The notes under the pieces: generated by a model
Databases searched by the model: none
Seen by the model: only the letters and a program-made list of their open reading frames with translations
What the model was told of the DNA's origin: nothing
Shown here: positions 1 through 64,000 of the stretch, piece by piece
How the letters are laid out: each line of letters begins with the position of its first letter
How positions within the stretch are numbered: position 1 is the first letter of the stretch
Position numbers and translations under genes: made by a program
Source: Callorhinchus milii
Lineage: Eukaryota
DNA length: 64,000 nucleotides
NCBI RefSeq assembly: GCF_018977255.1
Contig: NW_024704771.1
Span: forward strand, 3,472,001-3,536,000
Direction of reading: 5' to 3'

Positions 1-328
1 CCGGTCTGCTCCACGTCCCCCGCCCCAACCGCCCTACCATCGGTGGCCGGGCCTTCAGCCTCTCAGCCCCGAGGCTCTGGAACTCTATCCCCAGTGCCTT
101 CGCCGCTTCCTCCCTTTCCTCCTTCAAGGCCGGTCTCAAGACCTTTCTCTTTGACCTTCAGCCTTCAGCTCCCCTCTCGACTCTCTTCCCCCTTCTCGCT
201 CCCTCCCATCCCTCCCCTCACCCTGACCATTTCCCCCCTGCTCGGGTCATGACCCAACTGTGCAGCGTCTTGGGACGTCCTCCTGACGTGAAAGGCGCTT
301 TATAAATGGAATCTTGTTGTTGTTGTAG
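1..328 (+). mobile_element. L2-derived 3'-end element (related pieces at 6325-6710 -, 8430-9110 +, 31224-31660 -, 40706-41050 -, 50335-50940 -, 55250-55550 -)
   Basis: Shared ccttcaaggccggtctcaagacc..gacgtgaaaggcgctttataaatggaatcttgttgttg sequence. Confidence 0.8.
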
Positions 329-921
329 TCCCTTCAGAATCTTAAAAACCAAAATCGTATTGCCCCTCAACCTTCTCTTCTCCAATGTGAACATACCTAA
401 TCGCTCCTCATAGTCCAGTCACTCCATCCCTTGAATTATTCTGGTTGCCCTCCTCTGTATTCTCTCAATTGCTGCAATATCCGTTTTACAGCTGTCAATT
501 TGCACAAACCAGTGGTCTACAAACATCCATGAAGTCCATGACCATTTTTAGCTGAATGTTTGTTGGTCAGTAAACAGGGAAAAGCTACTATTTTTGAAAA
601 GTGCCTTGATTATAATAATATAATAATCCTTGTATTTCGTTTTGTGCGTTATCACGACATCGGGACATGTGGATTAAGGAAACTTGCCTAATAATAATAA
701 TAATCCTTGATATAGCGCCTTATCATATCTTTTAGATGTCTCAAAGTGCTTCACAGAACATACTGTAAAGTGAATTGGCTGTATATTTTGTGGGCTAAGG
801 TTTCGCCCCAACCCGGGTCCTCTCACTTGCGAGGCAAGCGTGCTAACCGCTACGCTAATACGACTCCACCATTTCTACACCTATTATAATCTAAAAGTAC
901 GTCGGATTAATTATTACTTAC

Positions 922-1029
922 TGAGCTTTCCAAAGAAGAGCGAGAAAAGTCCTGCGATACACAGATAGACCATCACCACAACAGTGCTTTTGAATGTTAC
1001 CTCAGCACCTGGAACATTACACTCGTTGA
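922..1029 (-). CDS. Gene A TM exon 4
   Basis: tccacag|..CTCA|GTAAGT, 108 nt; [36 protein letters not shown]. Confidence 0.85.
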
Positions 1030-4000
1030 CTGTGGACAGAATTATTATTGTCGGAATTAGACTCCAGAGATTTGTAGGTATTTACCTTGGGTTAAAGATA
1101 CAGAAATGGTGTTTCCAATGCATATCGTTTCATTTTAAATAATAAAATCAGGCAGATATCATTTTGAGTCGAGATCTGTCTGAAGGATTACTTTGTAATG
1201 GTCTTAATAATAATAATCCTTGAATTTGATACAGTGGCTTATCATGTTGTCGAGACATTTCAAAACACTTCACAGAATATACTGCAAAGTGTGGTGACTG
1301 TGTATTTTGAAGGCAAATGTAGCAGCCAACTGTGCACAACAGAGTCCAAAAACAGTCGTGGATTGAGTGACCAAATTAAAAATAAAATTTTGAAAAGCAT
1401 TTCAGAGCGCTTAACAATGGTGGAACCCACGGGGGCCACTGAAGTGGCTTTTTAGTCCCAAGAAACAGTATGGAGGACAGTGATGAGGATAATTCTCAGT
1501 ATTAATGGGATGATGGGAGGAAAATGCTTACCATTTTGTCTTGCTTCGTAAATTGGAATACACGAAACCCCAGCAGCCAAGAGTCCATACACAAGGAAAA
1601 TATTGCGATGCACTGTTCAGTGAATATAATTTGAATAAAGGAATAACAATTAGTATACCTGGGGGAATGCCTGTGAGGCATATAAACTGATGTTTTTGTC
1701 AATCTGTCAATCTATTCCTTATTTAATATAGTTTGTGGGACGCTGCTGTGCGCAATTGGCTGCCGCGTTTCGCCCACAAATATACGGTCAATTCACTTTA
1801 CAGCATATTCTGTGAAGCGCTTTGAGACTTCTAGAAGATGTGCAAAGCACTATATCAAATGCAAGGATTATTATTACTATTATAGTGCCTTATCACATCT
1901 TCGAGAAGTCTCAAAGTCTGTGTGCGAAACATGGAAAACAATTGCGCACACCCTAATCGTGGATGGAGTGACCAATTTTTTATTTAAATTCAATTAAAAT
2001 TCATTCCTCCATTTCTAACAACATTTTCCATATAGTGTGAATTTGTCGGCAAATGCGGCAGCCAATTTGTGAACAGTGAACCGGGAAAAACTCTCAGATC
2101 GATCAGAACTCGCCTCCACTGGCTCCCCATCCCCCAGAGGATAAAGTTCAAAATCCTTGTACTCACTTTCAAAGCCCCCCGTGGCCTTGCTCCTCCCTAT
2201 CTCTGTGACCTGCTAACTCCATGCCAAACTGTCCACTCCCTCCGCACACCTGCTTCACATCCCCTAATTCCAGAAAGCTTTGGGTGCAGGTAGGCAAGAG
2301 CCAAGGCTTGGCCACCCAAGAGTATGCGTTGAGGTAACTGCTGGAGTCTCACCAGCTAAAACTACATAGCTCGTCATTGATGGCGCCGTCTGGCAAGTTT
2401 TCCCACTGCTTGTCCAGCTAAGTGTGAGCCTGACTCTTGGTCTGAATCTGAGGCAATCAGGAGTCAGGATAATACCGGAATTATAAACCTCAAATATTGC
2501 AAAGTAAACTCACTGTTGTTTAACAAAAATGAGCTCGTCATTCTGGCTTCAGGATGCATGAAAAGCAGGACAGAATAAATCAGCATCACCACAACCATGA
2601 AACAACCAAATCCCGAGATAACTCTGTATTCTATTTTAAATCCTGAAAGAGGACAAATGAATAATGTGGTGAAATTGTGCAACATTAAGAATATAAGAAT
2701 TGTTGGCGAAAAAAGACCAAGGTCCATCCAGTTCGCCTTCCACCATCCTGGCAGGTATGACATGTCATGGCCCAAACTATATACTATATCCCAAGGTATT
2801 ATTTCCTAACAGAAATCTACCTAACACTTTGTTCTTGAACGCATCGACTTTCTGCTTCCACCATCTCCCTGGGAAGGCTATTATTATTTGCTCACCGAAG
2901 TAATGTTTCCAGTGATTTGTTCTGAATTTACTCCCCCCGCCCCGCCCTCAATTGCAGGCCATGGCCTCTGGTTCTACTGTCGGTATAAAACAGCATATCA
3001 TGGTCTACATTGTCCAGTCCCTTTACAATCTTAAAGACCATAACCATATCAACCTTCTCTTCTACCGCGAGAATATGCCCAGCTTACCTGATCGTTTCTC
3101 GTAGTCCAGTTCCTCAATCATTCTGGTTGCCCTCTCTGTATACACTGCAATAGTCTGATTATATAATACAAGACTACAGCCAATTATACCACTCAACCTT
3201 GCTTGTTGCATTTGTGACTAAAGTCAAATTGTTTTAAACCAGGAGACAGGTCATCAATTAAGTGATCTTTCAATGCAGTAATAACAACATTGATAATAAT
3301 CCTTGCATTTGATATAGGGCTTTATCATGTCTCCGAGATGTCTCAAAGCACTTCTATACTGTCAAAAGAATTGACTGCGTGTTTTGTGGACAAACGGGGC
3401 AGCCAATTAGGCACAGCAGTGTCCCGCAGTCATGGATTGAGTGACCAAATTATTATTTTTTGAAGGGATTATTAACCTCAGAAAGTGATCCACCTATCAA
3501 CTTCCAACCGGGTTCCTTACTGCTAGGTAAACAGAGGTGTGTGGAAACTTCCCTAAGGTTTCGGGCTGCCCAGGAATCGAACCCGAGTCCTCTCACCAAT
3601 ACGCTACAGGTCTCCATATGAATGCTCTTTTCAAGGCAGTAATAAAAGTTTCATTGCACCATCTCAACATGTAGAATTTTTGTCAACACCCATTTTTCTG
3701 TTTTCCATAAGATTACCCTCTAAACTACCACTGCAAATGTTACAGAATAGAACTCTGTAGCTTTGATATCTAGTCTGTTCCAATGATAAATAATAATAAT
3801 AATTTGGTCACTCAATCCACAACTGCTTGTGGGACACTGCTATGTGCCACTGGTTGCCTCATTTCGCCCACAAAGTATACAGTCAATTCCTTTTACAGTA
3901 TATTCTGTGAAGTGCTTTGAGACATCTCAACGAGTTAAGGCGCTGTATCACATGCAAAGATTATTGTTATTATTCGTGATAGCTCATGGACATGCGGAAT

Positions 4001-7000
4001 AAATGAGGAATCTATTTAGCAGAATAATTTGATGTAAAAGACTTTCTACATGTAGTTTGGCATTAGATAAGTATGATAGAAACAAGGTTGAGTTGTGAAT
4101 TTAAAACTCTTTAAAAACAAGGAACATACCTTCGGCTATCACGCAGAAAAGAGATGACATTAATAGGCTGATCATGGAGATTAGATGAAGGAGCATAAAA
4201 ATAGTAGTAAACTGCATGTGGCGTTTGTGAACTATGAATTCAAACAAACAAAATAAATCCTTTCGTAGCGATCTGAACTGACTATTAAATTCTTCCAATC
4301 AAATATGCAATGTATCTATGAACTTATAATGTAAGTGATCCAAAAATCATTTATATAAGCCTTGAATTTGATATAGTGCCTTGTCATGTTTTCGAGACAT
4401 CTCAAAGTGCTTCACAGAATATACTGTAAAGTGAATATTTTGAGGGCCAAATGTGGCAGCCAATTGCGCACAGCAGCAACCCACAAACAGTCGTGGATTG
4501 AGTGACCAAATTATTATTGCTTATTTTGTTTTTTTGTAGGGATTATTACCCCTGGGAAAAGCAATCCACCAATCTACTAACAACCGGGTTCCTCTTACTG
4601 CTGGGTAAACAGAGATGTGTGTAGTAAGTAAACTTGCCCAACGTTTTGCCCTGCCCAGGAATCAAACCAGGACCTCCCGCTTGCAAGGTGAGTGCTCTAA
4701 CCACTGAGCTACATGAACTATGAACTTGTAATGTAAGTGATTGAAAAAGCATTTATTACCTTGGAAATGTTTTAAGGCAAACAGCATTATGAAGAAATGT
4801 GCACCTAAGGTTGTGAGATTACTAACCAGTGAAAGGACACTGGCAGTAAGAGCATGTTGGTAAATAAACAGCGCATCTGAAACAAAGAATAATGTAAATT
4901 AAAACTCATTTTAAAATCTGACTGGCAAATGGAAAACTGTATTAGAACAACAGCGTATATAGCGCCCCTCAAGTAGGGAAGCATCCCATAGCGCTTGACA
5001 ATGGTGGAGCACAACGTCAAGCTGGGGGAGGTGACCTTAAACATGATCTTCAGGCGCGACCTGAAGGTGGGGAAGGAAGGGGCAAGGCGGAGTGATAGAG
5101 GGAAGAGTATTCCAGAATTTCGGGTGTAGCGGCTGAATGTGATCCGCCAATCAACTAACTGCTTACTGCTAAGTAAAGAGAGACAAGTGGAGTAGGGAAA
5201 CTTGTTCAAGATTGTTCCACCCGGGAATGGAACCCGGGTCCTCTCGCTTTCGAGGCAACCTCTGCATACTTTGCAGTATGTTCTGTGAAGCGCTTTGGGA
5301 CGTCCTCCCGACGTGAAAAGCGCTATATCAAATGCAAGGATTATTATTATTATTATAACCTCTCGAACCAATACTCTACAGGACTCCACCTGTAGAATGA
5401 CTTACACCTGGAAGCTTGTTGTTTAATCCGATGTGATTGCAATTTGCTGTAATGTGACTGGAATGAATTGATCCTTGACCGTTGCCAAATCAACAGATAA
5501 TAGTAATCCTTGCATTTGATATAGTGCCTTATCACATTTTCAAGACATCGCAAAGCACTTCACAGAATATGATGTGACGTGAATTGATTGTATGTTTTGG
5601 GGGTGAAATGCAGCAGCCAATTGAGCACAGCCATGTGCCACAAACATTGAATTCATTTTTTTTTTAAAAAAGGTATTATTACCCCCGGAAAGGTGATCCA
5701 CCAATCGACTAACAACTGGGTTCCTACTTACTGCTAGGTAAACAGAGCAGTGTGGAGTAAAGAAACATGCTCAATGTTTTGCCCTGCCTGGGAATCATAC
5801 TCAGGTATTCTCAGTTGCAAGGGGAATGATCTACGCACTATGCTATAGGATATATAAATCGGACAGTTACGAATCCTACCGTTGATAATGAGGAAATAGG
5901 AGTGGTTGTTCTGGCTAACGGCATTTTTGATATGGCATGTGTACCAGCCGCAGTCGGAGAATCTTACGTTATTCAGGATCAACGTGCTCTCACGCACTTC
6001 TTTACTGATTTTCACATTTTGCTTCGTCCACCAAATTTCATCTGCCGTTCCACTGTTCAGAATACAGCTCAGTGCAACCGTCTTAATGACGTAGGTGGGA
6101 TCTTGCAATATTATTGGTGTGGACAATATGTCTATGGAGGGGAAAAAATAAGTCAGATTGTCTGCAAAATCAGTGGACAGGAAACCCAATATGTAAAGCT
6201 TTTGCCTGTATTTAGCCTCAGTGTGGCTGAATGGTGGTTTGCCACAATTTTTGGGGTCAGCCAGGTGTCTGACATATATATGTATAACCTTGTTAAAAAG
6301 AACTTGACCATGGATTTCTGTACATAACGCAACTTGCATTTATATAGCACCCCTCATGCAGGGAAGCATCCCAGAGCACTTGACAGTGGTACAACCTGCT
6401 GCCCAGCTGTGCAGAGGGGGGAGGTGACCATAGGCACGGTCGAAAAGGAAGGTCTTCAGGTGAGACCTGAAGATGGGAAGGAAAGGGCAAGGTGGAAGGA
6501 TTGAGAAAGAGTGTTCCAGAGTTTTGGGGTCTAGTGGCTGAAAGTGCAGGCATTGATGGTGGAAAGGAGGGCATGAGGGACAAGTAGGAGGCTGGAGCCA
6601 GTCGATCGGATGCAATGGGTAGTGGATTGGGGAGCAAGCAGGTTGGAGAGGTAGGGAGATGCCAGGGCATGAAGGGATTTGAAGACGAGTGTCTTAAAGA
6701 TCTCTTGGTTCAAGTATTTTTCCAGTACACACACCATTGGAAATGACTGGAATCAAGAGATGTATAAGTTTCCAGACCAATCGTTAGCCCTCAGTGTGGC
6801 TGAATGGTGGTTTGCCACAATTGTTGGGGTCAGCCGGGTGTCTGACATATGCAGAAACCCATCACTGTTGCTTAAGAGTCTCCAAACCAAGCTGAGAGTT
6901 TTATGCATCCCACCTGCATATTGAAATCCCGGAGATAGATTGTTGGAATGGAGTGCATTCTCTCTCCCTGGAGGGAGGCATTCCGCTGCCCTAATTCTGG

Positions 7001-9594
7001 AAGGTATTAGGCGTAGCTCGGCAGGAGTCAGGACTTGGGGAGACCCCAGCGTGTGTGTTGTGATAACTGCTGGAGTGTACCCAGCTAAAACCGCATAGTT
7101 TGCCCTTGATAGTACTGTCGCTTGCCCTACGAGCCCAATAATCTATTTAGCCAGGTATTTTCTGTATTCATTCTCAAAGTTTAGGCGTTAGCTCTTATCT
7201 GACTAACACAGTCTGGAAACTTATGCATCTGGAAACAACACACACAATATATACGTATAAAAAATATTACATAGGGTGGAGGATTTCAAGATGCCAGCAC
7301 ACGATTGGGAAAAAAATGCTTAGAAATAAGGCACGGTCCATTACACCAGTAAGACTTACCTTCAACTTGCAGGTGTATATAGTGCAGGTGGGTAACCACG
7401 CTCTCTCCCGTTTCAGAAAGTCGGTGTTTACTCAACAAATAAATCCCAGAGTCTTTGATTTCTAAATGTTTTATTTGAAGAGATCCCAACTTTTGATCAA
7501 AATGTATTCGTAGTTTGTAATATGTATTGTAAGTATGATGGGCACTGACTGTATCGAAGCTCACAATTTGTATCATTCCATAGCGCGTGAGATAGTACCA
7601 ATCAAGTGTTTCCTCTTCAGTAATGATTGTTGTATCAATTCCAGGCAATAAAATGGAAGAATGCGTACTTGTAGCAAGGTAAAGTCGAGTTAATATTTCT
7701 GACTCACCTGAAATATTCACAAGAATTCATCAGTTAATTTTGCAACAAATAATAACTTGACAACTATATTATTTGGTGTGAAAATGAATTCAAAACCATA
7801 CACAATAACAACCTCGCATTTGATATAATTCCTTATCACGTCGTTGAGACGTCTCAAAGCGCTTCACAGGATATACTGTAAAGTGGATTGACCGTATTTT
7901 GAGGGTGGAACGCTAAATCTAAAATATGTAAATATAAAAAATATTACATAAGGTGGAGGATTTCACGATGCCCGCACATGACTGGGAAAAAATGCTTTAA
8001 CTTTAATATGCAATGCTAATGACGGAATGTTTCACAGAAAAAGGCGGTTCAGTCCATCAGGTTTACGCTGCCAATTCCCAACCCACAGAATCATCGAACT
8101 GTACGGCACAGGAAGCCATTCATGACTATTTGTGGGACACTGCTGTGCGCAATTTGGCCCAGAAAATGCACAGTCAATCCACTTTGCAGTATATTCCGCG
8201 AAGTGCTTTGAGATGTCTCAGCGATGTGATAAGGTGCTTTAGCAAATAATAATCAGAATCCTTGCATTTGATATAGTACCTTATCATGTTGGAGGGACAT
8301 TAAACGCAATATCCAAATTCACGCGAACCATTAATTGACCCAACGGTTACCATGAGTTGACTGTAACGCGTCACGGGACCTATTTTTGGCTTGAAGAACC
8401 GACGGTTTAAAAACAAATCTTCAAGGACTATATTCTTTCCTCCTTCAAGGCCGGGACTCGAGACCTTTCTCTTCGACCGTGCCGTCAGCTCCCCTCTCGA
8501 CTCTCTACCCCCTCCTCGCCCCCTCCCTCCCCTCACCCTGACCATCTCCCCCCTCCTCACTTCCTCCCTCCCCTCACCCTGACCGTCTCCCCCCTCCTCG
8601 CTCCATCCCTCCCCTCCCGCTGACCATCTCCCCCCTCCTCACTCCCTCCCTCCCGTCACCCTGACCATCTCCCCCCTCCTCGCTCCCTCCCTCGCCTCCC
8701 CCTGACCATCTCCCCCCTCCTCGCTCCCTCCCTCGCCTCCCCCTGACCATCTCCCCCCTCCTCGCTCCCTCCCTCCCGTCACCCTGACCATCTCCCCCCT
8801 CCTCGCTCCCTCCCTCCCCTCCCCCTGACCATCTCCCCTCTCGCTCCCTCCCTCCCCTCCCCCTGACCATCTCCCCCTCTCGCTCCCTCCCTCCCCTCCC
8901 CCTGACCATCTCCCCCTCTCGCTCCCTCCCTCCCCTCCCCCTGACCATCTCCCCCTCTCGCTCCCTCCCTCCCCTCCCCCTGACCATCTCCCCCTCCCTC
9001 CCTCCCCTCCCCCTGACCATTTCCCCCACTGATCCCGACCCAACTGTCCGGCGCCTCAGGACGTCCTCCCGACGTGAAAGGCGCTCTCTAAATGGAATCT
9101 TGTTGTTGCTGTTGTACTCTGGAATAGGTACCTAATGACCATAATAAACACAAAAATGGAGAGACACAAAAGAAATGCGAATGGGCTGTTCCCAAAGAGA
9201 GCTTCGCGGGTTACACCGCGACAGTGTACTTTGTGAGTGTTATCACAATAACCCGCTGCACAGTCAGTAACTCGGCCACTCAATCCACGGCTGTTTGCGG
9301 GGACGCCGCTGTGCTGCCGCGTTTCGCCCACAATGTAATGCAGTCGACGAATCCACTTTAAAATATACTCCGCAACAGACACCGAGACGTCCCGACGGCA
9401 AAACACATCTCTGTACGAAAACGGAAAGATTACGGTTATGGCAGTGAAGGAGGGGCGGCGCGTGGGCGACGCTTCACTCACTCACACACAGAGAGAGAGA
9501 GAGAGAGAAATAACACGCGGGTAAAGCAAGAGTTCGCCAATGTCCGCTTACCCTGAGGCGCCAGGAGGAGCAGGAGAGCGGCTGTGAGCAACAT
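922..9594 (-). CDS. Gene A (multi-exon): signal peptide-IgV(CD2/SLAM-like)-IgC2-multipass TM receptor; 3' end runs off the left edge of the window
   Basis: Seven GT-AG bounded exons joined by phase-1 introns (43+348+252+117+102+129+108 nt) splice into one stop-free frame of about 366 codons; every exon has a same-sized counterpart in genes B and C. Confidence 0.88.
2514..2642 (-). CDS. Gene A TM exon 3
   Basis: tttcag|..AACA|GTGAGT, 129 nt; [43 protein letters not shown]. Confidence 0.85.
4130..4231 (-). CDS. Gene A TM exon 2
   Basis: tcatag|..GAAG|GTATGT, 102 nt; [34 protein letters not shown]. Confidence 0.85.
4355..4715 (-). mobile_element. Same SINE, older long variant (dozens of other full or partial copies, e.g. 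690-870, 3290-3615, 19265-19580, 46620-46985, 56310-56650, 61050-61445)
   Basis: Retains the central ccaccaatc..gggttcc..tactgct.ggtaaacag segment. Confidence 0.8.
4760..4876 (-). CDS. Gene A TM exon 1
   Basis: tttcag|..CAAG|GTAATA, 117 nt; [39 protein letters not shown] (manual translation). Confidence 0.85.
5880..6131 (-). CDS. Gene A IgC2 exon
   Basis: ccatag| acceptor, AACG|GTAGG donor, 252 nt; LSC..IWW..TLIL..DCGWYTC..N.VS. Confidence 0.9.
7360..7707 (-). CDS. Gene A IgV exon (CD2/SLAM/CEACAM-N type, no B-F disulfide)
   Basis: ttcag| acceptor, GAAG|GTAAGT donor, 348 nt; SILLPG..LDWYY..RIHF..GSLQI..DSGIYLL..LQVE, with Leu at both canonical Cys positions. Confidence 0.9.
8520..9020. repeat. 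Pyrimidine-rich minisatellite of about 40-45 bp units (ccctgaccatctccccc..cgctccctccc) inside an L2-derived element
   Basis: About 12 imperfect tandem units seen directly. Confidence 0.9.
9552..9594 (-). CDS. Gene A exon 1, signal peptide [14 protein letters not shown](G)
   Basis: ATG at 9594, hydrophobic leader, donor CAG G|GTAAGC in phase 1. Confidence 0.85.
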
Positions 9595-10175
9595 TCCCGC
9601 TGCCTGACTCCAGGGCGAGGGACAAGTCACAAGATGGCGCCCAACGGCAACTCCGCCCTTTTAACGGCCACAGTTCAAAACGAAAGACAAACAAAGCGGC
9701 GACTGGCGCCGCTGTCCGGCTCTCTGGCCCCCGCCCGCCCCGCCCGCCCGGGGGCCGCTCGCTCGGTAACGCCGACTCCGCCCGTTCCGCCGCCTTCAGT
9801 TCGGCTCCGAAGCCGCTTCTCCTTCGCCTCTGACAACGGTGTCAGTTTGTCCGCCTCCCGTCCCCCCCCCGCTCACTCACTCACTGCGCAGGCGCCGACC
9901 TCCCGTCCCCCCGCGCTCACTCACTGCGCAGGCGCCGCATCGCCCGTCCCCACGCGCTCACTCACTCACTCACTGCGCAGGCGCCGCACCGCCCGTCCCC
10001 GCGCTCACTCACTGCGCAGGCGCTGCACCGCCCGTCCCCACGCGCTCACTCACTCACTGCGCAGGCGCCGCACCGCCCGTCCCCACGCGCTCACTCACTC
10101 ACTCACTGCGCAGGCGCCGCACCTCCCGTCCCCCCCCCCGCGCTCACTCACTCACTGCGCAGGCGCCGCACAGCC
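9595..10175 (-). promoter_or_regulatory. CpG-island promoter of gene A with YY1 motif, GC boxes and 7 NRF1-motif repeat units
   Basis: CAAGATGGCG at 9630-9639 (YY1 consensus); CCGCCC runs at 9730-9750; TGCGCAGGCGC x7 in 9885-10166. Confidence 0.75.
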
Positions 10176-11825
10176 TCCTGTGGGCGTGGCCCCGCGGGTG
10201 TTGTGGTGAGCGGCTGAAGTCAGTGAGGACGGTGGTCAGTGTCAGGGCGACACCTGGAGGTTGCAATCGGTTTTACACCGACAGTTGCGCCTCTGCCTCA
10301 GGGAAGTAATAATAATAATAATAATAATCCTCGCATTTGATATAGCGCTTTTCACGTCGGGAGAGGACGTCCCAAATTGACTGTATATTTGTGGGCGAAC
10401 GCGGCGGCCGATGGCGCACAGCGATGTCCCACAGACAGTCGTGGATTGAAAATGACCAATTTATTATTGTTTTGGGTTTTTTTTGGGAGGGGTTATTATT
10501 GGGCGTATTATTAGGACAAGTTTGCAGAGCCACGGGGAGAGCGCGAGGGAGTGGGGGCTGATTGGAGAGCTCTTTCCAAAGAGCCGGCACAGACACGATG
10601 GGCCGACTGACCTCCTTCCGCACAATATAATTCTACATGAGGTCTTATCGCCTTCTCGAGTCGCCTCAAAGGGCGTCGCAGGATACGCCGCGAATGCGGC
10701 CGCCAATTGCCCACAACATGTACGACAAACAGTCGTGGAGCGAGTGACCAATTCGCTTTTTGAAGGGATTATTACCCCCGGAAAAAGCGATCACACGATC
10801 GCCTAACAGACAGGTGCCAGGTGCCGCCCCACCTGGGAGTCGAACCTCTTAAAGGAAAAATTAATCTTCCCGGTTGTACCTAAAACATTTTATTTATTTA
10901 TTATTATTATTATTATCATTAAAACAATGTCGACATACTTGAGGTTCTGCTTCGCTCTGAACTGTTCCCGGCCACATAATAGTACAGCCCAACCTTGAAC
11001 TTGATATTTGATATCAAGACTTAAGATGGGCTTTGAAATGCGGAGGGAAAGGGACGCGTGATTACATGTTTTACTTTGCCGGAGTGTGACTCGGGAGTAC
11101 CGCAAAAACATGAAGCTTTCTGGGTAGGCTTTTAAATCATGTGTTTTGGAATTTAATATCTCATTTGCTCTCATTTTTAAAACTCTTTTCACATTTGATA
11201 AAAAATACTTGACATGTTCATACACGAATAAAACACAGTAGATATGTAGTGTGCAACTATCTCCTTTGACTGCTACAGTGATATACATACCTAGTGATAT
11301 ACTAGATACAAGTAGAGCAATATTCCATGACAAATGACATATAAAACTTCTGAGCAATGCACTATTATGAGTGAATATCTGGTTAGTGGTAAATTTATTG
11401 ACCTCGATGGTGTAAGTTTATAACAATCCTTACAAGTATAGTAAAACGCTCATATTACCAAGTTCAGTAAATTTACTGACAATTGGAGAATCACCATTAG
11501 CAATTAGGTTTAGGTCCTCTCTCTCCCTGGACTGTAGGTGTTACACTGAAAGGCGTGATTCTTTATTGGGTCAGTATTTTCCTATTAGTATGTGCTCCAC
11601 GTCCTGAACATTCTCAGGTTGCAGTCTTTCTCTTTGTTTCATCTGTTTGCATCATTTTCATTAGCAGTTCTGATTTCAACTTCTCAGTTTCTCTATGGTT
11701 TCCATCGTTACTGTGCAACCTCGCCATCAGCTGTGGCACACTCGCCCTCTCATTCTATCTCTCTCATACAGACTCACAGTCGTGCTTCTCTCTCACAGGC
11801 CCACAGTCCTTGTTCTAGTTGTATC

Positions 11826-11838
11826 CTAGCGAGCATGC
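11826..11838 (-). CDS. Candidate gene B last coding exon (R)HAR-stop, followed by 3'UTR
   Basis: tttatttcaatctag| acceptor; phase fits the 34-nt exon; AATAAA on the minus strand at 11562-11567. Confidence 0.3.
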
Positions 11839-12013
11839 CTAGATTGAAATAAAGTTGATATGTTGAAATTGGGACAAAACTTTTTTTGGCACAATTTCAT
11901 CATTTACAGAATTACTTGCGACACGCAAATACAAAAACTAAGGAGTACTACAGCTTTAAATGTCAAACAGCTAAGTAGAAACATTTTATATAGCACCCAT
12001 ATCACATAGTTGA

Positions 12014-12413
12014 GATGTCGGTTGTGGGGAAAATACTGGAATCCATTATCAGGGACAGAGTGACTGAACACTTGGACAGGTATGAGCTCATCAAGGAGAG
12101 TTTGTGAAGGGTAGGTCGTGTCTGACTAATCTAGTAGAAGTTTTTGAGGTGATCACTAAAATGGTGGATAAGAGCGTGTCTATCTATGGATGTCAGTTAT
12201 GTGGCCTTTGAGAAGGCATTTGACAAGGTTCCACACAAAAAATTATTAGCGAAAATGGAAGCACATGGAGTTGGAGATAACCTTGTGATGTAGCTTGGTA
12301 TTTGGTTGGGAGGCAGGAAACAGAGAGCAGGGGGTAAAAGAAACATTCTCTGATTAGCGGGAAATGACAAGTAGTGTCCCCCAGGGGTCTGTACTGGGAC
12401 CTCAGCTATTCAC

Positions 12414-12466
<53 letters not shown>

Positions 12467-13428
12467 GACTTGGATGAAGGAATAGAAAGTTTTATATCCA
12501 AGTTTGCAGGTGCCACTAAGCTAGGAGGCTCAGTAAATGATGTATATGGGAGTAGGAAATTACAAAGAGACTTAAATAGATTAAGTGAGTGGGCAAAGCT
12601 GTGGTAGATGGAGTTCAAGTGCGAGGTCATCCACTATGGACTGAAAAACAAAAAAGGGGGAATATTTTCTTAATGGTGAGATATTAAGAACTGTGGAGGA
12701 GCAAAGAGATTTGGGTGTCCAAATCCACAAATCTCTAAAAACTAGTGCCCAGGTGCAAAAAGCAATCAAAAAGGCGAAAGGAATGTTGGCCTTTATCTCA
12801 AGCAGACAGTAATACAAAGGGGAAGAAACAATGCTTTAGCTCATAAAGCGTCAGTCAGACTCTATCGGGAGACTGTGTTCAGTTTTGGGCACGACACCTC
12901 AGGAAATTGGCACTGGAGGGAGTGCAGTGCAGGTTCACCAGAATGTTGCCAGGACTAAAAGGGTTAAGTTACGAGGAAAGGCTTTGTAAACTTGGATTGT
13001 ATTCCCATGAGTTTAGAAGATTGAGAGGTGGTTTAATTGAAGTATTTAATGTGATAAAGGGATTTGATAGGGTAAATACAGAGAAGCTTATTTCCTCTGG
13101 TGGAAATATATTTTACCAAAATAAAGGGGTATAGTCTTAAAATTAGAACCAGGCCATTTATGAGTGAAATCAGAAACATTTTTTCACTCAAAGGGTGGTG
13201 GAAATCTGGAATTCTCTCCCAAAAAGGCTGTAGATGCTGGATACATCCACACCTTCAAAAGTGAGGTTGGTAGATTTTTGTTAGGTCAGGATATTAAGGG
13301 ATATGGGGAGAAAGCGGGAAATTGGAATTGAAAGGATTAGTTGAGGTACAGATCAGCCATGATCTATTTAAATGATGGATCAGGACCAAAGTGCTAAATA
13401 GCCTTCTGTGTTCCAATGTTCCTATGTA
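12014..13428 (+). mobile_element. CR1 LINE, 5'-truncated degenerate RT and 3' end
   Basis: [17 protein letters not shown] and ISKFAG-like motifs broken by stops and frameshifts; internal (TA)n. Confidence 0.85.
12425..12462. repeat. (TA)n microsatellite
   Basis: Seen directly. Confidence 0.95.
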
Positions 13429-13946
13429 ATATATAATAATAATCCTTGCATTTGATATAGCGCTTTTCACGTCGGGAGGACGTCCCAAAGCGCTTCACAG
13501 AATATACTGTAAAGTGAATTGACTGTATATTTGTGGGCGAACGCGGCAGCCAATTGTGCACAGCAATGTCCCACAAACAGTTGTAGATTGAAAATGACCA
13601 ATTTATTATTGTTTTGGGTTTTTGGAGGGATTATTATTAGGCTCTGTGTGGAGTAAGGAAACTTGCCCAAGGTTTCGCCCTGCCTGGAATATAATATTAT
13701 CCTTGCATTTGATATAGCACCTTGTTGTGTCTCAAAGCCCTTGAAAGAATATGTTGTGAATAATAATAAATAATATTGTATAATAAATATATTGTAAAGT
13801 GGATTGACTTTGTGTTTTATGCGTGAAATAGTCACAAAGAAAAATAGAAATTGATTTTTCTTATAGTCTTGGGACGTCCTCCTAATGTGAAAGGCATTAA
13901 ATGTAAATTTCTATCATAATATCAAATGTATAGTAAGATTCCATAC

Positions 13947-13980
13947 CTGTACTTTTTGATGGGGTGTTTCAATTTCTGCA
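13947..13980 (-). CDS. Candidate gene B cytoplasmic-tail micro-exon
   Basis: tttacag|..ACAG|GTATGG, 34 nt; read in phase 1 it gives LQKLKHPIKKY(R). No paralog confirmation. Confidence 0.4.
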
Positions 13981-14239
13981 CTGTAAATAGAATACACAAG
14001 CATTATTTTAGCAAACTCAGCGTTTATTCAAATTACACATTGAAAGCTCGCATAGTTTCTGAAATGCCATAAAGCATTGGGATCTAACATGCACAAGGCA
14101 AATGGGATTCTGGGCTTTAAACCAGGGTATAGCACTGAATATAATAGCAAATACATTATGATGGAACTGTAAAGAAGATTGGTTGGGCTACAGTTCAAAT
14201 ATTGTGGTACCCACAAACTGGTTCTCGGTACTTGATACC

Positions 14240-17200
14240 GGGGAGGACGGCTCTGGCGAGAAGAGTCAAAAGGTAATGGATGTTCAGGGAGATAAGGGAG
14301 AAAATGCCAATGCCAATTATCGGGGATACAACAGTTAAAGGGATAGGCAGGTGTTTCTGCCACAAAAGACAGGGCTCGTGCCTGGTATGCTGCCTCCCTG
14401 GGGCCAGGGTGCATGATGTCATGGAATGGGTGCAAAATATACTACAGGGGAAAAGGGAAGATCCAAGAGTTGTGGTCCATGTCAGGATCCATGATGTAGG
14501 TGATAAAAGGGCTGAGACCCTACAGGGAGAATATCAGAAGCTTGGGAAACCCCACAGGGAGAGTATCAGAAGCTTGGGAAACCCCACAGGGAGAGTATCA
14601 GAAGCTTGGGAAACCCCACAGGGAGAGTATCAGAAGCTTGGGAAACCCCACAGGGAGAGTATCAGAAGCTTGGGAAACCCCACAGGGAGAGTATCAGAAG
14701 CTTGGGAAACCCCACAGGGAGAGTATCAGAAGCTTGCGAAACCCCACAGGGAGAGTATCAGAAGCTTGGGAAACCCCACAGGGAGAATATCAGAAGCTTG
14801 GGAAACCCCACAGGGAGAATATCAGAAGCTTGGGAAGAAGCTAAGGAGCAGGATCTCAATGGTGGTGATCTCAGGATTACTCCCAATGCTTTATGCAAGT
14901 GAATACTAAACCGGGAGGATCAAACACATGAATGCCTGGCTGGACAAATGGTGCAGGAAGGAGGGCTTCAGGTTTCTAAACCACCTGGGACCACTTCTGG
15001 GGCAGATGGGACCTGTACACAAGGGATAGGTTACACCTGAGCAAGGCTGGGACCAATGCCATTGCAACAAGGATAACAAATTCTGTGGGGAAGCGTTTAA
15101 ACTGATTTTGAGGGATGATGGGGATCAGAATGTAGCATCAGGGAGGGGAAACGAGTTACATAGTGGACAAGGAGAGAAAAATAGAAATGAAACAAGGAAT
15201 AGCCCAGCAAAAAGTGTAAAGAGACGGGAGAGAAATGTAGAACTGATTAAGCCGGTATCAGAGTGCATGTATGGAGCGTGACCAATGAGCTTGGTTAGCT
15301 ACAGACTCAAGATGCTACATGGGACTTTGATGTAGTGGCAATTACGGAGCCTTGGCTCAAGCAAGGACAGGAATGGGAGCTGAATATTCCTGGCTACAGC
15401 CTATTCAAGAGGGAAAGAGAAGGGAAAAAAGGAGGAGGGATGGCAATACTGATTAGGGACATGGTCACGCGGTCCTGGAAAAGTACGATGTGTTAGATTC
15501 AGGTTTTGGACCCTCTATTTGGTTAGAGTTACGGAGCAGAAAAGGAGCTGTAAATTCTGTTAGGTATTTACTATAGACCTCCAAATAGTGGGAAGGAAAT
15601 AGATGAGCAAATCTTCAAGTAGATTTTGGAGAGATGCTAAACCAAAAGAATAGTGATAATGGGAGTTATCAATTATCCTAACATAGACTAGGAAACACAC
15701 AGTGTAAAGGGCAAGGAAGGGGAAGAATTGCCTGAATGTGTGCAGGAGAACTTTCTGGATCAGCACGTTTCCAGCTCAACGAGAAAGGAAGCAGTGCTGG
15801 ATTTAGTTCTGGGAAATGAAGTGGGGAAAGTGGAGCAGGTTTCAGTAGGAGAGCATCTGGATAACACTGATCACAATATCATTAGGTTTAGAATAGTTAT
15901 GGAAAAGGACAACAATCAATCAATCAACTGGAAGTGGGCTAATTTCAGTGAGCTAAGAAGGGACCTGGCCAAGATAGACAGCAAACGAACAATGGGAAGC
16001 CTTCAAGGAGGAGATAGTTCGGGCACAGAGCAAATACGTTCCCACAAAGGGGAAAGGTAGGACAGTCAAACCTCCCTGGATGACTAAGGAAATTGGGATT
16101 AAAATAAAGCAGAAAGAGGAGGCTCATGACATTTCAGGTCCAAAACACATAGGATAATCAAATAGAATATAGGAAGTACAGAGGAGAAGTGAAAAGGGAA
16201 ATAAGAAGGGCGAAGAGATTGTACGAGAAAAGATTAGCAGCAAACATAAAAGGGAACCCTAAGGTATTTATAAGCATATCAAGAGTTGGTCAAAGGTAAG
16301 GTGGGTCAAATTAGGGAACTAAGTGGAAATCTTCTTGTTGAGGCAGAGGGCATGGCTGATGTACTAAATAAGTACTTTGCAACTGTCTTCACAAAAGACG
16401 ATGCAACCAATGCCAAAAATCGCAGGCGTGTGAACAGAAATTGGATATGATAAAAATCAACAGGTGACCAACATAGATAAGTCACCTGGTCCGGACGGGA
16501 TGCATCCCAGGTTACTGAGGGAAGCAAGGGTGGAAATAGCGGAGGTTCTGGTCACAATCTTTCAATCCTCTTTGGACACTGGAGTGGTGCCAGAGGACTG
16601 GAAGGTTGGAAATGTTACTCCCCTGTACAAAAAGGGGCAGAAGGATAAACCCGAGAACTACCGGCCAATCAGCCTAATATCAGTAGTTATGGTTTAATAA
16701 AAGACAGTCAATACGGATTTGTTAAAGGCAGATCGCGTCTGACAAACCTAACTGAATTTTTTGATGAAGTGACTGAGAGGGTGGATGAAGGTAGTGCAGT
16801 AGATGTAGTTTATCTGGATTTTCAAAAGGCATTTGACAAAGTGCCACATATGAGACTTTTAAACAAAATAGAAGCCCACAGTATTAAAGGGACTGTGGCA
16901 ACATGGATCCAGAGCTGGGGCTGGGAGAGAAAGCAGAGAGTGGTAGTAAACGGTTGCTTTTCTGGCTGAGGGATACCACTCCACACCTCCCTTCTGACTG
17001 GAGGGAGGTGTGTAGTGGTGTCCCTCAGTGGTCAGTGTTGGGACCACTGCTCTTTCTGATCTATATCAATGATCTGGACCTGGATATAGGGAGCACTATT
17101 TCCAAATTTGCAGATGACACTAAGCTAGGAAAAGTAGTTAATGGTGAGGAGGATAGCACCAGACTACAAGAGGACTGAGACAGATTGGTAAAATGGGCAG

Positions 17201-17992
17201 AAATGTGGCAGATGAGATTTAATGTGGAGAAATGCGAAGTGTTGCATTTTGGTAGGAAGAATGAAGAGAGGCAGTATCAGCTGATGGTACAATCTTAAGG
17301 GGGCAAATGAACAGAGAGACCTGGGGGTCCACATAAGCAAATCTTTGAAGGTGGCAGGACAGGTAGTTAAAGCTGTTAAAAAATACGGGATACTAGGTTT
17401 TATAAATAGGGGCATAGAATTCAAAAGTCAGCAGGTTATGTTGAATATTTATAAAATGCTGGTTAGGCCTCAGTTGTAGTACTGCGTTCAGTTCAGGGCA
17501 CCGCACTTCAGGAAAGATATTAGAGCATTGGAGAGGGTGCAAAGGAGAGTTACCAGGATGGTACCAGGAATGAAGGACCTTAGTTATAAGGAGGTTAGCG
17601 AAACTAGGATTATTCTCCCAGGAGCAGAGAAGATTAAGAGGGAATTTAATGGAGGTTTTCAAGATCATGAGATGATTTTGGGGAAAAACTGTTTCCATCG
17701 GCACGTGGGTCATCCAAGGACACCAATTTAGGATAGTTGTTAAAAGAAACAGAGGGGAGGTTACGAAAAAAAATTCACCCAGCGAGTTGTTGGGAATGCA
17801 TTACCTGAAAGGGTAATGGAAGTTGTTTCAACAACAACTTTTAAGAGAGAAGTAGATGGGTATTTGGGGAGGACAGGATTGCAGGACAATGGAAAAAATG
17901 CAGTCCAGTGGGATTGAGTTTGCTCTTTTAGGATCTGGCACAGATGTGATGGGCCGAATGGCCTCTTTCTGTGCTATATGATTCTATGATTA
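14240..17992 (+). mobile_element. Near full-length degenerate CR1 LINE (ORF1 esterase, APE endonuclease, RT)
   Basis: IIGD..CCLPGARV..VVVHV..VVISGLLP (ORF1), LDLVLGNE (endonuclease), [30 protein letters not shown]; attctatgatt tail. Confidence 0.9.
14522..14835. repeat. 32-bp minisatellite, about 10 units, inside CR1 ORF1
   Basis: acagggagagtatcagaagcttgggaaacccc starts at 14522, 14554, 14586 ... 14810. Confidence 0.95.
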
Positions 17993-18328
17993 CAAGAAGG
18001 GTGACATAATAATAATTTAATAATCCTTGCACATGAGATTGTGCCTTATCATGTCAGAAGGATGTCTCAAAGCACTTCACAGGAATTACTGTGATGTGGA
18101 GTGACCATATATTTGTAGGCAAATATGGCAGCACAATTGCGCACAGCAATGTCCCACAAACAGTCATGGATTGAGTGATCCAATTATTATTTCATCAGTG
18201 AAATAGAATAAGTATTTGAACAAAATTCGAACAAATATTAAGGCAGTGAAAAACATATTTTATATATAATGCCTGGTTCAGCTCATAACCAATGTGAAGA
18301 TATATATATCTGAATGATTATTACTTAC

Positions 18329-18436
18329 AGAATTTTCCTAATAAGAGTAAAATTATTCCAACAGCAACGAAATAGACCATCACTGCAATTGTGACTTTTA
18401 TTGACAGCTCACTATATGGGACGCTGCACAATGTCA
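18329..18436 (-). CDS. Gene B TM exon 4
   Basis: tccacag|..TTCT|GTAAGT, 108 nt; [36 protein letters not shown]. Confidence 0.85.
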
Positions 18437-21400
18437 CTGTGGATAGAAATATGAGAGCCTGAATTAATAGTGATAATCCTTGCATTTGAGACATCTCAAA
18501 ACGCTTCACAGAATATAGTGACATGCGATCTTTAAAGGCCACCACAGTGTAAGACAACACTTGTTTCACACCACAGTAAGAGTCAGCACTGACAAAATTC
18601 AGCACACATTTAATAATAACAATCTTTGCACTTGATATAAGAACATAATATAAGAATTTGCTAGGCAGAAAAAGACCAAAGTCCATCTTCTTCATCTTCC
18701 ACCAGTTTGTCTCAAAGCAGTTCACACAATGACGTGTTGTTGTGACTGTGTATTTTGTGGGAAAATCGCGTCAGCCAATTGCACACAGCAGTGTGTCACA
18801 AACAGTTGTGGATTGAGCGACCAAATAATTTTTTTTTTGGAAAGATCGACTAACAACAGGGTTCCTAATTACTGTTAGGTAAACAGAGGCATGTGAAGCA
18901 AGGAATCTTTCCTAAACTTTCAGCCCGCCCTGGAATTGGACCCGGGTCCTCTCCCTTGCGAGGTGAGTGCGCTAACCTGTATGCTACAGGAATATCAATC
19001 AAGGTACAAACCAAGCCCCTGAAATTTTAAATCATTTGAAATACAAACAGAAGTATAACTGATGATCACTTTCGACTTTTTTAACTTTATTTTGAAATAC
19101 TCACTGTTTGTATGCGCTGCATAAAGCGGGACACATGAAATCAATATAGCAAATATTCCATATCCAATAAAAATATTACGATGCTCTGCAAGGGAATAAA
19201 ATTTGAACAAAAAAATAGAGAAGTTTACTCGTGCACTCGAGTATAGGGTGACCAAAAAGATGTGATAATAATAATAATAATCCTTGCATTTGATGTAGCA
19301 CTTTTCATGTCTTCTAGACGTCTCAAAGAGCTTCACAGAATATACTGTAAAGTGAATTGACTGTATATTTGTGGGCAAAATGCAGCAGCCAAATTACGCA
19401 CAGCAAATCACAAAGAGTCATGGATTGAAGTGACCAATCTATTATTGTTTTTTTTCTTGAGGGATTATTATCAGGCGTGTGGAGTAAGGAAACTTGCCCA
19501 AGGTTTCGCCCTGCTGGGAATCGAACCCAGGCCTCTCGCTTGAGAGGAGAGTGCTCTAACCACTGAGCTACAGGACTCCACATACAATTACAATGTCTAC
19601 TAAGTCTTAAAGAAATGTTATCATCATAGAATCATATAGCACAGAAGGAGACCATTCGGTTCATTGTGTCTGTGCCAGAGGTGAAAAGAGGTGTCCAAAT
19701 CAATCCCATACCCCTACTCCCTCCCCATAGCCCTAAAAAGCTGACCACACACACACACATATTGGATAATAGGGAAGTTATGACTTTTTGGTCACATTGT
19801 AGTTACTCTGCTTCTATGATTCTGTCAACCATTCAGCATTTATTAATATGCATTTCGTTACCCACCCCACCTGGGATTCAAACCTGGGTCCTCTTGCTTG
19901 CAAGGTGAAATCGATAACCACAACATGACAGGACTCCTTAACCAGAATATACAGAGATAGTATTGTTTTAACTTACTTGACATAACTAAAAATGACACTG
20001 GTAGATCTTTCTTAGAATGCAGGAAACAGTAGGCAACGTAGCTAAACATTAGTAAAACCATGAGCATTGTGACTCCTGAGATAATCCTGTATTCCAAATG
20101 AAATCCTAAAAAGAAAGGGCAATGTGAAGATTGTGGTGAAATGGAAAGAATGCTAAACTGCAATCATCTGAAAATATACTACAAGATTCATACCTATGCT
20201 CATCAAAACAATTTATCTTAAAATATTAAATTGCTACAATTTCTAAGCATTTTACATGCACGATACATATATGGAGACACAGAAAATATATTTGAAAGGG
20301 ATTCCTTTGTGGGTGTAAAATCCATAGAATTTTGCAAAATTTCTGGAAATCTCCCTACTTCAGGTGAAATGCAGGGGGTGAACCTGGATTGAATCCTGTA
20401 ATTCCAGTTTTCATGTTTTACATGACTTCCACTACCAAATTATTTTGTTGATAACAAGTGCCCAGAATTTCAAGGAGGAAGATGAACAACGCAAGCCAGG
20501 GGTGGGATACTGGGCTTTGTAACAAATAATGTTAGATATAAAAGTAAGCGAATGCCACTGCTGGTAAATCAGAATTTGGTCAGACCTCAATTGGACTATA
20601 TTCAAGTTTGGACACTTAATTTTAGAAAGGATGTACTGTAATGAGAGAACTACTATTGCAAGCAATAGTAAAGACTATACAGCTACGTGAAGATTGAGAA
20701 TAATAATTATACAATAATCCTTGCATTTGATATAGCACCTTATCACGTCATTGAGACGTCTCAAAGCGCTTCACAGAATATACTGTAAAATGGATTAACT
20801 GTATATTTTGTGAGGAGTGAGGAAGGGGAGAGGAGTTAATGGAGACAAAGGTGGGTTAATGAATCGAAAGAACTTTCTTACAGAATCATAACATTTTACA
20901 GCATAGAAGGAGACCATTCGCCCACTGTGTCTGTGTAGGCTCTTTGAAAGAGCTATCCAACTAGTTCCACTAGCCCGCTCTTACCCCATAGTCCTGTAAT
21001 TCTTTTGTTTTGAAGTACATATCCAATTCCCATTTGAAAGCTATTATCAAATCTACTTCCACCACCCTTTCAGGCAGTGTTTTATCTTAACTGTACACCC
21101 CTTTGCCCTTCCCCCCAACTCCTGCCTACTAGACATGTGCAGGTGAAAAGGAGTTATTGCCTGCCTACAAAAGAATCATTCTTTCGTAAAATCTCATATG
21201 GTGTCTGATGATGATAGAAGTTTTGTGTTTTTCCTCAATTGTAAATAAATTGCCCATAGCCTTTGACATAACTTTCAAAAGAGAATTGGGCAAGTAATTA
21301 TGAAGGGAAAATGTGCAGGGCTGTGGGGTAAGAGTGGAACTAGTTGGACAGCTCTTTCAAAGAGCTGGCACAAGCACGATGGGCTGAATGGCCTCCTTCT

Positions 21401-24400
21401 GTGCCATTCTATGACACACTCTGAAAGGCAGAAAAGTAACAAGGCACAAGTTACAATTTTGTAGGAATCATAAATGTTGCTTGTGGGAACTATTGCTCAT
21501 CCATCAGTAGAGATGAAAGCATGGAGAAAAAATAATAATAATTTGATAGAGAGTGAGAAAGCACCTTATCACATTGAAATGGTTCAAAGCGCTTCACACA
21601 TGCACTGAGTACTAATGCTAGTGATCTTTTTGTTACCTGTTTATCACGGAGAATCCAGTATAAAACTAACTGGAACAAAAAGATAACTAAGGTTAGTAAT
21701 CAATGTGTAATAGATCCCAACGGGTTACATGGAAGTGTAGTAACTGTTGTTATTGGCAAAAGACCACAATATATATCAATAATTGCTTTTCCGGGGGTAA
21801 TAATCCCTTCTTTTTTTAAAAAAATTAATAATAATTTGGTCACTAAATCCATGACTGTTTGTGGGACAATGCTGTGTGCAATTAGCTGCCGCATTTCACC
21901 CACAAAATACACAAGTCAATTCACTTTACATTATATTCTGTGAAGCGTTTTGAGACGTCTCACTGACGTGATAGGGGGCTGTATCATATGCAAGGATGAT
22001 GATTATCATTATTAATAATAACTTACATGGGCCAGCAAAGTCCAACAAAGAGCAACAACAATTTTTTTTAAGGAGACTAGGATGAGAAAGGAATATATAG
22101 CTCATACTCAAGAAGAACGCTCTACTTTTTTGTTGGTCCGACGGGTGTCTGACACATGTGGAAGCCCAGAGATAGATTGGTGGAATAGAATGTGCACTCT
22201 CGCCCTGGAGGGTCACATCCTGCTTTTCTAAGTCTGGAAACTATTAGGCGCAGGTTGGCAAGAGGGGATCCCAGATTAATTAATCAACTTATATCAATAA
22301 CAATTAATTATTTCATATCAATGACAATTAACTTATCATATCAATAACAATTAATTAATTTATCACATCAATAATAATTAATTAACTTATATCAATACAC
22401 AATAGCCGGACTTGACGTATGATTATATTTAATAGTGCTGTAAGATTCTATGCGATCTTGAATATGGTTCATGCAGAGCTCAACTTTGTTTCTAGAGTGT
22501 CTGTGGATTGCTGAGTTTTGTATGCTTTTGCTTGACACAAATTGGTGATGAAAGGAAACAAGATGGTTTAACTTGGAATAAGTTAGATAAGTTTGAAATT
22601 CACATATCTATAAAACAATGCATCCAAACACATTCTGTGAAGTCGATCACTGCAAGATGTGCAAATCTTGAAATCAGATGCTGGCATTGATAGAAGTTGT
22701 TGATAATCTACCAGGAATGTATTCAAATAAACCAAGGACAGCAGCAGATTCAATGGGCATTATTCAACACCATACACTCTGGGAGCAAATTCATTATTGT
22801 GGGCGCATTCTGAGACGCTACCCCGTGTGAAGGGCGCTATATAAATGCAAGTTGTTGTTGTAAAACCCACCTCTGCTCTAGGTGGTAAGTTGCATAAATT
22901 TGTTCATATCCAGTTAGAAATAACTGTAACAGCAAATGGGATAATATACCTTTACAATGATAGCGAACTAGTAGTTAAATCACATAACTACTGTTTGTGA
23001 AACTTGCTTGAATGGCACAGAATAGTGTTTATTCCACAATGGCCGAATTTGTTCCCTGGAGGCGTGGAGAGGAATAATCACCAAAGAACTCATTTTGGAA
23101 AAGTAAAACAATTTCCGAAACTAGAATCAAATGTGCCTAAAACAGTCACTACACTTGACAGTAATTACCTGTGAAGCGCTTTGAGATGTTGTGACGTAAT
23201 AAGGCGTTATAAAAATGCAAGTTCTCTCTTTCTTCTAAATTTCGAATATTTCCGGTTGTATGGTTCAGCTACTCACTGGATAAACTCTCTGAGCCATCGG
23301 GGAGCTCTTAAGAAGACATGTTAATGTGAAAAGTGTAGAAGTTGATATAGACATGAACTACAGTGGCAGTAACTTTAGCCGGATGCTGATTAACCCTGGA
23401 CACCAGGTTGTATTCTCACCCGTTTTAAATATGCTGGTAATTTAGACAAAACATCCAGTTAATCCGAGCAAAATGCTGCGCTGGTCATTGCTACGTCAGC
23501 TTACTCGCCTCGACTGTCTCCGGGAGGGAGATGAGAGGAGTGAAATTGTGATTGACTGACAGCGGAACCAGCCATTTACAAGTGGCTTAAAGGTGTCAAT
23601 CGGTAGCGGAACAGGGAAGAAACAAGGGAGGAAATGGAAGGAGTCACATCGTTATTGATTGACAGTTGAATCGCTTGTGATTGAGTGGAGTGCCCATTCC
23701 AGGCTATCAATCATCTCGGAGCTGCCATGAATTGGTCCCCTTCCTGTCCAATGGGTGGGAGGAGCCGCTTGTCTGCTGGGCGGGAAGAAGTAATGGTACT
23801 TTGTTTAACCTCGGACGTGGCTTAAACCGGACAAAACGACCATCCCAATGTGTGTCCGGCTTAAGCTGCTTCCACTGTATATACATTAGCTAAACAGCAT
23901 GGAAAAATGACTTTTGTATTAAAATGCAACTTTAATACAAAGAAAGCTACACTTACCTTTGTCTAATATACCCAAAAGAGATCCAATCAACTGACAAGTC
24001 AGGGATAGCAATTGAAAGAGCACACAAATAGCACTGAGTTGCGCCTGATGCTTGGAAGCTACCAACACAACAAATGAAATGATTTCAACAGAATATCAGT
24101 GTATGAGGACGTCTGAATTTTTAATTTTTTTTAAAAAAAATTGCTTCAAATCTTTTAAATTGTCTATGAACTTGTAATGTAATGATCTTCACAAAAATGT
24201 ACCTTTAAATTTCTTCAAGGCATAGAAGATTATCAACAGTATTGAAGCAAAGGACATTACAGTACTAATCAGTGAAATGACAGCAGCCATCAGTGAATTT
24301 TGGTGAGCATACAGAATACCTAAAACAGAAAACTAACGTAAATTTTCTCTACTTTACGTAAATCATTCAGAATTCTGCGGCTTGTGACCTCTCCCTCACC

Positions 24401-27400
24401 ATACTCCATAAGCCTATCACACCCACATTCTTGCTCGGCTCCACTGGCTCCCTATCTCCCAGCGGCTCAAGTGCACTATCCTCTTTCATAGCTCTGTGAC
24501 TTTCTAAAACCGTATCAACCCGCCTGCTCCCTCCGCTTCATGGCCTGCTTCATGTTCGTCTCCTTGCCCCGCTCTGCCTTCCCCATCTGTCTCTTTGATT
24601 GTACACTTCTTTCGCCTCCTTCAAGGTCCATTTCAAAACCTTCCTCTTTGGCTGTGTCTTTGATAATAACAATAATAGCAATAATCCTTGCATTTGATAT
24701 AGCGCTTTTCACGTCGGGAGGATGTCCCAAAGCGCTTCACAGAACACAATGTAAAGTGAATTGACTGTATATTTGTGGGCGAACGCTGCAGCCAATTGCG
24801 CACAGCAATGTCCCACAAACAGTCGTAGATTGAAAATGACCAATTTATTATTGTTTTGTTTTGGAGGGATTATTATTAGGCTCTGTGTTGAGTAAGGAAA
24901 CTTGCCCAAGGTTTCACCCTGACCTGCCTGGAATTGAACTCCATCTCGCAAAGCGAGTGCTCTAACCACTGAGCTACAGGACTCCACATAGTCATCATCC
25001 CATATCCATCTCCCCTGGCCTCCACCCCTCCTGATCAGAACCACTGGCTGAGGGGCAAACACTAGATTGTCATGGCCTTGGGATGTCTTCCCAATGTGAA
25101 AGGTGGTATATAAATGCAATAAATGCAATTTTGTGGTTGCTGCTGTCCATTTGTGTATAAAGAAATTGGTGATTTAGAAAAACACGCAGTGGTGATACAG
25201 ACATAATGGGCCTCCAGTCCCTTCAGTGTAGAGAATGTTGGTGTCTCTAGCTTGCCCTTGTTTCTTCTGGTGATGGCACGATTTATGTATTTATCAGTGA
25301 AAATCTAAATTTAACCCGTCAAAATTAAGGAGCAATTTAATTTTTTTCTTCCCAAAACGGGCTAAATGACCCCTTCCTGGTCCTGTTTACCTATGTTCCT
25401 TTACTCGTTACAGTTCTCCAACTAGCTCCAAGATGACATGTTTGGCAACGGCATGTCAAAATTGAGCCAGCGTTCTGTGGCGGTCTCCAGTTTGGTTCCT
25501 GAGCCAAGCGGTCCACAGTACTTCAGGGCACTGCTGATTACAGCAGAGCCCAGCTCATCGGCGGGACCTGGAAGGACAGGGAATCTAACCACTCAGCTCC
25601 TGTTAATCCTGCAAGCTAAAGCGCTAACAGGTAGGGGTTCCTGGCTGAGCAAACATTGGGAAAGCTTGCCAGACAGTGATATCAGTGGTAAGCTGTGGAA
25701 TACTGCGGACTCGCCTGGCTCAGAAACTGGAATGCCGAGACCACCATAGAGAGCCGGCTTGATTCTTACATTCTGTTGCCAAACAAGTCACTCTGTAGCC
25801 AGTTCAGCTCCAAGGAGACACTGCTTACCTCCCCCCATACCCCAGGAACCCCAACCCTCTCAAGAAGGATATAATCTGACTATAGGAATTTCTCGGGAAC
25901 AAGGAAGTTTGAGTGACGTGATACCAGACTGAGCAGGAAATGAGTAGCATATCAGAAGTTCAGATTTACTTATACTAATCACAGCTGACAGTGAAATTAG
26001 ACAAGGCTAATTCACTTTACAGTAAATTCTGTGAAGCACTTTGAGATGGCTCAACGGCGAGATGAGGTGCCATATCAAATGCAAAGATTATTATTATCAT
26101 TAATAAACTAGAGCAGAAAACAATCTGTTTATTTGAGCAGACAGCGGGTGGGGGTGGGGGGGCAGCGGGGAGAAGTACAGGCTGTGTGGCATGCATTGGT
26201 ATAATGCCAGTGATCAGCAGTGACATATTTCTATTTGTATTGATTACGTATGAAGCTGAGCTTGGTTGCTTAGAGTGGGGCATATTAATGATAATCCTTG
26301 CATTTGACATATTGCCTTATCACATCATTGATATGTCTCAAAGCATTTCACAGACTATACTGTAAAGTAAGATGACTATATTTTGTGAGTGAAACATGGC
26401 AGTGAATCGCACACATCAGTGTCCCACAAACATTCATGGATTGAGTGGCTAAATTATTATTGTTATTTTACTGATTTATTTTTTGAAGGGATTATGACTC
26501 CCGGAAAATGATCTGCCAATCGACAAAACACCGGGTGCCTCCTTACTGCTGGGTGAACAGATGAACGCTGAAAGCATGCTACCATATTCTTAACAAATGA
26601 AAGCTCTATCTCTACCTATATGAATAAGAAATCAGACTGTTATCAAACCTACCATTGAGAATGAGGAAATATGAGCGGCTGTTCTGGCTGACATGGTTTT
26701 TGACCATGCATGTGTACCAACCACATTCCCCCAGTTTTGGGTTAGTAATAAGCAGCAAGCTCTTGTCAGATTCTTGACTTTGAAGCAAAGAAGTGTCGTT
26801 TTCAATTCCTCTAAACCAGTGTGTTTCATGGGGGATAGCCTCTTTCACAAGACAGGCTAACAAAACGCTAGTGATTACGTAGAGGGGATCTTGAACTACC
26901 AGTGGTACTGGCAATCTGTCTGTTAGAAAAAATGAAGTCACATACAGTTGGCATTATTTTGCAGGTGATCTGTAGACAGCATTGTGGTGACTAATCCTGT
27001 CACCTAACACCAGGAGGGAGTTAATATTATCAAAAAATTAACTTATTATTGACACCAAGTTGACACATCCAATCTAAGGTTAGCTGCTACTAAATTTTCT
27101 ACCTCAGTAATTCACAATTTATAATAATAATAATCTTTGCATTTGATACAGCATTGAGATGGCTCAAAGCGCTTCACAGAATATATTGTAAAATATAGTG
27201 TCTGTGTATTTTGTGGGCAAAATGCAGCAGCCAATTGGGCACAGCAATGTCTCACGAACAGTTGTGGATTCTTGACAACTTCCAGATTGTCTGAACAGTA
27301 TGGCGAGCACTGGTATTACTTTGCACTGCTGACTAATCACATAACTCAGATGCTTACTACTTATCACTTACTCAAATGACCAACTACATGCATCATGCCC

Positions 27401-30400
27401 ATTCATTAGTATAAGTTTCACGCATTAAATAATACTTATATCACCTTAGCACGCCAAAATCTCAAAGCTTTTCACAGTGAATTGCACTGAGGTATTAGTG
27501 ACAGTTATTATGTAGACAACACAGAGATGAAATATAATAGCAATCCTTGCATTTGATATAACATGTCATTGAAGCGTCCCAAAGTGCTTCACAGAGTATA
27601 CTGTAAAGTGGAGAGACTGTGTGTTTTGTGGGTGAAATGTGGCAAACAGTTGCACATAGCAACATTCAACAAACAGTCGTGGATTGAGTTTTTTTGAGGG
27701 ATTATTACCCCCGAATAGTGATCCGCCAATTGATTAATAACCGGGTTCCTATTTTCTTGCAAGGTGAGTGCTCTAACCACTATGCGACAGGACTCCATAC
27801 CATAATAAAATGTGCAGAATAATGCTGTAATGTTTGAGACGTGAAACACATAGAGCCATAGAAGTATACAGCCCAGAAGGAGGCCATTTGGCCCATCGTG
27901 TCTGTGTGGCTCTTTGAAAAAAGATATCCAAATCAATCCCAGTCCCGTGCTCTCTCTCTCCCCATTGTCCTCCCCAAATAATTATCTACTTCTCTCTTAA
28001 AAGTTGTTACCGAATTGGCTTCCACCACCCTTTTAGGCAATGCATTCCAGATCCAAACAATTCGCTGTGTAAAAAAATCTCCTCACCTCCCCTCTGTTTC
28101 TTTTAACAACTATTTTAAATCAGCGTCCTCGGGTTCACCCATCCACCAGTGGAAATAGTTTCTCCTTGTTCAGCCTATCGAATCCCTCATAAGTTTAAAA
28201 ACTTCTATCAAGTCTCCTCTTAACCTTCTCTGCTCCAAGGAGAATAACCCAAGCTTCTCCAGCCTCTCCTGATAACTGAAGTCCCTCATTCCTGATATCA
28301 TCCCGGTAAATCTCCTTTGGACCCTGTCTAATGCCTTGACATCCTTCCTAAAGCGTGGTGCCCAAAACTGATGACCGTACTCTAGTCAACCAGCAGCGCT
28401 TTCTTCCACCCCCACCACATTGCTCGTCTCCGACAATACCTCACCCAAAAAGCTGCCAAAACCCTTGTCCATGGGCTTTGTCACCTCTCGGCTGGACTAT
28501 CTCCAATGCCCTCCTTGCCAGTCTCCCCTCCTCCACCATTCACAAAATCCAGCTCACTCAAAACTCCGACTCCCACATTCTCACCTGCACCAAACTTTGT
28601 ACTCCGATTACTCCAGTCCTTGCCAAACTTCGCTGGCTCCCTGTCATACAGTGGATCGACTACAAGATCCTCACTCTGGTGGTGTTCAAATCCCTCCATT
28701 CCTTGGCATCCCCCTAACTCTCTAACCTCCTCTCTCCCCACAGCAATACCCACTGACTTCACTCTACTGGGTCCGGCCTCCTCTGAACCCTCTGCTCCAC
28801 CATAGGCAGCCATACCTTCAGCCACTATGTCCCAAAACTTTGGAACTCCCTCCTTCAACCTATTTGCCTCGCTCCCTCCTTCCCCATCTTCAGGTCACTC
28901 CTGAAGACCTTTTCTGTAGGATCACCTTCCCCCTCCCCCTGGCTCGGCCACTGTGAAGCTCCGAGACGCCGCCCGGCGGGGAGGGTGCTATATAAGTGCA
29001 AGTTGTTGTTGTAACTGAGGCCTATCCAGTGTTTTATAAAGTTTCATCATAACCTCCTGATTTTTGTTTTCTCTGCCCCTATTTATAAAGCCTACTATCC
29101 CACATGCTTTTTAACAACTTTATCTGCCTGTCCTACCACCTTCAAACATTTACTTATATGAACCCCCAGGTCTCTCTGTTCCTTCACCCCCTTTAAGATT
29201 GTACCATCAGCTTATATTGCCTCTCCTCGTTCTTCCTCCAAAAATGCATCACTTCGCATTTCTCCACATTAAACTTCATCTGCCACCTGTCTGCCCATTT
29301 TACCAGTCAGTCTATGTCCATTTGTAGTCTGCTACTATGCTCCTCACTGTTTACTACTTTTCCTGGCTTAGTATCATCTGCAAACTTGGAAATTGTACTC
29401 CCTATACTCAAGTCCAAGTCATCTGTATTCATCAAAAACAGCAGTGGTCCCAATACTGACCCCGCGGGGACAATACTGCACACTTCCCTCCAGTCAGGAA
29501 AACCTTCACCACCATTCTCTGCCCTCTGTCTCCCAGTCTGTTCTGTGTCCATGCTACCACTATTTCTTTAATACCGTGGGCTTCTATTTTGCTTACAAGT
29601 CTTTTATGTGGCACTTTATCAAATGCCTTTTGAAAATCCATATAAACTACATCAACTGCACTACCTTCATCCACCCTCTCCGTTATTTCATCAAAAAACT
29701 TAAGACATGATTTCCCTTTAACAAACCCATGCTGGCTGTCATTTAATTAACCCATATTTTTCGAAGTGAAAGTTTATTTTAACTTGGATTATAGTCTCTA
29801 CAAGTTTCCCCATGTTAGGATGAGTGGCCTGTAGTACCCACATTTATCCTTCTGCCGTTTTTGAACAGGGGAGTAACATTTGCAACCTTCCAGTCCTCTG
29901 GCACCACCCTGGTGTCCAAGAAGGATTGACATGCCACCTCTTTTTGTGGGGAAAACATTTCTAATGCTTAGAGATAAACATAATCAAGCATTGTAATCAA
30001 CTTGGTGGAAATAAACCAGTGTTCTCCACTGCTCTTTAGATTGAACATTGCACATCACACCAGTAGCACACTTACCTTCAACTATCAACTTCATGTAGGA
30101 TTCATATTGATGTGTAGATTGGGCCTGAGATTTGTCTAGTACTGACCGTTCCAATATTCTAAGATAAAAGCCACTGTCACTTTTTTCTAAGTCCATCAGT
30201 CGAAGAGATCCATCAGTTACATTAAAAAATATTCGGTGTCTGTAATAGTGATTGACAGAAGATCTACCTTTCATAATGTGAAATCCCCCAACAGTTACTT
30301 CAGCTTCGCGGTATAAAAACTTCCATTCGATTGATTCATTAAGTGTCAAATATCCAGGACTGAACCCAGGGAGTAAAACCGAGGTGTGTGCAGCACGGTA

Positions 30401-33400
30401 GAGGGTTCCTTTAAACCCAAGTTTAGGATCTGAAAAGAAGTGCATTGAATTAAACACAAAAAAATTACAAATTACTAGCCACATATTGAGCTGTAAAAAA
30501 AATCCAACATAATAACACTTAATGTTCAGTGCGGGTAGTGGAACGGAAGGCGTATACGCAAAACTAGGAAGAGATGTTGGCGATTAGGAGACTTCAGGGA
30601 TTAGCACCTCCCTACCTTTCCAACCTGCTTACTCCCCCAACCACTACCCATTGCCTCCAATCGACTGGCTCCACCTCCTGCTTGTCCTTCTTGCCCTCCA
30701 CCATCATTGGCCATGCTTTCAGCCATAATAATAATAAACATGTCTGGGAATATGGCAGGGCAACTGAGACCTGTTGCGTGCATGTGTGCCATGTGGGAAC
30801 TCCAGAATCCTTTGTTTGCCCTAGACAGACACGTATGTAGCAAATGCCTCCGCTGTCAAGCTTGAGCTCAGAGTTCCTGAAGAGTTCATGGGTCGAACAT
30901 TTCAGGATGTGGTCACCCCATAGCCATAGAGGGTTCAGAAGGAGAGTGAGTGGGTGACCACTCGGCATGGTAGGGCAGTGAAGAAATCCCGAGAGTGTGA
31001 CACTCACAAACTGGTTCTTTGTACTGAATATCGGTCAGGGTGATGACACCTCTGGGGAGGGAAATCAAAAGCAAATGGATGGATAGGGCACGCAGAGAAG
31101 CGTATCAATGCAATTGTCATTGGGGACACAATGGTGAAAGGAGTAGACAGGTATTTCTGCACCAAAGACGAGACTCTCGCATGGTACAGTGCCAGGATTG
31201 AAGACATCATCGAACCGGTGCAAAACAACAAGATTTTATTTATAGAGCACCTTTCACGTCGGGAGGCCGTCCCAAGGCGCTGGATAGTTGGGTTGGGACC
31301 CGAGCAGGGGGCGAATGGTCAGGGTGAGGGGAGAGAAGGGAGGGAGCGAGTAGGGGTAGCAGTCGAGAGGGGAGCTGAAGGCATGGTTGAAGAGAAAGTT
31401 CTTGAGACCGGCCTTGAAGGAGGAAAGGGAGGAAGCGGCGAAGGCACTCGGGGATGGAGTTCCAGAGCCTCGGGGCTGAGAGGCTGAAGGCCCGGCCACC
31501 GATGGTAGGGCGGTTGGGGCGGGGGATGTGAAGCAGACCGGAGCCAGAGGAACGGAGGGTACGTGCAGGTACGTAGGGGGATAGTAGGTTGGAGAGGTAG
31601 GAGGGAGCGAGGCCGTGAATGGCCTTGTAGGTGAGGATGAGGATCTTGAATTCGAAAACATTCTAGAGGGGGAAAGGGAACATCAGAAGTCGTGGTCCAT
31701 TGTTGGGATCTACGACATAGGGAACAAAAGCACAGAGATCCTACAGAGACAGTATCAGAAGCTAGGGAAAAAGCTAGAGTAGGACCTCAAAGATGGCGAT
31801 CTCTGGATTACTCCCAGTGCCTCATGTAAGTGAGTATCAAAACAGTAGGATCAAACGCATGAATACATGGCTTGTGAAATGGTGCAGAGAAGAGGGCTTC
31901 GGGTTCCTGAATCATTGGGACCAGTTCTGGAGCAGGTGGGACCTGTACAGGTGGATGGGTTACACCTGAACAGGGCTGGGACCAATGTCCTCACCCTATA
32001 GCCACAGAGGTGGAGGTGAGTGGGTGACCACTCGGCATGATAGGAAGAGGGGACGGGTAGTGCAGAATTCCCCAAAGAGTGTGGCACTAGTATTGTGGGG
32101 AAGGGTTTAAACTAATTTTGACGGGGGAAGGGAAGCAGGATGTTGCATTAGAGAGGACAAACAAGTTGCATGGAGGGCTGGGAGAGACGGATAGCAATGT
32201 AATAAGGAGTAATCCAGAAAAAGGAGGATTAAATGGGGGAGAAATGCAGAACAGACTAAGTTGGTCTTGGAGTGCATGTGTGTAAATGCAAGGAGTGTGA
32301 CAAATAAGATTGGTGAGCTGCAGGCTCAAGTTGCCACATGGGATTATGATGTCGTGGCAATAACGGAGACCTGTCTCAAACAAGGGCCCGAATGGGAGCT
32401 GAATATTCCTGGCTATAATATATTTAAGGAGGGATAGGGAATGAAAAAACGGAGGGGAGGCAATATTGATTAAAGACATGGTTACGTCCCTGGAACAACA
32501 ACAACTTGGATTTATATAGTGCCCTCCGCACCGGACGGCGTCTCAGAGTGCATCACAGCAACGGATCCCAGGACCGAGCCAGGAGGAGGGGGAGGAAGGT
32601 GACCAAAGGCGTGGTCGAAAAGAGATTGCATGAGAAGATTAGCAGGTAACAGAAAAGGGAACCCTAAGGTATTTTATAAGTATATAAAGAATAAAAGGTT
32701 AGTCAAAGGTAGATGCTATCCCCTATGAAACACACTGGTTTAGAGGAACTGAGGAAAAGACAAAATCTTTTTTTTTGGAGGGAGAGGACATGGCTGAGGT
32801 ACTGAATGAGTACTTTACATCTGTCTTCATAAAAGAAGAGGATGCAGCCAGTGCCAAAGTATTGCAGGAGAGGATAGAGAAATTGGATAAGATAAGAATA
32901 AACCAGGAGGAGGTATTAAAAAGGTTAGCGGTGCTCAAGGTAGATAAGTCACCCAGTCCAGACAGGATGCATCCTAGGTAACTGAGGGAAATAAGAGTGG
33001 AAGTAACGGAGGCTCTGGCCACAATCTTTCAATCCTCCTTGGATACCGGAGTGGTGTCAGAGTACTGGAGGGTTGCCAGTGTTGCTCCCCTATACAAAAA
33101 GGGGCAGAAGTATAAACCCGGGAACTACAGGCCAGTCAGCCTAAGGTCAGTAGTTGGGAAACTTCTAGATACTATAATCCAGGACAAAATACATTATAAC
33201 TTAGAAAAGTTTGGGGTAATAAAGGACAGTCAACACAAATTTATTAAAGGCAAATCATGTCTAACAAACCTGATAGATTTTTTGATGAAGTAACGGAGAG
33301 GGTGGATGAAGGTAGTGCAGTTGATGTAGTTTATATGGATTTTCAAAAGGCGTTTGATAAAGTGCCACATAAGAGACTTGTAAGCAAAATAGAAGCCTAT

Positions 33401-36400
33401 GATATTAAAGAGATAGTGGCAGCGGATACAGAACAGACTGCGAGACAGAAGGCAGAGAGTGGTGGTGAACGGTTGTTTTCCTGACTGGAGGGAAGTGTGC
33501 AGTGGTGTCCTCCTGGGGTCAGTGTTGAGACCTCTGCTCTTTTTGATCTACATAAATGACCTGGACTTGGGTATAGGGAGTACAATTTCCAAGTTTGCAG
33601 ATGATACTAATCTAGGAATCTAGGAAAAGTAGTAAACAGTGAAGAGCATAGTAGCAGACTACAAATGGACATAGACAGACTGGTAAAATGGGCAGACATG
33701 TGGCAGATGAAGTTTAATATGGAAAAATGCTAAGTGATGCATTTTGGAAGGAAGAATGAGGAGATGCATTATAAGCTGATGGTACAATCTTAAAGGGGGT
33801 GAAGGAACAGAGAGACCTGGGGGTTCATATAAGTAAATGTTTGAAGGTGGCAGGACAGATAGATAAACCTGTTAAAAAGCATACGATACTAGGCTTTATA
33901 AATAGGGGCATTGAATACAAAAGTCAAGAAGTTATTATAAACCTTTATAAAACACTGGTTAGGACTCAGCGAGAGACTGTGTTCAGTTCTGGTCACCACA
34001 CTTTAGGAAGGATGTCAAGTCTTTGGAGACGGTGCAAAGGAGATTTACCAGAATGGTACCAGGAATGAGGAACTTCAGTTAACAGAAGAGGCTGGAGAAG
34101 CTTGGATTATTTGCTTGGAGCAGAGAACATTGAGAAGACTTAACAGAATTAAGAGGGGATTCGATAGGATGAACAAGGAGAATCTATTTCCACTGGCGGG
34201 TGGGTCGGAAAGTCGAGGGCACTGATTTAAAATAGTTGTTAAAAGAAACAGAGTGGGGGGGTGAGGAGAAATGTTTTCACACTGCGAGTTGTTCAGGAAT
34301 GCATTGCCTGAAAGACTGGTGGAAACCAATTCGATAACAACATTTAAGAGAGAAGCAGATAATTATTTGGGGAGCACAAGTTTGCAGAGCTATGGGGAGA
34401 GAGTGCTGGAGGTGGATTGAATTGGAAAGTTCTTTTCAAAAAGCTGGCACAGACACAATGGGCCGATTGGCCTCCTTCTGTGCTGTATAATTCTATAATT
34501 CTAGGTAAACAGAGGTGGTGGGGGGGTGAGGGAAACTTGTCTTATGTTCTGCCATGCCTGGGAATGAAACCTGGATCCTCTCGCTTGTGACTCGAATGTG
34601 CTAACCATTGCGATACAGGACTCCACTTCACCAACATGCTCCAAATGCACGACACTAAGGCCACTTGAGACAAAAAGCCATAGCGACACATAGCACAACC
34701 TGAGATTGGATGTACTACATTGGTCATTTCTGCTGCCCACCAGACAGCACAAGAGGCAGCTTAAGCTGCAAACATGCTGAAAAGAGGCTTACAAGGTAGT
34801 GGATAATATAGTAGATGTGGTTGAGATATCCTCTCGCCAATGCAAATGACAGGTGATGGACAGATATGGATTAAGTGACCAAATTTGTTTTTTGGAAGAG
34901 ATTATTATCCCCAGCAAAGCAATCTGCCAATCGACTAACAGCCTATTTCCTGCTAGGTAAACAGAGGGAAATGGAGTAATGAGACTTGCCTAACGTTTTG
35001 CCCCTTTTCGCAAATAATATATTCTTTAGTCAAGCCAACTGATTGTTTATATTCAAGCTACATTAGCACAATCTTACAGAAGGAATCGAACCCGGATCCT
35101 CTTGCTTGTGAGGCGAGTGCTGTAACTACTAGCCTGCAGGACTCTACATTGTATAGTATTCATTAACAAGTTATTTGCAATGACACACACACACCAGAGA
35201 CAATCAATATATATTTGCTGAGACAGACATCCACAAATAGACATACATTAAGCTGTGCATGCAATACATAATGAACAGGTGATAATGTAGCAAGGGTGAT
35301 ACCTGTGTCTCCCAGGTTTAGGGTGGTGCATTGCGAAAGGCTATGTTCAGGCGAGGTTGAGAATTTACAGCAATACGCCCCCTCGTCCTCTCTCCCTGGA
35401 TTTATTACTTGAAGGCTGACATTAGTCAAGGAATGGTTTGTGAATTGGACCCGCAGGCCAGGTATACTGGTATAAGAGATACGATTTTGCTGGTCATATG
35501 CAACGATCTGTTGGTTTACTTTGACTGATCTTTCCCAGGATACTTGAATCACAGGAACATCTCGTTGCACAGAACAGTGCAATCTCCAATCTTCTTCAGT
35601 TTGGATATCCATGTGAACACCCTCTGCGGGCTTGCCTGGTGATGAGAAGACAAACAGTGAGGCTGGGTAGGCTTAAACATGCAATAATATGTAGACCGAA
35701 TACGTGTTCAGCCACCCTCCCAACCCTACCCTCCACCCCTCCTGATCCTGATAACAACCTCCAGCTCGGGTCCAAATTTCTAACTGTCCAGCGCCTTGGG
35801 ATGTCCTCCCAGAGTGGAAGGCGCTGTTCAACTGTAATTTCTTGTTGTTGTTGTTGTGGCAGACATTGTGGTGCTCGATACATGGACAAATAGGAAACAT
35901 AGGAACAGGAGGCCATTCAGCCCCTTAAGCCTGTTCCACCATTTTATAAATAATAAATAATTTCTCCACATAGAAATAATAGAATAATAAAAATAATAAG
36001 GTAAATAATAGTAATAATAAGGTAAATAATAATAACAACAATAATAAGGTACACCCACTCTACCAGACTCAGTCCTTCTACACACTCTCTGTAATTCTGA
36101 GTCTCAATCCCACACTCTCCCAATCTCTGTACTTGCACTCCCTTTCTGAAAGTGTGGATAATATATTTAATTAGATGAACAGAAAGCAGAATTTATCCTG
36201 CTTAAACCAAATTCCAGAAAGTATTAGGCCCAGGTTGACAAGAGTCAAGGCTTGGGGACCCCAGAGTGTGCATTGAGGTAACTCCTGGAGTCTAACCAGC
36301 TAAAACTGCATAGCTTGCCATTGATACCACTGTGTGGCAAGCTTTCCCACTGCTTGTCCAGCTAGGACCAGCCTATCCTGTTAGGACTTTGGTTTGACAT

Positions 36401-39400
36401 GAGCTGAGTGGGAGGATTCCCTGACCCCAGTGCCTCCAGTATATAACCCATATACACTTGGGCATCATGTTAAACTAGAACAATATCTTACTCTGACCTT
36501 TTCTCTTGGAACGAGACTTCTGATTATTTTGATCTATAACAAATTCGTAGTTTTCATTCTTAGAATTAAGTTCTGAATATCCTGTAAGAAAAATATTAGT
36601 TAGTTTTAAGATGATATAAATAAATTGGCCTTACAATAAGAACATAAAAATTGCTAGATGAAAGAAGACTAAAGTCCATCTAGTTCACCTTCCACCATCC
36701 TGGCGGTCGCATGCACATGTGATGGCCCAAACTATATGCTATATCCCAAGATATTATTTCCTAACAGAAATCTATCTAATTTGCTTTTGAAAGAATCAAC
36801 ACTTTCTGCTTCCACTGTCTTCCGAGGGTACACTGCTCACTCACTGAAACAATTTTTTCGCAGATTTGATTTGAATTTAATGCCATTAAATTTACAATAC
36901 AGCCGTTACAAATATTAGTTTCAAGAAAAGATTCTAGCTCATTCCTACTCCTGTTTCTGAAATTTACAATATGTTTTAAAATAAATCATTTGATGCTGTA
37001 ATAGAAAGCAGCAGTGAGTGGAGAGTGTTTTCCAGCCAGAACTACTTTACCACTAAATTTGGGATTTGGCTTAACAGAAACCAAGTGGAAAAAATAATAA
37101 TTTAATAATAATCCTTGCATTTGATATTGGGCCTTATCACGTTATCGAGACATCTCAAAGCACAGGATATACTGTACAGTAAATTGACTGTATTTTGTGG
37201 GTGAAACACGCAGACAATTGTCTGCAAGAAATCATCGGTTGAGATTTAAAATAAATTTGCTAATGTCTTTATATTAATCCGTTTCTAAAACTGATTGTAA
37301 GATTTGATTGAGGGATGAAAATCACAAATAAAAAACACAAGATAGGCAGGAACAATGTTTCCTTTCCTTCTAGAAGAACACAGAAAAATCATTTTAAAAT
37401 TAGAACTAAACCTGTTCAAATTAAATCCAACCAACATTCTTCAAAGAGTGTGAGACTGTGGAATGCACAACAGGAACCAAAGTCTATAGGCACACAATCA
37501 ATTTGGGATGTTTAAGAAAGTCCAAAATAGGAAGTAAGAGTATTGAGGAACATGAGAAAAAGAACTTATGTTTGAAGTAAAATGAGCTACAATCATTCGA
37601 CAGTGCTCCAATAGCCATTTCCCATCTGGTTTATAAATATGTTGTCAGACTTGAAACAGGGCTTCTCTGTATAGGAGGTGGCTATTTGTCTCATTATGCC
37701 TGCGTGACTGCTATGTATCACTATATATGTTTAAATATACTATTTTAATATATTTTTATATATTAAATATAATATTTCGCCCACAAATATACTTCACTTT
37801 ACAGTATATTCTGTGAAGCGCTTTGAGACGTCCAGAAGACGTGAAAAGCGCTATATCAAATGCAAGGATTATTATTATTACTATGTATACCGGTTTTATT
37901 ATTAAATCTACTTTCCGCCCCTCTCCCCATACAATTTTTTTCTTGCTTAAATGCTCTTTTCTGCTTCCACCGTCTCCCTAGGGAGCCTGTTCCATACGTT
38001 TATTACTCACTCACTGAAGTAGTGTTTTGGCAATAGTAATACATTAATAATAAATAATAAAGTTAATACAACTTGTATAAGGTTTACTGAACATGTAAAC
38101 TTGTGTATTATGTGCTGAGCTGCAGGTGTGGGTACACATCAACATACATAAGAGTATTCAAACCAGACTTATAGTTCCACCGATATTCCCATGTCTGTAA
38201 TGGGATGCACATCCTGCTCACTAAGTCTAGAAAATATTAGGCTCAGGTTGGCAAGAGGACTTGGGGAGCCCGGAGTGTGCGTTGGGGTAACTGCTGGGTC
38301 TAACCCGCTAAAACCTCATACCTTGATTGGAAGATTGCAAACGTAACACCAATGTTTAAGGGTGGGAGAGAAAAGATGGGGAACTACAAACCAGTTAGAC
38401 TGACGTAAGTGGTAGGGAAAATCCTTTTGTCTTTAATTAAGGATGTCGTTATGGGATTCCTGGAAGACCATAACAAGATTAGGCAGAGTCAACATGGCTT
38501 TACAAAAGGGAAGTCATGCTTAACTAATCTTTTAGAGTTTTTTGAAGAGGTATCGAGCAGGTTAGATAGGGGGGAACCAGTACATGTAGTATATTTAGAT
38601 TTTAAAAAGGCATTTGACAAAGTGCCACACAAAAGGCTATTGCACAAGGTTAAGGCCCACAGGATTAATGGGAACATATTAGCATGGATTGAAGAGTGGC
38701 TGACGGGTAGAAAACAGAGAGTAGGGATAAACGGGTCATTCTCGAATTGGCAGGATGTAACTAGTGGAGTTCCACAAGGATCAGTGCTTGGGCCTCAGCT
38801 GTTTACAATTTACATCAATGATCTGGACGAGGACACTGAATGTAATGTATCTAAATTTGCGGATGACACGAAACTCGGTGGGAGAGTAAGCTCTGAGGGT
38901 GATGCAAGAAGATTGCAACGGGATATAGGTAGGCGAGGGGAGTGGGCGAGTAGGTGGCAGATGTTGTTATGGGATTCCTGGAAGACCATAACAAGATTAG
39001 GCAGAGTCAACATGGCTTTACAAAAGGGAAGTCACGCTTAACTAATGTGGGGAAGTGTGAAGTTATTCACCTAGGGAGAAAAAATAGAAAATTATTTTCT
39101 AGAGGGGGAGAGATTAGATAGTGTTAGTGTTCAGAGGGATTTGGGTGTCCTTGTACACCAGTCTCAAAAAGTTAGTTTGCAGGTGCAGCAGTAACTAAGA
39201 AGGCGAATGGCATGTTAGCGTTCATTGAAAAAGGTTTAGAGTACAAGAGTAGGGAAGTCTCGCTGCAACTGTATAGGGCTTTGGTGAGACCGCACCTGGA
39301 GTATTGTGTGAAGTTTTGGTCTCCTTATTTAAAAAAGGACATACTTGCCCTCGAGGGGGTGCAGCGTAGATTCACTCGGTTAGTTCCTGGGATGAGGGGA

Positions 39401-40078
39401 CTGACCTATGAGGAGAGGCTGAATAAACTGGGGCTGTGTTCTCCAGAGTACAGAAGAATTAGGGGAGATCTTAAGATTCTTAAAGGGCTGATAAAGTAGA
39501 CACTGAGGGTCTGTTTCCCCCGGAAGGGGAATCTATAACCAGGGGTCACAGTCTGAAAATTAAGGGTCAGCCTTTTAGAACAGAGTTGAGGAAACATTTC
39601 TTCACTCAGAGGGTAGTGAACTTATGGAATTCACTCCCCCAGAAGGCTGTAGATGCTCAGTCCTTGAACATCTTCAAGGCTGAGACTGACAGATTTTTAA
39701 AAAACAGAGGGATTGGGGGATATGGGGATACGGCGGGTAATTAGAGTTAGGTCAGAAGATCAGCCATGAGCTTATCGGATGGCGGGGAAGGCTCGAGGGG
39801 CCGAATGGCCAACTCCTGCTCCTAACTCTTATGTTCTTGCTATCGATATCATTCATATTCCCGCTGTTTGTCCAGTCAGGACCACCCGACCCTTCAGGGC
39901 TTTGGCTGCCCGGTTAATAGGAGCTGAGTGGGAAGGTGACCAATGTACAGCAGTTGAACCCCTCTAAACACACACACACACACTCAGAGAGAAATAACAC
40001 GCGGGTAAAGCAAGAGTTCGCCAGTGTCCGCTTACCCTGAGGCGCCAGGAGGAGCAGGAGAGCGGCTGTGAGCAACAT
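18329..40078 (-). CDS. Gene B (multi-exon): signal peptide-IgV(CD200-like)-IgV(CD2/SLAM-like)-IgC2-multipass TM receptor
   Basis: Eight exons joined by phase-1 introns (43+333+354+267+117+102+129+108 nt) give one open frame. Confidence 0.85.
19977..20105 (-). CDS. Gene B TM exon 3
   Basis: ttttag|..TCAA|GTAAGT, 129 nt; [43 protein letters not shown]. Confidence 0.85.
23361..23877. mobile_element. Non-autonomous Tc1/mariner-type DNA transposon (MITE), 517 bp
   Basis: TA|CAGTGGCAGTAACTTTAGCCGGA ... TCCGGCTTAAGCTGCTTCCACTG|TA: imperfect TIRs of about 23-26 bp with a TA target duplication; no ORF. Confidence 0.8.
23957..24058 (-). CDS. Gene B TM exon 2
   Basis: tggtag|..AAAG|GTAAGT, 102 nt; [34 protein letters not shown]. 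Confidence 0.82.
24203..24319 (-). CDS. Gene B TM exon 1
   Basis: ttttag|..AAAG|GTACAT, 117 nt; [39 protein letters not shown]. Confidence 0.85.
24682..24988 (-). mobile_element. Same SINE, full-length young copy
   Basis: Nearly identical to 63598-63922. Confidence 0.85.
26653..26919 (-). CDS. Gene B IgC2 exon
   Basis: taacag|..AATG|GTAGGT, 267 nt; LAC..HWF..ECGWYTC..N.VS. Confidence 0.9.
27850..29935 (-). mobile_element. CR1 LINE fragment interrupted by an L2 insertion (28385-28995)
   Basis: Minus-strand ORFs with [14 protein letters not shown] and SKFADDTK; CR1 sequence resumes on both sides of the L2 piece. Confidence 0.85.
28385..28995 (+). mobile_element. L2 LINE 3' fragment
   Basis: [24 protein letters not shown]; ctatataagtgcaagttgttgttg tail. 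Confidence 0.8.
30076..30429 (-). CDS. Gene B IgV exon (CD2/SLAM-like)
   Basis: tttcag|..GAAG|GTAAGT, 354 nt; SVLLPG..IEWKF..RIFF..GSLRL..DSGFY..LIVE. Confidence 0.9.
30745..34503 (+). mobile_element. Near full-length degenerate CR1 LINE with nested L2-derived insertions
   Basis: ORF1-like N-terminus, esterase region, RT motifs at 32997-33484, ttctataattcta tail. Confidence 0.9.
35303..35635 (-). CDS. Gene B extra IgV exon, CD200/nectin-like with canonical disulfide
   Basis: caccag|..ACAG|GTATCA, 333 nt, phase 1-1; [32 protein letters not shown]. Confidence 0.8.
38325..39838 (+). mobile_element. CR1 LINE RT and 3' end
   Basis: ORF 38409-39041 with [35 protein letters not shown]. Confidence 0.9.
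40036..40078 (-). CDS. Gene B exon 1, signal peptide (identical to A and C)
   Basis: 43 nt, ATG at 40078, donor G|GTAAGC. Confidence 0.85.
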
Positions 40079-40705
40079 TCCCGCTGCCTGACTCCAGGGC
40101 GAGGGACAAGTCACAAGATGGCGCCCAACGGCAACTCCGCCCTTTTAACGGCCACAGTTCAAAATGAAAGACAAACAAAGCGGCGACTGGCGCCGCTGTC
40201 CGGCTCTCTGGCCCCCGCCCCGCCCCGCCCCGCCCGGGGGCCGCTCGCTCGGTAACGCCGACTCCGCCCGTTCCGCCGCCTTCAGTTCGGCTCCGAAGTC
40301 GCTTCTCCTTCGCCTCTGACAGCGGTGTCAGTTTGTCCGCCTCCCGTCCCCCCCCTCCGCGCTCACTCACTCACTACGCAGGCGCCGCACCTCCCGTCCC
40401 CCCCCCACCGCGCCCACTCACTGCGCAGGCGCCGCACCGCCCGTCCCTCCCGCGCTCACTCACTGCGCAGGCGCCGCACCGCCCGTCCCTCCCGCGCTCA
40501 CTCACTGCGCAGGCGCCGCACTGCCCGTCCCTCCCGCGCTCACTCACTGCGCAGGCGCCGCACCGCCCGTCCCCGCGCGCTCACTCACTGCGCAGGCGCC
40601 GCACCGCCCGTCCCCGCGCGCTCACTCACTGCGCAGGCGCCGCACCGCCCGTCCCCGCGCGCTCACTCACTGCGCAGGCGCCGCACCGCCCGTCCCCCCG
40701 CGCTC
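40079..40705 (-). promoter_or_regulatory. CpG-island promoter of gene B, 8 NRF1-motif units (one degenerate)
   Basis: Near-identical to the gene A promoter; TGCGCAGGCGC array 40375-40681. Confidence 0.75.
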
Positions 40706-41044
40706 AGAGTCGAGAGTGGAGCTGAAGGCTGAAGGCCAAAGAGAAAGGTCCTGAGACCGGCCTTGAAGGAGGAGAGGGAGGAGGCGGCGAAGGCACTGGG
40801 GATGGGGTTCCAGAGCCTCGGGGCTGAGAGGCTGAAGGCCCGACCACCGATGGTAGGGCGGTTGGGGCGGGGGACGTGGAGCAGACCGGAGCCAGAGGGA
40901 CGGAGGGTACGGGCAGGTACGTGGGGGGATAGTAGGTCGGAGAGGTACGAGGGAGCGAGGCCGTGAATGGCCTTGTAGGTGAGGATAAGGATCTTGAATT
41001 CGATCCTCTGGGGGATGGGGAGACAGTGGAGGCGAGCGAGGGTG

Positions 41045-41450
41045 GGAGGGCGAGGGTGAGGGTGGGAGTGAGGGTGAGGGTGGGAGTGAGGGTGAGGGTG
41101 GGAGTGAGGGTGAGGGTGGGAGTGAGGGTGGGAGTGAGGGCGAGGGTGGGAGTGAGGGCGAGGGCGGGAGTGAGGGCGAGGGCGGGAGTGAGGGCGAGGG
41201 GGGAGTGAGGGCGAGCGTGAGGGTGGGAGTGAGGGCGAGGGTGGGAGTGAGGGCGAGGGTGGGAGTGAGGGCGAGGGTGGGAGTGAGGGCGAGGGTGGGA
41301 GCGAGGGTGAGGACGAGGGTGGGAGTGAGGGCGAGGGTGGGAGCGAGGGTGAGGACGAGGGTGGGAGTGAGGGCGAGGGTAGGAGCGAGGGTGAGGACGA
41401 GGGTGGGAGTGAGGGCGAGGGTGGGAGTGATGGCGAGGGTGGGAGTGATG
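41045..41450. repeat. G-rich 18-bp/12-bp minisatellite (gagtgagggcgagggtgg)
   Basis: More than 20 tandem units derived from an L2-like segment. Confidence 0.9.
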
Positions 41451-41689
41451 TGGATATTATGATAATAATAATAATAATCCTCACATTTGATATAGCGCTT
41501 TTCACATCGGGAGAGGACGTCCCAAAGCGCTTCACAGAACACACTGTAAAGTGAAGTGACTGTATATTTGTGGGCGAACGCGGCAGCCGATGGCGCACAG
41601 CAATGTCCCACAGACAGTCGTGGATTGAAAATGACCAATTTTATTATTAACTTGGGAAGACATTGTCTACGCTGAAGCTCCACAGCAGC

Positions 41690-41860
41690 GCTGTGGTGGA
41701 TGGGAGTGTTGCATTGTTAGACGTACCATCCTTCAGATGAGACGATAAACAGCGATCCCAATGCCTACGCCTTGAAGTCGATGTTAAAGATCCCGTGGCG
41801 CTGTTCAAAAAAGAGAAGGGAGTTTCATCTCTGCTGGTGTCCTGGCCAACAATCTCTCAG
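41690..41860 (+). mobile_element. DeuSINE (AmnSINE1/SacSINE1-like) Deu-domain fragment; reverse pieces at about 48900-48960 and 54060-54180
   Basis: cttcagatgagacgataaac..gatgttaaagatcccgtggcgctgttc..gaagggagtt..ggtgtcctggccaa resembles the Deu domain as I recall it. Confidence 0.6.
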
Positions 41861-42489
41861 ATAAAACTGGGCACTCAATCCATGACTGTTTGTGGGCACT
41901 GCTGTGCACATTTGGTTGCTGTATTTCACCCAAAAAAAACAATCAAACCACTTTACCATATAACCTGTGAAGAGCTTTGAGGCGGCTTAACCACGGGGTT
42001 ATTATCAGTATTATCTTCAAACTATTTCAGATCACTCAGTAGGTGTGTGTAGTTCACATGTTATCATAACAATCCCAGGAATAGAGTAAGGAACTATTGT
42101 GCGTGAAAGCATTAATCTTCAAACTAAAGAAAGCTGACACACACTAGTATGACGACTCCTCCATGACAATAACACAATACGGCATGTCTGGAACAAGTAG
42201 AGTTTACTTTTATTTTAAATTTAAAAAATTAACCTCGAAAACAACAATTGAAATCTTTGCTTTCTGCTTAACCATCAGCATTTACACTTCTTAAAAACAT
42301 CAACAAATTTTATTTGTGGCAGTTTAATGTTACTTTTTTTTTAAGTGCTTTAATATGTGTTCTGCCAGTCCAAGATTTTACCTTATAGCTGATGCTCAAA
42401 GTCTCCAATAACAACAAACTCATACAAAATAATAAGAAATTGTTTCAGGAGGTTTTGAATGAAAAGATGATAAACACAAGTACACTGGC

Positions 42490-42515
42490 TCATTCCCCTC
42501 TAACATCGGGTGCTT
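42490..42515 (-). CDS. Candidate gene C last coding exon (K)APDVRGE-stop
   Basis: Strong acceptor tttatgtttcttctgcag|, phase 1 compatible; AATAAA on the minus strand near 42310. Not confirmed by a paralog. Confidence 0.3.
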
Positions 42516-42679
42516 CTGCAGAAGAAACATAAATAAATCATCACATTTGGTACAATTTGTTTTTCATGTGATAAACAATCGTAACATTATCAAACTGATG
42601 AAAGGTAACACTTTTGAGTGACCAAATATTTTTTCTAACAATTGGAGAGTTTAGAATTATGTCTTTTTTTCTGCTCAGC

Positions 42680-43190
42680 TGGGGGTCTGACACATGCGGA
42701 AAACCCATTAACATGCTTCAGAGTACCCAAACCAAGCCGAGATTTCCATGCATCCCACTTGCACATGCAAATCTCAGAGATAAATGGTTGGAATGGAATA
42801 CACTCTCTCTCCCTGGAAGAACAAACACATCCAGCTTACCGAATTCCAGAAAGTATTAGGTGCAGGTTGGCAAGAGTCAAAGCTTGGGGACCTCAGAGTG
42901 TGCATTGGGGTAACTGCTGTCTGGCAAGGACAATTGGGCTTTGGCTTTCAGGGTTAACAGGAGCTGAGCAGGAGTATTCCCTGCCCCCAGTGAATGGTCT
43001 GCCCTTCCAAGTCCTGTGATGAGCCAGACTGGTTGTACTGTCATCAGCAATGCCCTGGAGTACTGCGGATCCCCCCCGGCTCAGGAAACAGACTTGAGAC
43101 CGTCACGGAGGGCTGGCTCAAATCCAACATTCTGTTGTCAAACTTGTCACCTTGGAGCCAGTTTAGCTGCAAGGAGACCCCAGAACTTTG
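42680..43190 (+). repeat. Unclassified dispersed repeat (copies at 2255-2430, 6785-7125, 22130-22265, 25415-25830, 36190-36450, 38195-38320, 47590-47710, 58455-58950)
   Basis: Shared blocks ggggtcagccgggtgtctgaca, gagatagattg.tggaat, aattccagaaagtattagg.gcaggttggcaagag, gggtaactgctgg. Confidence 0.7.
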
Positions 43191-45865
43191 TTCTTTGCAA
43201 ATTTTACCCCTGAAACATATCCAGAACCAGAATCCAACATCAGCTTTCACACTTCTTTATGGGTTTACAATACACAAAAATCAAACAACCTGCACTAACG
43301 TAGCTTGTTTCATGTAGGACAAGTGTCTTAAAGGGCTTCATTGAAATGATTAAAGAGAGGAATGAGAATTTAAGAATTTGACTAAATGCATCATCAAAGA
43401 GTTTGAGTTTTAAGAATGCTGAACGATGGGGGAAAGACAAAGGCAAAGCTTTTTGGGAGATTTGTACCAACAACAACTTGTATTTTTATCACCTCGGAGC
43501 TCTTAACAGTGGTGGAGCTGGGGAGAGGTGACCGTAAGCATGGTGGCAGAGATCAGGGAAATGAATAGGTTCAGACACTGATGGTATGATAGAATGAAGA
43601 AGGAGCATGAGGTGAGAGAAAGATTAGCAGAGTGAAGGTGGATGAACAGAGCTGGAGGACATAGTTCGGAGAGGGAGGGCAAAGACTGTAAGGGGTTTGA
43701 AGGTTAGGATAAGCCTTTCAAATTGACTGGCTGGAATACTGCAAGTCAGTGCAGCATCTAAGATTATGTTTGTGATACTTACTGTTTTTAAAGACCTTTA
43801 ATTAGTTTACTTTTAAAATATAACGAAACACTTATAACCTGTTTCGTATAGCATTCCTTAGCTGTTAGGGCATAGACAAGGCTGTGTGTTTTTAATGACT
43901 AACTGAGGGACCTTGAGGGTAGATGTGCCAATTAGTGTTAGCAAAGGTATGGCTTGACCCTAGCTGTCAGGCTCTGATAACTTTCCCTCGCTCGGTGCCT
44001 TGGTCCCATTGTCATCCTCCCATCTAAGAATGGTGCAATCATGTCCTTGAGCACGGATGTGAAAACAAAGAGAGAAGCGCCTTCCTGGAAATCTGATTAG
44101 CTCAAGATTGAGAAACAGAAATCCTTCCAATTAGCTGTCCATAACTCCTTCTCCTTATCGGTTATTTTCCCATGCGAAAAGAGCCTGCCAAGAATGCTAG
44201 CAGCTTGCAAAAAATGGGAGCTGTCTCTGTGACAAGGGAGGTGGTGTTAGAAACAAATAATAATAATCGTTGCATTTGATATAGCTCTATCACATTTTCA
44301 AGATGTCTCAAAGCCGTTCACAGAATATACTGCAAAATGAATTGACTAAACATTTGTGGGCAAAAAGCAGCAGCCAATTGTGTACAGCAGTGTCCCACAA
44401 ACAGTGGGAGATAAAATAAACAAACATAAGATTATATAACTTTGAAATAATTGGAGTTGTGTCGAGGGTCAGCGCACTTCCCAATGGAATAATATTGATT
44501 CTACTGTATCTATGGTCTCAGATAAGTCAAGTTATTTGTATTACTTAATAAACCTTGGATTATTACACCACTGTATTATGAACTGCCGAGGTTTATAATA
44601 ATAATAATTTGGGCACTCAATTCACAGCTTTTGTGGAGACTGCTGTTGGTTAATTGACGCAATTGACTGACACATTTCGCCCCAAAATAAACAATCAATT
44701 CACTTTACAGTATATTCTGTGAAGCACTTCGAGAAGACACAATAAGGCACGCTATAAAATCAAACTATACTGTGTGTGTATATATAATATGATTTGAGCT
44801 TGAGTGAGAACCTGACAGAGATGTAGGTTTAAATAGTTTGATTCTGGTTTAAGTAGGAAACCATATAATTTGCAATGAGGTCCTCTCATAAACTGAACTT
44901 ACCTTAGAATGGTATGCACTGCTCATAAGGATGGTGATTTTGAATCTGATTCATTGAATATTGTAATGTCTTTTTCCAAATCTAAATGCTTGTTCAATAC
45001 TGTAATCACAATATAAACACGTTCCATAAAAAGCTCTGGTGAAAGCAGAAAGCCTCAATATCATCAATCTTCCAAATCAGCAACAACAACTGGCATTTAT
45101 ATAGCACACTTCACACTATGAGCTTTAAGCGGGGTCTCAGATGTTTAACAGCGGCAGAGCCTGATTCGAAGCCGGGGATAAGGAGGAGGTGACCTTTAGC
45201 ACGGTTGAAGAGCAAAGTCTTCAGTTGTGATCTAAAAGAGTGAAACGAGGGACAAGGTAGATCACGTCGTCGAGACATCTAAAAGCACTTCAGATATACT
45301 GTAATGTGAATTGACTGTATGTATATTTGTGGGCAAAATATGGCAGCCAATTGCGCACAGAGGTGTCGCACGAACAGTGGTAGATCGAGAGACAAAATTA
45401 TTATTTCTTTTTGAAGGGATTACTACCTCCAGAAAGTTAATAATAATAATCCTTGCATTTGATATAGCGCTTTTCACGTCAGGAGAGTCCAAGCGCCACA
45501 ATTCTAGTGAACAGAAGTGTCCCACAAACATGTGGATTGAAAGGAAATTATGATTGATTTTGGTTTTGGAGAGATTATTAGATTTTAGGCTCTGTGTGGA
45601 GTAAGGAAACTTGCCCAAGGTTTCGCCTTCTGCCTGGAATTGAACTCAGGTCTCTCACTTGCAAAGCGAGTGCTCTAACCACTGAGCTACAGGACTCCAT
45701 GGCAATAAATTTAAGTTTAACAATACAAGATATCAGATCAGATGACATTCAAAGCAAATTTAAATTCAGGAATCAACAAAACATAATTGTTAGCAACTAC
45801 TGCAAGTCATTTTTTGACAGAAGGTCTTGTTATATTATTAATCTAAAAATATAATGATTACTTAC

Positions 45866-45973
45866 TGATCTTTGCAAAAAAGAGAAGGAATATTCCAAAG
45901 GTAGAAATATAGATTATGATTGCAAACGCATTTTGCATTGCTAACTCAGTGCTTAGAATATTGCAATCTAGAA
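45866..45973 (-). CDS. Gene C TM exon 4
   Basis: tccacag|..ATCA|GTAAGT, 108 nt; [36 protein letters not shown]. Confidence 0.85.
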
Positions 45974-48900
45974 CTGTGGACAGAATTGTGATAGACTGAA
46001 TTACAATTCAAAGATTTGTATGACCAAAGCATACTATTTCCAACAGATGTTCCTTGTATATATGCATAAACAGACAGACACAACATGCTACAATATGTAT
46101 TATGTATTTTAAAATAGTAAAATCACATTTTCAACACTTTGAGTAAGTATATATGAATGAAGCAAATACACGAAGCATTGCTTCAGCTGTAAAATCTGTT
46201 TTTAATTTTTCAAGATGTGGGATAAAAGTGCCACTTGGAGTTCAGTCCCCACCAGTGACAATTCCTTAGAAAATTCCCTGACAATCGCACAACTTGTAGC
46301 ACTGCTATCACACTTACCGCTGTCAAACTTACTGGGTCAAAACTTTGGACCCCTCAAACCAAACACTGCGCATGTGCTCCCACCATGGCACCACAACACT
46401 TTTACTTTCCAATCTGTTTATTGTTCTATGGACTACTCACCACTTTGCCTTATTTGGTAAATGGGGACAGCTGCAACCAGAGAAGAACACACTCCATATG
46501 CGAGATAAATATTATGCCGATCTGTTAGTGGGTAAATTTTGAATAAATAAAAATCAGGCAATTTATCCAAGTGCTGTACATGCCGTGCATACTGGGAAGG
46601 TGACTCAAGGAGTATAAATAATAATAATCCTCTATTTGATATAGTACCTTATCACATCATTGAGACGTCTCAAAGCACTTCACAGAATATAATGTAAAGT
46701 GGATTGACTTCGTTGTGGGTGAAACATGGCAACCAATTGTGCACGTCAGCGTCCCACACACCATCGTGGATTGCCAAATTGTTATTATATTTATTTATTT
46801 TTGAAGGGATTATTGACAGAAAGTGAACTGCCAATTAACTAACAAGTGGGTTCCAACTTACTGCTTGGTAAACGGAGGCACGTGGAGTAAGGAAACATGC
46901 CTAAGCTTTCGCCCTGCTCAGGAATCGAACCTGGACCCTCATGCTTGCGAGGCGAGCACTCTAACCACTACTCTGCAGGACTCTTAATTTATACCTACAC
47001 ATTGAACATCTGCTAAAAATCCATTTCTAGCCAAATTGAACTTACAAGTATTTAACAAAACTGATGTTACGTTGATATCAGGATTCAGGAAAATGAAGAC
47101 AGAATAGCCCATCATTCCGGAAACAATGACACATCCAAATCCCGAGACCAGTTTGTATTGTATGCCCAAATCTAGGAAAGATCAATATAAATACTATGGT
47201 GAACGGGATACATGTACAACTACAACAACCTGACAGTGTTTTTTGGGGTCAGCTGGGTACCTGATTCATGCAGAGACCCATCACAATGTTTAATAATAAT
47301 AAATAATAATAATAATATAATAATCCTTGCATTTGATATAGCGCCTTGTCACATCTTCAAAATGTCTCAAAGTGCCTCACAGAATCTTCTGTAAAGTGAA
47401 TTGACTATATTTTGTGGGATGGCAGCCAACTGCACACAGCAGTGTCCCCCAAACAATTGTGGATTCAATGTCCGAATTCTTCTCATTTTGGGGGGGATTT
47501 TGAAGGAATTATTAACCCAGGAAAAGCAATTTGCTAATCGACTAACAACTGGGTTCCTAATTACTGCTAGGAGTGTGGATTAAGGAAATTTTCTCAACAT
47601 TAAGTAGTAAGAGTAACCAGACTGAGAATACCTACTCATGCGTATCGAACACGCATTCTGCCACTGGAGGGACGCAACCTGCTTATTTAATTCCGGAGAG
47701 CATTAGGTGCAATATAATTCCTATTTGTCAGAGAATAAGGTCGGTAACCTACGACTTTAGATGTTTTAATTTCAAATCAGAATGTAACACAGACCACAAG
47801 ATGTGTTTGAAACCTTGACTGCTACAGGCAATATGGATGCATAGCACAGTGGATGCAAAGCCCTTCACGGCCTTACTCCTTCCTACCTCCATGACCTGCT
47901 AACCACAGCCTGACCTGTTGCTCAATCTGCTCAGCGGGCTCCGGCCTGCTCCATGTGCCTTGGCCTTCCTGCCCCACCATCAGCGGTTGGGCCTTCAGCC
48001 TTTCTGCCCCCACCTTTTGAACTCCATGCAACAGTCCCTTTGCCTCACTCCCTTCCTCTGTCTGCTTCAAGGTCTCTCATAATGCCTTCCTCTTTGACCA
48101 TGCCTTTGGTCACCCTCCTACCCTCACCCTACCTGCTCTCCACCCCTACTGATCCCAATCCCCAGCTTGGGTACAAATCCCTGACTGCCTTGGGACCTCC
48201 TCCCTATGTGAAAGGCGCTAAACAAATGCTGTTTTTGTTGTTTACAGATCACCAAATCTCACTTACCTTACTTACATCTTATGGTTAGTTTATGGCTCCA
48301 AAGACATTTTGATACATGGCATCTTTCAATGTATTTGCTATAAACTGTAAATGTAAACAACCTTTAGTGAAGTTACGTAATTTGGTATATTGAAGTATTT
48401 ATTCTCTGGTATCCATTTACAAAATGGCCACTTAATTGCAGTGCTCTGACAGTTCACAAACAACAACTTGTGTTTATACAGCACCCTTCACGCAGAGCAG
48501 CATCTCAGAGCGCTTCACAGTGGTATTTAGTCATGATTTAAAGAGGCAAGGCAGGGGGATTGGGGGAGAGATATCCAAAGGAATTGGGGGAGATTTCCAA
48601 ACAAAAATAAATATTTCAGCCATATGAATGCAGTAAATATAATACTATTGAGTATGTATGATTCCCGCCCACAAAAAAATATTGGTGCTCTATAAAGTTT
48701 ATTTACACCACTCACAAATCTTATGAATTTTCAATTCTGACAGCTGCACAATAATCTTTGATTCAAGTTTGCTTTTTGAAAAAAGTTTGTCTTGGGATGT
48801 GGGCAATACAGTGTCCCGCAAACAGGGATGAGGTGGGTGACCAATTTTATCCAGCGGATTTCTAGCCAGGACCTGCAAGAAATAACTTTCTTTTTTCACT

Positions 48901-51900
48901 AATCCACCTGAACAAGCTGACAGGACCTTGGTTTAATCTCTCGTCTGAAGAAGAGCACTATGAGCCCAATATAAGGCTTGAACGCACAAACTTCTGACTC
49001 AGTAGTGAGTGCTACCACCAGCTTCTTGGCTTCTATTTGACAAGAGAACAAATAAGGAACAATTTTATGTTGAAGTGAAACATGTAGAATTAAACAGGAA
49101 CATGGTTTGGCATCTGCTAAATGTGACAGAAATGTTTGTGGTAACATACCTTCAGTTATCATGCAGAAAAGAGATGAAGTTAAGAGAGTGATAAAAGCAA
49201 GTAGATGGAAGCCCATAAAAATCCCAGTGAGCTGCACTTGGAGTTTGTGATCTGTAAATACAAAAATGATATACTAACTAGCTTTGCTTCATTCATGTTT
49301 TCATCGTGCAACAACAAAATTACATTTATAGAGCGTCTTTCACGTCAGGAGGACATCCCAAAGCGCTGGACAATCAGGGGTGAGGACCTGAGTATGGGGG
49401 AGGGGTGGGGTAGGGGTGAGGGAAGGCAGAGAGGTGGGAGGCCACTGAAGGCATGATCAAGGAGGAGGGTCTTGAGACCGGCCTTGAAGGAGGCAAGGGA
49501 AGAAATGAGGCAAAGGGTCTGTGGGATGGAGTTCCAGAATGTGGGCGCAAAGAGCCTGAAAGCCTGGCCAACAATGGTAGGGCGGGTCGGGCGGGAGACA
49601 TGGAGCAGGCCAGAGCCTGCTGAACAGAGGGAGCAAGCAGGTTGGTAGAGAGTCAGCAGAACAGAGAGGTAAGAAGGGAAGGCCATGGATGGCCTTGAAA
49701 GTGAGGACAAGGATCCTGAATTCGATCCTTTGAGGGATGGGAAGCCAGTGGAGTCGGGCGAGGGTGGGGGGAGTGATGGGGTCATGGAGCTGGTGCGCGA
49801 GAGTACACGATTGCAGAGTTTTGGATGATCTGCAGCTTGTGAAGGGAAGAGTTGGGAGGCCGATGAGGGAGCTTCCATAATCGAACTTTGACGTGACGAA
49901 TGCGTGGGTGAGGGTTTTGGCAGCCTGAGGGGTGAGGCAGTGGTGGAGTCTGCCAAAGCTGCAGAGGTGGTGGTAGGCAGTGTCGGTCATGGCACGAATG
50001 TGGGGGAGAAAGGACAGTTCAGGGTCAAACAAGACAGCCAGGTTCCTGACTGGCTTAGTGAGGTTGAGTATGCAGCCGTGGAGGCCGATGCTGCCAGCGC
50101 CCGAGCCAATCAGGAGGGCCTGGTTTTGCTGCTGCTCAGTTGGAGAAAGTTGTCCCTCGTCCAGGACTTGATGTCGGACAGGTAGTCAGGCAGGACGCCA
50201 GTAGTCCTGGAGTTGAGGGTGGAGGCAGAGAGATAGAGTCGGGTGTCATCCACATACATGTGGAAATACACCATATCAGCGGATGATGTCACCAAGGATG
50301 AAGAGGAGGGGACCGAGGACAGAGCCCTGAGGAACAACAACAACATTCCATTTATAGAGCGCCTTTCACGTCGGGGGGACGTCCCAAGGCGCTGAACAGT
50401 TGGATCAGGACCCGAGCAGCGGGGGAAATGGTCATGGTGAGGGGAGGGAAGGGAGGGAGCGAGGAGGGGGTAGAGAGTCAAGAGGGGAACTGAAGGCACG
50501 GTCAAAGAGAAAGGTCTTGAGACCAGCCTTGAAGGAGGAAAGCGGCGAAGGCACTGGGGGATTGAGTTCGGGGCTGAGAGGCTAAAGGCCCGGCCACCAA
50601 TGGTAGGGTGGTTGGGGCGGGGGATGTGGAGCAGACCGGAGCCAGAGGAACGGAGGGTACGGGCAGGTAGGTAGGGGGATAGTAGGTTGGAGAGGTAGGA
50701 GGGAGCGAGGATGTGAATGGCCTTGTAGATGAGGATGAGGATCTTGAATTCGATCCTCTGGGGGATGGGGAGCCAGTGGAGGCGAGCGAAGGTGGGAGTG
50801 ATGTGGTCGCGGTGTCCGGTGCGGGACAGTACACGAGCTGCAGAGTTCTGAATGACCTGCAGTGTGGAGGTAGGGCCGGGAAGGCCGGCGAGGAGAGAGT
50901 TCCCATAGTCCAGCCTTGAGGTGATACCTCTCTGACTGCACTTTCAGTAATCTTTCCCCTCCCCATCCTCTTAAGCTCCCACCTCCCCTCGCTCAGGTGC
51001 CCAGCCAGCAGTGTGAAGTGCTTTGAGATGTCCTCGCAAAATGAAAGGAGTCATATAAATGTAAACTGTGTTGTGTATTTCAAAGTCTAAATACGACTTA
51101 CGTTGAATTTAAATATTTAATACCGTCCATCAATTTGTAATAAATGCATTCCCCAAAAAAGTTACATTTCATATTACCTTTATATTTCTTCATGCCAAAG
51201 AAGATTATGTACGCTGCCACACAGAGAGTCATTGCATTACTAATCCATGCTATGACTGATGCGATTAGAGTATGTTGGTAAACTAGCACAGCAGCTGAAA
51301 CAGGAAAAAAATGGATTTACTTACTCACTGTACATCACAAACTAATGTATGCAGGTCACACAGAATTCCAAAGTAATGTTAAAAATTATGATAATCCTTG
51401 TATTTGATCTAACGCCTTACCACATCATCAAAACGTCTCAAAGCACTTCAAAGAATATATTGTAAAGTGAACTGATTGTGTATTTTGTGGGCCAGACAAC
51501 ATGAATAACAACTTGCATTGATATCGTGCCCTTCACGCATCCTGAAGGGCTTTGGCGTTCCCCCGCTGTCACAGTGTTCAATGGCACACAGCAGTGTCCC
51601 ACAAGCATTGGTGGATTTAGTGACCAAATTATTTTTTGAAAAGGATTATTACCCCATGGAAAGTGATCCAATCAACTAACAATCAATGTTTTATTTTAAA
51701 ATAAATGAAAGCACCTGAATAAATTAGACACTGCTTGATGTACTTCTTTTTTTTAAAAAAAATGAACATTTAGTTTTATATAAGCCACCAGTAAAACGGC
51801 CAATGTTGTACATTAGTGTAATTACACTGGAGTAATTAATGTAATTGAAAAAGAATTTGAATAGCTTCAATAAAGGGAATGAGGACAAAATGGGAAGTGG

Positions 51901-54900
51901 TATTTTGTGTGTTGTCTCTGTGTGGTGGTGTACTGGGATTCATACACATATATTAATAACCTGGATCCGCAGACCCAAGTAAAGGTAGTTACATTTGTGG
52001 ACGGCAAAAGAACCAGAGAGGAGATTCACTTTACAGTATATTTTGTGAAGCAGTTTGAGACGTTTCAACAAAGTCTTTCACTTGTAAGGTGAGCGCTCTA
52101 ACACTGTGCTACAAAATATACATGTCCTCGTTCTTCTCCTTTCTGTCCTGATTACATATTCTCCCATCTCGAGGTCTGAACAATTGCATCCTTGAGCTCG
52201 ATGAAAGGATATCCCGAGGCAAACGTAGGCAGGCTTGTGAATCAGATTAAGGACAGGGAAGAGGAGTTAAAAACATATAAAGGAAGAAATGCTTGGACAA
52301 ATGGAGTCGCCATACAGGGTCAACGCGTTTCCCAGTGGAATTGGGTAATATCGATTTTACTGCGTCGATTGTCTCAGTTTGAAAAATAAGGTTGGCTAAT
52401 CTGCTGAATGTTTGCGTTGCTTACTTAATAAACTTTGGACTATTACCCAACAAATTGGTGGTCTCCTCCTGAATCTGTTACAGCGTCACATCAATTGCAA
52501 AGATTATTATTATATAGAGCCTCATTCCATAAGAATTTGGTGCCATAAGAACTAAAGTACAGTATATCAGACCATCCCATAGTACCTTGGTACCTTGGTT
52601 CAATTTTCCGGTAGGGCAAAATGTTAAACAAGTCTCATTACTCCACACGCCACTGTTTACCTAACTGTAAGTAGGAGCCCAGCTGTTAGTGAATTGGGGG
52701 ATCATTTTCCGGAAATAATCCTTTCCAAATCAATAAATAATTCAGTAAAATAATAATAATAATTTGGTTACTCAATCCACAACTGTTTGTGGGACACTGC
52801 TATGCATAATTGGCTGCTGTGTTTTGCCCACATATTATACAGCCAATTCACTTCACAGTATAGTCTGCGAATTGCTTTGAGACTTCTCAATGATGTGAAA
52901 AGGTACTATATCAAATGTAAGGATTATTATTATTATTATAAAATCAAATGGTTACAAAACCTACCGTTGACAACAAGAAAGTGGGAATAGTTTCTCTGGC
53001 TGATGGAGTTTTTAACGTAGCACATGTACAAACCACAGTCTGAGAGTTTTGCATTTTGAATAATATATCTGTTTTGTTTTTTTCTTTTGTTTGTAAGTTG
53101 TATCCCTTTGTGTGTCCACCAAACAATGTCAGGCTTCCCACTTTTGACGATACAGTTCATCTCAACAACTTTTGTTACATAGTCGGGTTCTTGAATTATC
53201 AGTGGCCTTGATAATTTTTCTATTGAAATAAATAGTTTCACTTAGAGGTGCTAAAGATGTTTGATTCTGAAAATTACATTTTCAATTATCAACAACAACC
53301 AATTACATTTACACAGCGCCTTTCACGTTGGGAGGATGTCCAAGGTACTCGACAGTCAGAGATTTGGACCCGAGTAGGGAGTCGGGATCAGGAGGGCAGC
53401 GAGGTGGGGTAGGAGGGTGACCGACGGCGGACCCCCATCTCACCAGTTCTGGCCGGGCTCCACTGGTTCCCCATCACCGAATGGATCCACTTCAGGATCC
53501 TCACACTCGTGTTCAACTTCACTCCCTGCACCTCCCTACCTCTCCGACCTCCTCACTCTCCAATCTGGCACCTCCACTTGGCTGGCACTTGTCCCTTGCA
53601 TCCTCAGCTCCACTATTGGAGGTCATGCATTCAGCCACTATGCCCTAAAACTCGGTAACATCCTCCCTCAATCCCTCCACTTCGCCTCCCCTTTTTCAGA
53701 TCCCACCTGAAAAACTTCCTTTTCAACTGTGATTACGGTCACCTCTCCCCCCAGCTCTGAGTCAGGCTCTGCCACTCTGAGATGATACTCTGCATGGAGG
53801 GCACTATATAAGTGCAAGTTGTCATTGTCAAAGAGAAGGGTGTTGAGATGGGCCTTGAAGGAGGCAAGAGAGGTAGCAAGGCGAAGGGACCTCGGGATGG
53901 AATTAAAAAGGCACATTGCAAATTCAGCAAATCAGAATCCTAATGCCAGTTGCAGGTTATTACAATTAATAATAATTCTTCCATTTGATATAGACTTTCA
54001 CATCAAGAGGTCAGAAATTTGCACACAGCAAAGTCCCACAAAGCCATGAATTGAATGACCAACTTTTATGTGTGGGGATAGAATGCTGGGGGACTGTTGA
54101 CGAAGACATGGGAGACATGCGCTTCTCTTTTTGAATAGTGCCATGTGATCTTTAACATCCACCTGAACAGGCAGATGAGAAATTGTATTTATATAGCACC
54201 TTTCGTTTCCGGAGGATGTCCCAAAGCCCTGGACAGTTGAGGATTGATACAAGAGCTGGGGATGGGAAGATGACCAAAGGAACTGTCAAAAAGGAAGGCC
54301 TTGAGATGGAACTTGAGGAAGTGAGGGAAGGGACAAGGTGAAGGGACTGTGGGATGGAGTTCCAGAGAGTGGGGTCAGAAAGCCTGAATGTCTGTCTGCT
54401 ATGGGGGGGAAGGGAGGGGTAGGAGACCTGATGCAAGCCAATATGGAAAATGACTGTTTCCTGAGGTTTGTGGTCCTGCATTGGTTACAGCACTGGAGGA
54501 CCTGTGTCCTGGACAGGGAAGTTATTAGGCAACATTCGGCAAGTTTCCCTACTCCACACACCTATGTTTACCTTGCAGTAAGCAGGAACCTGGTTAGTGG
54601 TTGAGTGTCACATCTCTTTCTGGAGGAAATGAACACTTCAAAATGTTTTAAAAATATCAATCTAAATTCACGACTGTTTGTGGGACACTGCTATACACAA
54701 TTGGCTGCCACATTTCTCCAACAAAATATACAACAACAACAACAAAATTTGTATAGCACATTGCATGTCAGGAGGACGTCCCAAGATGCTGGACAGTCAG
54801 TGTTTTGGATGCAGTCAATTCACTTTACAGTATATTCTGTGAATCACTTTGAGAACATCTCGAAGGCATGATAAGGCGCTATATCAAATGCAAGGATGAT

Positions 54901-57555
54901 TATTATTTATTTTCTTGAAAGTCAGAAACGTTGTTGCCTACAGTTCTGTGAAAAAGTGTTCACTATGTTTCTGTTGCTGATGGAGACCAGAGCAAAGTTT
55001 ACAAACTTGAAGTCACAAACCAAAGGTCAAATACAACAAACCCAATTCTGGAAATATACAATATCAAGAAAGCAAACAGAATCACAACACATTATTTCAC
55101 TGCAGCAGTCAGCAATGCACCATGTGGTTCAATATGGCTAAATGACACTAGATACATAGGAACAGGAGGCCATTCAGTACCTTGAGCCTGTTCCGCCAGT
55201 CCATAAAATCATTGCTAATCTGTACCTCAACTCCAATTACAACAACAAATTACACTTGTATTGCGCCCTTCACGTAAGACAGATGTCCCAGGACGCTGGA
55301 CAATCTGAGTTTTTGGACCCGAGCTGGGAGTTGAGGTCAGAAGGGGAGGAGGGCAAGGGTTGGTGGGAGGGGGACTGAAGGTACAATCGAAGAGAAAAGT
55401 CTTCTGATGACACTTGGAGGAGGCAAGAGATGGGCTGAGGCATGGGTTTGTGGGATAGAGTTCCAGAGTGTGGGGGCAGAGATGCTGTATGTCTGACTGC
55501 CAATGGGGAGCAAGAAGCATGGGGGGACCTGAACAGGCCACCGAGCGGAGGGACAAATTATCCACATTTGAGGCAAATTACCTGCATTTGCTCCGTAGCT
55601 CTTGATACCCTGACCTAACAAAAATCTATCAACCTCAGTCTTAAACATTTGAACGGATCCAGCATCCACAGCCTTTTGGTGGAGAGAGTTCCAGATTTTT
55701 GCTCCCCTTCGTGTGAGAAAATCCTTCCTGATTTCACTCCTGTCAATTGCTTCCCATAAAAATAAGTTCAAAAGAATACTTAGCGATTGAGAATTCCAGT
55801 GAAAGGAAGCAAAGAGAACTTACCTTCAACATGTAAGTATCTATAGTAGAAATTAGCAATTTTCTTTTCGTCTTCTGCTTTTTTCGCTAAATCAAGCAGG
55901 TAAGGGCCAGTGTCCGCTTCTTTTAAGCGTTGCAGTATGAGAGATCCACTGGTTGAATTTATCAGTATTCGATTTTGGTAATAAGCGTTAACTTCAACTT
56001 GAGAAGAATTGTATTCATACTTCAGAATAATTGTCTTTTTGACAGGAGTGAGATAGTACCAAATGATCACGTCGTCTGTTGTGAATTGCCTATGTACAAT
56101 TCCAGGTAGTGAGATGAAAGAACGTGCAGCAGCAAAAATATAATTGAGGGTTGTGTTTTCAGAAGTCGCTGAAACATTGGCAAGAAAATTAATTAACATC
56201 AAATGAGTTCATTGCTTTCCGTAAAAAAGGTCAAAAGAATACTTAGCGATTGAGAATTCCAAGATGCAGTCCAGTGGAAGGAAGCAAAACAAATTTATTA
56301 TTTAAACATAATAATACTTTCATTTGCTATAGCTCCTTACCATGTCATTGAGACATCTCAAAGAGCTTCACCAAATATACTGTAAAGGGGATTGGCTGTA
56401 TATTTTTGCGTGAAACTCGGCAGCCAATTCCCCAAAGCAGTGGCCCACAAACAGTCATGGATTGAGTGACCTAATTATTAGTTTTTGAAGGAATTATTAC
56501 CCCTGAAAGAAATCCACTAATCGACTAACATCCAGATTCCTACTTACTGTAGATAAACAGAAGTACACGGAGTAAGGAAACTTGCCTAATGTTTCGACCT
56601 ACGTGGAATCGAACAGGGGTCCGCTCGCTTGTGAGGAAAGTGCTCACAACGTTTGTGTATTTGTAATAACAAAGAAAGGGACTACTGATGTAATTTACTA
56701 AGCCAGAAAATTGTAAATTAAAGTCACAATATGATTAGGCAGAGTCAACATGGTTTTATGAAAGGGAAATTGTGTTTAACGAATCTTTTAGAGTTTTTTG
56801 AAGATGTAACCAGCAGGTTAGATAGAAGGGAACCAGTGGATAGTGTTATTAGCTTTTCAGAAGGCATTCAACAAGGTGCCACATAAAAGGTTGTTACATA
56901 AGATTACGGCACATGGAATTAAGGGTAATATATTACCATTGAACGAAGAGTGGTTAACAGGCAGAAAACAGAGAGTAGAGATAAATGGGTCCTTCTCAGA
57001 TTGGCAGGGTGTGACGAATGGAGTGCCGCAAGGATCAGTACTTTGGCCTCAACTGTTTACAGTCTACATCAATGACTTAGATGAGGAAATAAGAGCTTAA
57101 TGTATCTGAATTCACGGACGATACAAAGCTACGTGGGAAAGTAAGCTGTGAGGAAGAAACAAGGAGGATGTAAAGGGATATAGGCAGGTTAATTGAGTGG
57201 GCAAGAAGGTGGCAGTTGGAGTATAATGTGGAGAAGTGTGAAGTTATTTACCTAGTAGGAAACATAGAAAAGTGGGGGAGAGGGGAAGAGACTAGATAGT
57301 GTTAGTATTCAAAGGGATTTAGGTGTCCTTGTACCACCAATCACAGAAGGTTAGCATGTAGGTACAGCAAGCAATTAGGAAGGCTAATAGCACATTAGCG
57401 TTTATTGCAAAGGGATTAGAGTACAAGAGTAGGGAAGTCTTACTGCAATTGTATAGGGTCTTGGTGAGACCGCACCTGGAATATTGTGTGCAGTTTTGGT
57501 CTCCTTATCTTGGAAAGGATATACTCGCCTTAGGGTATATATATATTAGTATATG

Positions 57556-57593
<38 letters not shown>

Positions 57594-59535
57594 GGTTCAC
57601 TAGGTTGGTTCCTGGGATGAGGGGGTTGACAGATGAGAGGTTGAGTAGGTAGGCCTATATTCTCTAATATAGAAGTTAGATCTTATAGAAACCTTGGGAT
57701 TATTAAGAGTCTTGACAGGGTAGATAGTATGAGACTGTTTCCCCTGGTTGGAGAACCTAAAACTAAGAGTCATAGTCTCAGGATTAAAGGTCAGCCTTTT
57801 AGAACTGAGTTGAGAAAACATTTCTTCAGTCAGAGGGCAGTGAATTTATGAATTCTCTACCCCAGAAGGCTGTGGATGTTCAGTCATTGAATATATTCAA
57901 GACTGAGATTGATAGATTTTTAAAAACTAAAGAGATTACGGGATATGGGGATACGGCGGGTAAATAGAATTAGGTTAAAAGATCAGCCATGATCTGATTA
58001 AAGGGAAGGGTAGGCTCGAGGGGGTAAATGGTCTATTCCTGCTTCTATTTTTTATGTTCTAATTTGGGACAGGAGCACTTACCTCGCTTGAATTTTGAGG
58101 TGTTCATTTGAATACCTGACTTCAAAAGGACATTTCTGACCACTTTCAAATGTGTCAATGGATGAGACTTCTTGTTTTTGTCCTGTTCACTGATGGTAAG
58201 ATCTGATTTGATACTATCAGATAAAACTACTGTTTTATCTTGTGATGTATTAGCCCACAGGTGTGCAACTTGATTTTGAAGATTTTCCTCTGGAAATCTA
58301 GGTGATAAAACTGAAAAGTTTTCAGCACCAGAAACAAATTTATCTCTCAGAGCAACGAGCTCTGAATAACCTACAAATAAAATTTACAAACAAAAACAAT
58401 AATTGCATCGAACACAATTGCAAAAAAAGAGTGAAGTGCTTTTGGGGGGGATTTTTGGGGGTCAGCCGGTTGTCTGACACATCTGGAAATCCATCAACAT
58501 CCATCAACAGTCTCCAAAGCAAGCTGAGAATTCCTTACCTCCCACCTACACATGAAAATTTGTGGAGTCCTATAGCTCAGTGGTTTGCAAGCGAGAGACC
58601 TGAGTTCAATTCCAGGCAGAGGGCGACACCTCGGGCAAGTTTCCTTACCCCACGCAGAGCCTAATAATAATCCCTCCAAAAACAATAATAAATTGGTCAT
58701 TTTCAATCTACGACTGTTTGTGGGACATCGCTGTGCGCCATTGGCTGCCGCGTTCGCCCACAAATATACAGTCAATTCACTTTACAGTGTGTTCTGTGAA
58801 GCGCTTTGGGAAGTCCTCCCGACGTGAAAAGCGCTATATCAAATGCGAGGATTATTAATAAAATCCCAGAGATAGATTGTTGGAATGGAATGTGCGTACA
58901 CTCCCTCCCTGGAGGGACGCATTCTGATTATCTAATTCCGGAGAGGATTAATAATGATAATCCTTGCATCTGAGGCACTTGCAGCTTTGTGGGCAAAATG
59001 CGGCAGCCAATGGCGCACAGCAGCGTCCCATCGGCATTCATGGACTGAAGTGACCAATTAGTTATTTTTTTAAAAAGGAATTATTACCCCGGGAGGAGCG
59101 ATCCGCCAATCAACTAACGAGGGATTCCTACTCACCGCTAAGTAATGTGCAGTAAGGAAACTTGCCAACATGTCGCGCTGCCGGGAGTCGAACCCAGGTC
59201 TCTCGCTCGCGAGAGGAGTGCTCTGACCACTGCGCTGGAGGACCATTAGGTGCACTGCACTGACCTACGCAAAGTATGGGTTTTGGTGAAACAAAAGGCC
59301 ATTGTACAAAGCTTTATTCTACTTCTGAACACAATCATCAATTCTTCCACCTTTCAACTGTCGGTCAGTGCACTACAGACAGAATAACAACAATAAAAAA
59401 AAACACACACACATGGGGGTAACAGGACTTTGTGGACATCCTGTACTGGAGCTATGGCTGTGCTGTAGCTGTGCAGTGGCTGTGCCGCTTACCCTGAGGC
59501 GCCAGGAGGAGCAGGAGAGCGGCTGTGAGCAACAT
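45866..59535 (-). CDS. Gene C (multi-exon): signal peptide-IgV-IgC2-multipass TM receptor
   Basis: Seven exons joined by phase-1 introns (43+345+255+117+102+126+108 nt), open frame. Confidence 0.88.
47046..47171 (-). CDS. Gene C TM exon 3
   Basis: tcctag|..ACTT|GTAAGT, 126 nt; [42 protein letters not shown]. Confidence 0.85.
49150..49251 (-). CDS. Gene C TM exon 2
   Basis: ttacag|..GAAG|GTATGT, 102 nt; [34 protein letters not shown]. Confidence 0.85.
49310..50330 (-). mobile_element. L2 LINE ORF2 3' fragment
   Basis: [10 protein letters not shown] (RT motif), [21 protein letters not shown]; ataaatgtaattttgttgttg-type tail. Confidence 0.85.
51178..51294 (-). CDS. Gene C TM exon 1
   Basis: tttcag|..AAAG|GTAATA, 117 nt; [39 protein letters not shown]. 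Confidence 0.85.
52965..53219 (-). CDS. Gene C IgC2 exon
   Basis: caatag|..AACG|GTAGGT, 255 nt; MNC..VWW..DCGLYMC..NSIS. Confidence 0.9.
55824..56168 (-). CDS. Gene C IgV exon (CD2/SLAM-like)
   Basis: tttcag|..GAAG|GTAAGT, 345 nt; ISLPG..IIWYYL..RILI..GSLIL..DTGPYLL..LHVE. Confidence 0.9.
56725..58062 (+). mobile_element. CR1 LINE RT and 3' end, degenerate
   Basis: [38 protein letters not shown]. Confidence 0.85.
58565..58856 (+). mobile_element. Same SINE, young copy
   Basis: Head and tail as above, opposite orientation. Confidence 0.8.
59493..59535 (-). CDS. Gene C exon 1, signal peptide (identical to A and B)
   Basis: 43 nt, ATG at 59535, donor G|GTAAGC. Confidence 0.85.
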
Positions 59536-60076
59536 TCCCGCTGCCTGACTCCAGGGCGAGGGACAAGTCACAAGATGGCGCCCAACGGCAACTCCGCCCT
59601 TTTAACGGCCACAGTTCAAAACGAAAGACAAACAAAGCGGCGACTGGCGCCGCTGTCCGGCTCTCTGGCCCCCGCCCCGCCCCGCCCCGCCCGGGGGCCG
59701 CTCGCTCGGTAACGCCGACTCCGCCCGTTCCGCCGCCTTCAGTTCGGCTCCGAAGCCGCTTCTCCTTCGCCTCTGACAACGGTGTCAGTTTGTCCGCCTC
59801 CCGTCCCCACGCGCTCACTCACTGCGCAGGCGCCGCACCGCCCGTCCCCGCGCTCACTCACTGCGCAGGCGCCGCACCGCCCGTCCCTCCCGCGCTCACT
59901 CACTGCGCAGGCGCCGCACCGCCCGTCCCCGCGCTCACTCACTGCGCAGGCGCCGCACCGCCCGTCCCCGCGCTCACTCACTGCGCAGGCGCCGCACCGC
60001 CCGTCCCCGCGCTCACTCACTGCGCAGGCGCCGCACCGCCCGTCCCCCCCCGCGCTCACTCACTCACTCACTGCGC
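59536..60076 (-). promoter_or_regulatory. CpG-island promoter of gene C, 6 full NRF1-motif units plus one partial
   Basis: Near-identical to the A and B promoters; array 59823-60076. Confidence 0.75.
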
Positions 60077-60371
60077 TCTGACAGACTGTTGGAGCCTTTA
60101 AGCGACAAAAAATATGTTGTACAGTAAAAAAAAACAGATTTTTCTATTGAAACATTTTAAAAAAGGGCTAATGTTCTAATGGCACTTCTCAGACACACAG
60201 TAATAATAATAATAATAATAATCCCCGCATTTGATACAGTGCTTTTCACCTCTTCCTGAAAAAACAATGTTAAGTAATAAAAATAAGAAGAACAAAAAAC
60301 TAAACTTAAATGATGAGAGAAATAACATCGAATATTAAGGGAAAATAATACCAAATGATGACGAGGATAGG

Positions 60372-60513
60372 NNNNNNNNNNNNNNNNNNNNNNNNNNNNN
60401 NNNNNNNNNNNNNNNNNNNNNNNNNNNNNNNNNNNNNNNNNNNNNNNNNNNNNNNNNNNNNNNNNNNNNNNNNNNNNNNNNNNNNNNNNNNNNNNNNNNN
60501 NNNNNNNNNNNNN
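60372..60513. other. Assembly gap (142 N)
   Basis: Run of n. Confidence 1.
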
Positions 60514-62635
60514 ACGTGAAGCTGCATCTCCAGAACAAACTAATCTTTATTCCACCACCAGCACAAACACACTATTGACTTGATGAAACGGTTGGGTCCG
60601 GTCCACCCTTGAATCAGGCCCCAGTGGAAAATTTCCAATTCTTTCTGGAAGAAAGCGACTGATTTCGTTTCGGATATCTCTTCAGCGACTTTTTGCACAA
60701 AATGTTCGCTTCCGCGACGAGGTGCGCGACCCCCCCCCCCCCCCCCCCCACCACCCCCCACCCAAAGCAGTCGCAAGTTCTTCGGCACCGATGGTCAGCA
60801 TTTCCAGTCCCACAGAAAAGCGGAGAGTGGGCGGTAGGTTTGAAGTGAGACGTGAAATGAAACGACACGCACCAGATGTGCTCCTCTCCGACAGCAACCG
60901 CTCTCTACAGCAAGTGAACAAATCGGCGCATCCGGAACAGTTTGTGTTTCGGACTATTCGAGGCGTAGAATCATCGAAATTCGTAATCCTTGCATTTGAT
61001 GCCGCGCCGCACCATGGCCTCGACCTGTCTCAAAGCATTTCACAGAATATAATAATGATCCTCGCATTTGATAGAGCGCTTTTCACGTCGGGAGAGGACG
61101 TCCCAAAGCGCTTCACAGAACACACTGTAAAGCGAATTGACTGTATATTTGTGGGCGAACGCGGCAGCCAACTGCGCCCAGCAATGCCCCATAAAAAGTC
61201 GTTAATCGATTGAGTGACCCGGTTTTTTTACCAGCTTCATTTTTTAAAAAAAAACTTTGAAGGGAATATTATCCCCAGAAATTTATTCCACCAATCGACT
61301 AACAACCGGGCTCCCCGTTTATTGTTATGTAAACAGAAGCTTGTGGAGCAAGGAAACCTGTCCCACATTTCGCCCTGCCCGGGAATGAAACTCAGGTCCT
61401 CTCACTTGTGAGGTGAGTGCTCAAACCACTACACTACAGGAATCCAATAACACTTTGAAATTGATAAATATTTTCTCTGAGAATGGTAAGTTTACCTGAA
61501 TTTTACAAGTGTTGAGTCCTCCATCTTTGAATACTCCTTGGTAGATGTTCTGTCCAGAATTGCACTGTAACCAACACAGACATTCCAGGATAATAATAAT
61601 CCTTATAATAATAATAATAATAATAATATTGTGTTTGATCCTTGTGTTTGATATTGCACCGTATCATCTCAAGTCATTTGAAATTACTTCACAGGATTGT
61701 ACTGCTATCATGTCAATAATTCGAAACATTTTATGAACAATATTTTTATGATCCACTTATAAACTCAGTTTTCTGAGTTCATAGAGTATTCCTGTGAATT
61801 TTTTGTGATGTATTTTCCTTCAATCGGAAAGATTAGATTGGGGTTGACAATTCCTAAAACAACAAAAGTGAAGTTGAATTTTTTTCTACACAAAGAGAAA
61901 GAGAAATTCATTCACATTTTCCTGTCTTCTCTCCATATTTTTTTAGATATCGATCTAGTTTCCTTCGTCAACCACTGCATTTCACATCTTGACAACTCTG
62001 TGCAAAAACAAAACCTTCCTCATCTCACCATTAGGAGATGCCAGAGGATCTGTATTTCTAATGGAGGAAATTGTAGGACAGGTACATCTTGGGTATTTGT
62101 AAGAAACAGCACTTTTACACTCTGCTCTTCTTGAAAGATCAGTTCAGAGTTGGAATTTGACTGTCTTAGTCTATATATTTTGTTATATATTTATATATCA
62201 CTTGTTAACATAACTGATCCACATAGCGCATTACCACATCTTCAAGACATCAAAGAGCTTATATTGTAAAATGAATTGACTGTGTATTTTGTGGGCAATA
62301 TGTGGGAGCAGCCAACTGTACACAGCAAACAGTTGTGGATTGAGTGACCAATTTTTTTCCCCCCTTGGCTAAATGAGATAATTTACTANTTTTTTCCTGG
62401 CCAAATAAAATAATTTACTATTATCTTACATGATACAATCTTGTAGTTATCGTACATCACCAAGAACTATTATACAAAATATTTGTGGAAGTTCAAAGTC
62501 AAAAAGGTCACAGTAAATTTTACATTTAGTAAAAACGGAACATATTAGAATTCTCAGTCACAGCAGCAAATTAAATAATTATTTAATACTTTTTTTTTTA
62601 GTTCTGTTACTCACAATATCTGTGTGTTTACTTAC

Positions 62636-62743
62636 CGAGCCGTCCGCAAAGCAGACCTAATAGTCCAATGATAGACAGATACACAAGTCCTGCAAGAGTG
62701 CTTCTCAATGCAAGCCGTTGACCTGGAATGTTACATTTTACAA
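62636..62743 (-). CDS. Gene D TM exon 4 (fourth paralog; upstream exons lie beyond 64000)
   Basis: tctacag|..CTCG|GTAAGT, 108 nt; xVKCNIPGQRLALRSTLAGLVYLSIIGLLGLLCGRL, homologous to the 108-nt exons of A, B and C. Confidence 0.8.
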
Positions 62744-63597
62744 CTGTAGATAGAATTGTGAGTCTGAATTACATTTCAAATCTTGTATGAAAATATTGCA
62801 CTTATCATTATAGGAAGAAGAACAGCAATAATAATTATTCTTGCTTTTGATATAGCGTCTTATCAGGTTGTTGAGACGCCTCAAAGCACTTCACAGATTG
62901 ACTGCGTATTTTATGGGTGAAATACGGTAGCCTATTGAACACACCGATTTCCCACAAACAGTCGTGGATTGAACATCCACAGTCAGTTTAAACAGTCAGT
63001 TTAAAGTTGCATTCGAAGAAAAGTGGCTTTGGCAACACCATGTTCCCCCAATACTGCACTGACTCATCAGCGTAGAACGTAGACTCAAAGTCTAAACATA
63101 GGGGCTTCTGTTCCTGAAGCAAAGATGCTACCAAGTGAGTCAGGTCGACAAATAAAGTATTTGAAACAATTTCTATAATAATAATAATCTTGCACGAGAT
63201 ATAGCACATTATAAGGCGTTGAGACACCTCAAAGCGCTTCACAGAATATACTGTAAGTGAATTGACTGTATATTTTGTGGGCAAAACTCGGGAGCCAATG
63301 GCGCACAGCAGTGTCCCACAAACATTCATGGATTGAAAACACATGCATTCATTGCTTTGCACACACCATCAAGTCTTGAAAAATTAGTCACCAAACTACA
63401 ACTCGCCAGTAAGAATGGGTTTGACTATCTCATTGACCTCCAAACTTATTTGTATAACAATGTAATAATTCTTGACCTTGCAAATGTAAGAATTTGGTCA
63501 CCCTCGGTCACTCTCCTACCCGTACCATCCCTGCCCTCCACCCCTCCTGATTTCACACCCAGCTCAGGTCCAAATCCCTCACTGTCCAACATTTTAA

Positions 63598-63922
63598 TAA
63601 TAATAATAATAATAATCCTTGCATTTGATATAGCGCTTTTCACGTCAGGAGGACGTCGCAAAGCGATTCACAGAACACACTGTAAAGTGAATTGACTGTA
63701 TATTTGTGGGCGAACGCGGCAGCCAATTGCGCACAGCAATGTCCCACAAACAGTCGTAGATTGAAAATGACCAATTTATTATTGTTTTTGGTTTTGGAGG
63801 GATTATTATTAGGCTCTGTGTGGAGTAAGGAAACTTGCCCAAGGTTTCGCCCTCTGCCTGGAATTGAACTCAGGTCTCTCGCTCGCAAAGCGAGTACTCT
63901 AACCACTGAGCTACAGGACTCC
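63598..63922 (-). mobile_element. tRNA-headed SINE with L2-like tail and (AAT)n, full-length young copy
   Basis: Head ggagtcctgtagctcagtggttagagtactcgc (A/B-box like); tail ctatatcaaatgcaaggattatt. Confidence 0.85.
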
Positions 63923-64000
63923 AATTTTGGGATATTCTCCTGACATGAGAAGCACTGTGTAAATGTTATCTATTGTTGTTGGATGACTCTTAAAGAGCAA

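Follow-up and report, generated by a model that had tools for sequence, protein, structure and literature searches.

Recognition receptors of the immunoglobulin superfamily (IgSF) are nearly always single-pass or lipid-anchored. The textbook exceptions are CD47, the human "don't-eat-me" protein, and the SKINTs, and to our knowledge the origin of the odd membrane domain of CD47 is not known. In CD47, the Ig domain is placed directly before five transmembrane (TM) helices, with a Cys33–Cys263 pair, and the human gene has one exon per helix and constant exons 1–7 (PMC10902115). A comparable layout was seen in a 64,000-nt stretch of Callorhinchus milii DNA (the window). The window probably carries three complete paralogs in tandem, together with the 3' portion of a fourth gene, which would belong to a family specific to cartilaginous fish and encode surface proteins composed of a V domain, a C2 domain and five TM helices (V-C2-5TM). 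The V-C2-5TM family is unnamed and unstudied, and its members are unnamed or misnamed.

Gene cluster and membrane module

Genes A, B and C and one exon of gene D are arranged head to tail on the minus strand of the window. The initial annotation had described three paralogs and one fourth-gene exon on this strand, and all of its exons were found again, with the intact splice sites that it had reported (AG...GT around every internal exon). Its hydrophobic exon lengths of 117/102/126–129/108 nt agree with the measured 117/102/129-129-126/108 nt (third exon in the order A-B-C). However, it had counted four hydrophobic exons and the actual number is five, because an 81-nt exon was overlooked between its third and fourth. 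The features are as follows.

9552–9594, minus strand, gene A leader: start codon and 14-residue signal peptide, ending in phase 1; 43 nt, then GTAAGC
7360–7707, minus strand, gene A IgV: 348 nt, no Cys; AG/GT, phase 1
5880–6131, minus strand, gene A IgC2: 252 nt, spare Cys in SDC motif; AG/GT, phase 1
4760–4876, minus strand, gene A TM1: 117 nt
4130–4231, minus strand, gene A TM2: 102 nt
2514–2642, minus strand, gene A TM3: 129 nt
1532–1612, minus strand, gene A TM4: 81 nt, newly added
922–1029, minus strand, gene A TM5: 108 nt, outer loop before it has a Cys; donor GT next
40036–40078, minus strand, gene B leader: 43-nt coding stretch identical to A and C
35303–35635, minus strand, gene B possible extra N-terminal V exon: 333 nt, phase 1-1, candidate
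30076–30429, minus strand, gene B IgV: 354 nt, no Cys
26653–26919, minus strand, gene B IgC2: 267 nt
24203–24319, minus strand, gene B TM1: 117 nt
23957–24058, minus strand, gene B TM2: 102 nt, 144 nt from TM1
19977–20105, minus strand, gene B TM3: 129 nt
19105–19185, minus strand, gene B TM4: 81 nt, newly added
18329–18436, minus strand, gene B TM5: 108 nt
59493–59535, minus strand, gene C leader: 43-nt coding stretch identical to A and B
55824–56168, minus strand, gene C IgV: 345 nt, no Cys
52965–53219, minus strand, gene C IgC2: 255 nt
51178–51294, minus strand, gene C TM1: 117 nt
49150–49251, minus strand, gene C TM2: 102 nt
47046–47171, minus strand, gene C TM3: 126 nt
46441–46521, minus strand, gene C TM4: 81 nt, newly added
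45866–45973, minus strand, gene C TM5: 108 nt
62636–62743, minus strand, gene D TM5: 108 nt, 43% identical to TM5 of gene A; remainder of gene D beyond the window end
9857–10175, no strand, minisatellite on the gene A side: 7 units of ~45 bp, each with GCGCAGGCGC
40423–40681, no strand, minisatellite of gene B: 7 units, matches the gene A array
59824–60031, no strand, minisatellite of gene C: 6 units, matches the gene A array
60372–60513, no strand, assembly gap (N): flanked by TM5 of gene D and the promoter of gene C

All introns of genes A, B and C are in phase 1, and the eight exons of each gene, from the leader through TM5, give stop-free spliced frames of 1,177–1,201 nt. Outside the leader, the per-exon amino-acid identity among the three paralogs is 27–58% (28–33% for the V domain) and the exon lengths are conserved. 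The shared leader peptide is identical to the N-terminus of C. milii UniRef A0A4W3IIQ8, and the promoter and leader blocks are 90–99% alike between paralogs at the translated level (tblastx). The minisatellite of gene A is located upstream of the leader, and the GCGCAGGCGC in every unit is one base off the NRF-1 palindrome. The TM5 exon runs into a donor site in all four genes, and cytoplasmic tail exons were not identified in the window. The donor GT after the gene A TM5 exon implies that the tail exons of gene A lie beyond the window start. The run of N in the assembly gap, together with a single N at 62389, touches no assigned exon; the nearest are the gene C leader, 837 nt below, and the gene D TM5 exon, 2.1 kb above. 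Since the gap sits at the expected position of the gene D tail exons or the D–C spacer, it bears on those only.

The TM4 exon is conserved in A, B and C with 31–54% amino-acid identity and is flanked by cag and by gtaagc or gtgagt. Its presence in all three genes makes the membrane module one of five exons (117/102/126–129/81/108 nt) and five helices. With TM4 included, the loop charge distribution read from the spliced sequences fits a five-TM topology of the N-out/C-in kind, and the predicted arrangement is five TM helices in the type-I orientation. Five long helices were also obtained with AlphaFold, both for the full-length shark relative P0160 (pLDDT 77) and for a TM-only model (pLDDT 76.5, pTM 0.66). 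The module gave no match to a Pfam family, a PDB sequence or a known fold. A cytochrome b561-like redox domain that binds haem is an extremely improbable reading of the bundle, since it has no conserved His pairs.

Ectodomain and relatives in sharks and rays

The ectodomain is CD2/SLAM-like in its domain arrangement. The disulfide-less V plus C2 arrangement proposed in the initial annotation holds, as the V exons of A, B and C are without cysteine and the C2 corresponds to Pfam Ig_3 / I-set. In gene A, the IgC2 matches Ig_3 with 1.5e-10, and the IgV matches V-set with 1.3e-4 and Receptor_2B4 with 3.4e-3 (18 bits vs the cut-off of 21), both under the cut-offs. The candidate V exon of gene B has an open frame between cag and gtatc, a V-set match above the cut-off (1.2e-8) and a canonical Cys pair, and it resembles PVR/CD200-type V domains. 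The nearest folds to the ectodomain are CD2, CD58 and CD48 (TM-score by target 0.63–0.69). Among the shark relatives, Receptor_2B4 matches 16 of 40 members (best E 4e-8). The C. milii paralog P0103 aligns with the CD48 V domain at E 0.07–0.19. A loose tyrosine-motif pattern was found in the tails of only three shark and ray relatives (P0163, P0182 and P0158), and the ITSM (TxYxxV/I) in none of the tails of these relatives, including those three.

Genes A, B and C all carry a spare Cys in the E–F loop of C2 and another Cys in the outer loop between TM4 and TM5; the latter also occurs in gene D. Among 39 shark and ray proteins, 32 have both cysteines and five have neither; the spare Cys alone was lost in two and the loop Cys alone in none. 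This covariation has a Fisher value of 3.6e-5, uncorrected for relatedness, with about three independent co-losses. Since the two residues are kept or lost together, a long-range disulfide like that of CD47 is suggested, in which the spare Cys of C2 would be bonded to the TM4–TM5 loop Cys.

The searches found 66 relatives, nearly all chondrichthyan. About 60 RefSeq proteins of sharks and rays have homologous Ig domains and the layout V-C2-5TM-tail, which supports what had been postulated from the window, namely a diversified family of multipass IgSF proteins in cartilaginous fish that has no name. Examples of the relatives are XP_067865339-41 of Heterodontus francisci, a 'hemicentin-1-like' protein of Scyliorhinus canicula and A0A4W3IIQ8 of C. 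milii itself. The expectation that annotation would label such genes by the Ig part only was borne out, as the relatives are named CEACAM1-like, HEPACAM-like, CD48-like, CD2-like, hemicentin-1-like, VEGFR2-like or uncharacterized. A C2 profile run against 1.84 billion proteins returned, besides giant multi-Ig proteins, a paralog from C. milii (P0103) and a multipass protein of Heterodontus with the order V-C2-C2; P0077 is among the matches. In BLASTP, the gene A IgC2 shares 38% identity with the C2 of shark P0160 (E 2e-13) and the gene C IgV shares 33% with its V (E 3e-9). Isoform pairs of sharks reveal cassette TM exons of 108–114, 84–102, 123–126 and 87 nt vs 117/102/126–129/81 nt in the window. 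For the TM domain, the chimaera vs shark/ray comparison gave HMM scores from –7 to 12.5 bits, inside the decoy range, and a collinear hhalign alignment with E 0.014 and a probability of 1.4%. The chimaera genes form their own clade with 100/100 support.

Expression and possible products

The C2 exon of gene A was found in no public C. milii RNA run, TM1–TM2 of gene B is covered by no C. milii RNA contig, and read depth over the exon bins was ~0 in each of four RNA runs, in a search swamped by repeats. The proteins of the window are also absent from the protein databases searched. These results would fit silent or decaying C. milii copies of an architecture which is real in sharks and rays and not expressed here. 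Nevertheless, such decay is quite unlikely. The paralogs differ at 42–73% of residues per exon outside the leader, yet in each of them eight exons are still open and 15 splice sites still canonical, and the exon lengths, the pattern of hydrophobicity and the two special cysteines are maintained as well, which is not expected of pseudogenes that old. Moreover, the RNA material consisted of few C. milii runs of unstated tissue, and Logan contigs drop rare transcripts. The joining of Ig to TM exons was seen in RefSeq models of sharks and rays only, and it can be asked whether the Ig and hydrophobic exons are separate genes, or whether the normal product is single-pass, made by joining C2 directly to the last TM exon, with TM1–TM4 as rarely used cassettes. 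The short single-TM shark relatives P0186, P0190 and P0194, whose C2 leads straight into the Cys loop and the final TM, nest within the multipass clade. The length of each TM exon is divisible by 3, with phase 1, so that any of them can be skipped with the frame preserved; therefore, alternative splicing could reduce the number of helices, down to a single pass. On the other side, none of the three genes has a leader, a promoter or a terminal exon in the interval from C2 to TM1, and TM1 and TM2 of gene B are just 144 nt apart. TM1–TM4 are conserved in length and sequence across the three paralogs, and all five helices are contained in most of the shark and ray models (400–470 aa). Taken in either form, this alternative is very improbable.

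According to the preferred V-C2-5TM reading, the genes would encode type-I-oriented surface glycoproteins with a signal peptide, a disulfide-less CD2/SLAM-type V domain, a C2 domain and five TM helices. By analogy with CD2/SLAM receptors, the fast-diverging V domain may bind a partner on another cell. The putative disulfide between C2 and the loop would hold the ectodomain in place on the bundle of helices, like that of CD47, and the bundle could serve lateral association or signalling. Tyrosine signalling motifs are missing from the short tails of the shark members. Splicing out the TM cassettes would give products with fewer helices or a single pass.

Relation to CD47 and other known receptors

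The term "CD47-like" used in the initial annotation describes layout only, and common descent with CD47 is unsupported by sequence or fold searches. The layout part stood, comprising Ig beside five TM helices that each have their own exon, a Cys in the last outer loop and, in the shark members, a short tail, whereas the likeness did not extend to sequence and fold. Pfam PF04549, the CD47 TM family, matched neither single exons of the window, nor P0151, nor any TM domain in a set of 29 at a threshold as loose as E<=1, and searches of PDB sequences with a single sequence and with a profile gave nothing at E<=10. The AlphaFold and Foldseek comparison with CD47 which had been proposed was performed with the TM-only model. 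CD47 was missing from its top 50 Foldseek PDB matches, its top 30 matches in the Swiss-Prot AFDB and its top 50 VIA matches among all 48,161 PDB cluster representatives, and this absence is weak negative evidence since helical folds are poorly resolved by Foldseek and VIA.

It is doubtful that the five-TM module is truly homologous to that of CD47, both descending from a common ancestral Ig-5TM gene with CD47 as the surviving single-Ig member. Such homology would account for the same order of parts with one exon per helix (PMC10902115) and for the covariation of the loop Cys with an Ig-domain Cys, comparable to Cys33–Cys263. PF08204 (V-set_CD47) matches 7 of 40 members at E<0.01 and the membrane-proximal Ig of two members with 28–29 bits (cut-off 21), but always beneath much stronger generic Ig matches, and none of the C2 exons of the window match it. 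A TM-only language-model feature search ranks the CD47/poxvirus OPG166 cluster first, but with a score of 0.68, far under the tool's reliability level of 0.9. The GCGCAGGCGC arrays point in the same direction, as human CD47 is reported to be driven by NRF-1 (PMC11685207). The PF04549, PDB and fold searches speak against homology. The broader proposal, that CD47 is the lone bony-vertebrate survivor of an ancient Ig-5TM family kept in cartilaginous fish as a large, rapidly diversifying CD2/SLAM-type cluster, has to be regarded as unlikely. If it is true, inheritance and not convergence would explain the five-helix module, the disulfide from Ig to loop and the promoter of the NRF-1 type, and the origins of CD47 and the CD2/SLAM family would be linked.

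The V-C2-5TM family is a testable lead on the origin of CD47. With dozens of family genes per shark genome, the multipass design becomes the standard anchor of a large, tandem, fast-evolving family and not a one-off. Its natural variants, with or without the cysteine pair and with isoforms of five, four or one helix, can be used to learn what a receptor for adhesion or recognition gains from being anchored by a helix bundle. For annotation, the hemicentin-like, VEGFR2-like and CEACAM1-like labels are wrong for V-C2-5TM genes.

Among known proteins, the shark and ray V-C2-5TM proteins share with the window genes the order of parts, one cassette exon of similar size per helix, the spare C2 Cys, the loop Cys and a basic stretch after TM5. 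However, many shark members carry a second C2 domain, or an additional amphipathic segment that separates TM2 from TM3, and the TM sequences of the chimaera genes are not significantly similar to the shark/ray TM profile. The CD2/SLAM proteins (CD2, CD48, CD58, 2B4 and SLAM) also combine a V domain that lacks the canonical disulfide with a C2 behind it and form tandem gene clusters, and Pfam Receptor_2B4 and SLAM matches occur in the relatives. In contrast to the five TM exons here, they are single-pass or GPI-anchored; the tails of the shark relatives lack their ITSM, and the C2 of the window has three cysteines instead of two disulfides. SKINT and butyrophilin-like proteins are similar in the IgSF V-C ectodomain, the multipass anchor and the multigene family, but their V and C domains are of the B7 type, with the canonical disulfides, and their TM helices number about three, whereas in the window the V domain is cysteine-free and there are five TM helices. 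No sequence relation to SKINT was seen, the sole trace being a low-ranked language-model feature match. CD47 shares the Ig placed directly on a five-TM bundle, the N-out/C-in orientation, one exon per helix, a TM4–TM5 loop Cys (with a putative bond to the Ig domain in the window genes) and a CpG-rich promoter with NRF-1-like motifs. On the other hand, CD47 is a single conserved gene with one V domain, whereas the window genes are multigene, tandem and fast-diverging, and combine a disulfide-less V with C2 and possibly a third Ig domain (V) in gene B.

Gene structure and a fifth membrane exon

On the minus strand of the window, mapping gave the complete gene bodies of A, B and C and, for gene D, the last transmembrane (TM) exon only. 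The tandem Ig and hydrophobic exons described in the initial annotation are real, and one exon was added here. The leader, with 43 coding nucleotides, is identical in sequence in the three genes, is directly followed by GTAAGC, and gives a 14-residue signal peptide:

9552–9594, minus strand: leader of gene A
40036–40078, minus strand: leader of gene B
59493–59535, minus strand: leader of gene C

In genes A, B, and C, the V exon is 345–354 nt long and codes for no cysteine. The C2 exon of 252–267 nt is followed by a series of hydrophobic exons. Every internal exon has AG/GT borders, the introns are uniformly phase 1, and the spliced frames are open from end to end. The hydrophobic exon lengths proposed earlier (117/102/126–129/108 nt) were exact for the mapped exons of the three genes. 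The initial annotation had counted only these four exons. With an extracellular N-terminus, four helices would leave the C-terminus outside, which conflicts with the basic residues after the last helix. A scan of the introns for hydrophobic exons of compatible phase revealed an overlooked exon of 81 nt in the equivalent intron of A, B, and C. The 102-nt exon of gene B was also placed:

1532–1612, minus strand: TM4 exon of gene A, 81 nt
19105–19185, minus strand: TM4 exon of gene B, 81 nt
46441–46521, minus strand: TM4 exon of gene C, 81 nt
23957–24058, minus strand: 102-nt hydrophobic exon of gene B

In each gene the 81-nt exon is preceded by a good pyrimidine tract and cag as acceptor, and its donor is gtaagc or gtgagt. 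Its amino-acid identity among the paralogs is 31–54%, equal to the best of the other exons. Since it is common to A, B, and C, the membrane module is composed of five exons with one helix per exon. With five helices, the basic TM1–TM2 and TM3–TM4 loops and the tail are intracellular and the conserved cysteine immediately before the last helix is extracellular, as read from the spliced sequences. The 81-nt exon of gene D was absent from 62744–64000. Neither acceptor-anchored peptide comparison nor blastn of the downstream flanks of B, C, and D against one another revealed tail exons; the only blastn matches were SINE copies. A run of N (60372–60513) and a single N (62389) lie between the last TM exon of gene D and the promoter of gene C and touch no assigned exon. 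The gap bears only on the tail exons of gene D and on the D–C spacing.

The first intron of gene B (9.6 kb) holds a V-set exon with the canonical cysteine pair (35303–35635, minus strand), weakly PVRIG/PVR-like, with splice sites of phase 1-1 and no counterpart seen in A or C. With such splice sites, it could code for a third, N-terminal Ig domain or be part of an alternative form. Between A, B, and C, similarity is 90–100% in the blocks of promoter and leader (9480–10200, 39960–40700, and 59480–60100) and 27–58% in the coding exons. Each promoter block contains 6–7 tandem copies of a unit of about 45 bp with GCGCAGGCGC. A search for GCGCATGCGC at ≤1 mismatch gave 21 matches against 0.2 expected, and 20 of the 21 were GCGCAGGCGC in the three arrays. 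A YY1-like motif, GCCATCTTG, is close to the start site in every block. The pattern suggests that the 5′ ends of the three genes have been homogenised, that is, have undergone concerted evolution.

The window is vertebrate DNA with abundant LINE and SINE fragments. LINE reverse-transcriptase fragments lie in introns (16464–17178, 38409–39499, and 56843–57100, plus strand), and a highly repeated SINE has many intron copies (e.g. 13400–13640, 24650–24880, and 63550–63800). These repeats swamp read mapping at these genes, with depth up to 4e5. Three long open frames are built from tandem repeats: a Gly/Arg/Glu-rich one of about 39 nt (8574–9043, minus strand), a 32-residue one within a transposon-like ORF (14280–14909, plus strand), and a Pro/Ser/Leu-rich one (40663–41683, minus strand). 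They look like minisatellites, not genes.

Relatives in sharks and rays

A C2 profile built on the three genes served to search a set of 1.84 billion representative proteins. The matches were mostly giant multi-Ig proteins scoring as the sum of many weak domains, and two compact matches stood out, P0103 from C. milii and P0077 from Heterodontus francisci. P0103 (A0A4W3IIQ8) is a 254-aa UniProt entry with the leader exactly as in the window, then V and C2. It is the sole database protein of the V-C2-5TM family from C. milii, and its residues 217–254 are a read-through past the C2 donor into the intron. Therefore, the existing annotation of the cluster stops short of the TM module. The window's own proteins were not found in the databases with the paralog P0103 or the mixed alignment as queries. 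P0077 is a RefSeq protein labelled "CEACAM1-like"; its isoforms and a Scyliorhinus "hemicentin-1-like" protein run from V through two C2 and an extended multipass region to a tail.

The mixed-alignment search gave 66 proteins, all from sharks and rays save one frog protein, which matched in the Ig part only. Their labels include HEPACAM-like, CD48-like, CD2-like, VEGFR2-like, and "uncharacterized". The majority measure 400–470 aa and show about five hydrophobic segments downstream of C2; a small number, about 270 aa in length, have one TM only. Against the shark member P0160, the window exons gave E-values of 2e-13 (C2) and 3e-9 (V). The initial annotation had proposed an unnamed receptor family of cartilaginous fish that automated annotation would probably label from its Ig part, and this reading was right. 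No description of such a V-C2-5TM family was found in the literature covered, which was incomplete.

A tree of V and C2 splits into one clade with the four chimaera sequences and one with every shark/ray sequence, each with 100/100 support. The family is therefore older than the chimaera–shark split and expanded independently on both sides. Because the single-TM forms are nested within the multipass clade, a single pass seems to be the derived condition here. In the single-pass P0186 (Cetorhinus), P0190 (Carcharodon), and P0194 (Scyliorhinus), C2 is joined straight to the cysteine loop and the last TM.

The membrane modules of the two lineages were also compared. Under an HMM of 37 shark/ray TM domains, the chimaera TM domains scored no higher than shuffled decoys, and the hhalign alignment of the two sets was collinear, not significant. 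Shark exon sizes were inferred from RefSeq isoform pairs differing by clean cassette deletions.

Table. TM cassettes of sharks and TM exons of the window.
TM1: shark cassette 36–38 aa, 108–114 nt; window exon 117 nt
TM2: shark cassette 28–34 aa, 84–102 nt; window exon 102 nt
TM3: shark cassette 41–42 aa, 123–126 nt; window exon 126–129 nt
TM4: shark cassette 29 aa, 87 nt; window exon 81 nt

The gene structure of the module agrees between the lineages, with close exon sizes. Landmark residues are placed alike in both, namely a histidine where TM1 begins, a cysteine before TM5, and a lysine after TM5. TM2 ends with Glu-Gly in genes A and B and most shark members, and with Glu-Asp in gene C. Single TM cassettes are skipped in several annotated shark isoforms (P0156–P0158, P0160/P0161, P0163/P0164, P0175/P0177, P0188/P0189, P0198/P0199, and P0205/P0207). 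Such a skip would give an even helix number and flip the topology of all downstream parts. These isoforms are either non-productive forms or model artefacts, or topology-switching splice forms.

The joining of Ig and TM exons in transcripts is read indirectly, solely from the shark RefSeq isoforms; the RNA data of C. milii itself gave no support. In four RNA runs, the exon bins of gene A (900–6899) had a depth of about 0 and transposon contigs dominated. The C2 exon of gene A was in no RNA run and occurred only in four runs that also held introns and are probably DNA. For TM1–TM2 of gene B (501 nt), nothing but a spurious match of 18 nt was obtained.

Cysteine pair, predicted fold, and CD47

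The third C2 cysteine sits two residues before the Gly-x-Tyr-x-Cys motif, and another cysteine precedes TM5. Covariation of the two was counted in a 40-sequence alignment, 39 of whose members are ungapped at both sites. Of these, 32 keep the pair and 5 have substitutions at both sites (Tyr/Trp in two, Gly/Phe in one, and Ser/Arg in two); 2 lack just the C2 cysteine and none lacks just the loop cysteine (Fisher 3.6e-5, ignoring kinship). The independent co-losses number about three, and all window genes keep both cysteines. In CD47, the Cys33–Cys263 bond is required for ligand binding and signalling (PMC10902115). The pattern here is as expected for a CD47-type bond, and the C2 cysteine is probably disulfide-bonded to the loop cysteine before TM5.

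An AlphaFold2 model of P0160 from the 40-sequence alignment (pLDDT 77) showed two Ig domains and five long helices; the TM-only model gave pLDDT 76.5 and pTM 0.66. In the fold search with the whole model the Ig part dominates, and the top TM-scores by target were 0.69 for CD2, 0.67 for CD58, and 0.63 for CD48. Swiss-Prot fold matches include HEPACAM2, CLMP, 2B4, Ly9, and SLAM. A cytochrome b561 reading of the helix bundle was rejected for want of a conserved histidine set.

Kinship of the membrane module with that of CD47 has two weak leads. A feature search by language model, with the TM part as sole query, ranked the CD47/poxvirus OPG166 cluster first, but its score of 0.68 is far under the reliability level of the tool. 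In some members, the Ig domain nearest the membrane matches the Pfam CD47 Ig model (PF08204) above its cut-off, although always beneath stronger generic Ig matches. Pfam assigned no family, the CD47 TM model PF04549 included, to 29 TM domains, and PDB sequence searches with the TM part gave no match. The term CD47-like, used in the initial annotation, holds only as an analogy.

Proposed mode of action and comparison with known systems

Beyond the established architecture, topology-compatible charge pattern, and family, the members would be surface recognition or adhesion molecules. The fast-diverging CD2-type V domain may bind a partner on another cell, and the disulfide would pin the ectodomain onto the five-helix bundle. 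The output may pass through lateral contacts of the bundle, not through the tail. The tail of the shark relatives is short and has no ITSM, and a loose tyrosine-motif pattern matched three tails only. Since all TM exons are phase 1 and multiples of three, splice forms with fewer helices are possible, and such forms are annotated in sharks as RefSeq isoforms.

The family resembles CD2/SLAM in its ectodomain but has five TM helices instead of one. Its style of anchor is like that of CD47, whereas the CD47 TM family is not matched. It is not SKINT-like. By analogy, it appears to behave as a CD2/SLAM ectodomain carried by an anchor in the style of CD47 while lacking the defining marks of both families, and we rate it among the IgSF receptors with multipass anchors.

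Follow-up and report, generated by a model that had tools for sequence, protein, structure and literature searches.

CD47 has been described as the only receptor of the immune system with five transmembrane (TM) helices, displaying a fold unlike that of other proteins (PMC8410850). A disulfide formed by C15 and C245, which connects its Ig domain to the second extracellular loop (ECL2), has been observed in the crystal structure, and it is required for ligand binding and signaling (PMC8410850, PMC10902115). The present analysis concerns a 64,000-nucleotide stretch of the Callorhinchus milii genome (RefSeq assembly GCF_018977255.1, contig NW_024704771.1, positions 3,472,001 to 3,536,000), hereafter called the window, whose minus strand carries three complete tandem genes (A, B, and C) together with the final exon of one more (D). 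Their family, referred to below as the shark family, has to date been encountered only in cartilaginous fish. According to the predicted topology, this family has in common with CD47 and the poxvirus CD47-like protein OPG166/A38 an Ig-superfamily ectodomain placed directly on a five-helix domain, with the N terminus outside. CD47 and the shark family further share an invariant Cys in the loop between TM4 and TM5, a spare Cys in the neighboring Ig domain (at its membrane-proximal end), and a very short C-terminal tail (4 residues in CD47 isoform 1, 4 to 5 in the shark family).

Genes A, B, and C follow a single layout, in which a signal peptide, a CD2/CEACAM-like V domain, and a C2 domain precede five one-helix exons, T1 to T5. 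All introns of the gene models have AG/GT sites and lie in phase 1, and the open reading frames are intact, encoding 395 amino acids in A, 402 in B (or 513 when the optional Vx exon is included), and 394 in C. Exon 1 of gene A (9552 to 9594; all coordinates are window positions of minus-strand features) contains the start codon, the signal peptide (14 residues), and a phase-1 donor, and its sequence is identical to that of exon 1 of B (40036 to 40078) and C (59493 to 59535). The V exon of A (7360 to 7707; counterparts in B at 30076 to 30429 and in C at 55824 to 56168) is CD2/CEACAM/HEPACAM-like and lacks the canonical Cys pair. The C2 exon of A (5880 to 6131), identified by splice sites and a Pfam Ig_3 match (1.7e-10), is of the I-set/Ig_3 type and encodes the canonical pair C153/C196 plus an extra Cys, C191; the corresponding exons are located at 26653 to 26919 in B and 52965 to 53219 in C. 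Helix 1 of A is encoded by T1 (4760 to 4876) and followed by KHFQ, helices 2, 3, and 4 are encoded by T2 (4130 to 4231), T3 (2514 to 2642), and T4 (1532 to 1612), and T5 (914 to 1029) provides the ECL2 Cys, helix 5, the tail KLSK, and the stop codon. The TAA stop of this exon overlaps a donor-like GTAAGT site. For gene B, T2 (23957 to 24058) was obtained by a phase-aware exon scan, and T4 and T5 are found at 19105 to 19185 and 18321 to 18436; in gene C, these two exons are positioned at 46441 to 46521 and 45858 to 45973. Gene D is represented by T5 only (62628 to 62743), the remainder of the gene lying outside the window; a search for its T4 in 62744 to 64000 gave no credible exon. Likewise, no elasmobranch-type tail exon (SW.xVRRLSR) was found downstream of T5 within the window.

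An earlier, sequence-only reading of this DNA had accepted just four helices as unambiguous and had proposed a marginal fifth one, a 13-residue string in gene B. This string proved to be an artifact that arises only when T3 of gene B is spliced directly to T5, as we could reproduce, while the T4 exon, overlooked at that stage, encodes a clear helix in all three genes. Specifically, T4 is an 81-nucleotide phase-1 exon with AG/GT sites situated between T3 and T5 in A, B, and C; its product conforms to HRNIF..YG......[IV]P[IL]Y, and the highest 17-residue hydropathy is 1.8 to 2.3, helix 4 of C being less hydrophobic, and an orthologous T4 exon is annotated in the skate Leucoraja. Hydropathy thus reveals five hydrophobic helices in A, B, and C, one per exon, and five helices are also present in the AlphaFold2 (AF2) models of the skate orthologue, both full-length and restricted to the TM domain. 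In the three C. milii proteins, the loop between TM1 and TM2 contains 3 to 4 Lys and Arg residues, that between TM3 and TM4 2 to 4, and the basic tail 2; the loops between TM2 and TM3 and between TM4 and TM5 are net-neutral or acidic. By the positive-inside rule, this charge distribution indicates an outer N terminus and an inner C terminus, and the predictions together support five TM helices with a short cytoplasmic tail. The basic residues pointed out previously after TM1 (KHFQ, KKFK, and KKYK), after TM3 of B (HSKK), and after the last helix (GKLSK, GKFCK, AKISK, and GRLGK) were all recovered. The five-TM topology advanced in the sequence-only reading is therefore retained with T4, rather than the marginal helix, supplying the fourth helix, and its placement of the loop Cys on the outside agrees with the predicted topology, which puts this residue in the extracellular TM4-TM5 loop (ECL2).

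The domain in front of helix 1 is a C2/I-set domain (Ig_3, I-set) and not a CD47-type IgV, and it gave no match to V-set_CD47. In accordance with this assignment, the canonical B- and F-strand Cys residues, the C-strand Trp, and Y-x-C show no variation across the alignment; the profiles Ig_3, I-set, and ig scored above the Pfam cut-offs for A and C, and for B this was the case for ig only (24.4 versus 21.8). The V-C2 ectodomain matches teleost HEPACAM with an E value of approximately 1e-7 and 31% identity across its length, and the best Foldseek matches of the full-length AF2 skate model are CEACAM1, CD166, CD48, CD2, and CD58, involving the Ig ectodomains only. The NCBI name of one shark member is "CEACAM1-like". 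However, proteins of the HEPACAM, CEACAM, and CD2-SLAM types are single-pass or GPI-anchored, have no Cys in the E-F turn (HEPACAM, the nearest relative of the ectodomain, features an Asp at this position), and none of them possesses a five-helix membrane domain. In the HEPACAM/CEACAM layout, the ectodomain leads into a single TM helix (alternatively, a GPI anchor) and a long cytoplasmic tail; in the shark family, five helices and a tail of 4 to 5 residues come after it.

Inspection of the codons bore out the two extra Cys residues noticed earlier. The first, a third Cys in each of the three C2 exons, belongs to the motif [D/E]-C-G-x-Y-x-C and is positioned in the E-F turn: C191 in a ten-residue turn segment of A (codon TGC, 5950 to 5952), C198 within GECGWYTC of B (26723 to 26725), and C191 within SDCGLYMC of C (53035 to 53037). 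The second is located just ahead of the last helix in 4/4 last exons, namely, C361 of A (NEC-NVP; codon TGT, 1019 to 1021), C368 of B (TLC-SVP; 18426 to 18428), C360 of C (LDC-NIL; 45963 to 45965), and the equivalent residue of D (VKC-NIP; 62733 to 62735).

Conservation of these residues was assessed in approximately 10 family sequences from six species, ranging from the chimaera to sharks and skate. When 1.84 billion representatives were searched with a C2 profile, giant multi-Ig proteins dominated the output and only P0081 and P0104 were useful matches; word-indexed searches with P0104 alone or together with the C2 exons yielded almost nothing, and the products of genes A to C were not recovered by length-limited searches of this kind. 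Exon fragments were kept in the alignments only where they were correctly aligned. Among five full-length family sequences with 30 to 45% identity, 39 of approximately 395 positions are invariant; Cys occurs in 15 columns, exactly four of which are invariant, two being the canonical Ig pair and two the extra residues. Of the main-family C2 domains, 9/9 possess the extra Cys (A, B, and C, P0104, one each from Pristiophorus, Heterodontus, and Heptranchias, and two from Leucoraja), and the ECL2 Cys occurs in all six sequences that include its exon as well as in the divergent Heterodontus protein P0162. T4 and T5 of Heptranchias were sought at the locus and are absent from the 10-kb flank. Relatives from the skate and four sharks retain both residues, and no sampled family member lacks either of them. 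The elasmobranch motifs read S-C-T, T-C-Q, or N-C-E, so that the Cys persists despite the replacement of D and G in the DxG turn, which argues for selection on the Cys rather than on the turn; the loop residues around the conserved Cys vary freely. Judged from these alignments, the invariance of the two extra Cys residues appears to be more than chance. The two C2 copies of the divergent Heterodontus protein have the Cys of the DCG motif plus an extra Cys in strand A, and the DCG Cys may therefore pair within its own domain.

In the main family, the V domain is devoid of Cys and C2 contains no more than three, leaving the E-F-turn Cys without a partner inside the ectodomain. In standard Ig geometry, the E-F turn lies at the same end as the C terminus. 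DSSP analysis of the AF2 model of the skate orthologue positions its Cys198 between strand E (residues 187 to 191) and strand F (residues 201 to 206). The full-length model is otherwise poor (pLDDT of 59.8, pTM of 0.35), and domain packing is consequently not readable from it. The invariance of both residues, the missing partner of the C2 Cys in its own domain, and the location of the E-F turn at the C-terminal end fit a long-range disulfide bond. As the best reading, we infer an intramolecular bond between C2 and ECL2, to which we assign a probability of roughly 60%. The C2 domain sits almost directly on helix 1, with the solvent-exposed E-F-turn Cys (C191 in A) at its membrane-proximal end, and this residue would bond within the same chain with the invariant Cys of the TM4-TM5 loop (C361 in A). 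Such a bond would fix the orientation of the ectodomain on the helix bundle, as has been demonstrated experimentally for C15-C245 (C33-C263) in CD47.

Membrane-proximal Cys residues are typical sites of interchain disulfide bonds, as in CD28, CD8, and the T-cell receptor chains, and both Cys residues of the shark family adjoin the membrane. They might thus form bonds between the C2 domains or between the loops of two chains, or crossed bonds from C2 to the loop of the partner, resulting in covalent homodimers or in heterodimers among paralogues, which could be coexpressed given the tandem multigene array with identical leaders. We consider this arrangement unlikely, as there are exactly two invariant exposed Cys residues per chain, located where the C2 base and ECL2 face each other, for which one intrachain bond is the simpler solution, and as the bond in CD47, the only comparable architecture, is intrachain. 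Further Cys residues occur near the outer membrane face, at the end of TM2 (in 8/9 members), at the start of TM3 (A and C only), and in an SC[IV]P motif at the end of TM4 (A and B only), and their number is not always even. These residues are alternative partners close to the membrane and as such speak against the intramolecular bond. The ECL2 Cys might pair within the membrane domain, either with the widely retained TM2-end Cys (...LFC...) or, in A and B, with the Cys directly before [IV]-P, which shares the local context (Cys-Ile-Pro) of C245-I246-P247 in CD47; in that case, the C2 Cys would be free or redox-active, or it would bind another protein. This possibility appears improbable, since gene B lacks the TM2-end Cys yet has both invariant residues, the SC[IV]P Cys is missing from C and from all elasmobranch sequences, the alternative Cys residues are located within hydrophobic helices, and it would be unusual for an exposed Ig loop to conserve a free Cys. 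Least probable of all is that no disulfide is formed and that each of the two residues is kept for a reason of its own (for instance, packing or metal binding), or that they seem invariant owing to the small sample, because unpaired exposed extracellular Cys residues are generally selected against and both were kept in all six species while nearby loop residues vary and D and G were replaced in the turn.

With regard to the suggested likeness to CD47, the architecture and the proposed intramolecular C2-to-ECL2 bond can be upheld, whereas membership in the CD47 family cannot, and the resemblance is architectural only. With P0151 and P0153 (the latter from Leucoraja), hmmscan of the TM regions against Pfam (E ≤ 10) gave no family at all, including those of CD47 (its TM region, PF04549, and V-set_CD47, PF08204), CD47 was not found among PDB sequences with a profile of five family TM regions (E ≤ 10), and the TM-domain model of the skate orthologue did not match CD47 in Foldseek or VIA. 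In the PDB profile search, a TARP/claudin-like match (E value of 0.2) was not significant and was rejected. The shark proteins contain two Ig domains, a V domain devoid of the Cys pair followed by C2, whereas CD47 contains one CD47-type IgV. The Ig-side Cys is located in the E-F turn of C2 in the shark family but in the N-terminal part of the IgV in CD47 (C15), and the loop Cys follows the IP motif by 13 residues in the former and adjoins IP in the latter. Furthermore, CD47 is a single-copy gene, in contrast to the tandem multigene family of cartilaginous fish. Some motifs are nevertheless reminiscent of CD47: [S/A]-x-[IVT]-P-[IL]-Y at the end of TM4 recalls C245-I246-P247, and a Tyr and G-x-G in ECL1 and at the top of TM3 recall Y184 and 191-GLG-193. 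Clusters of CD47 and OPG166 were also the top named language-model neighbors of the TM part for three family members, although with scores of 0.65 to 0.70 these are weak leads. It is conceivable, if rather doubtful, that the shark five-helix domain is a true, very distant homologue of the CD47 five-TM fold, sharing its helix order and ECL2 tether and preserving remnants of C-I-P and G-x-G. If so, CD47 would be the lone bony-vertebrate survivor of an ancient, once diverse class of Ig-on-five-TM receptors, and the covalent tether from the Ig domain to ECL2 would be ancestral, having shifted between neighboring bottom loops of the Ig domain.

The gene models presented here correct current annotations, which are truncated, skip helix exons, or are misleadingly named. 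As a second, multigene family of Ig-on-five-TM proteins with an equally invariant spare Cys pair, the shark family is a natural comparison for CD47. If the bond between C2 and ECL2 exists, the covalent attachment of Ig domains to helix bundles would be a recurrent or ancient design, and the shark family would offer a direct route to the question of how CD47 originated.

Six-frame reading of the window, vertebrate DNA with many SINE-like repeats, together with tblastn using the exon peptides of gene A, revealed four paralogous genes on the minus strand, three complete and one partial. Gene A (914-9594), gene B (18321-40078), and gene C (45858-59535) are complete, with products of 395, 402, and 394 amino acids, respectively, and gene D is represented by its last exon only (62628-62743). 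With exon boundaries set from the flanking sequence, the assembled models of genes A to C have AG at all acceptors, GT at all donors, phase 1 introns throughout, and one terminal stop. In all three, exon 1 (leader), a V exon, and a C2 exon precede T1 to T5, a series of five short exons with a single hydrophobic helix in each. The V exons lack the canonical Cys pair; the C2 exons encode genuine Ig domains, which score above the cutoffs of the Pfam profiles Ig_3, I-set, or ig. Gene B may also use an additional V exon, located between exon 1 and the regular one (35303-35635, minus strand, phase 1 at both ends), which has no counterpart in genes A and C; it features the canonical Cys pair and an F-G region like that of PVR, PVRIG, and CD200, matches Pfam V-set at 2e-8, and would yield a three-Ig isoform of 513 amino acids.

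Over approximately 350 bp of promoter and 5′ UTR plus exon 1 (9552-9900, 40036-40400, and 59493-59860, minus strand), genes A to C are nearly identical base for base, in contrast to the rest of the proteins, where identity is just 34 to 42%. The similarity stops about 45 bases (alignment columns) inside intron 1 and looks like gene conversion or homogenization limited to promoter and leader. A run of 142 N (60372-60513) lies about 0.8 kb upstream of exon 1 of gene C, and a single N is located at 62389. Each of the four genes ends in a TAA stop that is embedded in a perfect donor-like GTAAGTAA (914-922, 18321-18329, 45858-45866, and 62628-62636), and relatives from Pristiophorus and Heterodontus have an additional basic tail segment, SW.xVRRLSR..., after or in place of TM5. 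Alternative tails, as in CD47, are thus possible for these genes; no exon for a tail of this type was found within the window.

The sequence-only reading had recognized four clear helices and proposed a marginal fifth, for example in gene B. That candidate could be reproduced, but only by splicing T3 directly to T5, and five helices are clear once an overlooked exon between the two, T4, is counted; the five-helix topology therefore stands, with a different helix from the one proposed. T4 spans 81 nt in phase 1 (A, 1532-1612; B, 19105-19185; C, 46441-46521; minus strand), encodes the conserved hydrophobic pattern HRNIF.(x)YG......[IV]P[IL]Y (hydropathy of the best 17-residue stretch, 1.8 to 2.3), is kept between the paralogues (tblastn E values of 5e-8 and 3e-6), and has an annotated equivalent in the skate orthologue, for which AlphaFold2 likewise predicts five helices. 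The N terminus is outside, because two Ig domains, led by a signal peptide, precede the helices; with five helices, the TM1-2 loop, the TM3-4 loop, and the tail are therefore predicted to be cytoplasmic. Specifically, these parts contain 3 to 4, 2 to 4, and 2 Lys and Arg residues per gene, respectively, and almost no acidic ones, and include the basic residues previously noted after TM1, TM3 of gene B, and the last helix; the charge of the TM2-3 and TM4-5 loops ranges from neutral to acidic. This distribution follows the positive-inside rule and places the Cys of exon T5 in the second extracellular loop (ECL2, between TM4 and TM5). In the skate model of the membrane domain alone (pLDDT 70.9), this loop Cys is the first residue past helix 4.

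The family is thinly represented in protein collections. A search with the C2 profile was flooded by giant multi-Ig proteins and yielded a Heterodontus "CEACAM1-like" protein and P0104. The latter, a C. milii UniRef entry, is identical in its leader peptide, 49% identical in C2, and continues past the C2 exon into intron sequence. Additional searches gave further members from Pristiophorus (P0151), Heterodontus (P0152 and P0155), Leucoraja (P0153, full length), and Heptranchias (P0154, partial); outside these, the sole match was teleost HEPACAM, restricted to the ectodomain (E value of about 1e-7). The Leucoraja locus is likewise built of eight exons in this layout, and each helix again has an exon of its own. 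Upstream of this gene, head to head with it, a second paralogue is present (V and C2 exons at L001:2417-2686 and 5585-5884, minus strand, with SDCGSYIC in C2), so the family is clustered in skate as well. The annotated isoforms P0152 and P0155 (Heterodontus francisci) have the TM4 exon spliced to a tail segment and the TM5 exon left out, and as such would be four-helix proteins with the tail outside; P0155 also lacks the greater part of C2, its DCG Cys included. These omissions reflect either misannotation or real exon skipping. The H. francisci proteins P0081, P0162, and P0163, named CEACAM1-like, make up a divergent subfamily. Their two C2 domains are almost the same in sequence, and both contain the DCG Cys and an added A-strand Cys; an amphipathic segment is inserted between helices 2 and 3, and the cytoplasmic tail is long. 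P0162 combines V-C2-C2 with a multipass domain that is 26% identical through T1 to T3 and has a Cys ahead of the last helix.

Both members of the extra Cys pair pointed out in the sequence-only reading were found again: the third Cys of all three C2 domains, within the D-x-G-x-Y-x-C motif (e.g., SDCGLYMC), and the Cys 11 to 12 residues upstream of the last helix in all four T5 exons. Across the family, the extra C2 Cys occurs in 9 of 9 visible main-family C2 domains and the ECL2 Cys in all six sequences that include its exon, as well as in P0162. Among the five sequences complete through TM5 (pairwise identity, 30 to 45%), 39 of about 395 positions never vary. Four of these are Cys, namely the two canonical Ig residues and the extra pair; all 11 remaining Cys-containing columns vary, and the Cys is the one invariant residue of ECL2. 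The elasmobranch versions of the turn are S-C-T, T-C-Q, or N-C-E, in which the canonical Asp and Gly are gone and the Cys is kept; HEPACAM has Asp at this position. The strands of a C2 domain alternate in direction, so that the E-F turn and the C terminus of strand G lie at the same end, which in these proteins is the membrane side. DSSP places skate Cys198 between strands E and F in a full-length AlphaFold2 model of low confidence (pLDDT 59.8, pTM 0.35), and helix 1 begins within a few residues of the C2 domain. With the turn facing the membrane and C2 adjoining helix 1, both Cys residues should, from general Ig architecture and the modeled secondary structure, be positioned just above the outer membrane face.

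The best reading, to which we assign a probability of roughly 0.6, is an intramolecular disulfide between C2 and ECL2. The E-F turn Cys has no partner within the ectodomain, since V has no Cys and C2 no fourth one. Competing readings are interchain bonds, which would give covalent dimers, and the absence of any disulfide. A third rival, in which the loop Cys pairs with a different Cys of the membrane domain, is weakened because the alternative partners are not universal, the Cys at the end of TM2 being missing in gene B and that of the SC[IV]P motif being found in genes A and B only. In the divergent Heterodontus subfamily, where both C2 copies also have the added A-strand Cys, the DCG Cys may instead pair within its own domain. 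A C2-to-ECL2 disulfide would fix the ectodomain upon the helix bundle. In CD47, the ectodomain is anchored at two points, by the SWF linker and by the C15-C245 (C33-C263) bond, loss of which impairs SIRP-alpha binding and signaling (PMC8410850; PMC10902115).

Like CD47, the family combines an Ig ectodomain on five helices with a Cys in ECL2 and a short tail. Neither Pfam profile for CD47 (its TM region and V-set_CD47) matched at E values up to 10, a profile of the family TM domain left CD47 unmatched among PDB sequences, and CD47 was absent among the listed matches of Foldseek (PDB and Swiss-Prot AFDB) and VIA-align, the query being a TM domain model of only moderate confidence and helical bundles being hard for these aligners. 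No publication on such Ig-on-five-helix proteins was found in a literature search. The top named language-model neighbors of the TM part are CD47/OPG166 clusters, with three different members and scores of 0.65 to 0.70, far below the level of more than a lead; since the other neighbors are Ig proteins, leakage of whole-protein context into this comparison is suggested. Small motif echoes of CD47 are apparent at sequence level. TM4 closes with x-[IVT]-P-[IL]-Y, in genes A and B as S-C-[IV]-P-[IL]-Y with the Cys directly before [IV]-P (A, C348, 1560-1562; B, C355, 19133-19135), matching the local Cys-Ile-Pro context of C245-I246-P247 in CD47; this Cys is replaced by Ala or Ser in gene C and in every elasmobranch member. 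A conserved Tyr in ECL1 (the TM2-3 loop) and a G-x-G topping TM3 are reminiscent of Y184 and 191-GLG-193. The family, possibly a very distant homologue of CD47, fails the tests of CD47 membership that were run here, and we file it as another variant of the Ig-on-five-helix kind and not under CD47.

Follow-up and report, generated by a model that had tools for sequence, protein, structure and literature searches.

Repeated gene conversion as the probable source of a near-identical promoter-leader block on diverged tandem genes of Callorhinchus milii

In the elephant shark, Callorhinchus milii, tandem genes whose coding bodies are close to saturation at synonymous sites begin with a nearly identical promoter and leader exon. 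We consider it probable, at roughly 0.78, that repeated non-allelic (interlocus) gene conversion preserves the identity of the first ~0.5-1.1 kb across this old tandem family. The first-pass annotation of the window, which is the whole 64-kb stretch of DNA analysed here, had suggested that one promoter cassette undergoes recurrent gene conversion or was recently copied, and that proposal is well supported by the contrast between 0-3 differences in the shared core and a dS of 0.5-2.5 in the bodies. It is further backed by two identical copies at a second locus, by variable tract ends and by conflict between the flanks of the block and the body tree.

Gene layout and the shared promoter-leader block

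The window holds three intact minus-strand genes, A, B and C (Table 1), each with a leader exon of 43 nt, a V exon that lacks cysteines, a C2 exon and five transmembrane (TM) exons, and the introns of the bodies are all phase 1 with GT-AG ends. The TM exons had been missing from the earlier summary of these genes. The predicted family product spans the membrane with five helices and carries Ig V and Ig C2 domains, and A, B and C would, together with at least two genes at the second locus, make up an old tandem family. An additional canonical V-set exon could be spliced between the leader and V exons of gene B. Genes of this family in Mobula and Heterodontus span >100 kb.

Table 1 Features of genes A, B and C in the window
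Feature	Position	Strand	Detail
Gene A leader exon	9594-9552	minus	
Gene B leader exon	40078-40036	minus	
Gene C leader exon	59535-59493	minus	
Gene A cassette core	9544..9859	minus	GC-box/YY1-like promoter, 5'UTR, leader, 8 nt of intron 1
Gene B cassette core	40028..40345	minus	3 private substitutions
Gene C cassette core	59485..59802	minus	leader exon 59535-59493
Gene A minisatellite, GC-rich, promoter-distal	9857..10175	minus	~7 units of 40-49 nt
Gene B minisatellite	40366..40706	minus	8.1 units of 41 nt
Gene C minisatellite	59800..60076	minus	~6 units of 39-45 nt
Intron 1 stretch, ~60 nt, common only to A and B	9484..9543 / 39968-40027	minus	1 mismatch
Gene A body	914..7707	minus	V 7707-7360, C2 6131-5880
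Gene A TM exons	4876-4760, 4231-4130, 2642-2514, 1612-1532, 1029-914 (stop)	minus	
Gene B body	18321..30429	minus	V 30429-30076, C2 26919-26653
Gene B TM exons	24319-24203, 24058-23957, 20105-19977, 19185-19105, 18436-18321 (stop)	minus	
Gene C body	45858..56168	minus	V 56168-55824, C2 53219-52965
Gene C TM exons	51294-51178, 49251-49150, 47171-47046, 46521-46441, 45973-45858 (stop)	minus	
Additional canonical V-set exon	35303..35635	minus	in gene B intron 1; phase 1 at both ends

The shared block spans 318 nt, from the end of the minisatellite to position +8 of the donor (our limits of the unique core), and contains the promoter, the 5'UTR, the leader exon and the first 8 bases of intron 1. 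As the first-pass annotation had stated, the 43-nt leader is the same in all three genes, and its account of the adjoining sequence is borne out over the full core: A and C show no substitutions and are set apart by two one-base indels within the GC-box run. B carries three substitutions relative to A and to C alike. Motifs within the block include GC boxes, the YY1-like CGCCATCTT and a TTAAAA box, and the leader appears to encode a functional-looking signal peptide. GC content is 0.67 and CpG o/e 0.99-1.05 in the core (0.67-0.73 and 1.05-1.16 when the array is included), compared with window averages of 0.43 and 0.51, and GC3 of the leader is 0.79 versus 0.37-0.43 in the gene bodies. The core therefore exceeds the thresholds that define a CpG island (>200 nt, GC >0.55, CpG o/e >0.6), and the predicted CpG-island promoter lies directly upstream of the first exon. 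Raised GC is found in the putatively converted region, but this counts for little, as any CpG island would show the same. Rfam gave no match in the cassette and found only tRNA-like SINE heads, and no CTCF-like motif was seen in the core upon informal inspection by eye. Long plus-strand ORFs cross the cassette and minisatellite and are taken as a by-product of the GC-rich sequence.

The coding bodies downstream of the block are old. Protein identity among A, B and C is 27-33% for the V exons, 37-43% for the C2 exons and 24-58% across every exon other than the leader; for the V exons of A and C, alignment gives 38 of 115 identical residues, in close agreement with the ~37/115 estimated earlier. 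Across all seven body exons, dS ranges from 0.47 to 2.55, with synonymous sites near saturation, and tree path lengths from paralog to paralog are 1.6-2.7 changes/site versus 0.14 for the Mobula-Hypanus pair of homologues. The tree test leaves monophyly of the C. milii paralogs standing (p = 0.14), so the age of the bodies is read from saturation and not from a dated split.

By structure, the ectodomain model resembles CD48, CD58, CD2 and CEACAM1 (target TM-scores 0.75-0.82), and CEA is among the best PDB sequence matches. The ectodomain may therefore be of the CD2/SLAM and CEACAM type, in which a V domain with no disulfide precedes a C2 domain on a single-pass or GPI anchor, but the five-helix anchor here does not fit these families. 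Placement in the CD47 family is not supported: the V domain is without cysteines and so has no canonical disulfide, the membrane region gave no PF04549/CD47 match in Pfam, a PDB sequence profile or two Foldseek searches with the 5-TM model (a weak negative, as helical folds are easily missed), and the resemblance is limited to layout, namely Ig plus 5 TM with one helix per exon.

Further copies, tract ends and conflict with the body tree

A second locus (L001) in the same genome bears two more copies of the block, on family genes D and E. Over 318 nt, the cores of A, C, D and E are free of substitutions and differ only by indels in the GC-box run, and all five DNA copies in the 94 kb examined lie at the 5' end of a family gene, in gene orientation. 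The product of a sixth gene, P0080, has the same 14-residue leader. Among 150 profile matches, sharing of the N-terminus is limited to the C. milii set. In the databases, the block leader is used in protein models of at least three different genes, opening LOC103189488 (RefSeq), LOC103189487 (RefSeq-derived) and A0A4W3IIQ8 (UniRef). These models come from different accession series and sources, and the latter two may stem from an older or separate annotation, or from another assembly generation.

On its upstream side the block is flanked by a minisatellite of 39-49-nt units and on its downstream side by non-homologous intron. The minisatellite arrays of the five copies consist of 7, 8, 6, 5 and 5 units and contain private variants. 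The earlier description of the introns as not alignable holds once transposable elements are set apart, with the exception of the ~60 nt of intron 1 that align between A and B and stop at a microsatellite. Two further intron similarities were discarded as conversion tracts or shared ancestry. Collinear LINE fragments in intron 1 of B (38469-39837) and C (56725-58060), 77-83% identical, are not counted as an old tract because other LINE pairs in the window match at least as closely, and the similarity of C-E and C-D introns is due to a SINE.

Counted relative to the ATG, the shared tract runs from -581 to +92 between A and B, only to +53 in most pairs, to +94 in C-D and C-E, and to ~+640 in D-E, where it takes in ~140 nt of unique intron, matching at all but one position, as well as a SINE junction common to both; upstream of the array, 41 nt are common to A and D. 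With only 0-3 differences, the core itself carries no phylogenetic signal, so the argument depends on the flanks and on how much older the bodies look. By type of intron junction the genes fall into A+B and C+D+E, whereas the body tree groups B+D+Z and A+C+E+P0080, and the body alignment rejects both a forced A+B (p-AU 0.010) and a forced C+D+E (p-AU 0.0003). The block thus displays what is looked for in conversion tracts, namely sharply bounded near-identity, a history in conflict with that of the body and several tract end points, and the mosaic of flank extents is, as read from these alignments, the likely signature of repeated non-allelic gene conversion.

We propose that the homogenised stretch would consist of the GC-rich minisatellite, a ~270-nt CpG-island promoter with the 5'UTR and the 43-nt leader exon. 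Conversion tracts would have to begin and finish within sequence that is still homologous, so the island would be bounded upstream by the minisatellite and downstream by non-homologous intron, and would never extend to the V exon, which is 1.8-9.4 kb away. While the bodies may have drifted or diversified past the identity needed for recombination, the island would renew its own identity. Conversion is presumably still ongoing, the CpG island or the minisatellite may serve as a break-prone initiator, and the outcome would be common regulation and a common signal peptide.

Alternatives to recurrent conversion

Four substitution-free copies, with no gradient of divergence among the A, C, D and E cores, are also what would be left by a single recent burst in which a ~0.6-kb promoter-leader segment was pasted once per gene, replacing older first exons, with exchange now over; most pairs would look similar under such a history. 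We regard it as unlikely, as tract ends vary by pair and the flanks form three independent groupings (A+D upstream, A+B and C+D+E in the intron, and D+E deeper in the intron), which require several events. The minisatellite arrays also differ in unit number and private variants, and such a burst would mechanistically still be ectopic conversion. The same near-identity could be produced by assembly or polishing if the sequence of one real promoter had ended up at several paralogous sites, through copying or through correction, given that GC-rich repeats beside a minisatellite are hard to assemble and that A, C and D differ only by run-length indels typical of sequencing errors. This is very unlikely, as every copy has unique flanks and its own array, B retains its three substitutions, and in the protein models the identical leader opens three or more distinct genes.

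Purifying selection might also act on its own, preserving an essential regulatory element and a signal peptide with no exchange between copies. This would be in keeping with the promoter-like motifs and the apparent signal peptide of the block, but is highly improbable. Identity extends over synonymous sites, 5'UTR and spacer bases while dS of the same genes is saturated, the flank groupings contradict the body tree, and the homologous leader and promoter are wholly different in elasmobranchs. There, leaders differ from that of C. milii, although the comparison is a distant one, and the whale-shark promoter has no similarity to the C. milii block, which does not appear to be a deeply conserved element. 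A discrete multi-copy block in a TE-rich region might suggest a self-inserting mobile element, or a promoter and exon carried by a TE. Such an origin is improbable in the extreme, as all five copies share one orientation, open a family gene at its 5' end, splice in phase 1 to its V exon, have no common ends, terminal repeats or target duplications, show boundaries that vary by pair, and are joined by no further copies within the 94 kb examined.

Known parallels and meaning for the family

Recurrent conversion at these genes would be a clean example of a known process and not a new one. In the tandem cluster of Hessian fly SSSGP-1 salivary effector genes, strong conservation of the promoter, 5'UTR and signal-peptide region goes with high diversification of the region coding for the mature protein, a pattern for which concerted homogenisation and positive selection were proposed (Chen et al. 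2010, PMC2955719). The likeness lies in a conserved promoter/5'UTR/signal region on diversified tandem paralogs. The SSSGP-1 genes, however, are young, lie within 15 kb, encode secreted insect effectors and conserve the intron and 3'UTR too, whereas those of C. milii encode vertebrate multi-pass membrane proteins, are homogenised only over the first ~0.5-1.1 kb and have synonymously saturated bodies. A constant signal region or first exon with fast-diverging mature parts is also found in conotoxins, frog skin peptides and beta-defensins, where the usual explanation is that the mature part evolves faster once a gene has recently duplicated. In C. milii, by contrast, the whole rest of the gene is old, including introns and synonymous sites.

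Clustered protocadherins of teleosts such as fugu have a sharply bounded region of >99% identity beside diverged sequence, attributed to repeated regional conversion and raised in GC3 (Yu et al. 2007, PMC1852091). As with the C. milii block, this is a sharply bounded near-identical region on tandem paralogs, but the protocadherin tract is the 3' part of a large variable coding exon and that of C. milii is a promoter with a separate 43-nt leader exon. The C. milii genes, unlike protocadherins, have no shared constant exons. The idea of a reversed protocadherin layout therefore survives only as a metaphor: each gene is complete, with its own eight exons and stop, and all junctions are canonical within each gene, so that neither a locus of variable first exons and shared constant exons nor its mirror image is present. 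Ectopic conversion among neighbouring Ig-superfamily receptor genes, as envisaged here, is documented for CEACAM (PMC2832619) and Siglec-11/16 (PMC5701461), and the dog CEACAM1/CEACAM28 tract takes in the leader exon and intron 1 along with ~1 kb lying upstream. The tracts of these paired receptors centre on the exon for ligand binding, which they keep similar, whereas the C. milii V exon is excluded and only ~30% identical.

Co-regulation of the paralogs through the common block, the single regulatory programme put forward in the first-pass annotation, would be plausible. The common CpG-island promoter may be no more than a passive hotspot of recombination, or selection may favour it because regulation is common or competitive. 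One distinctly unlikely scheme is that the near-identical CpG-island promoters would be interchangeable units of promoter choice, such that tandem genes compete equally for one distal enhancer, as in clustered protocadherins and KIR, and each cell displays a stochastic subset of the diversified Ig/five-helix proteins; selection for equal competitiveness would then favour promoter homogenisation while the ectodomains diversify. With ~320 unique bases identical on at least five genes, and the remaining ~400 codons and introns diverged to saturation, the family illustrates with unusual clarity, in a natural setting, how little sequence a self-maintaining homology island can need. The block also gives practical access to a cartilaginous-fish gene family not described before, as one primer in the leader or 5'UTR should be enough to recover transcripts from every member.

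A near-identical 5' block on three diverged genes

The window DNA is vertebrate, rich in SINEs and LINEs, and carries three complete tandem genes, A, B and C, all on the minus strand, whose products (~395-402 residues) comprise an Ig V domain, an Ig C2 domain and five transmembrane (TM) helices in that order. Each of the 21 introns is in phase 1 and has canonical GT-AG borders, and the frames are intact. Database protein models of three family genes (LOC103189488, LOC103189487 and A0A4W3IIQ8, described below) all start with the leader, supporting its role as first coding exon. The first-pass annotation had claimed a near-identical promoter and leader on these paralogs, and this holds up: the pattern is genuine, far from random and wider than first reported. 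All three genes have the same leader exon sequence. Within the core, the unique part of the cassette that starts at the proximal end of its minisatellite and extends 8 nt into intron 1, A matches C apart from two one-base indels within the GC-box run, while B has three substitutions relative to both. Divergence of the V domains was likewise upheld, with 38 of 115 residues identical between A and C (27-33% identity among the three genes, and 37-43% for C2). The introns, described as not alignable, align only through transposable elements, except that A and B have ~60 nt past the donor in common.

Upstream of the core lies a GC-rich minisatellite, its units 39-49 nt long and each array with private variants (7, 8, 6, 5 and 5 units in genes A-E; D and E are described below). 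GC content and CpG o/e are 0.67 and 0.99-1.05 in the core, and 0.67-0.73 and 1.05-1.16 in core plus array, raised over the whole window (0.43 and 0.51), which by composition marks the block as a CpG island ending in the signal-peptide exon. GC3 is 0.79 in the leader versus 0.37-0.43 in the gene bodies (V, C2 and TM exons).

The bodies are old. Over their seven exons, protein identity among A, B and C is 24-58% and dS is 0.47-2.55 (Nei-Gojobori), at or near saturation. In a maximum-likelihood tree with elasmobranch homologues, paths between the window paralogs span 1.6-2.7 changes per site, compared with 0.14 between the Mobula and Hypanus homologues. In this tree, B, D and Z (another C. milii gene) fall beside one set of elasmobranch homologues, and A, C, E and a further family product, P0080, beside a second set. 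Support for this is weak (65/68), and the AU test does not reject a single C. milii clade (p-AU 0.14); our claim is therefore limited to the age of the paralogs and does not extend to an origin before the chimaera-shark split.

The genes show several further features. A canonical V-set exon (Cys...Trp...Cys) with weak PVRIG/CD200-type resemblance sits within intron 1 (9.4 kb) of gene B; its splice sites are good and both its ends are phase 1, so splicing from the leader into this exon could yield a three-Ig product. Gene D also has an additional N-terminal V-like exon, unrelated to that of gene B. The last TM exon of A, B and C ends ...AAG TAA, the stop codon overlapping a strong GTAAGT donor, and the basic tail is longer in D and elasmobranch homologues, so that, as in CD47, transcripts could be alternatively spliced to tail exons that went undetected. 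An extra C2 cysteine and an invariant cysteine opening the last TM exon are kept in A, B, C and elasmobranch homologues.

Coordinates of features (window positions unless marked L001, the second C. milii locus, or counted from the ATG)
Feature	Gene	Position	Strand	Detail
Core	A	9859-9544	-	316 nt
Core	B	40345-40028	-	318 nt
Core	C	59802-59485	-	318 nt
Leader exon	A, B, C			43 nt (14 codons + one base)
V exon	A, B, C			345-354 nt; domain without cysteines
C2 exon	A, B, C			252-267 nt
Five TM exons	A, B, C			117, 102, 129 (126 in C), 81, 116 nt; one hydrophobic helix each
GGGCGG box run		-157 to -142 from ATG		motif match only
TTAAAA box		-70 from ATG		motif match only
Additional GC box		-64 from ATG		motif match only
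YY1-like CGCCATCTT		-44 from ATG		motif match only
Shared stretch	A-B	-581 to +92 from ATG
Shared stretch	A or B vs C, D or E	only to +53 from ATG
Shared stretch	C-D, C-E	to +94 from ATG		into CACAG/CTACAG-type repeat
Shared stretch	D-E	to about +640 from ATG		adjacent genes
Leaders of further cassettes		L001:10001, L001:24276
Gene Z	Z	L001:571-4993		V 571-933; C2 1808-2113
Two TM exons	Z	about L001:2864-3004, 4820-4993		by tblastn
V-set exon, intron 1	B	35303-35635	-
Extra C2-exon cysteine	A, B, C	5880-6131, 26653-26919, 52965-53219	-	D/E-C-G-W/L-Y-x-C
Cysteine opening last TM exon	A, B, C	914-1029, 18321-18436, 45858-45973	-
AAG TAA end	A, B, C	914-922, 18321-18329, 45858-45866	-
LINE fragments, intron 1	B, C	38469-39837, 56725-58060	+	77-83% identity
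Array, intron 1	A	8504-9011		12.6 units of 41 nt, C-rich
Array further upstream	A	14450-14897		10 units of 32 nt
Array just upstream of minisatellite and adjacent SINE	B	41031-41448		18/42-nt, G-rich
142-N run	C	60372-60513		~300 nt upstream of minisatellite, outside cassette

The three arrays listed separately have no sequence kinship to the promoter minisatellite.

Further copies and their flanks

Searching 1.8 billion representative proteins with a profile built from the three V exons retrieved three C. milii products that share the 14-residue start and differ in their bodies: the NCBI-derived models LOC103189488 and LOC103189487, and the UniRef entry A0A4W3IIQ8. The LOC103189488 locus (L001, GenBank MU249860.1) has no overlap with the window and contains three more family genes, Z, D (LOC103189488) and E (LOC103189487), with two more cassettes; Z lies upstream of D, and its leader falls outside the fetched locus. 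In a five-way alignment, the cores of A, C, D and E show no substitutions, all differences being GC-box-run indels (A -2 nt, D -5 nt) and the three changes private to B. Every cassette copy (5/5) immediately precedes a family gene and is oriented with it.

We compared the copies pairwise from 3 kb upstream to 3 kb downstream of each ATG. The D-E stretch includes ~140 nt of unique intron with one mismatch and the same SINE-fragment junction, and 41 nt (90%) adjoining the upstream end of the array are common to A and D alone. The flanks thus form at least three independent groupings (A+D; A+B versus C+D+E; D+E), none of which agrees with the coding tree. When groups taken from the flanks, and not from the tree, were imposed on the body alignment, A+B was 27.5 log-likelihood units worse (p-AU 0.010) and C+D+E 45.3 units worse (p-AU 0.0003). 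Collinear LINE reverse-transcriptase fragments in intron 1 of B and C were considered as an old shared tract, but their identity is in the range seen for LINE pairs elsewhere in the window, which makes independent insertion the probable origin.

Origin of the identity

Overlapping tracts with differing ends, around a core common to all copies, point to repeated non-allelic gene conversion, as do the conflicts between flanks and body tree; of the two routes in the first-pass annotation, recurrent conversion or recent copying, sequence comparison thus favors the former, with regional gene conversion as the very probable mechanism. A single regulatory programme for the paralogs, as the first-pass annotation proposed, would be a possible consequence. 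From a transposon, constant ends at random sites would be expected, whereas the ends observed vary among pairs. Purifying selection gives no reason for the discordance, nor for identity at silent and spacer sites, and a collapsed assembly is at odds with the unique flanks, the distinct arrays and the occurrence of the same leader in separately listed models of different genes. Antiquity of the block fares no better: the leader peptides of homologues from Pristiophorus, Heterodontus, Chiloscyllium, Rhincodon, Mobula, Hypanus and Narcine are unrelated, and a whale-shark gene (L002), whose first exon is likewise short and whose upstream region is moderately rich in GC, shows no detectable cassette similarity. 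Judged from these comparisons, the cassette is not an ancient ultraconserved element; the distance to sharks and rays is too great for a classic concerted-evolution test. Under regional gene conversion, exchange may be initiated by the CpG island or the minisatellite, and the tract would halt short of the V exon, which it cannot reach because homology ends after the first 8-90 nt of an intron 1.8-9.4 kb long.

Family identity and known parallels

The best superpositions of the modeled ectodomain (mean pLDDT 71) are with CD48, CD58, CD2 and CEACAM1 (target TM-scores 0.75-0.82), and the top non-repetitive PDB sequence matches are CEA and CEACAM1. The five-helix part has no Pfam match, and a fold search with a model of this part alone (pLDDT 77) returned nothing significant, CD47 being absent; the family has the layout of CD47, but kinship is not demonstrated by either search. 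A literature search for an Ig V/C2/five-TM family found no paper, and the gene family carrying the cassette is undescribed.

Among the closest parallels are the Hessian fly SSSGP genes, in which promoter, UTR and signal peptide are conserved and the mature region is diversified (PMC2955719), and the fugu protocadherins, with regional conversion, >99% identity and raised GC3 (PMC1852091). In vertebrate paired receptors, conversion can take in the upstream region and leader but is centred on the ligand-binding exon (PMC2832619; PMC5701461). The cassette is a tidy new case within a known kind, on an undescribed family.
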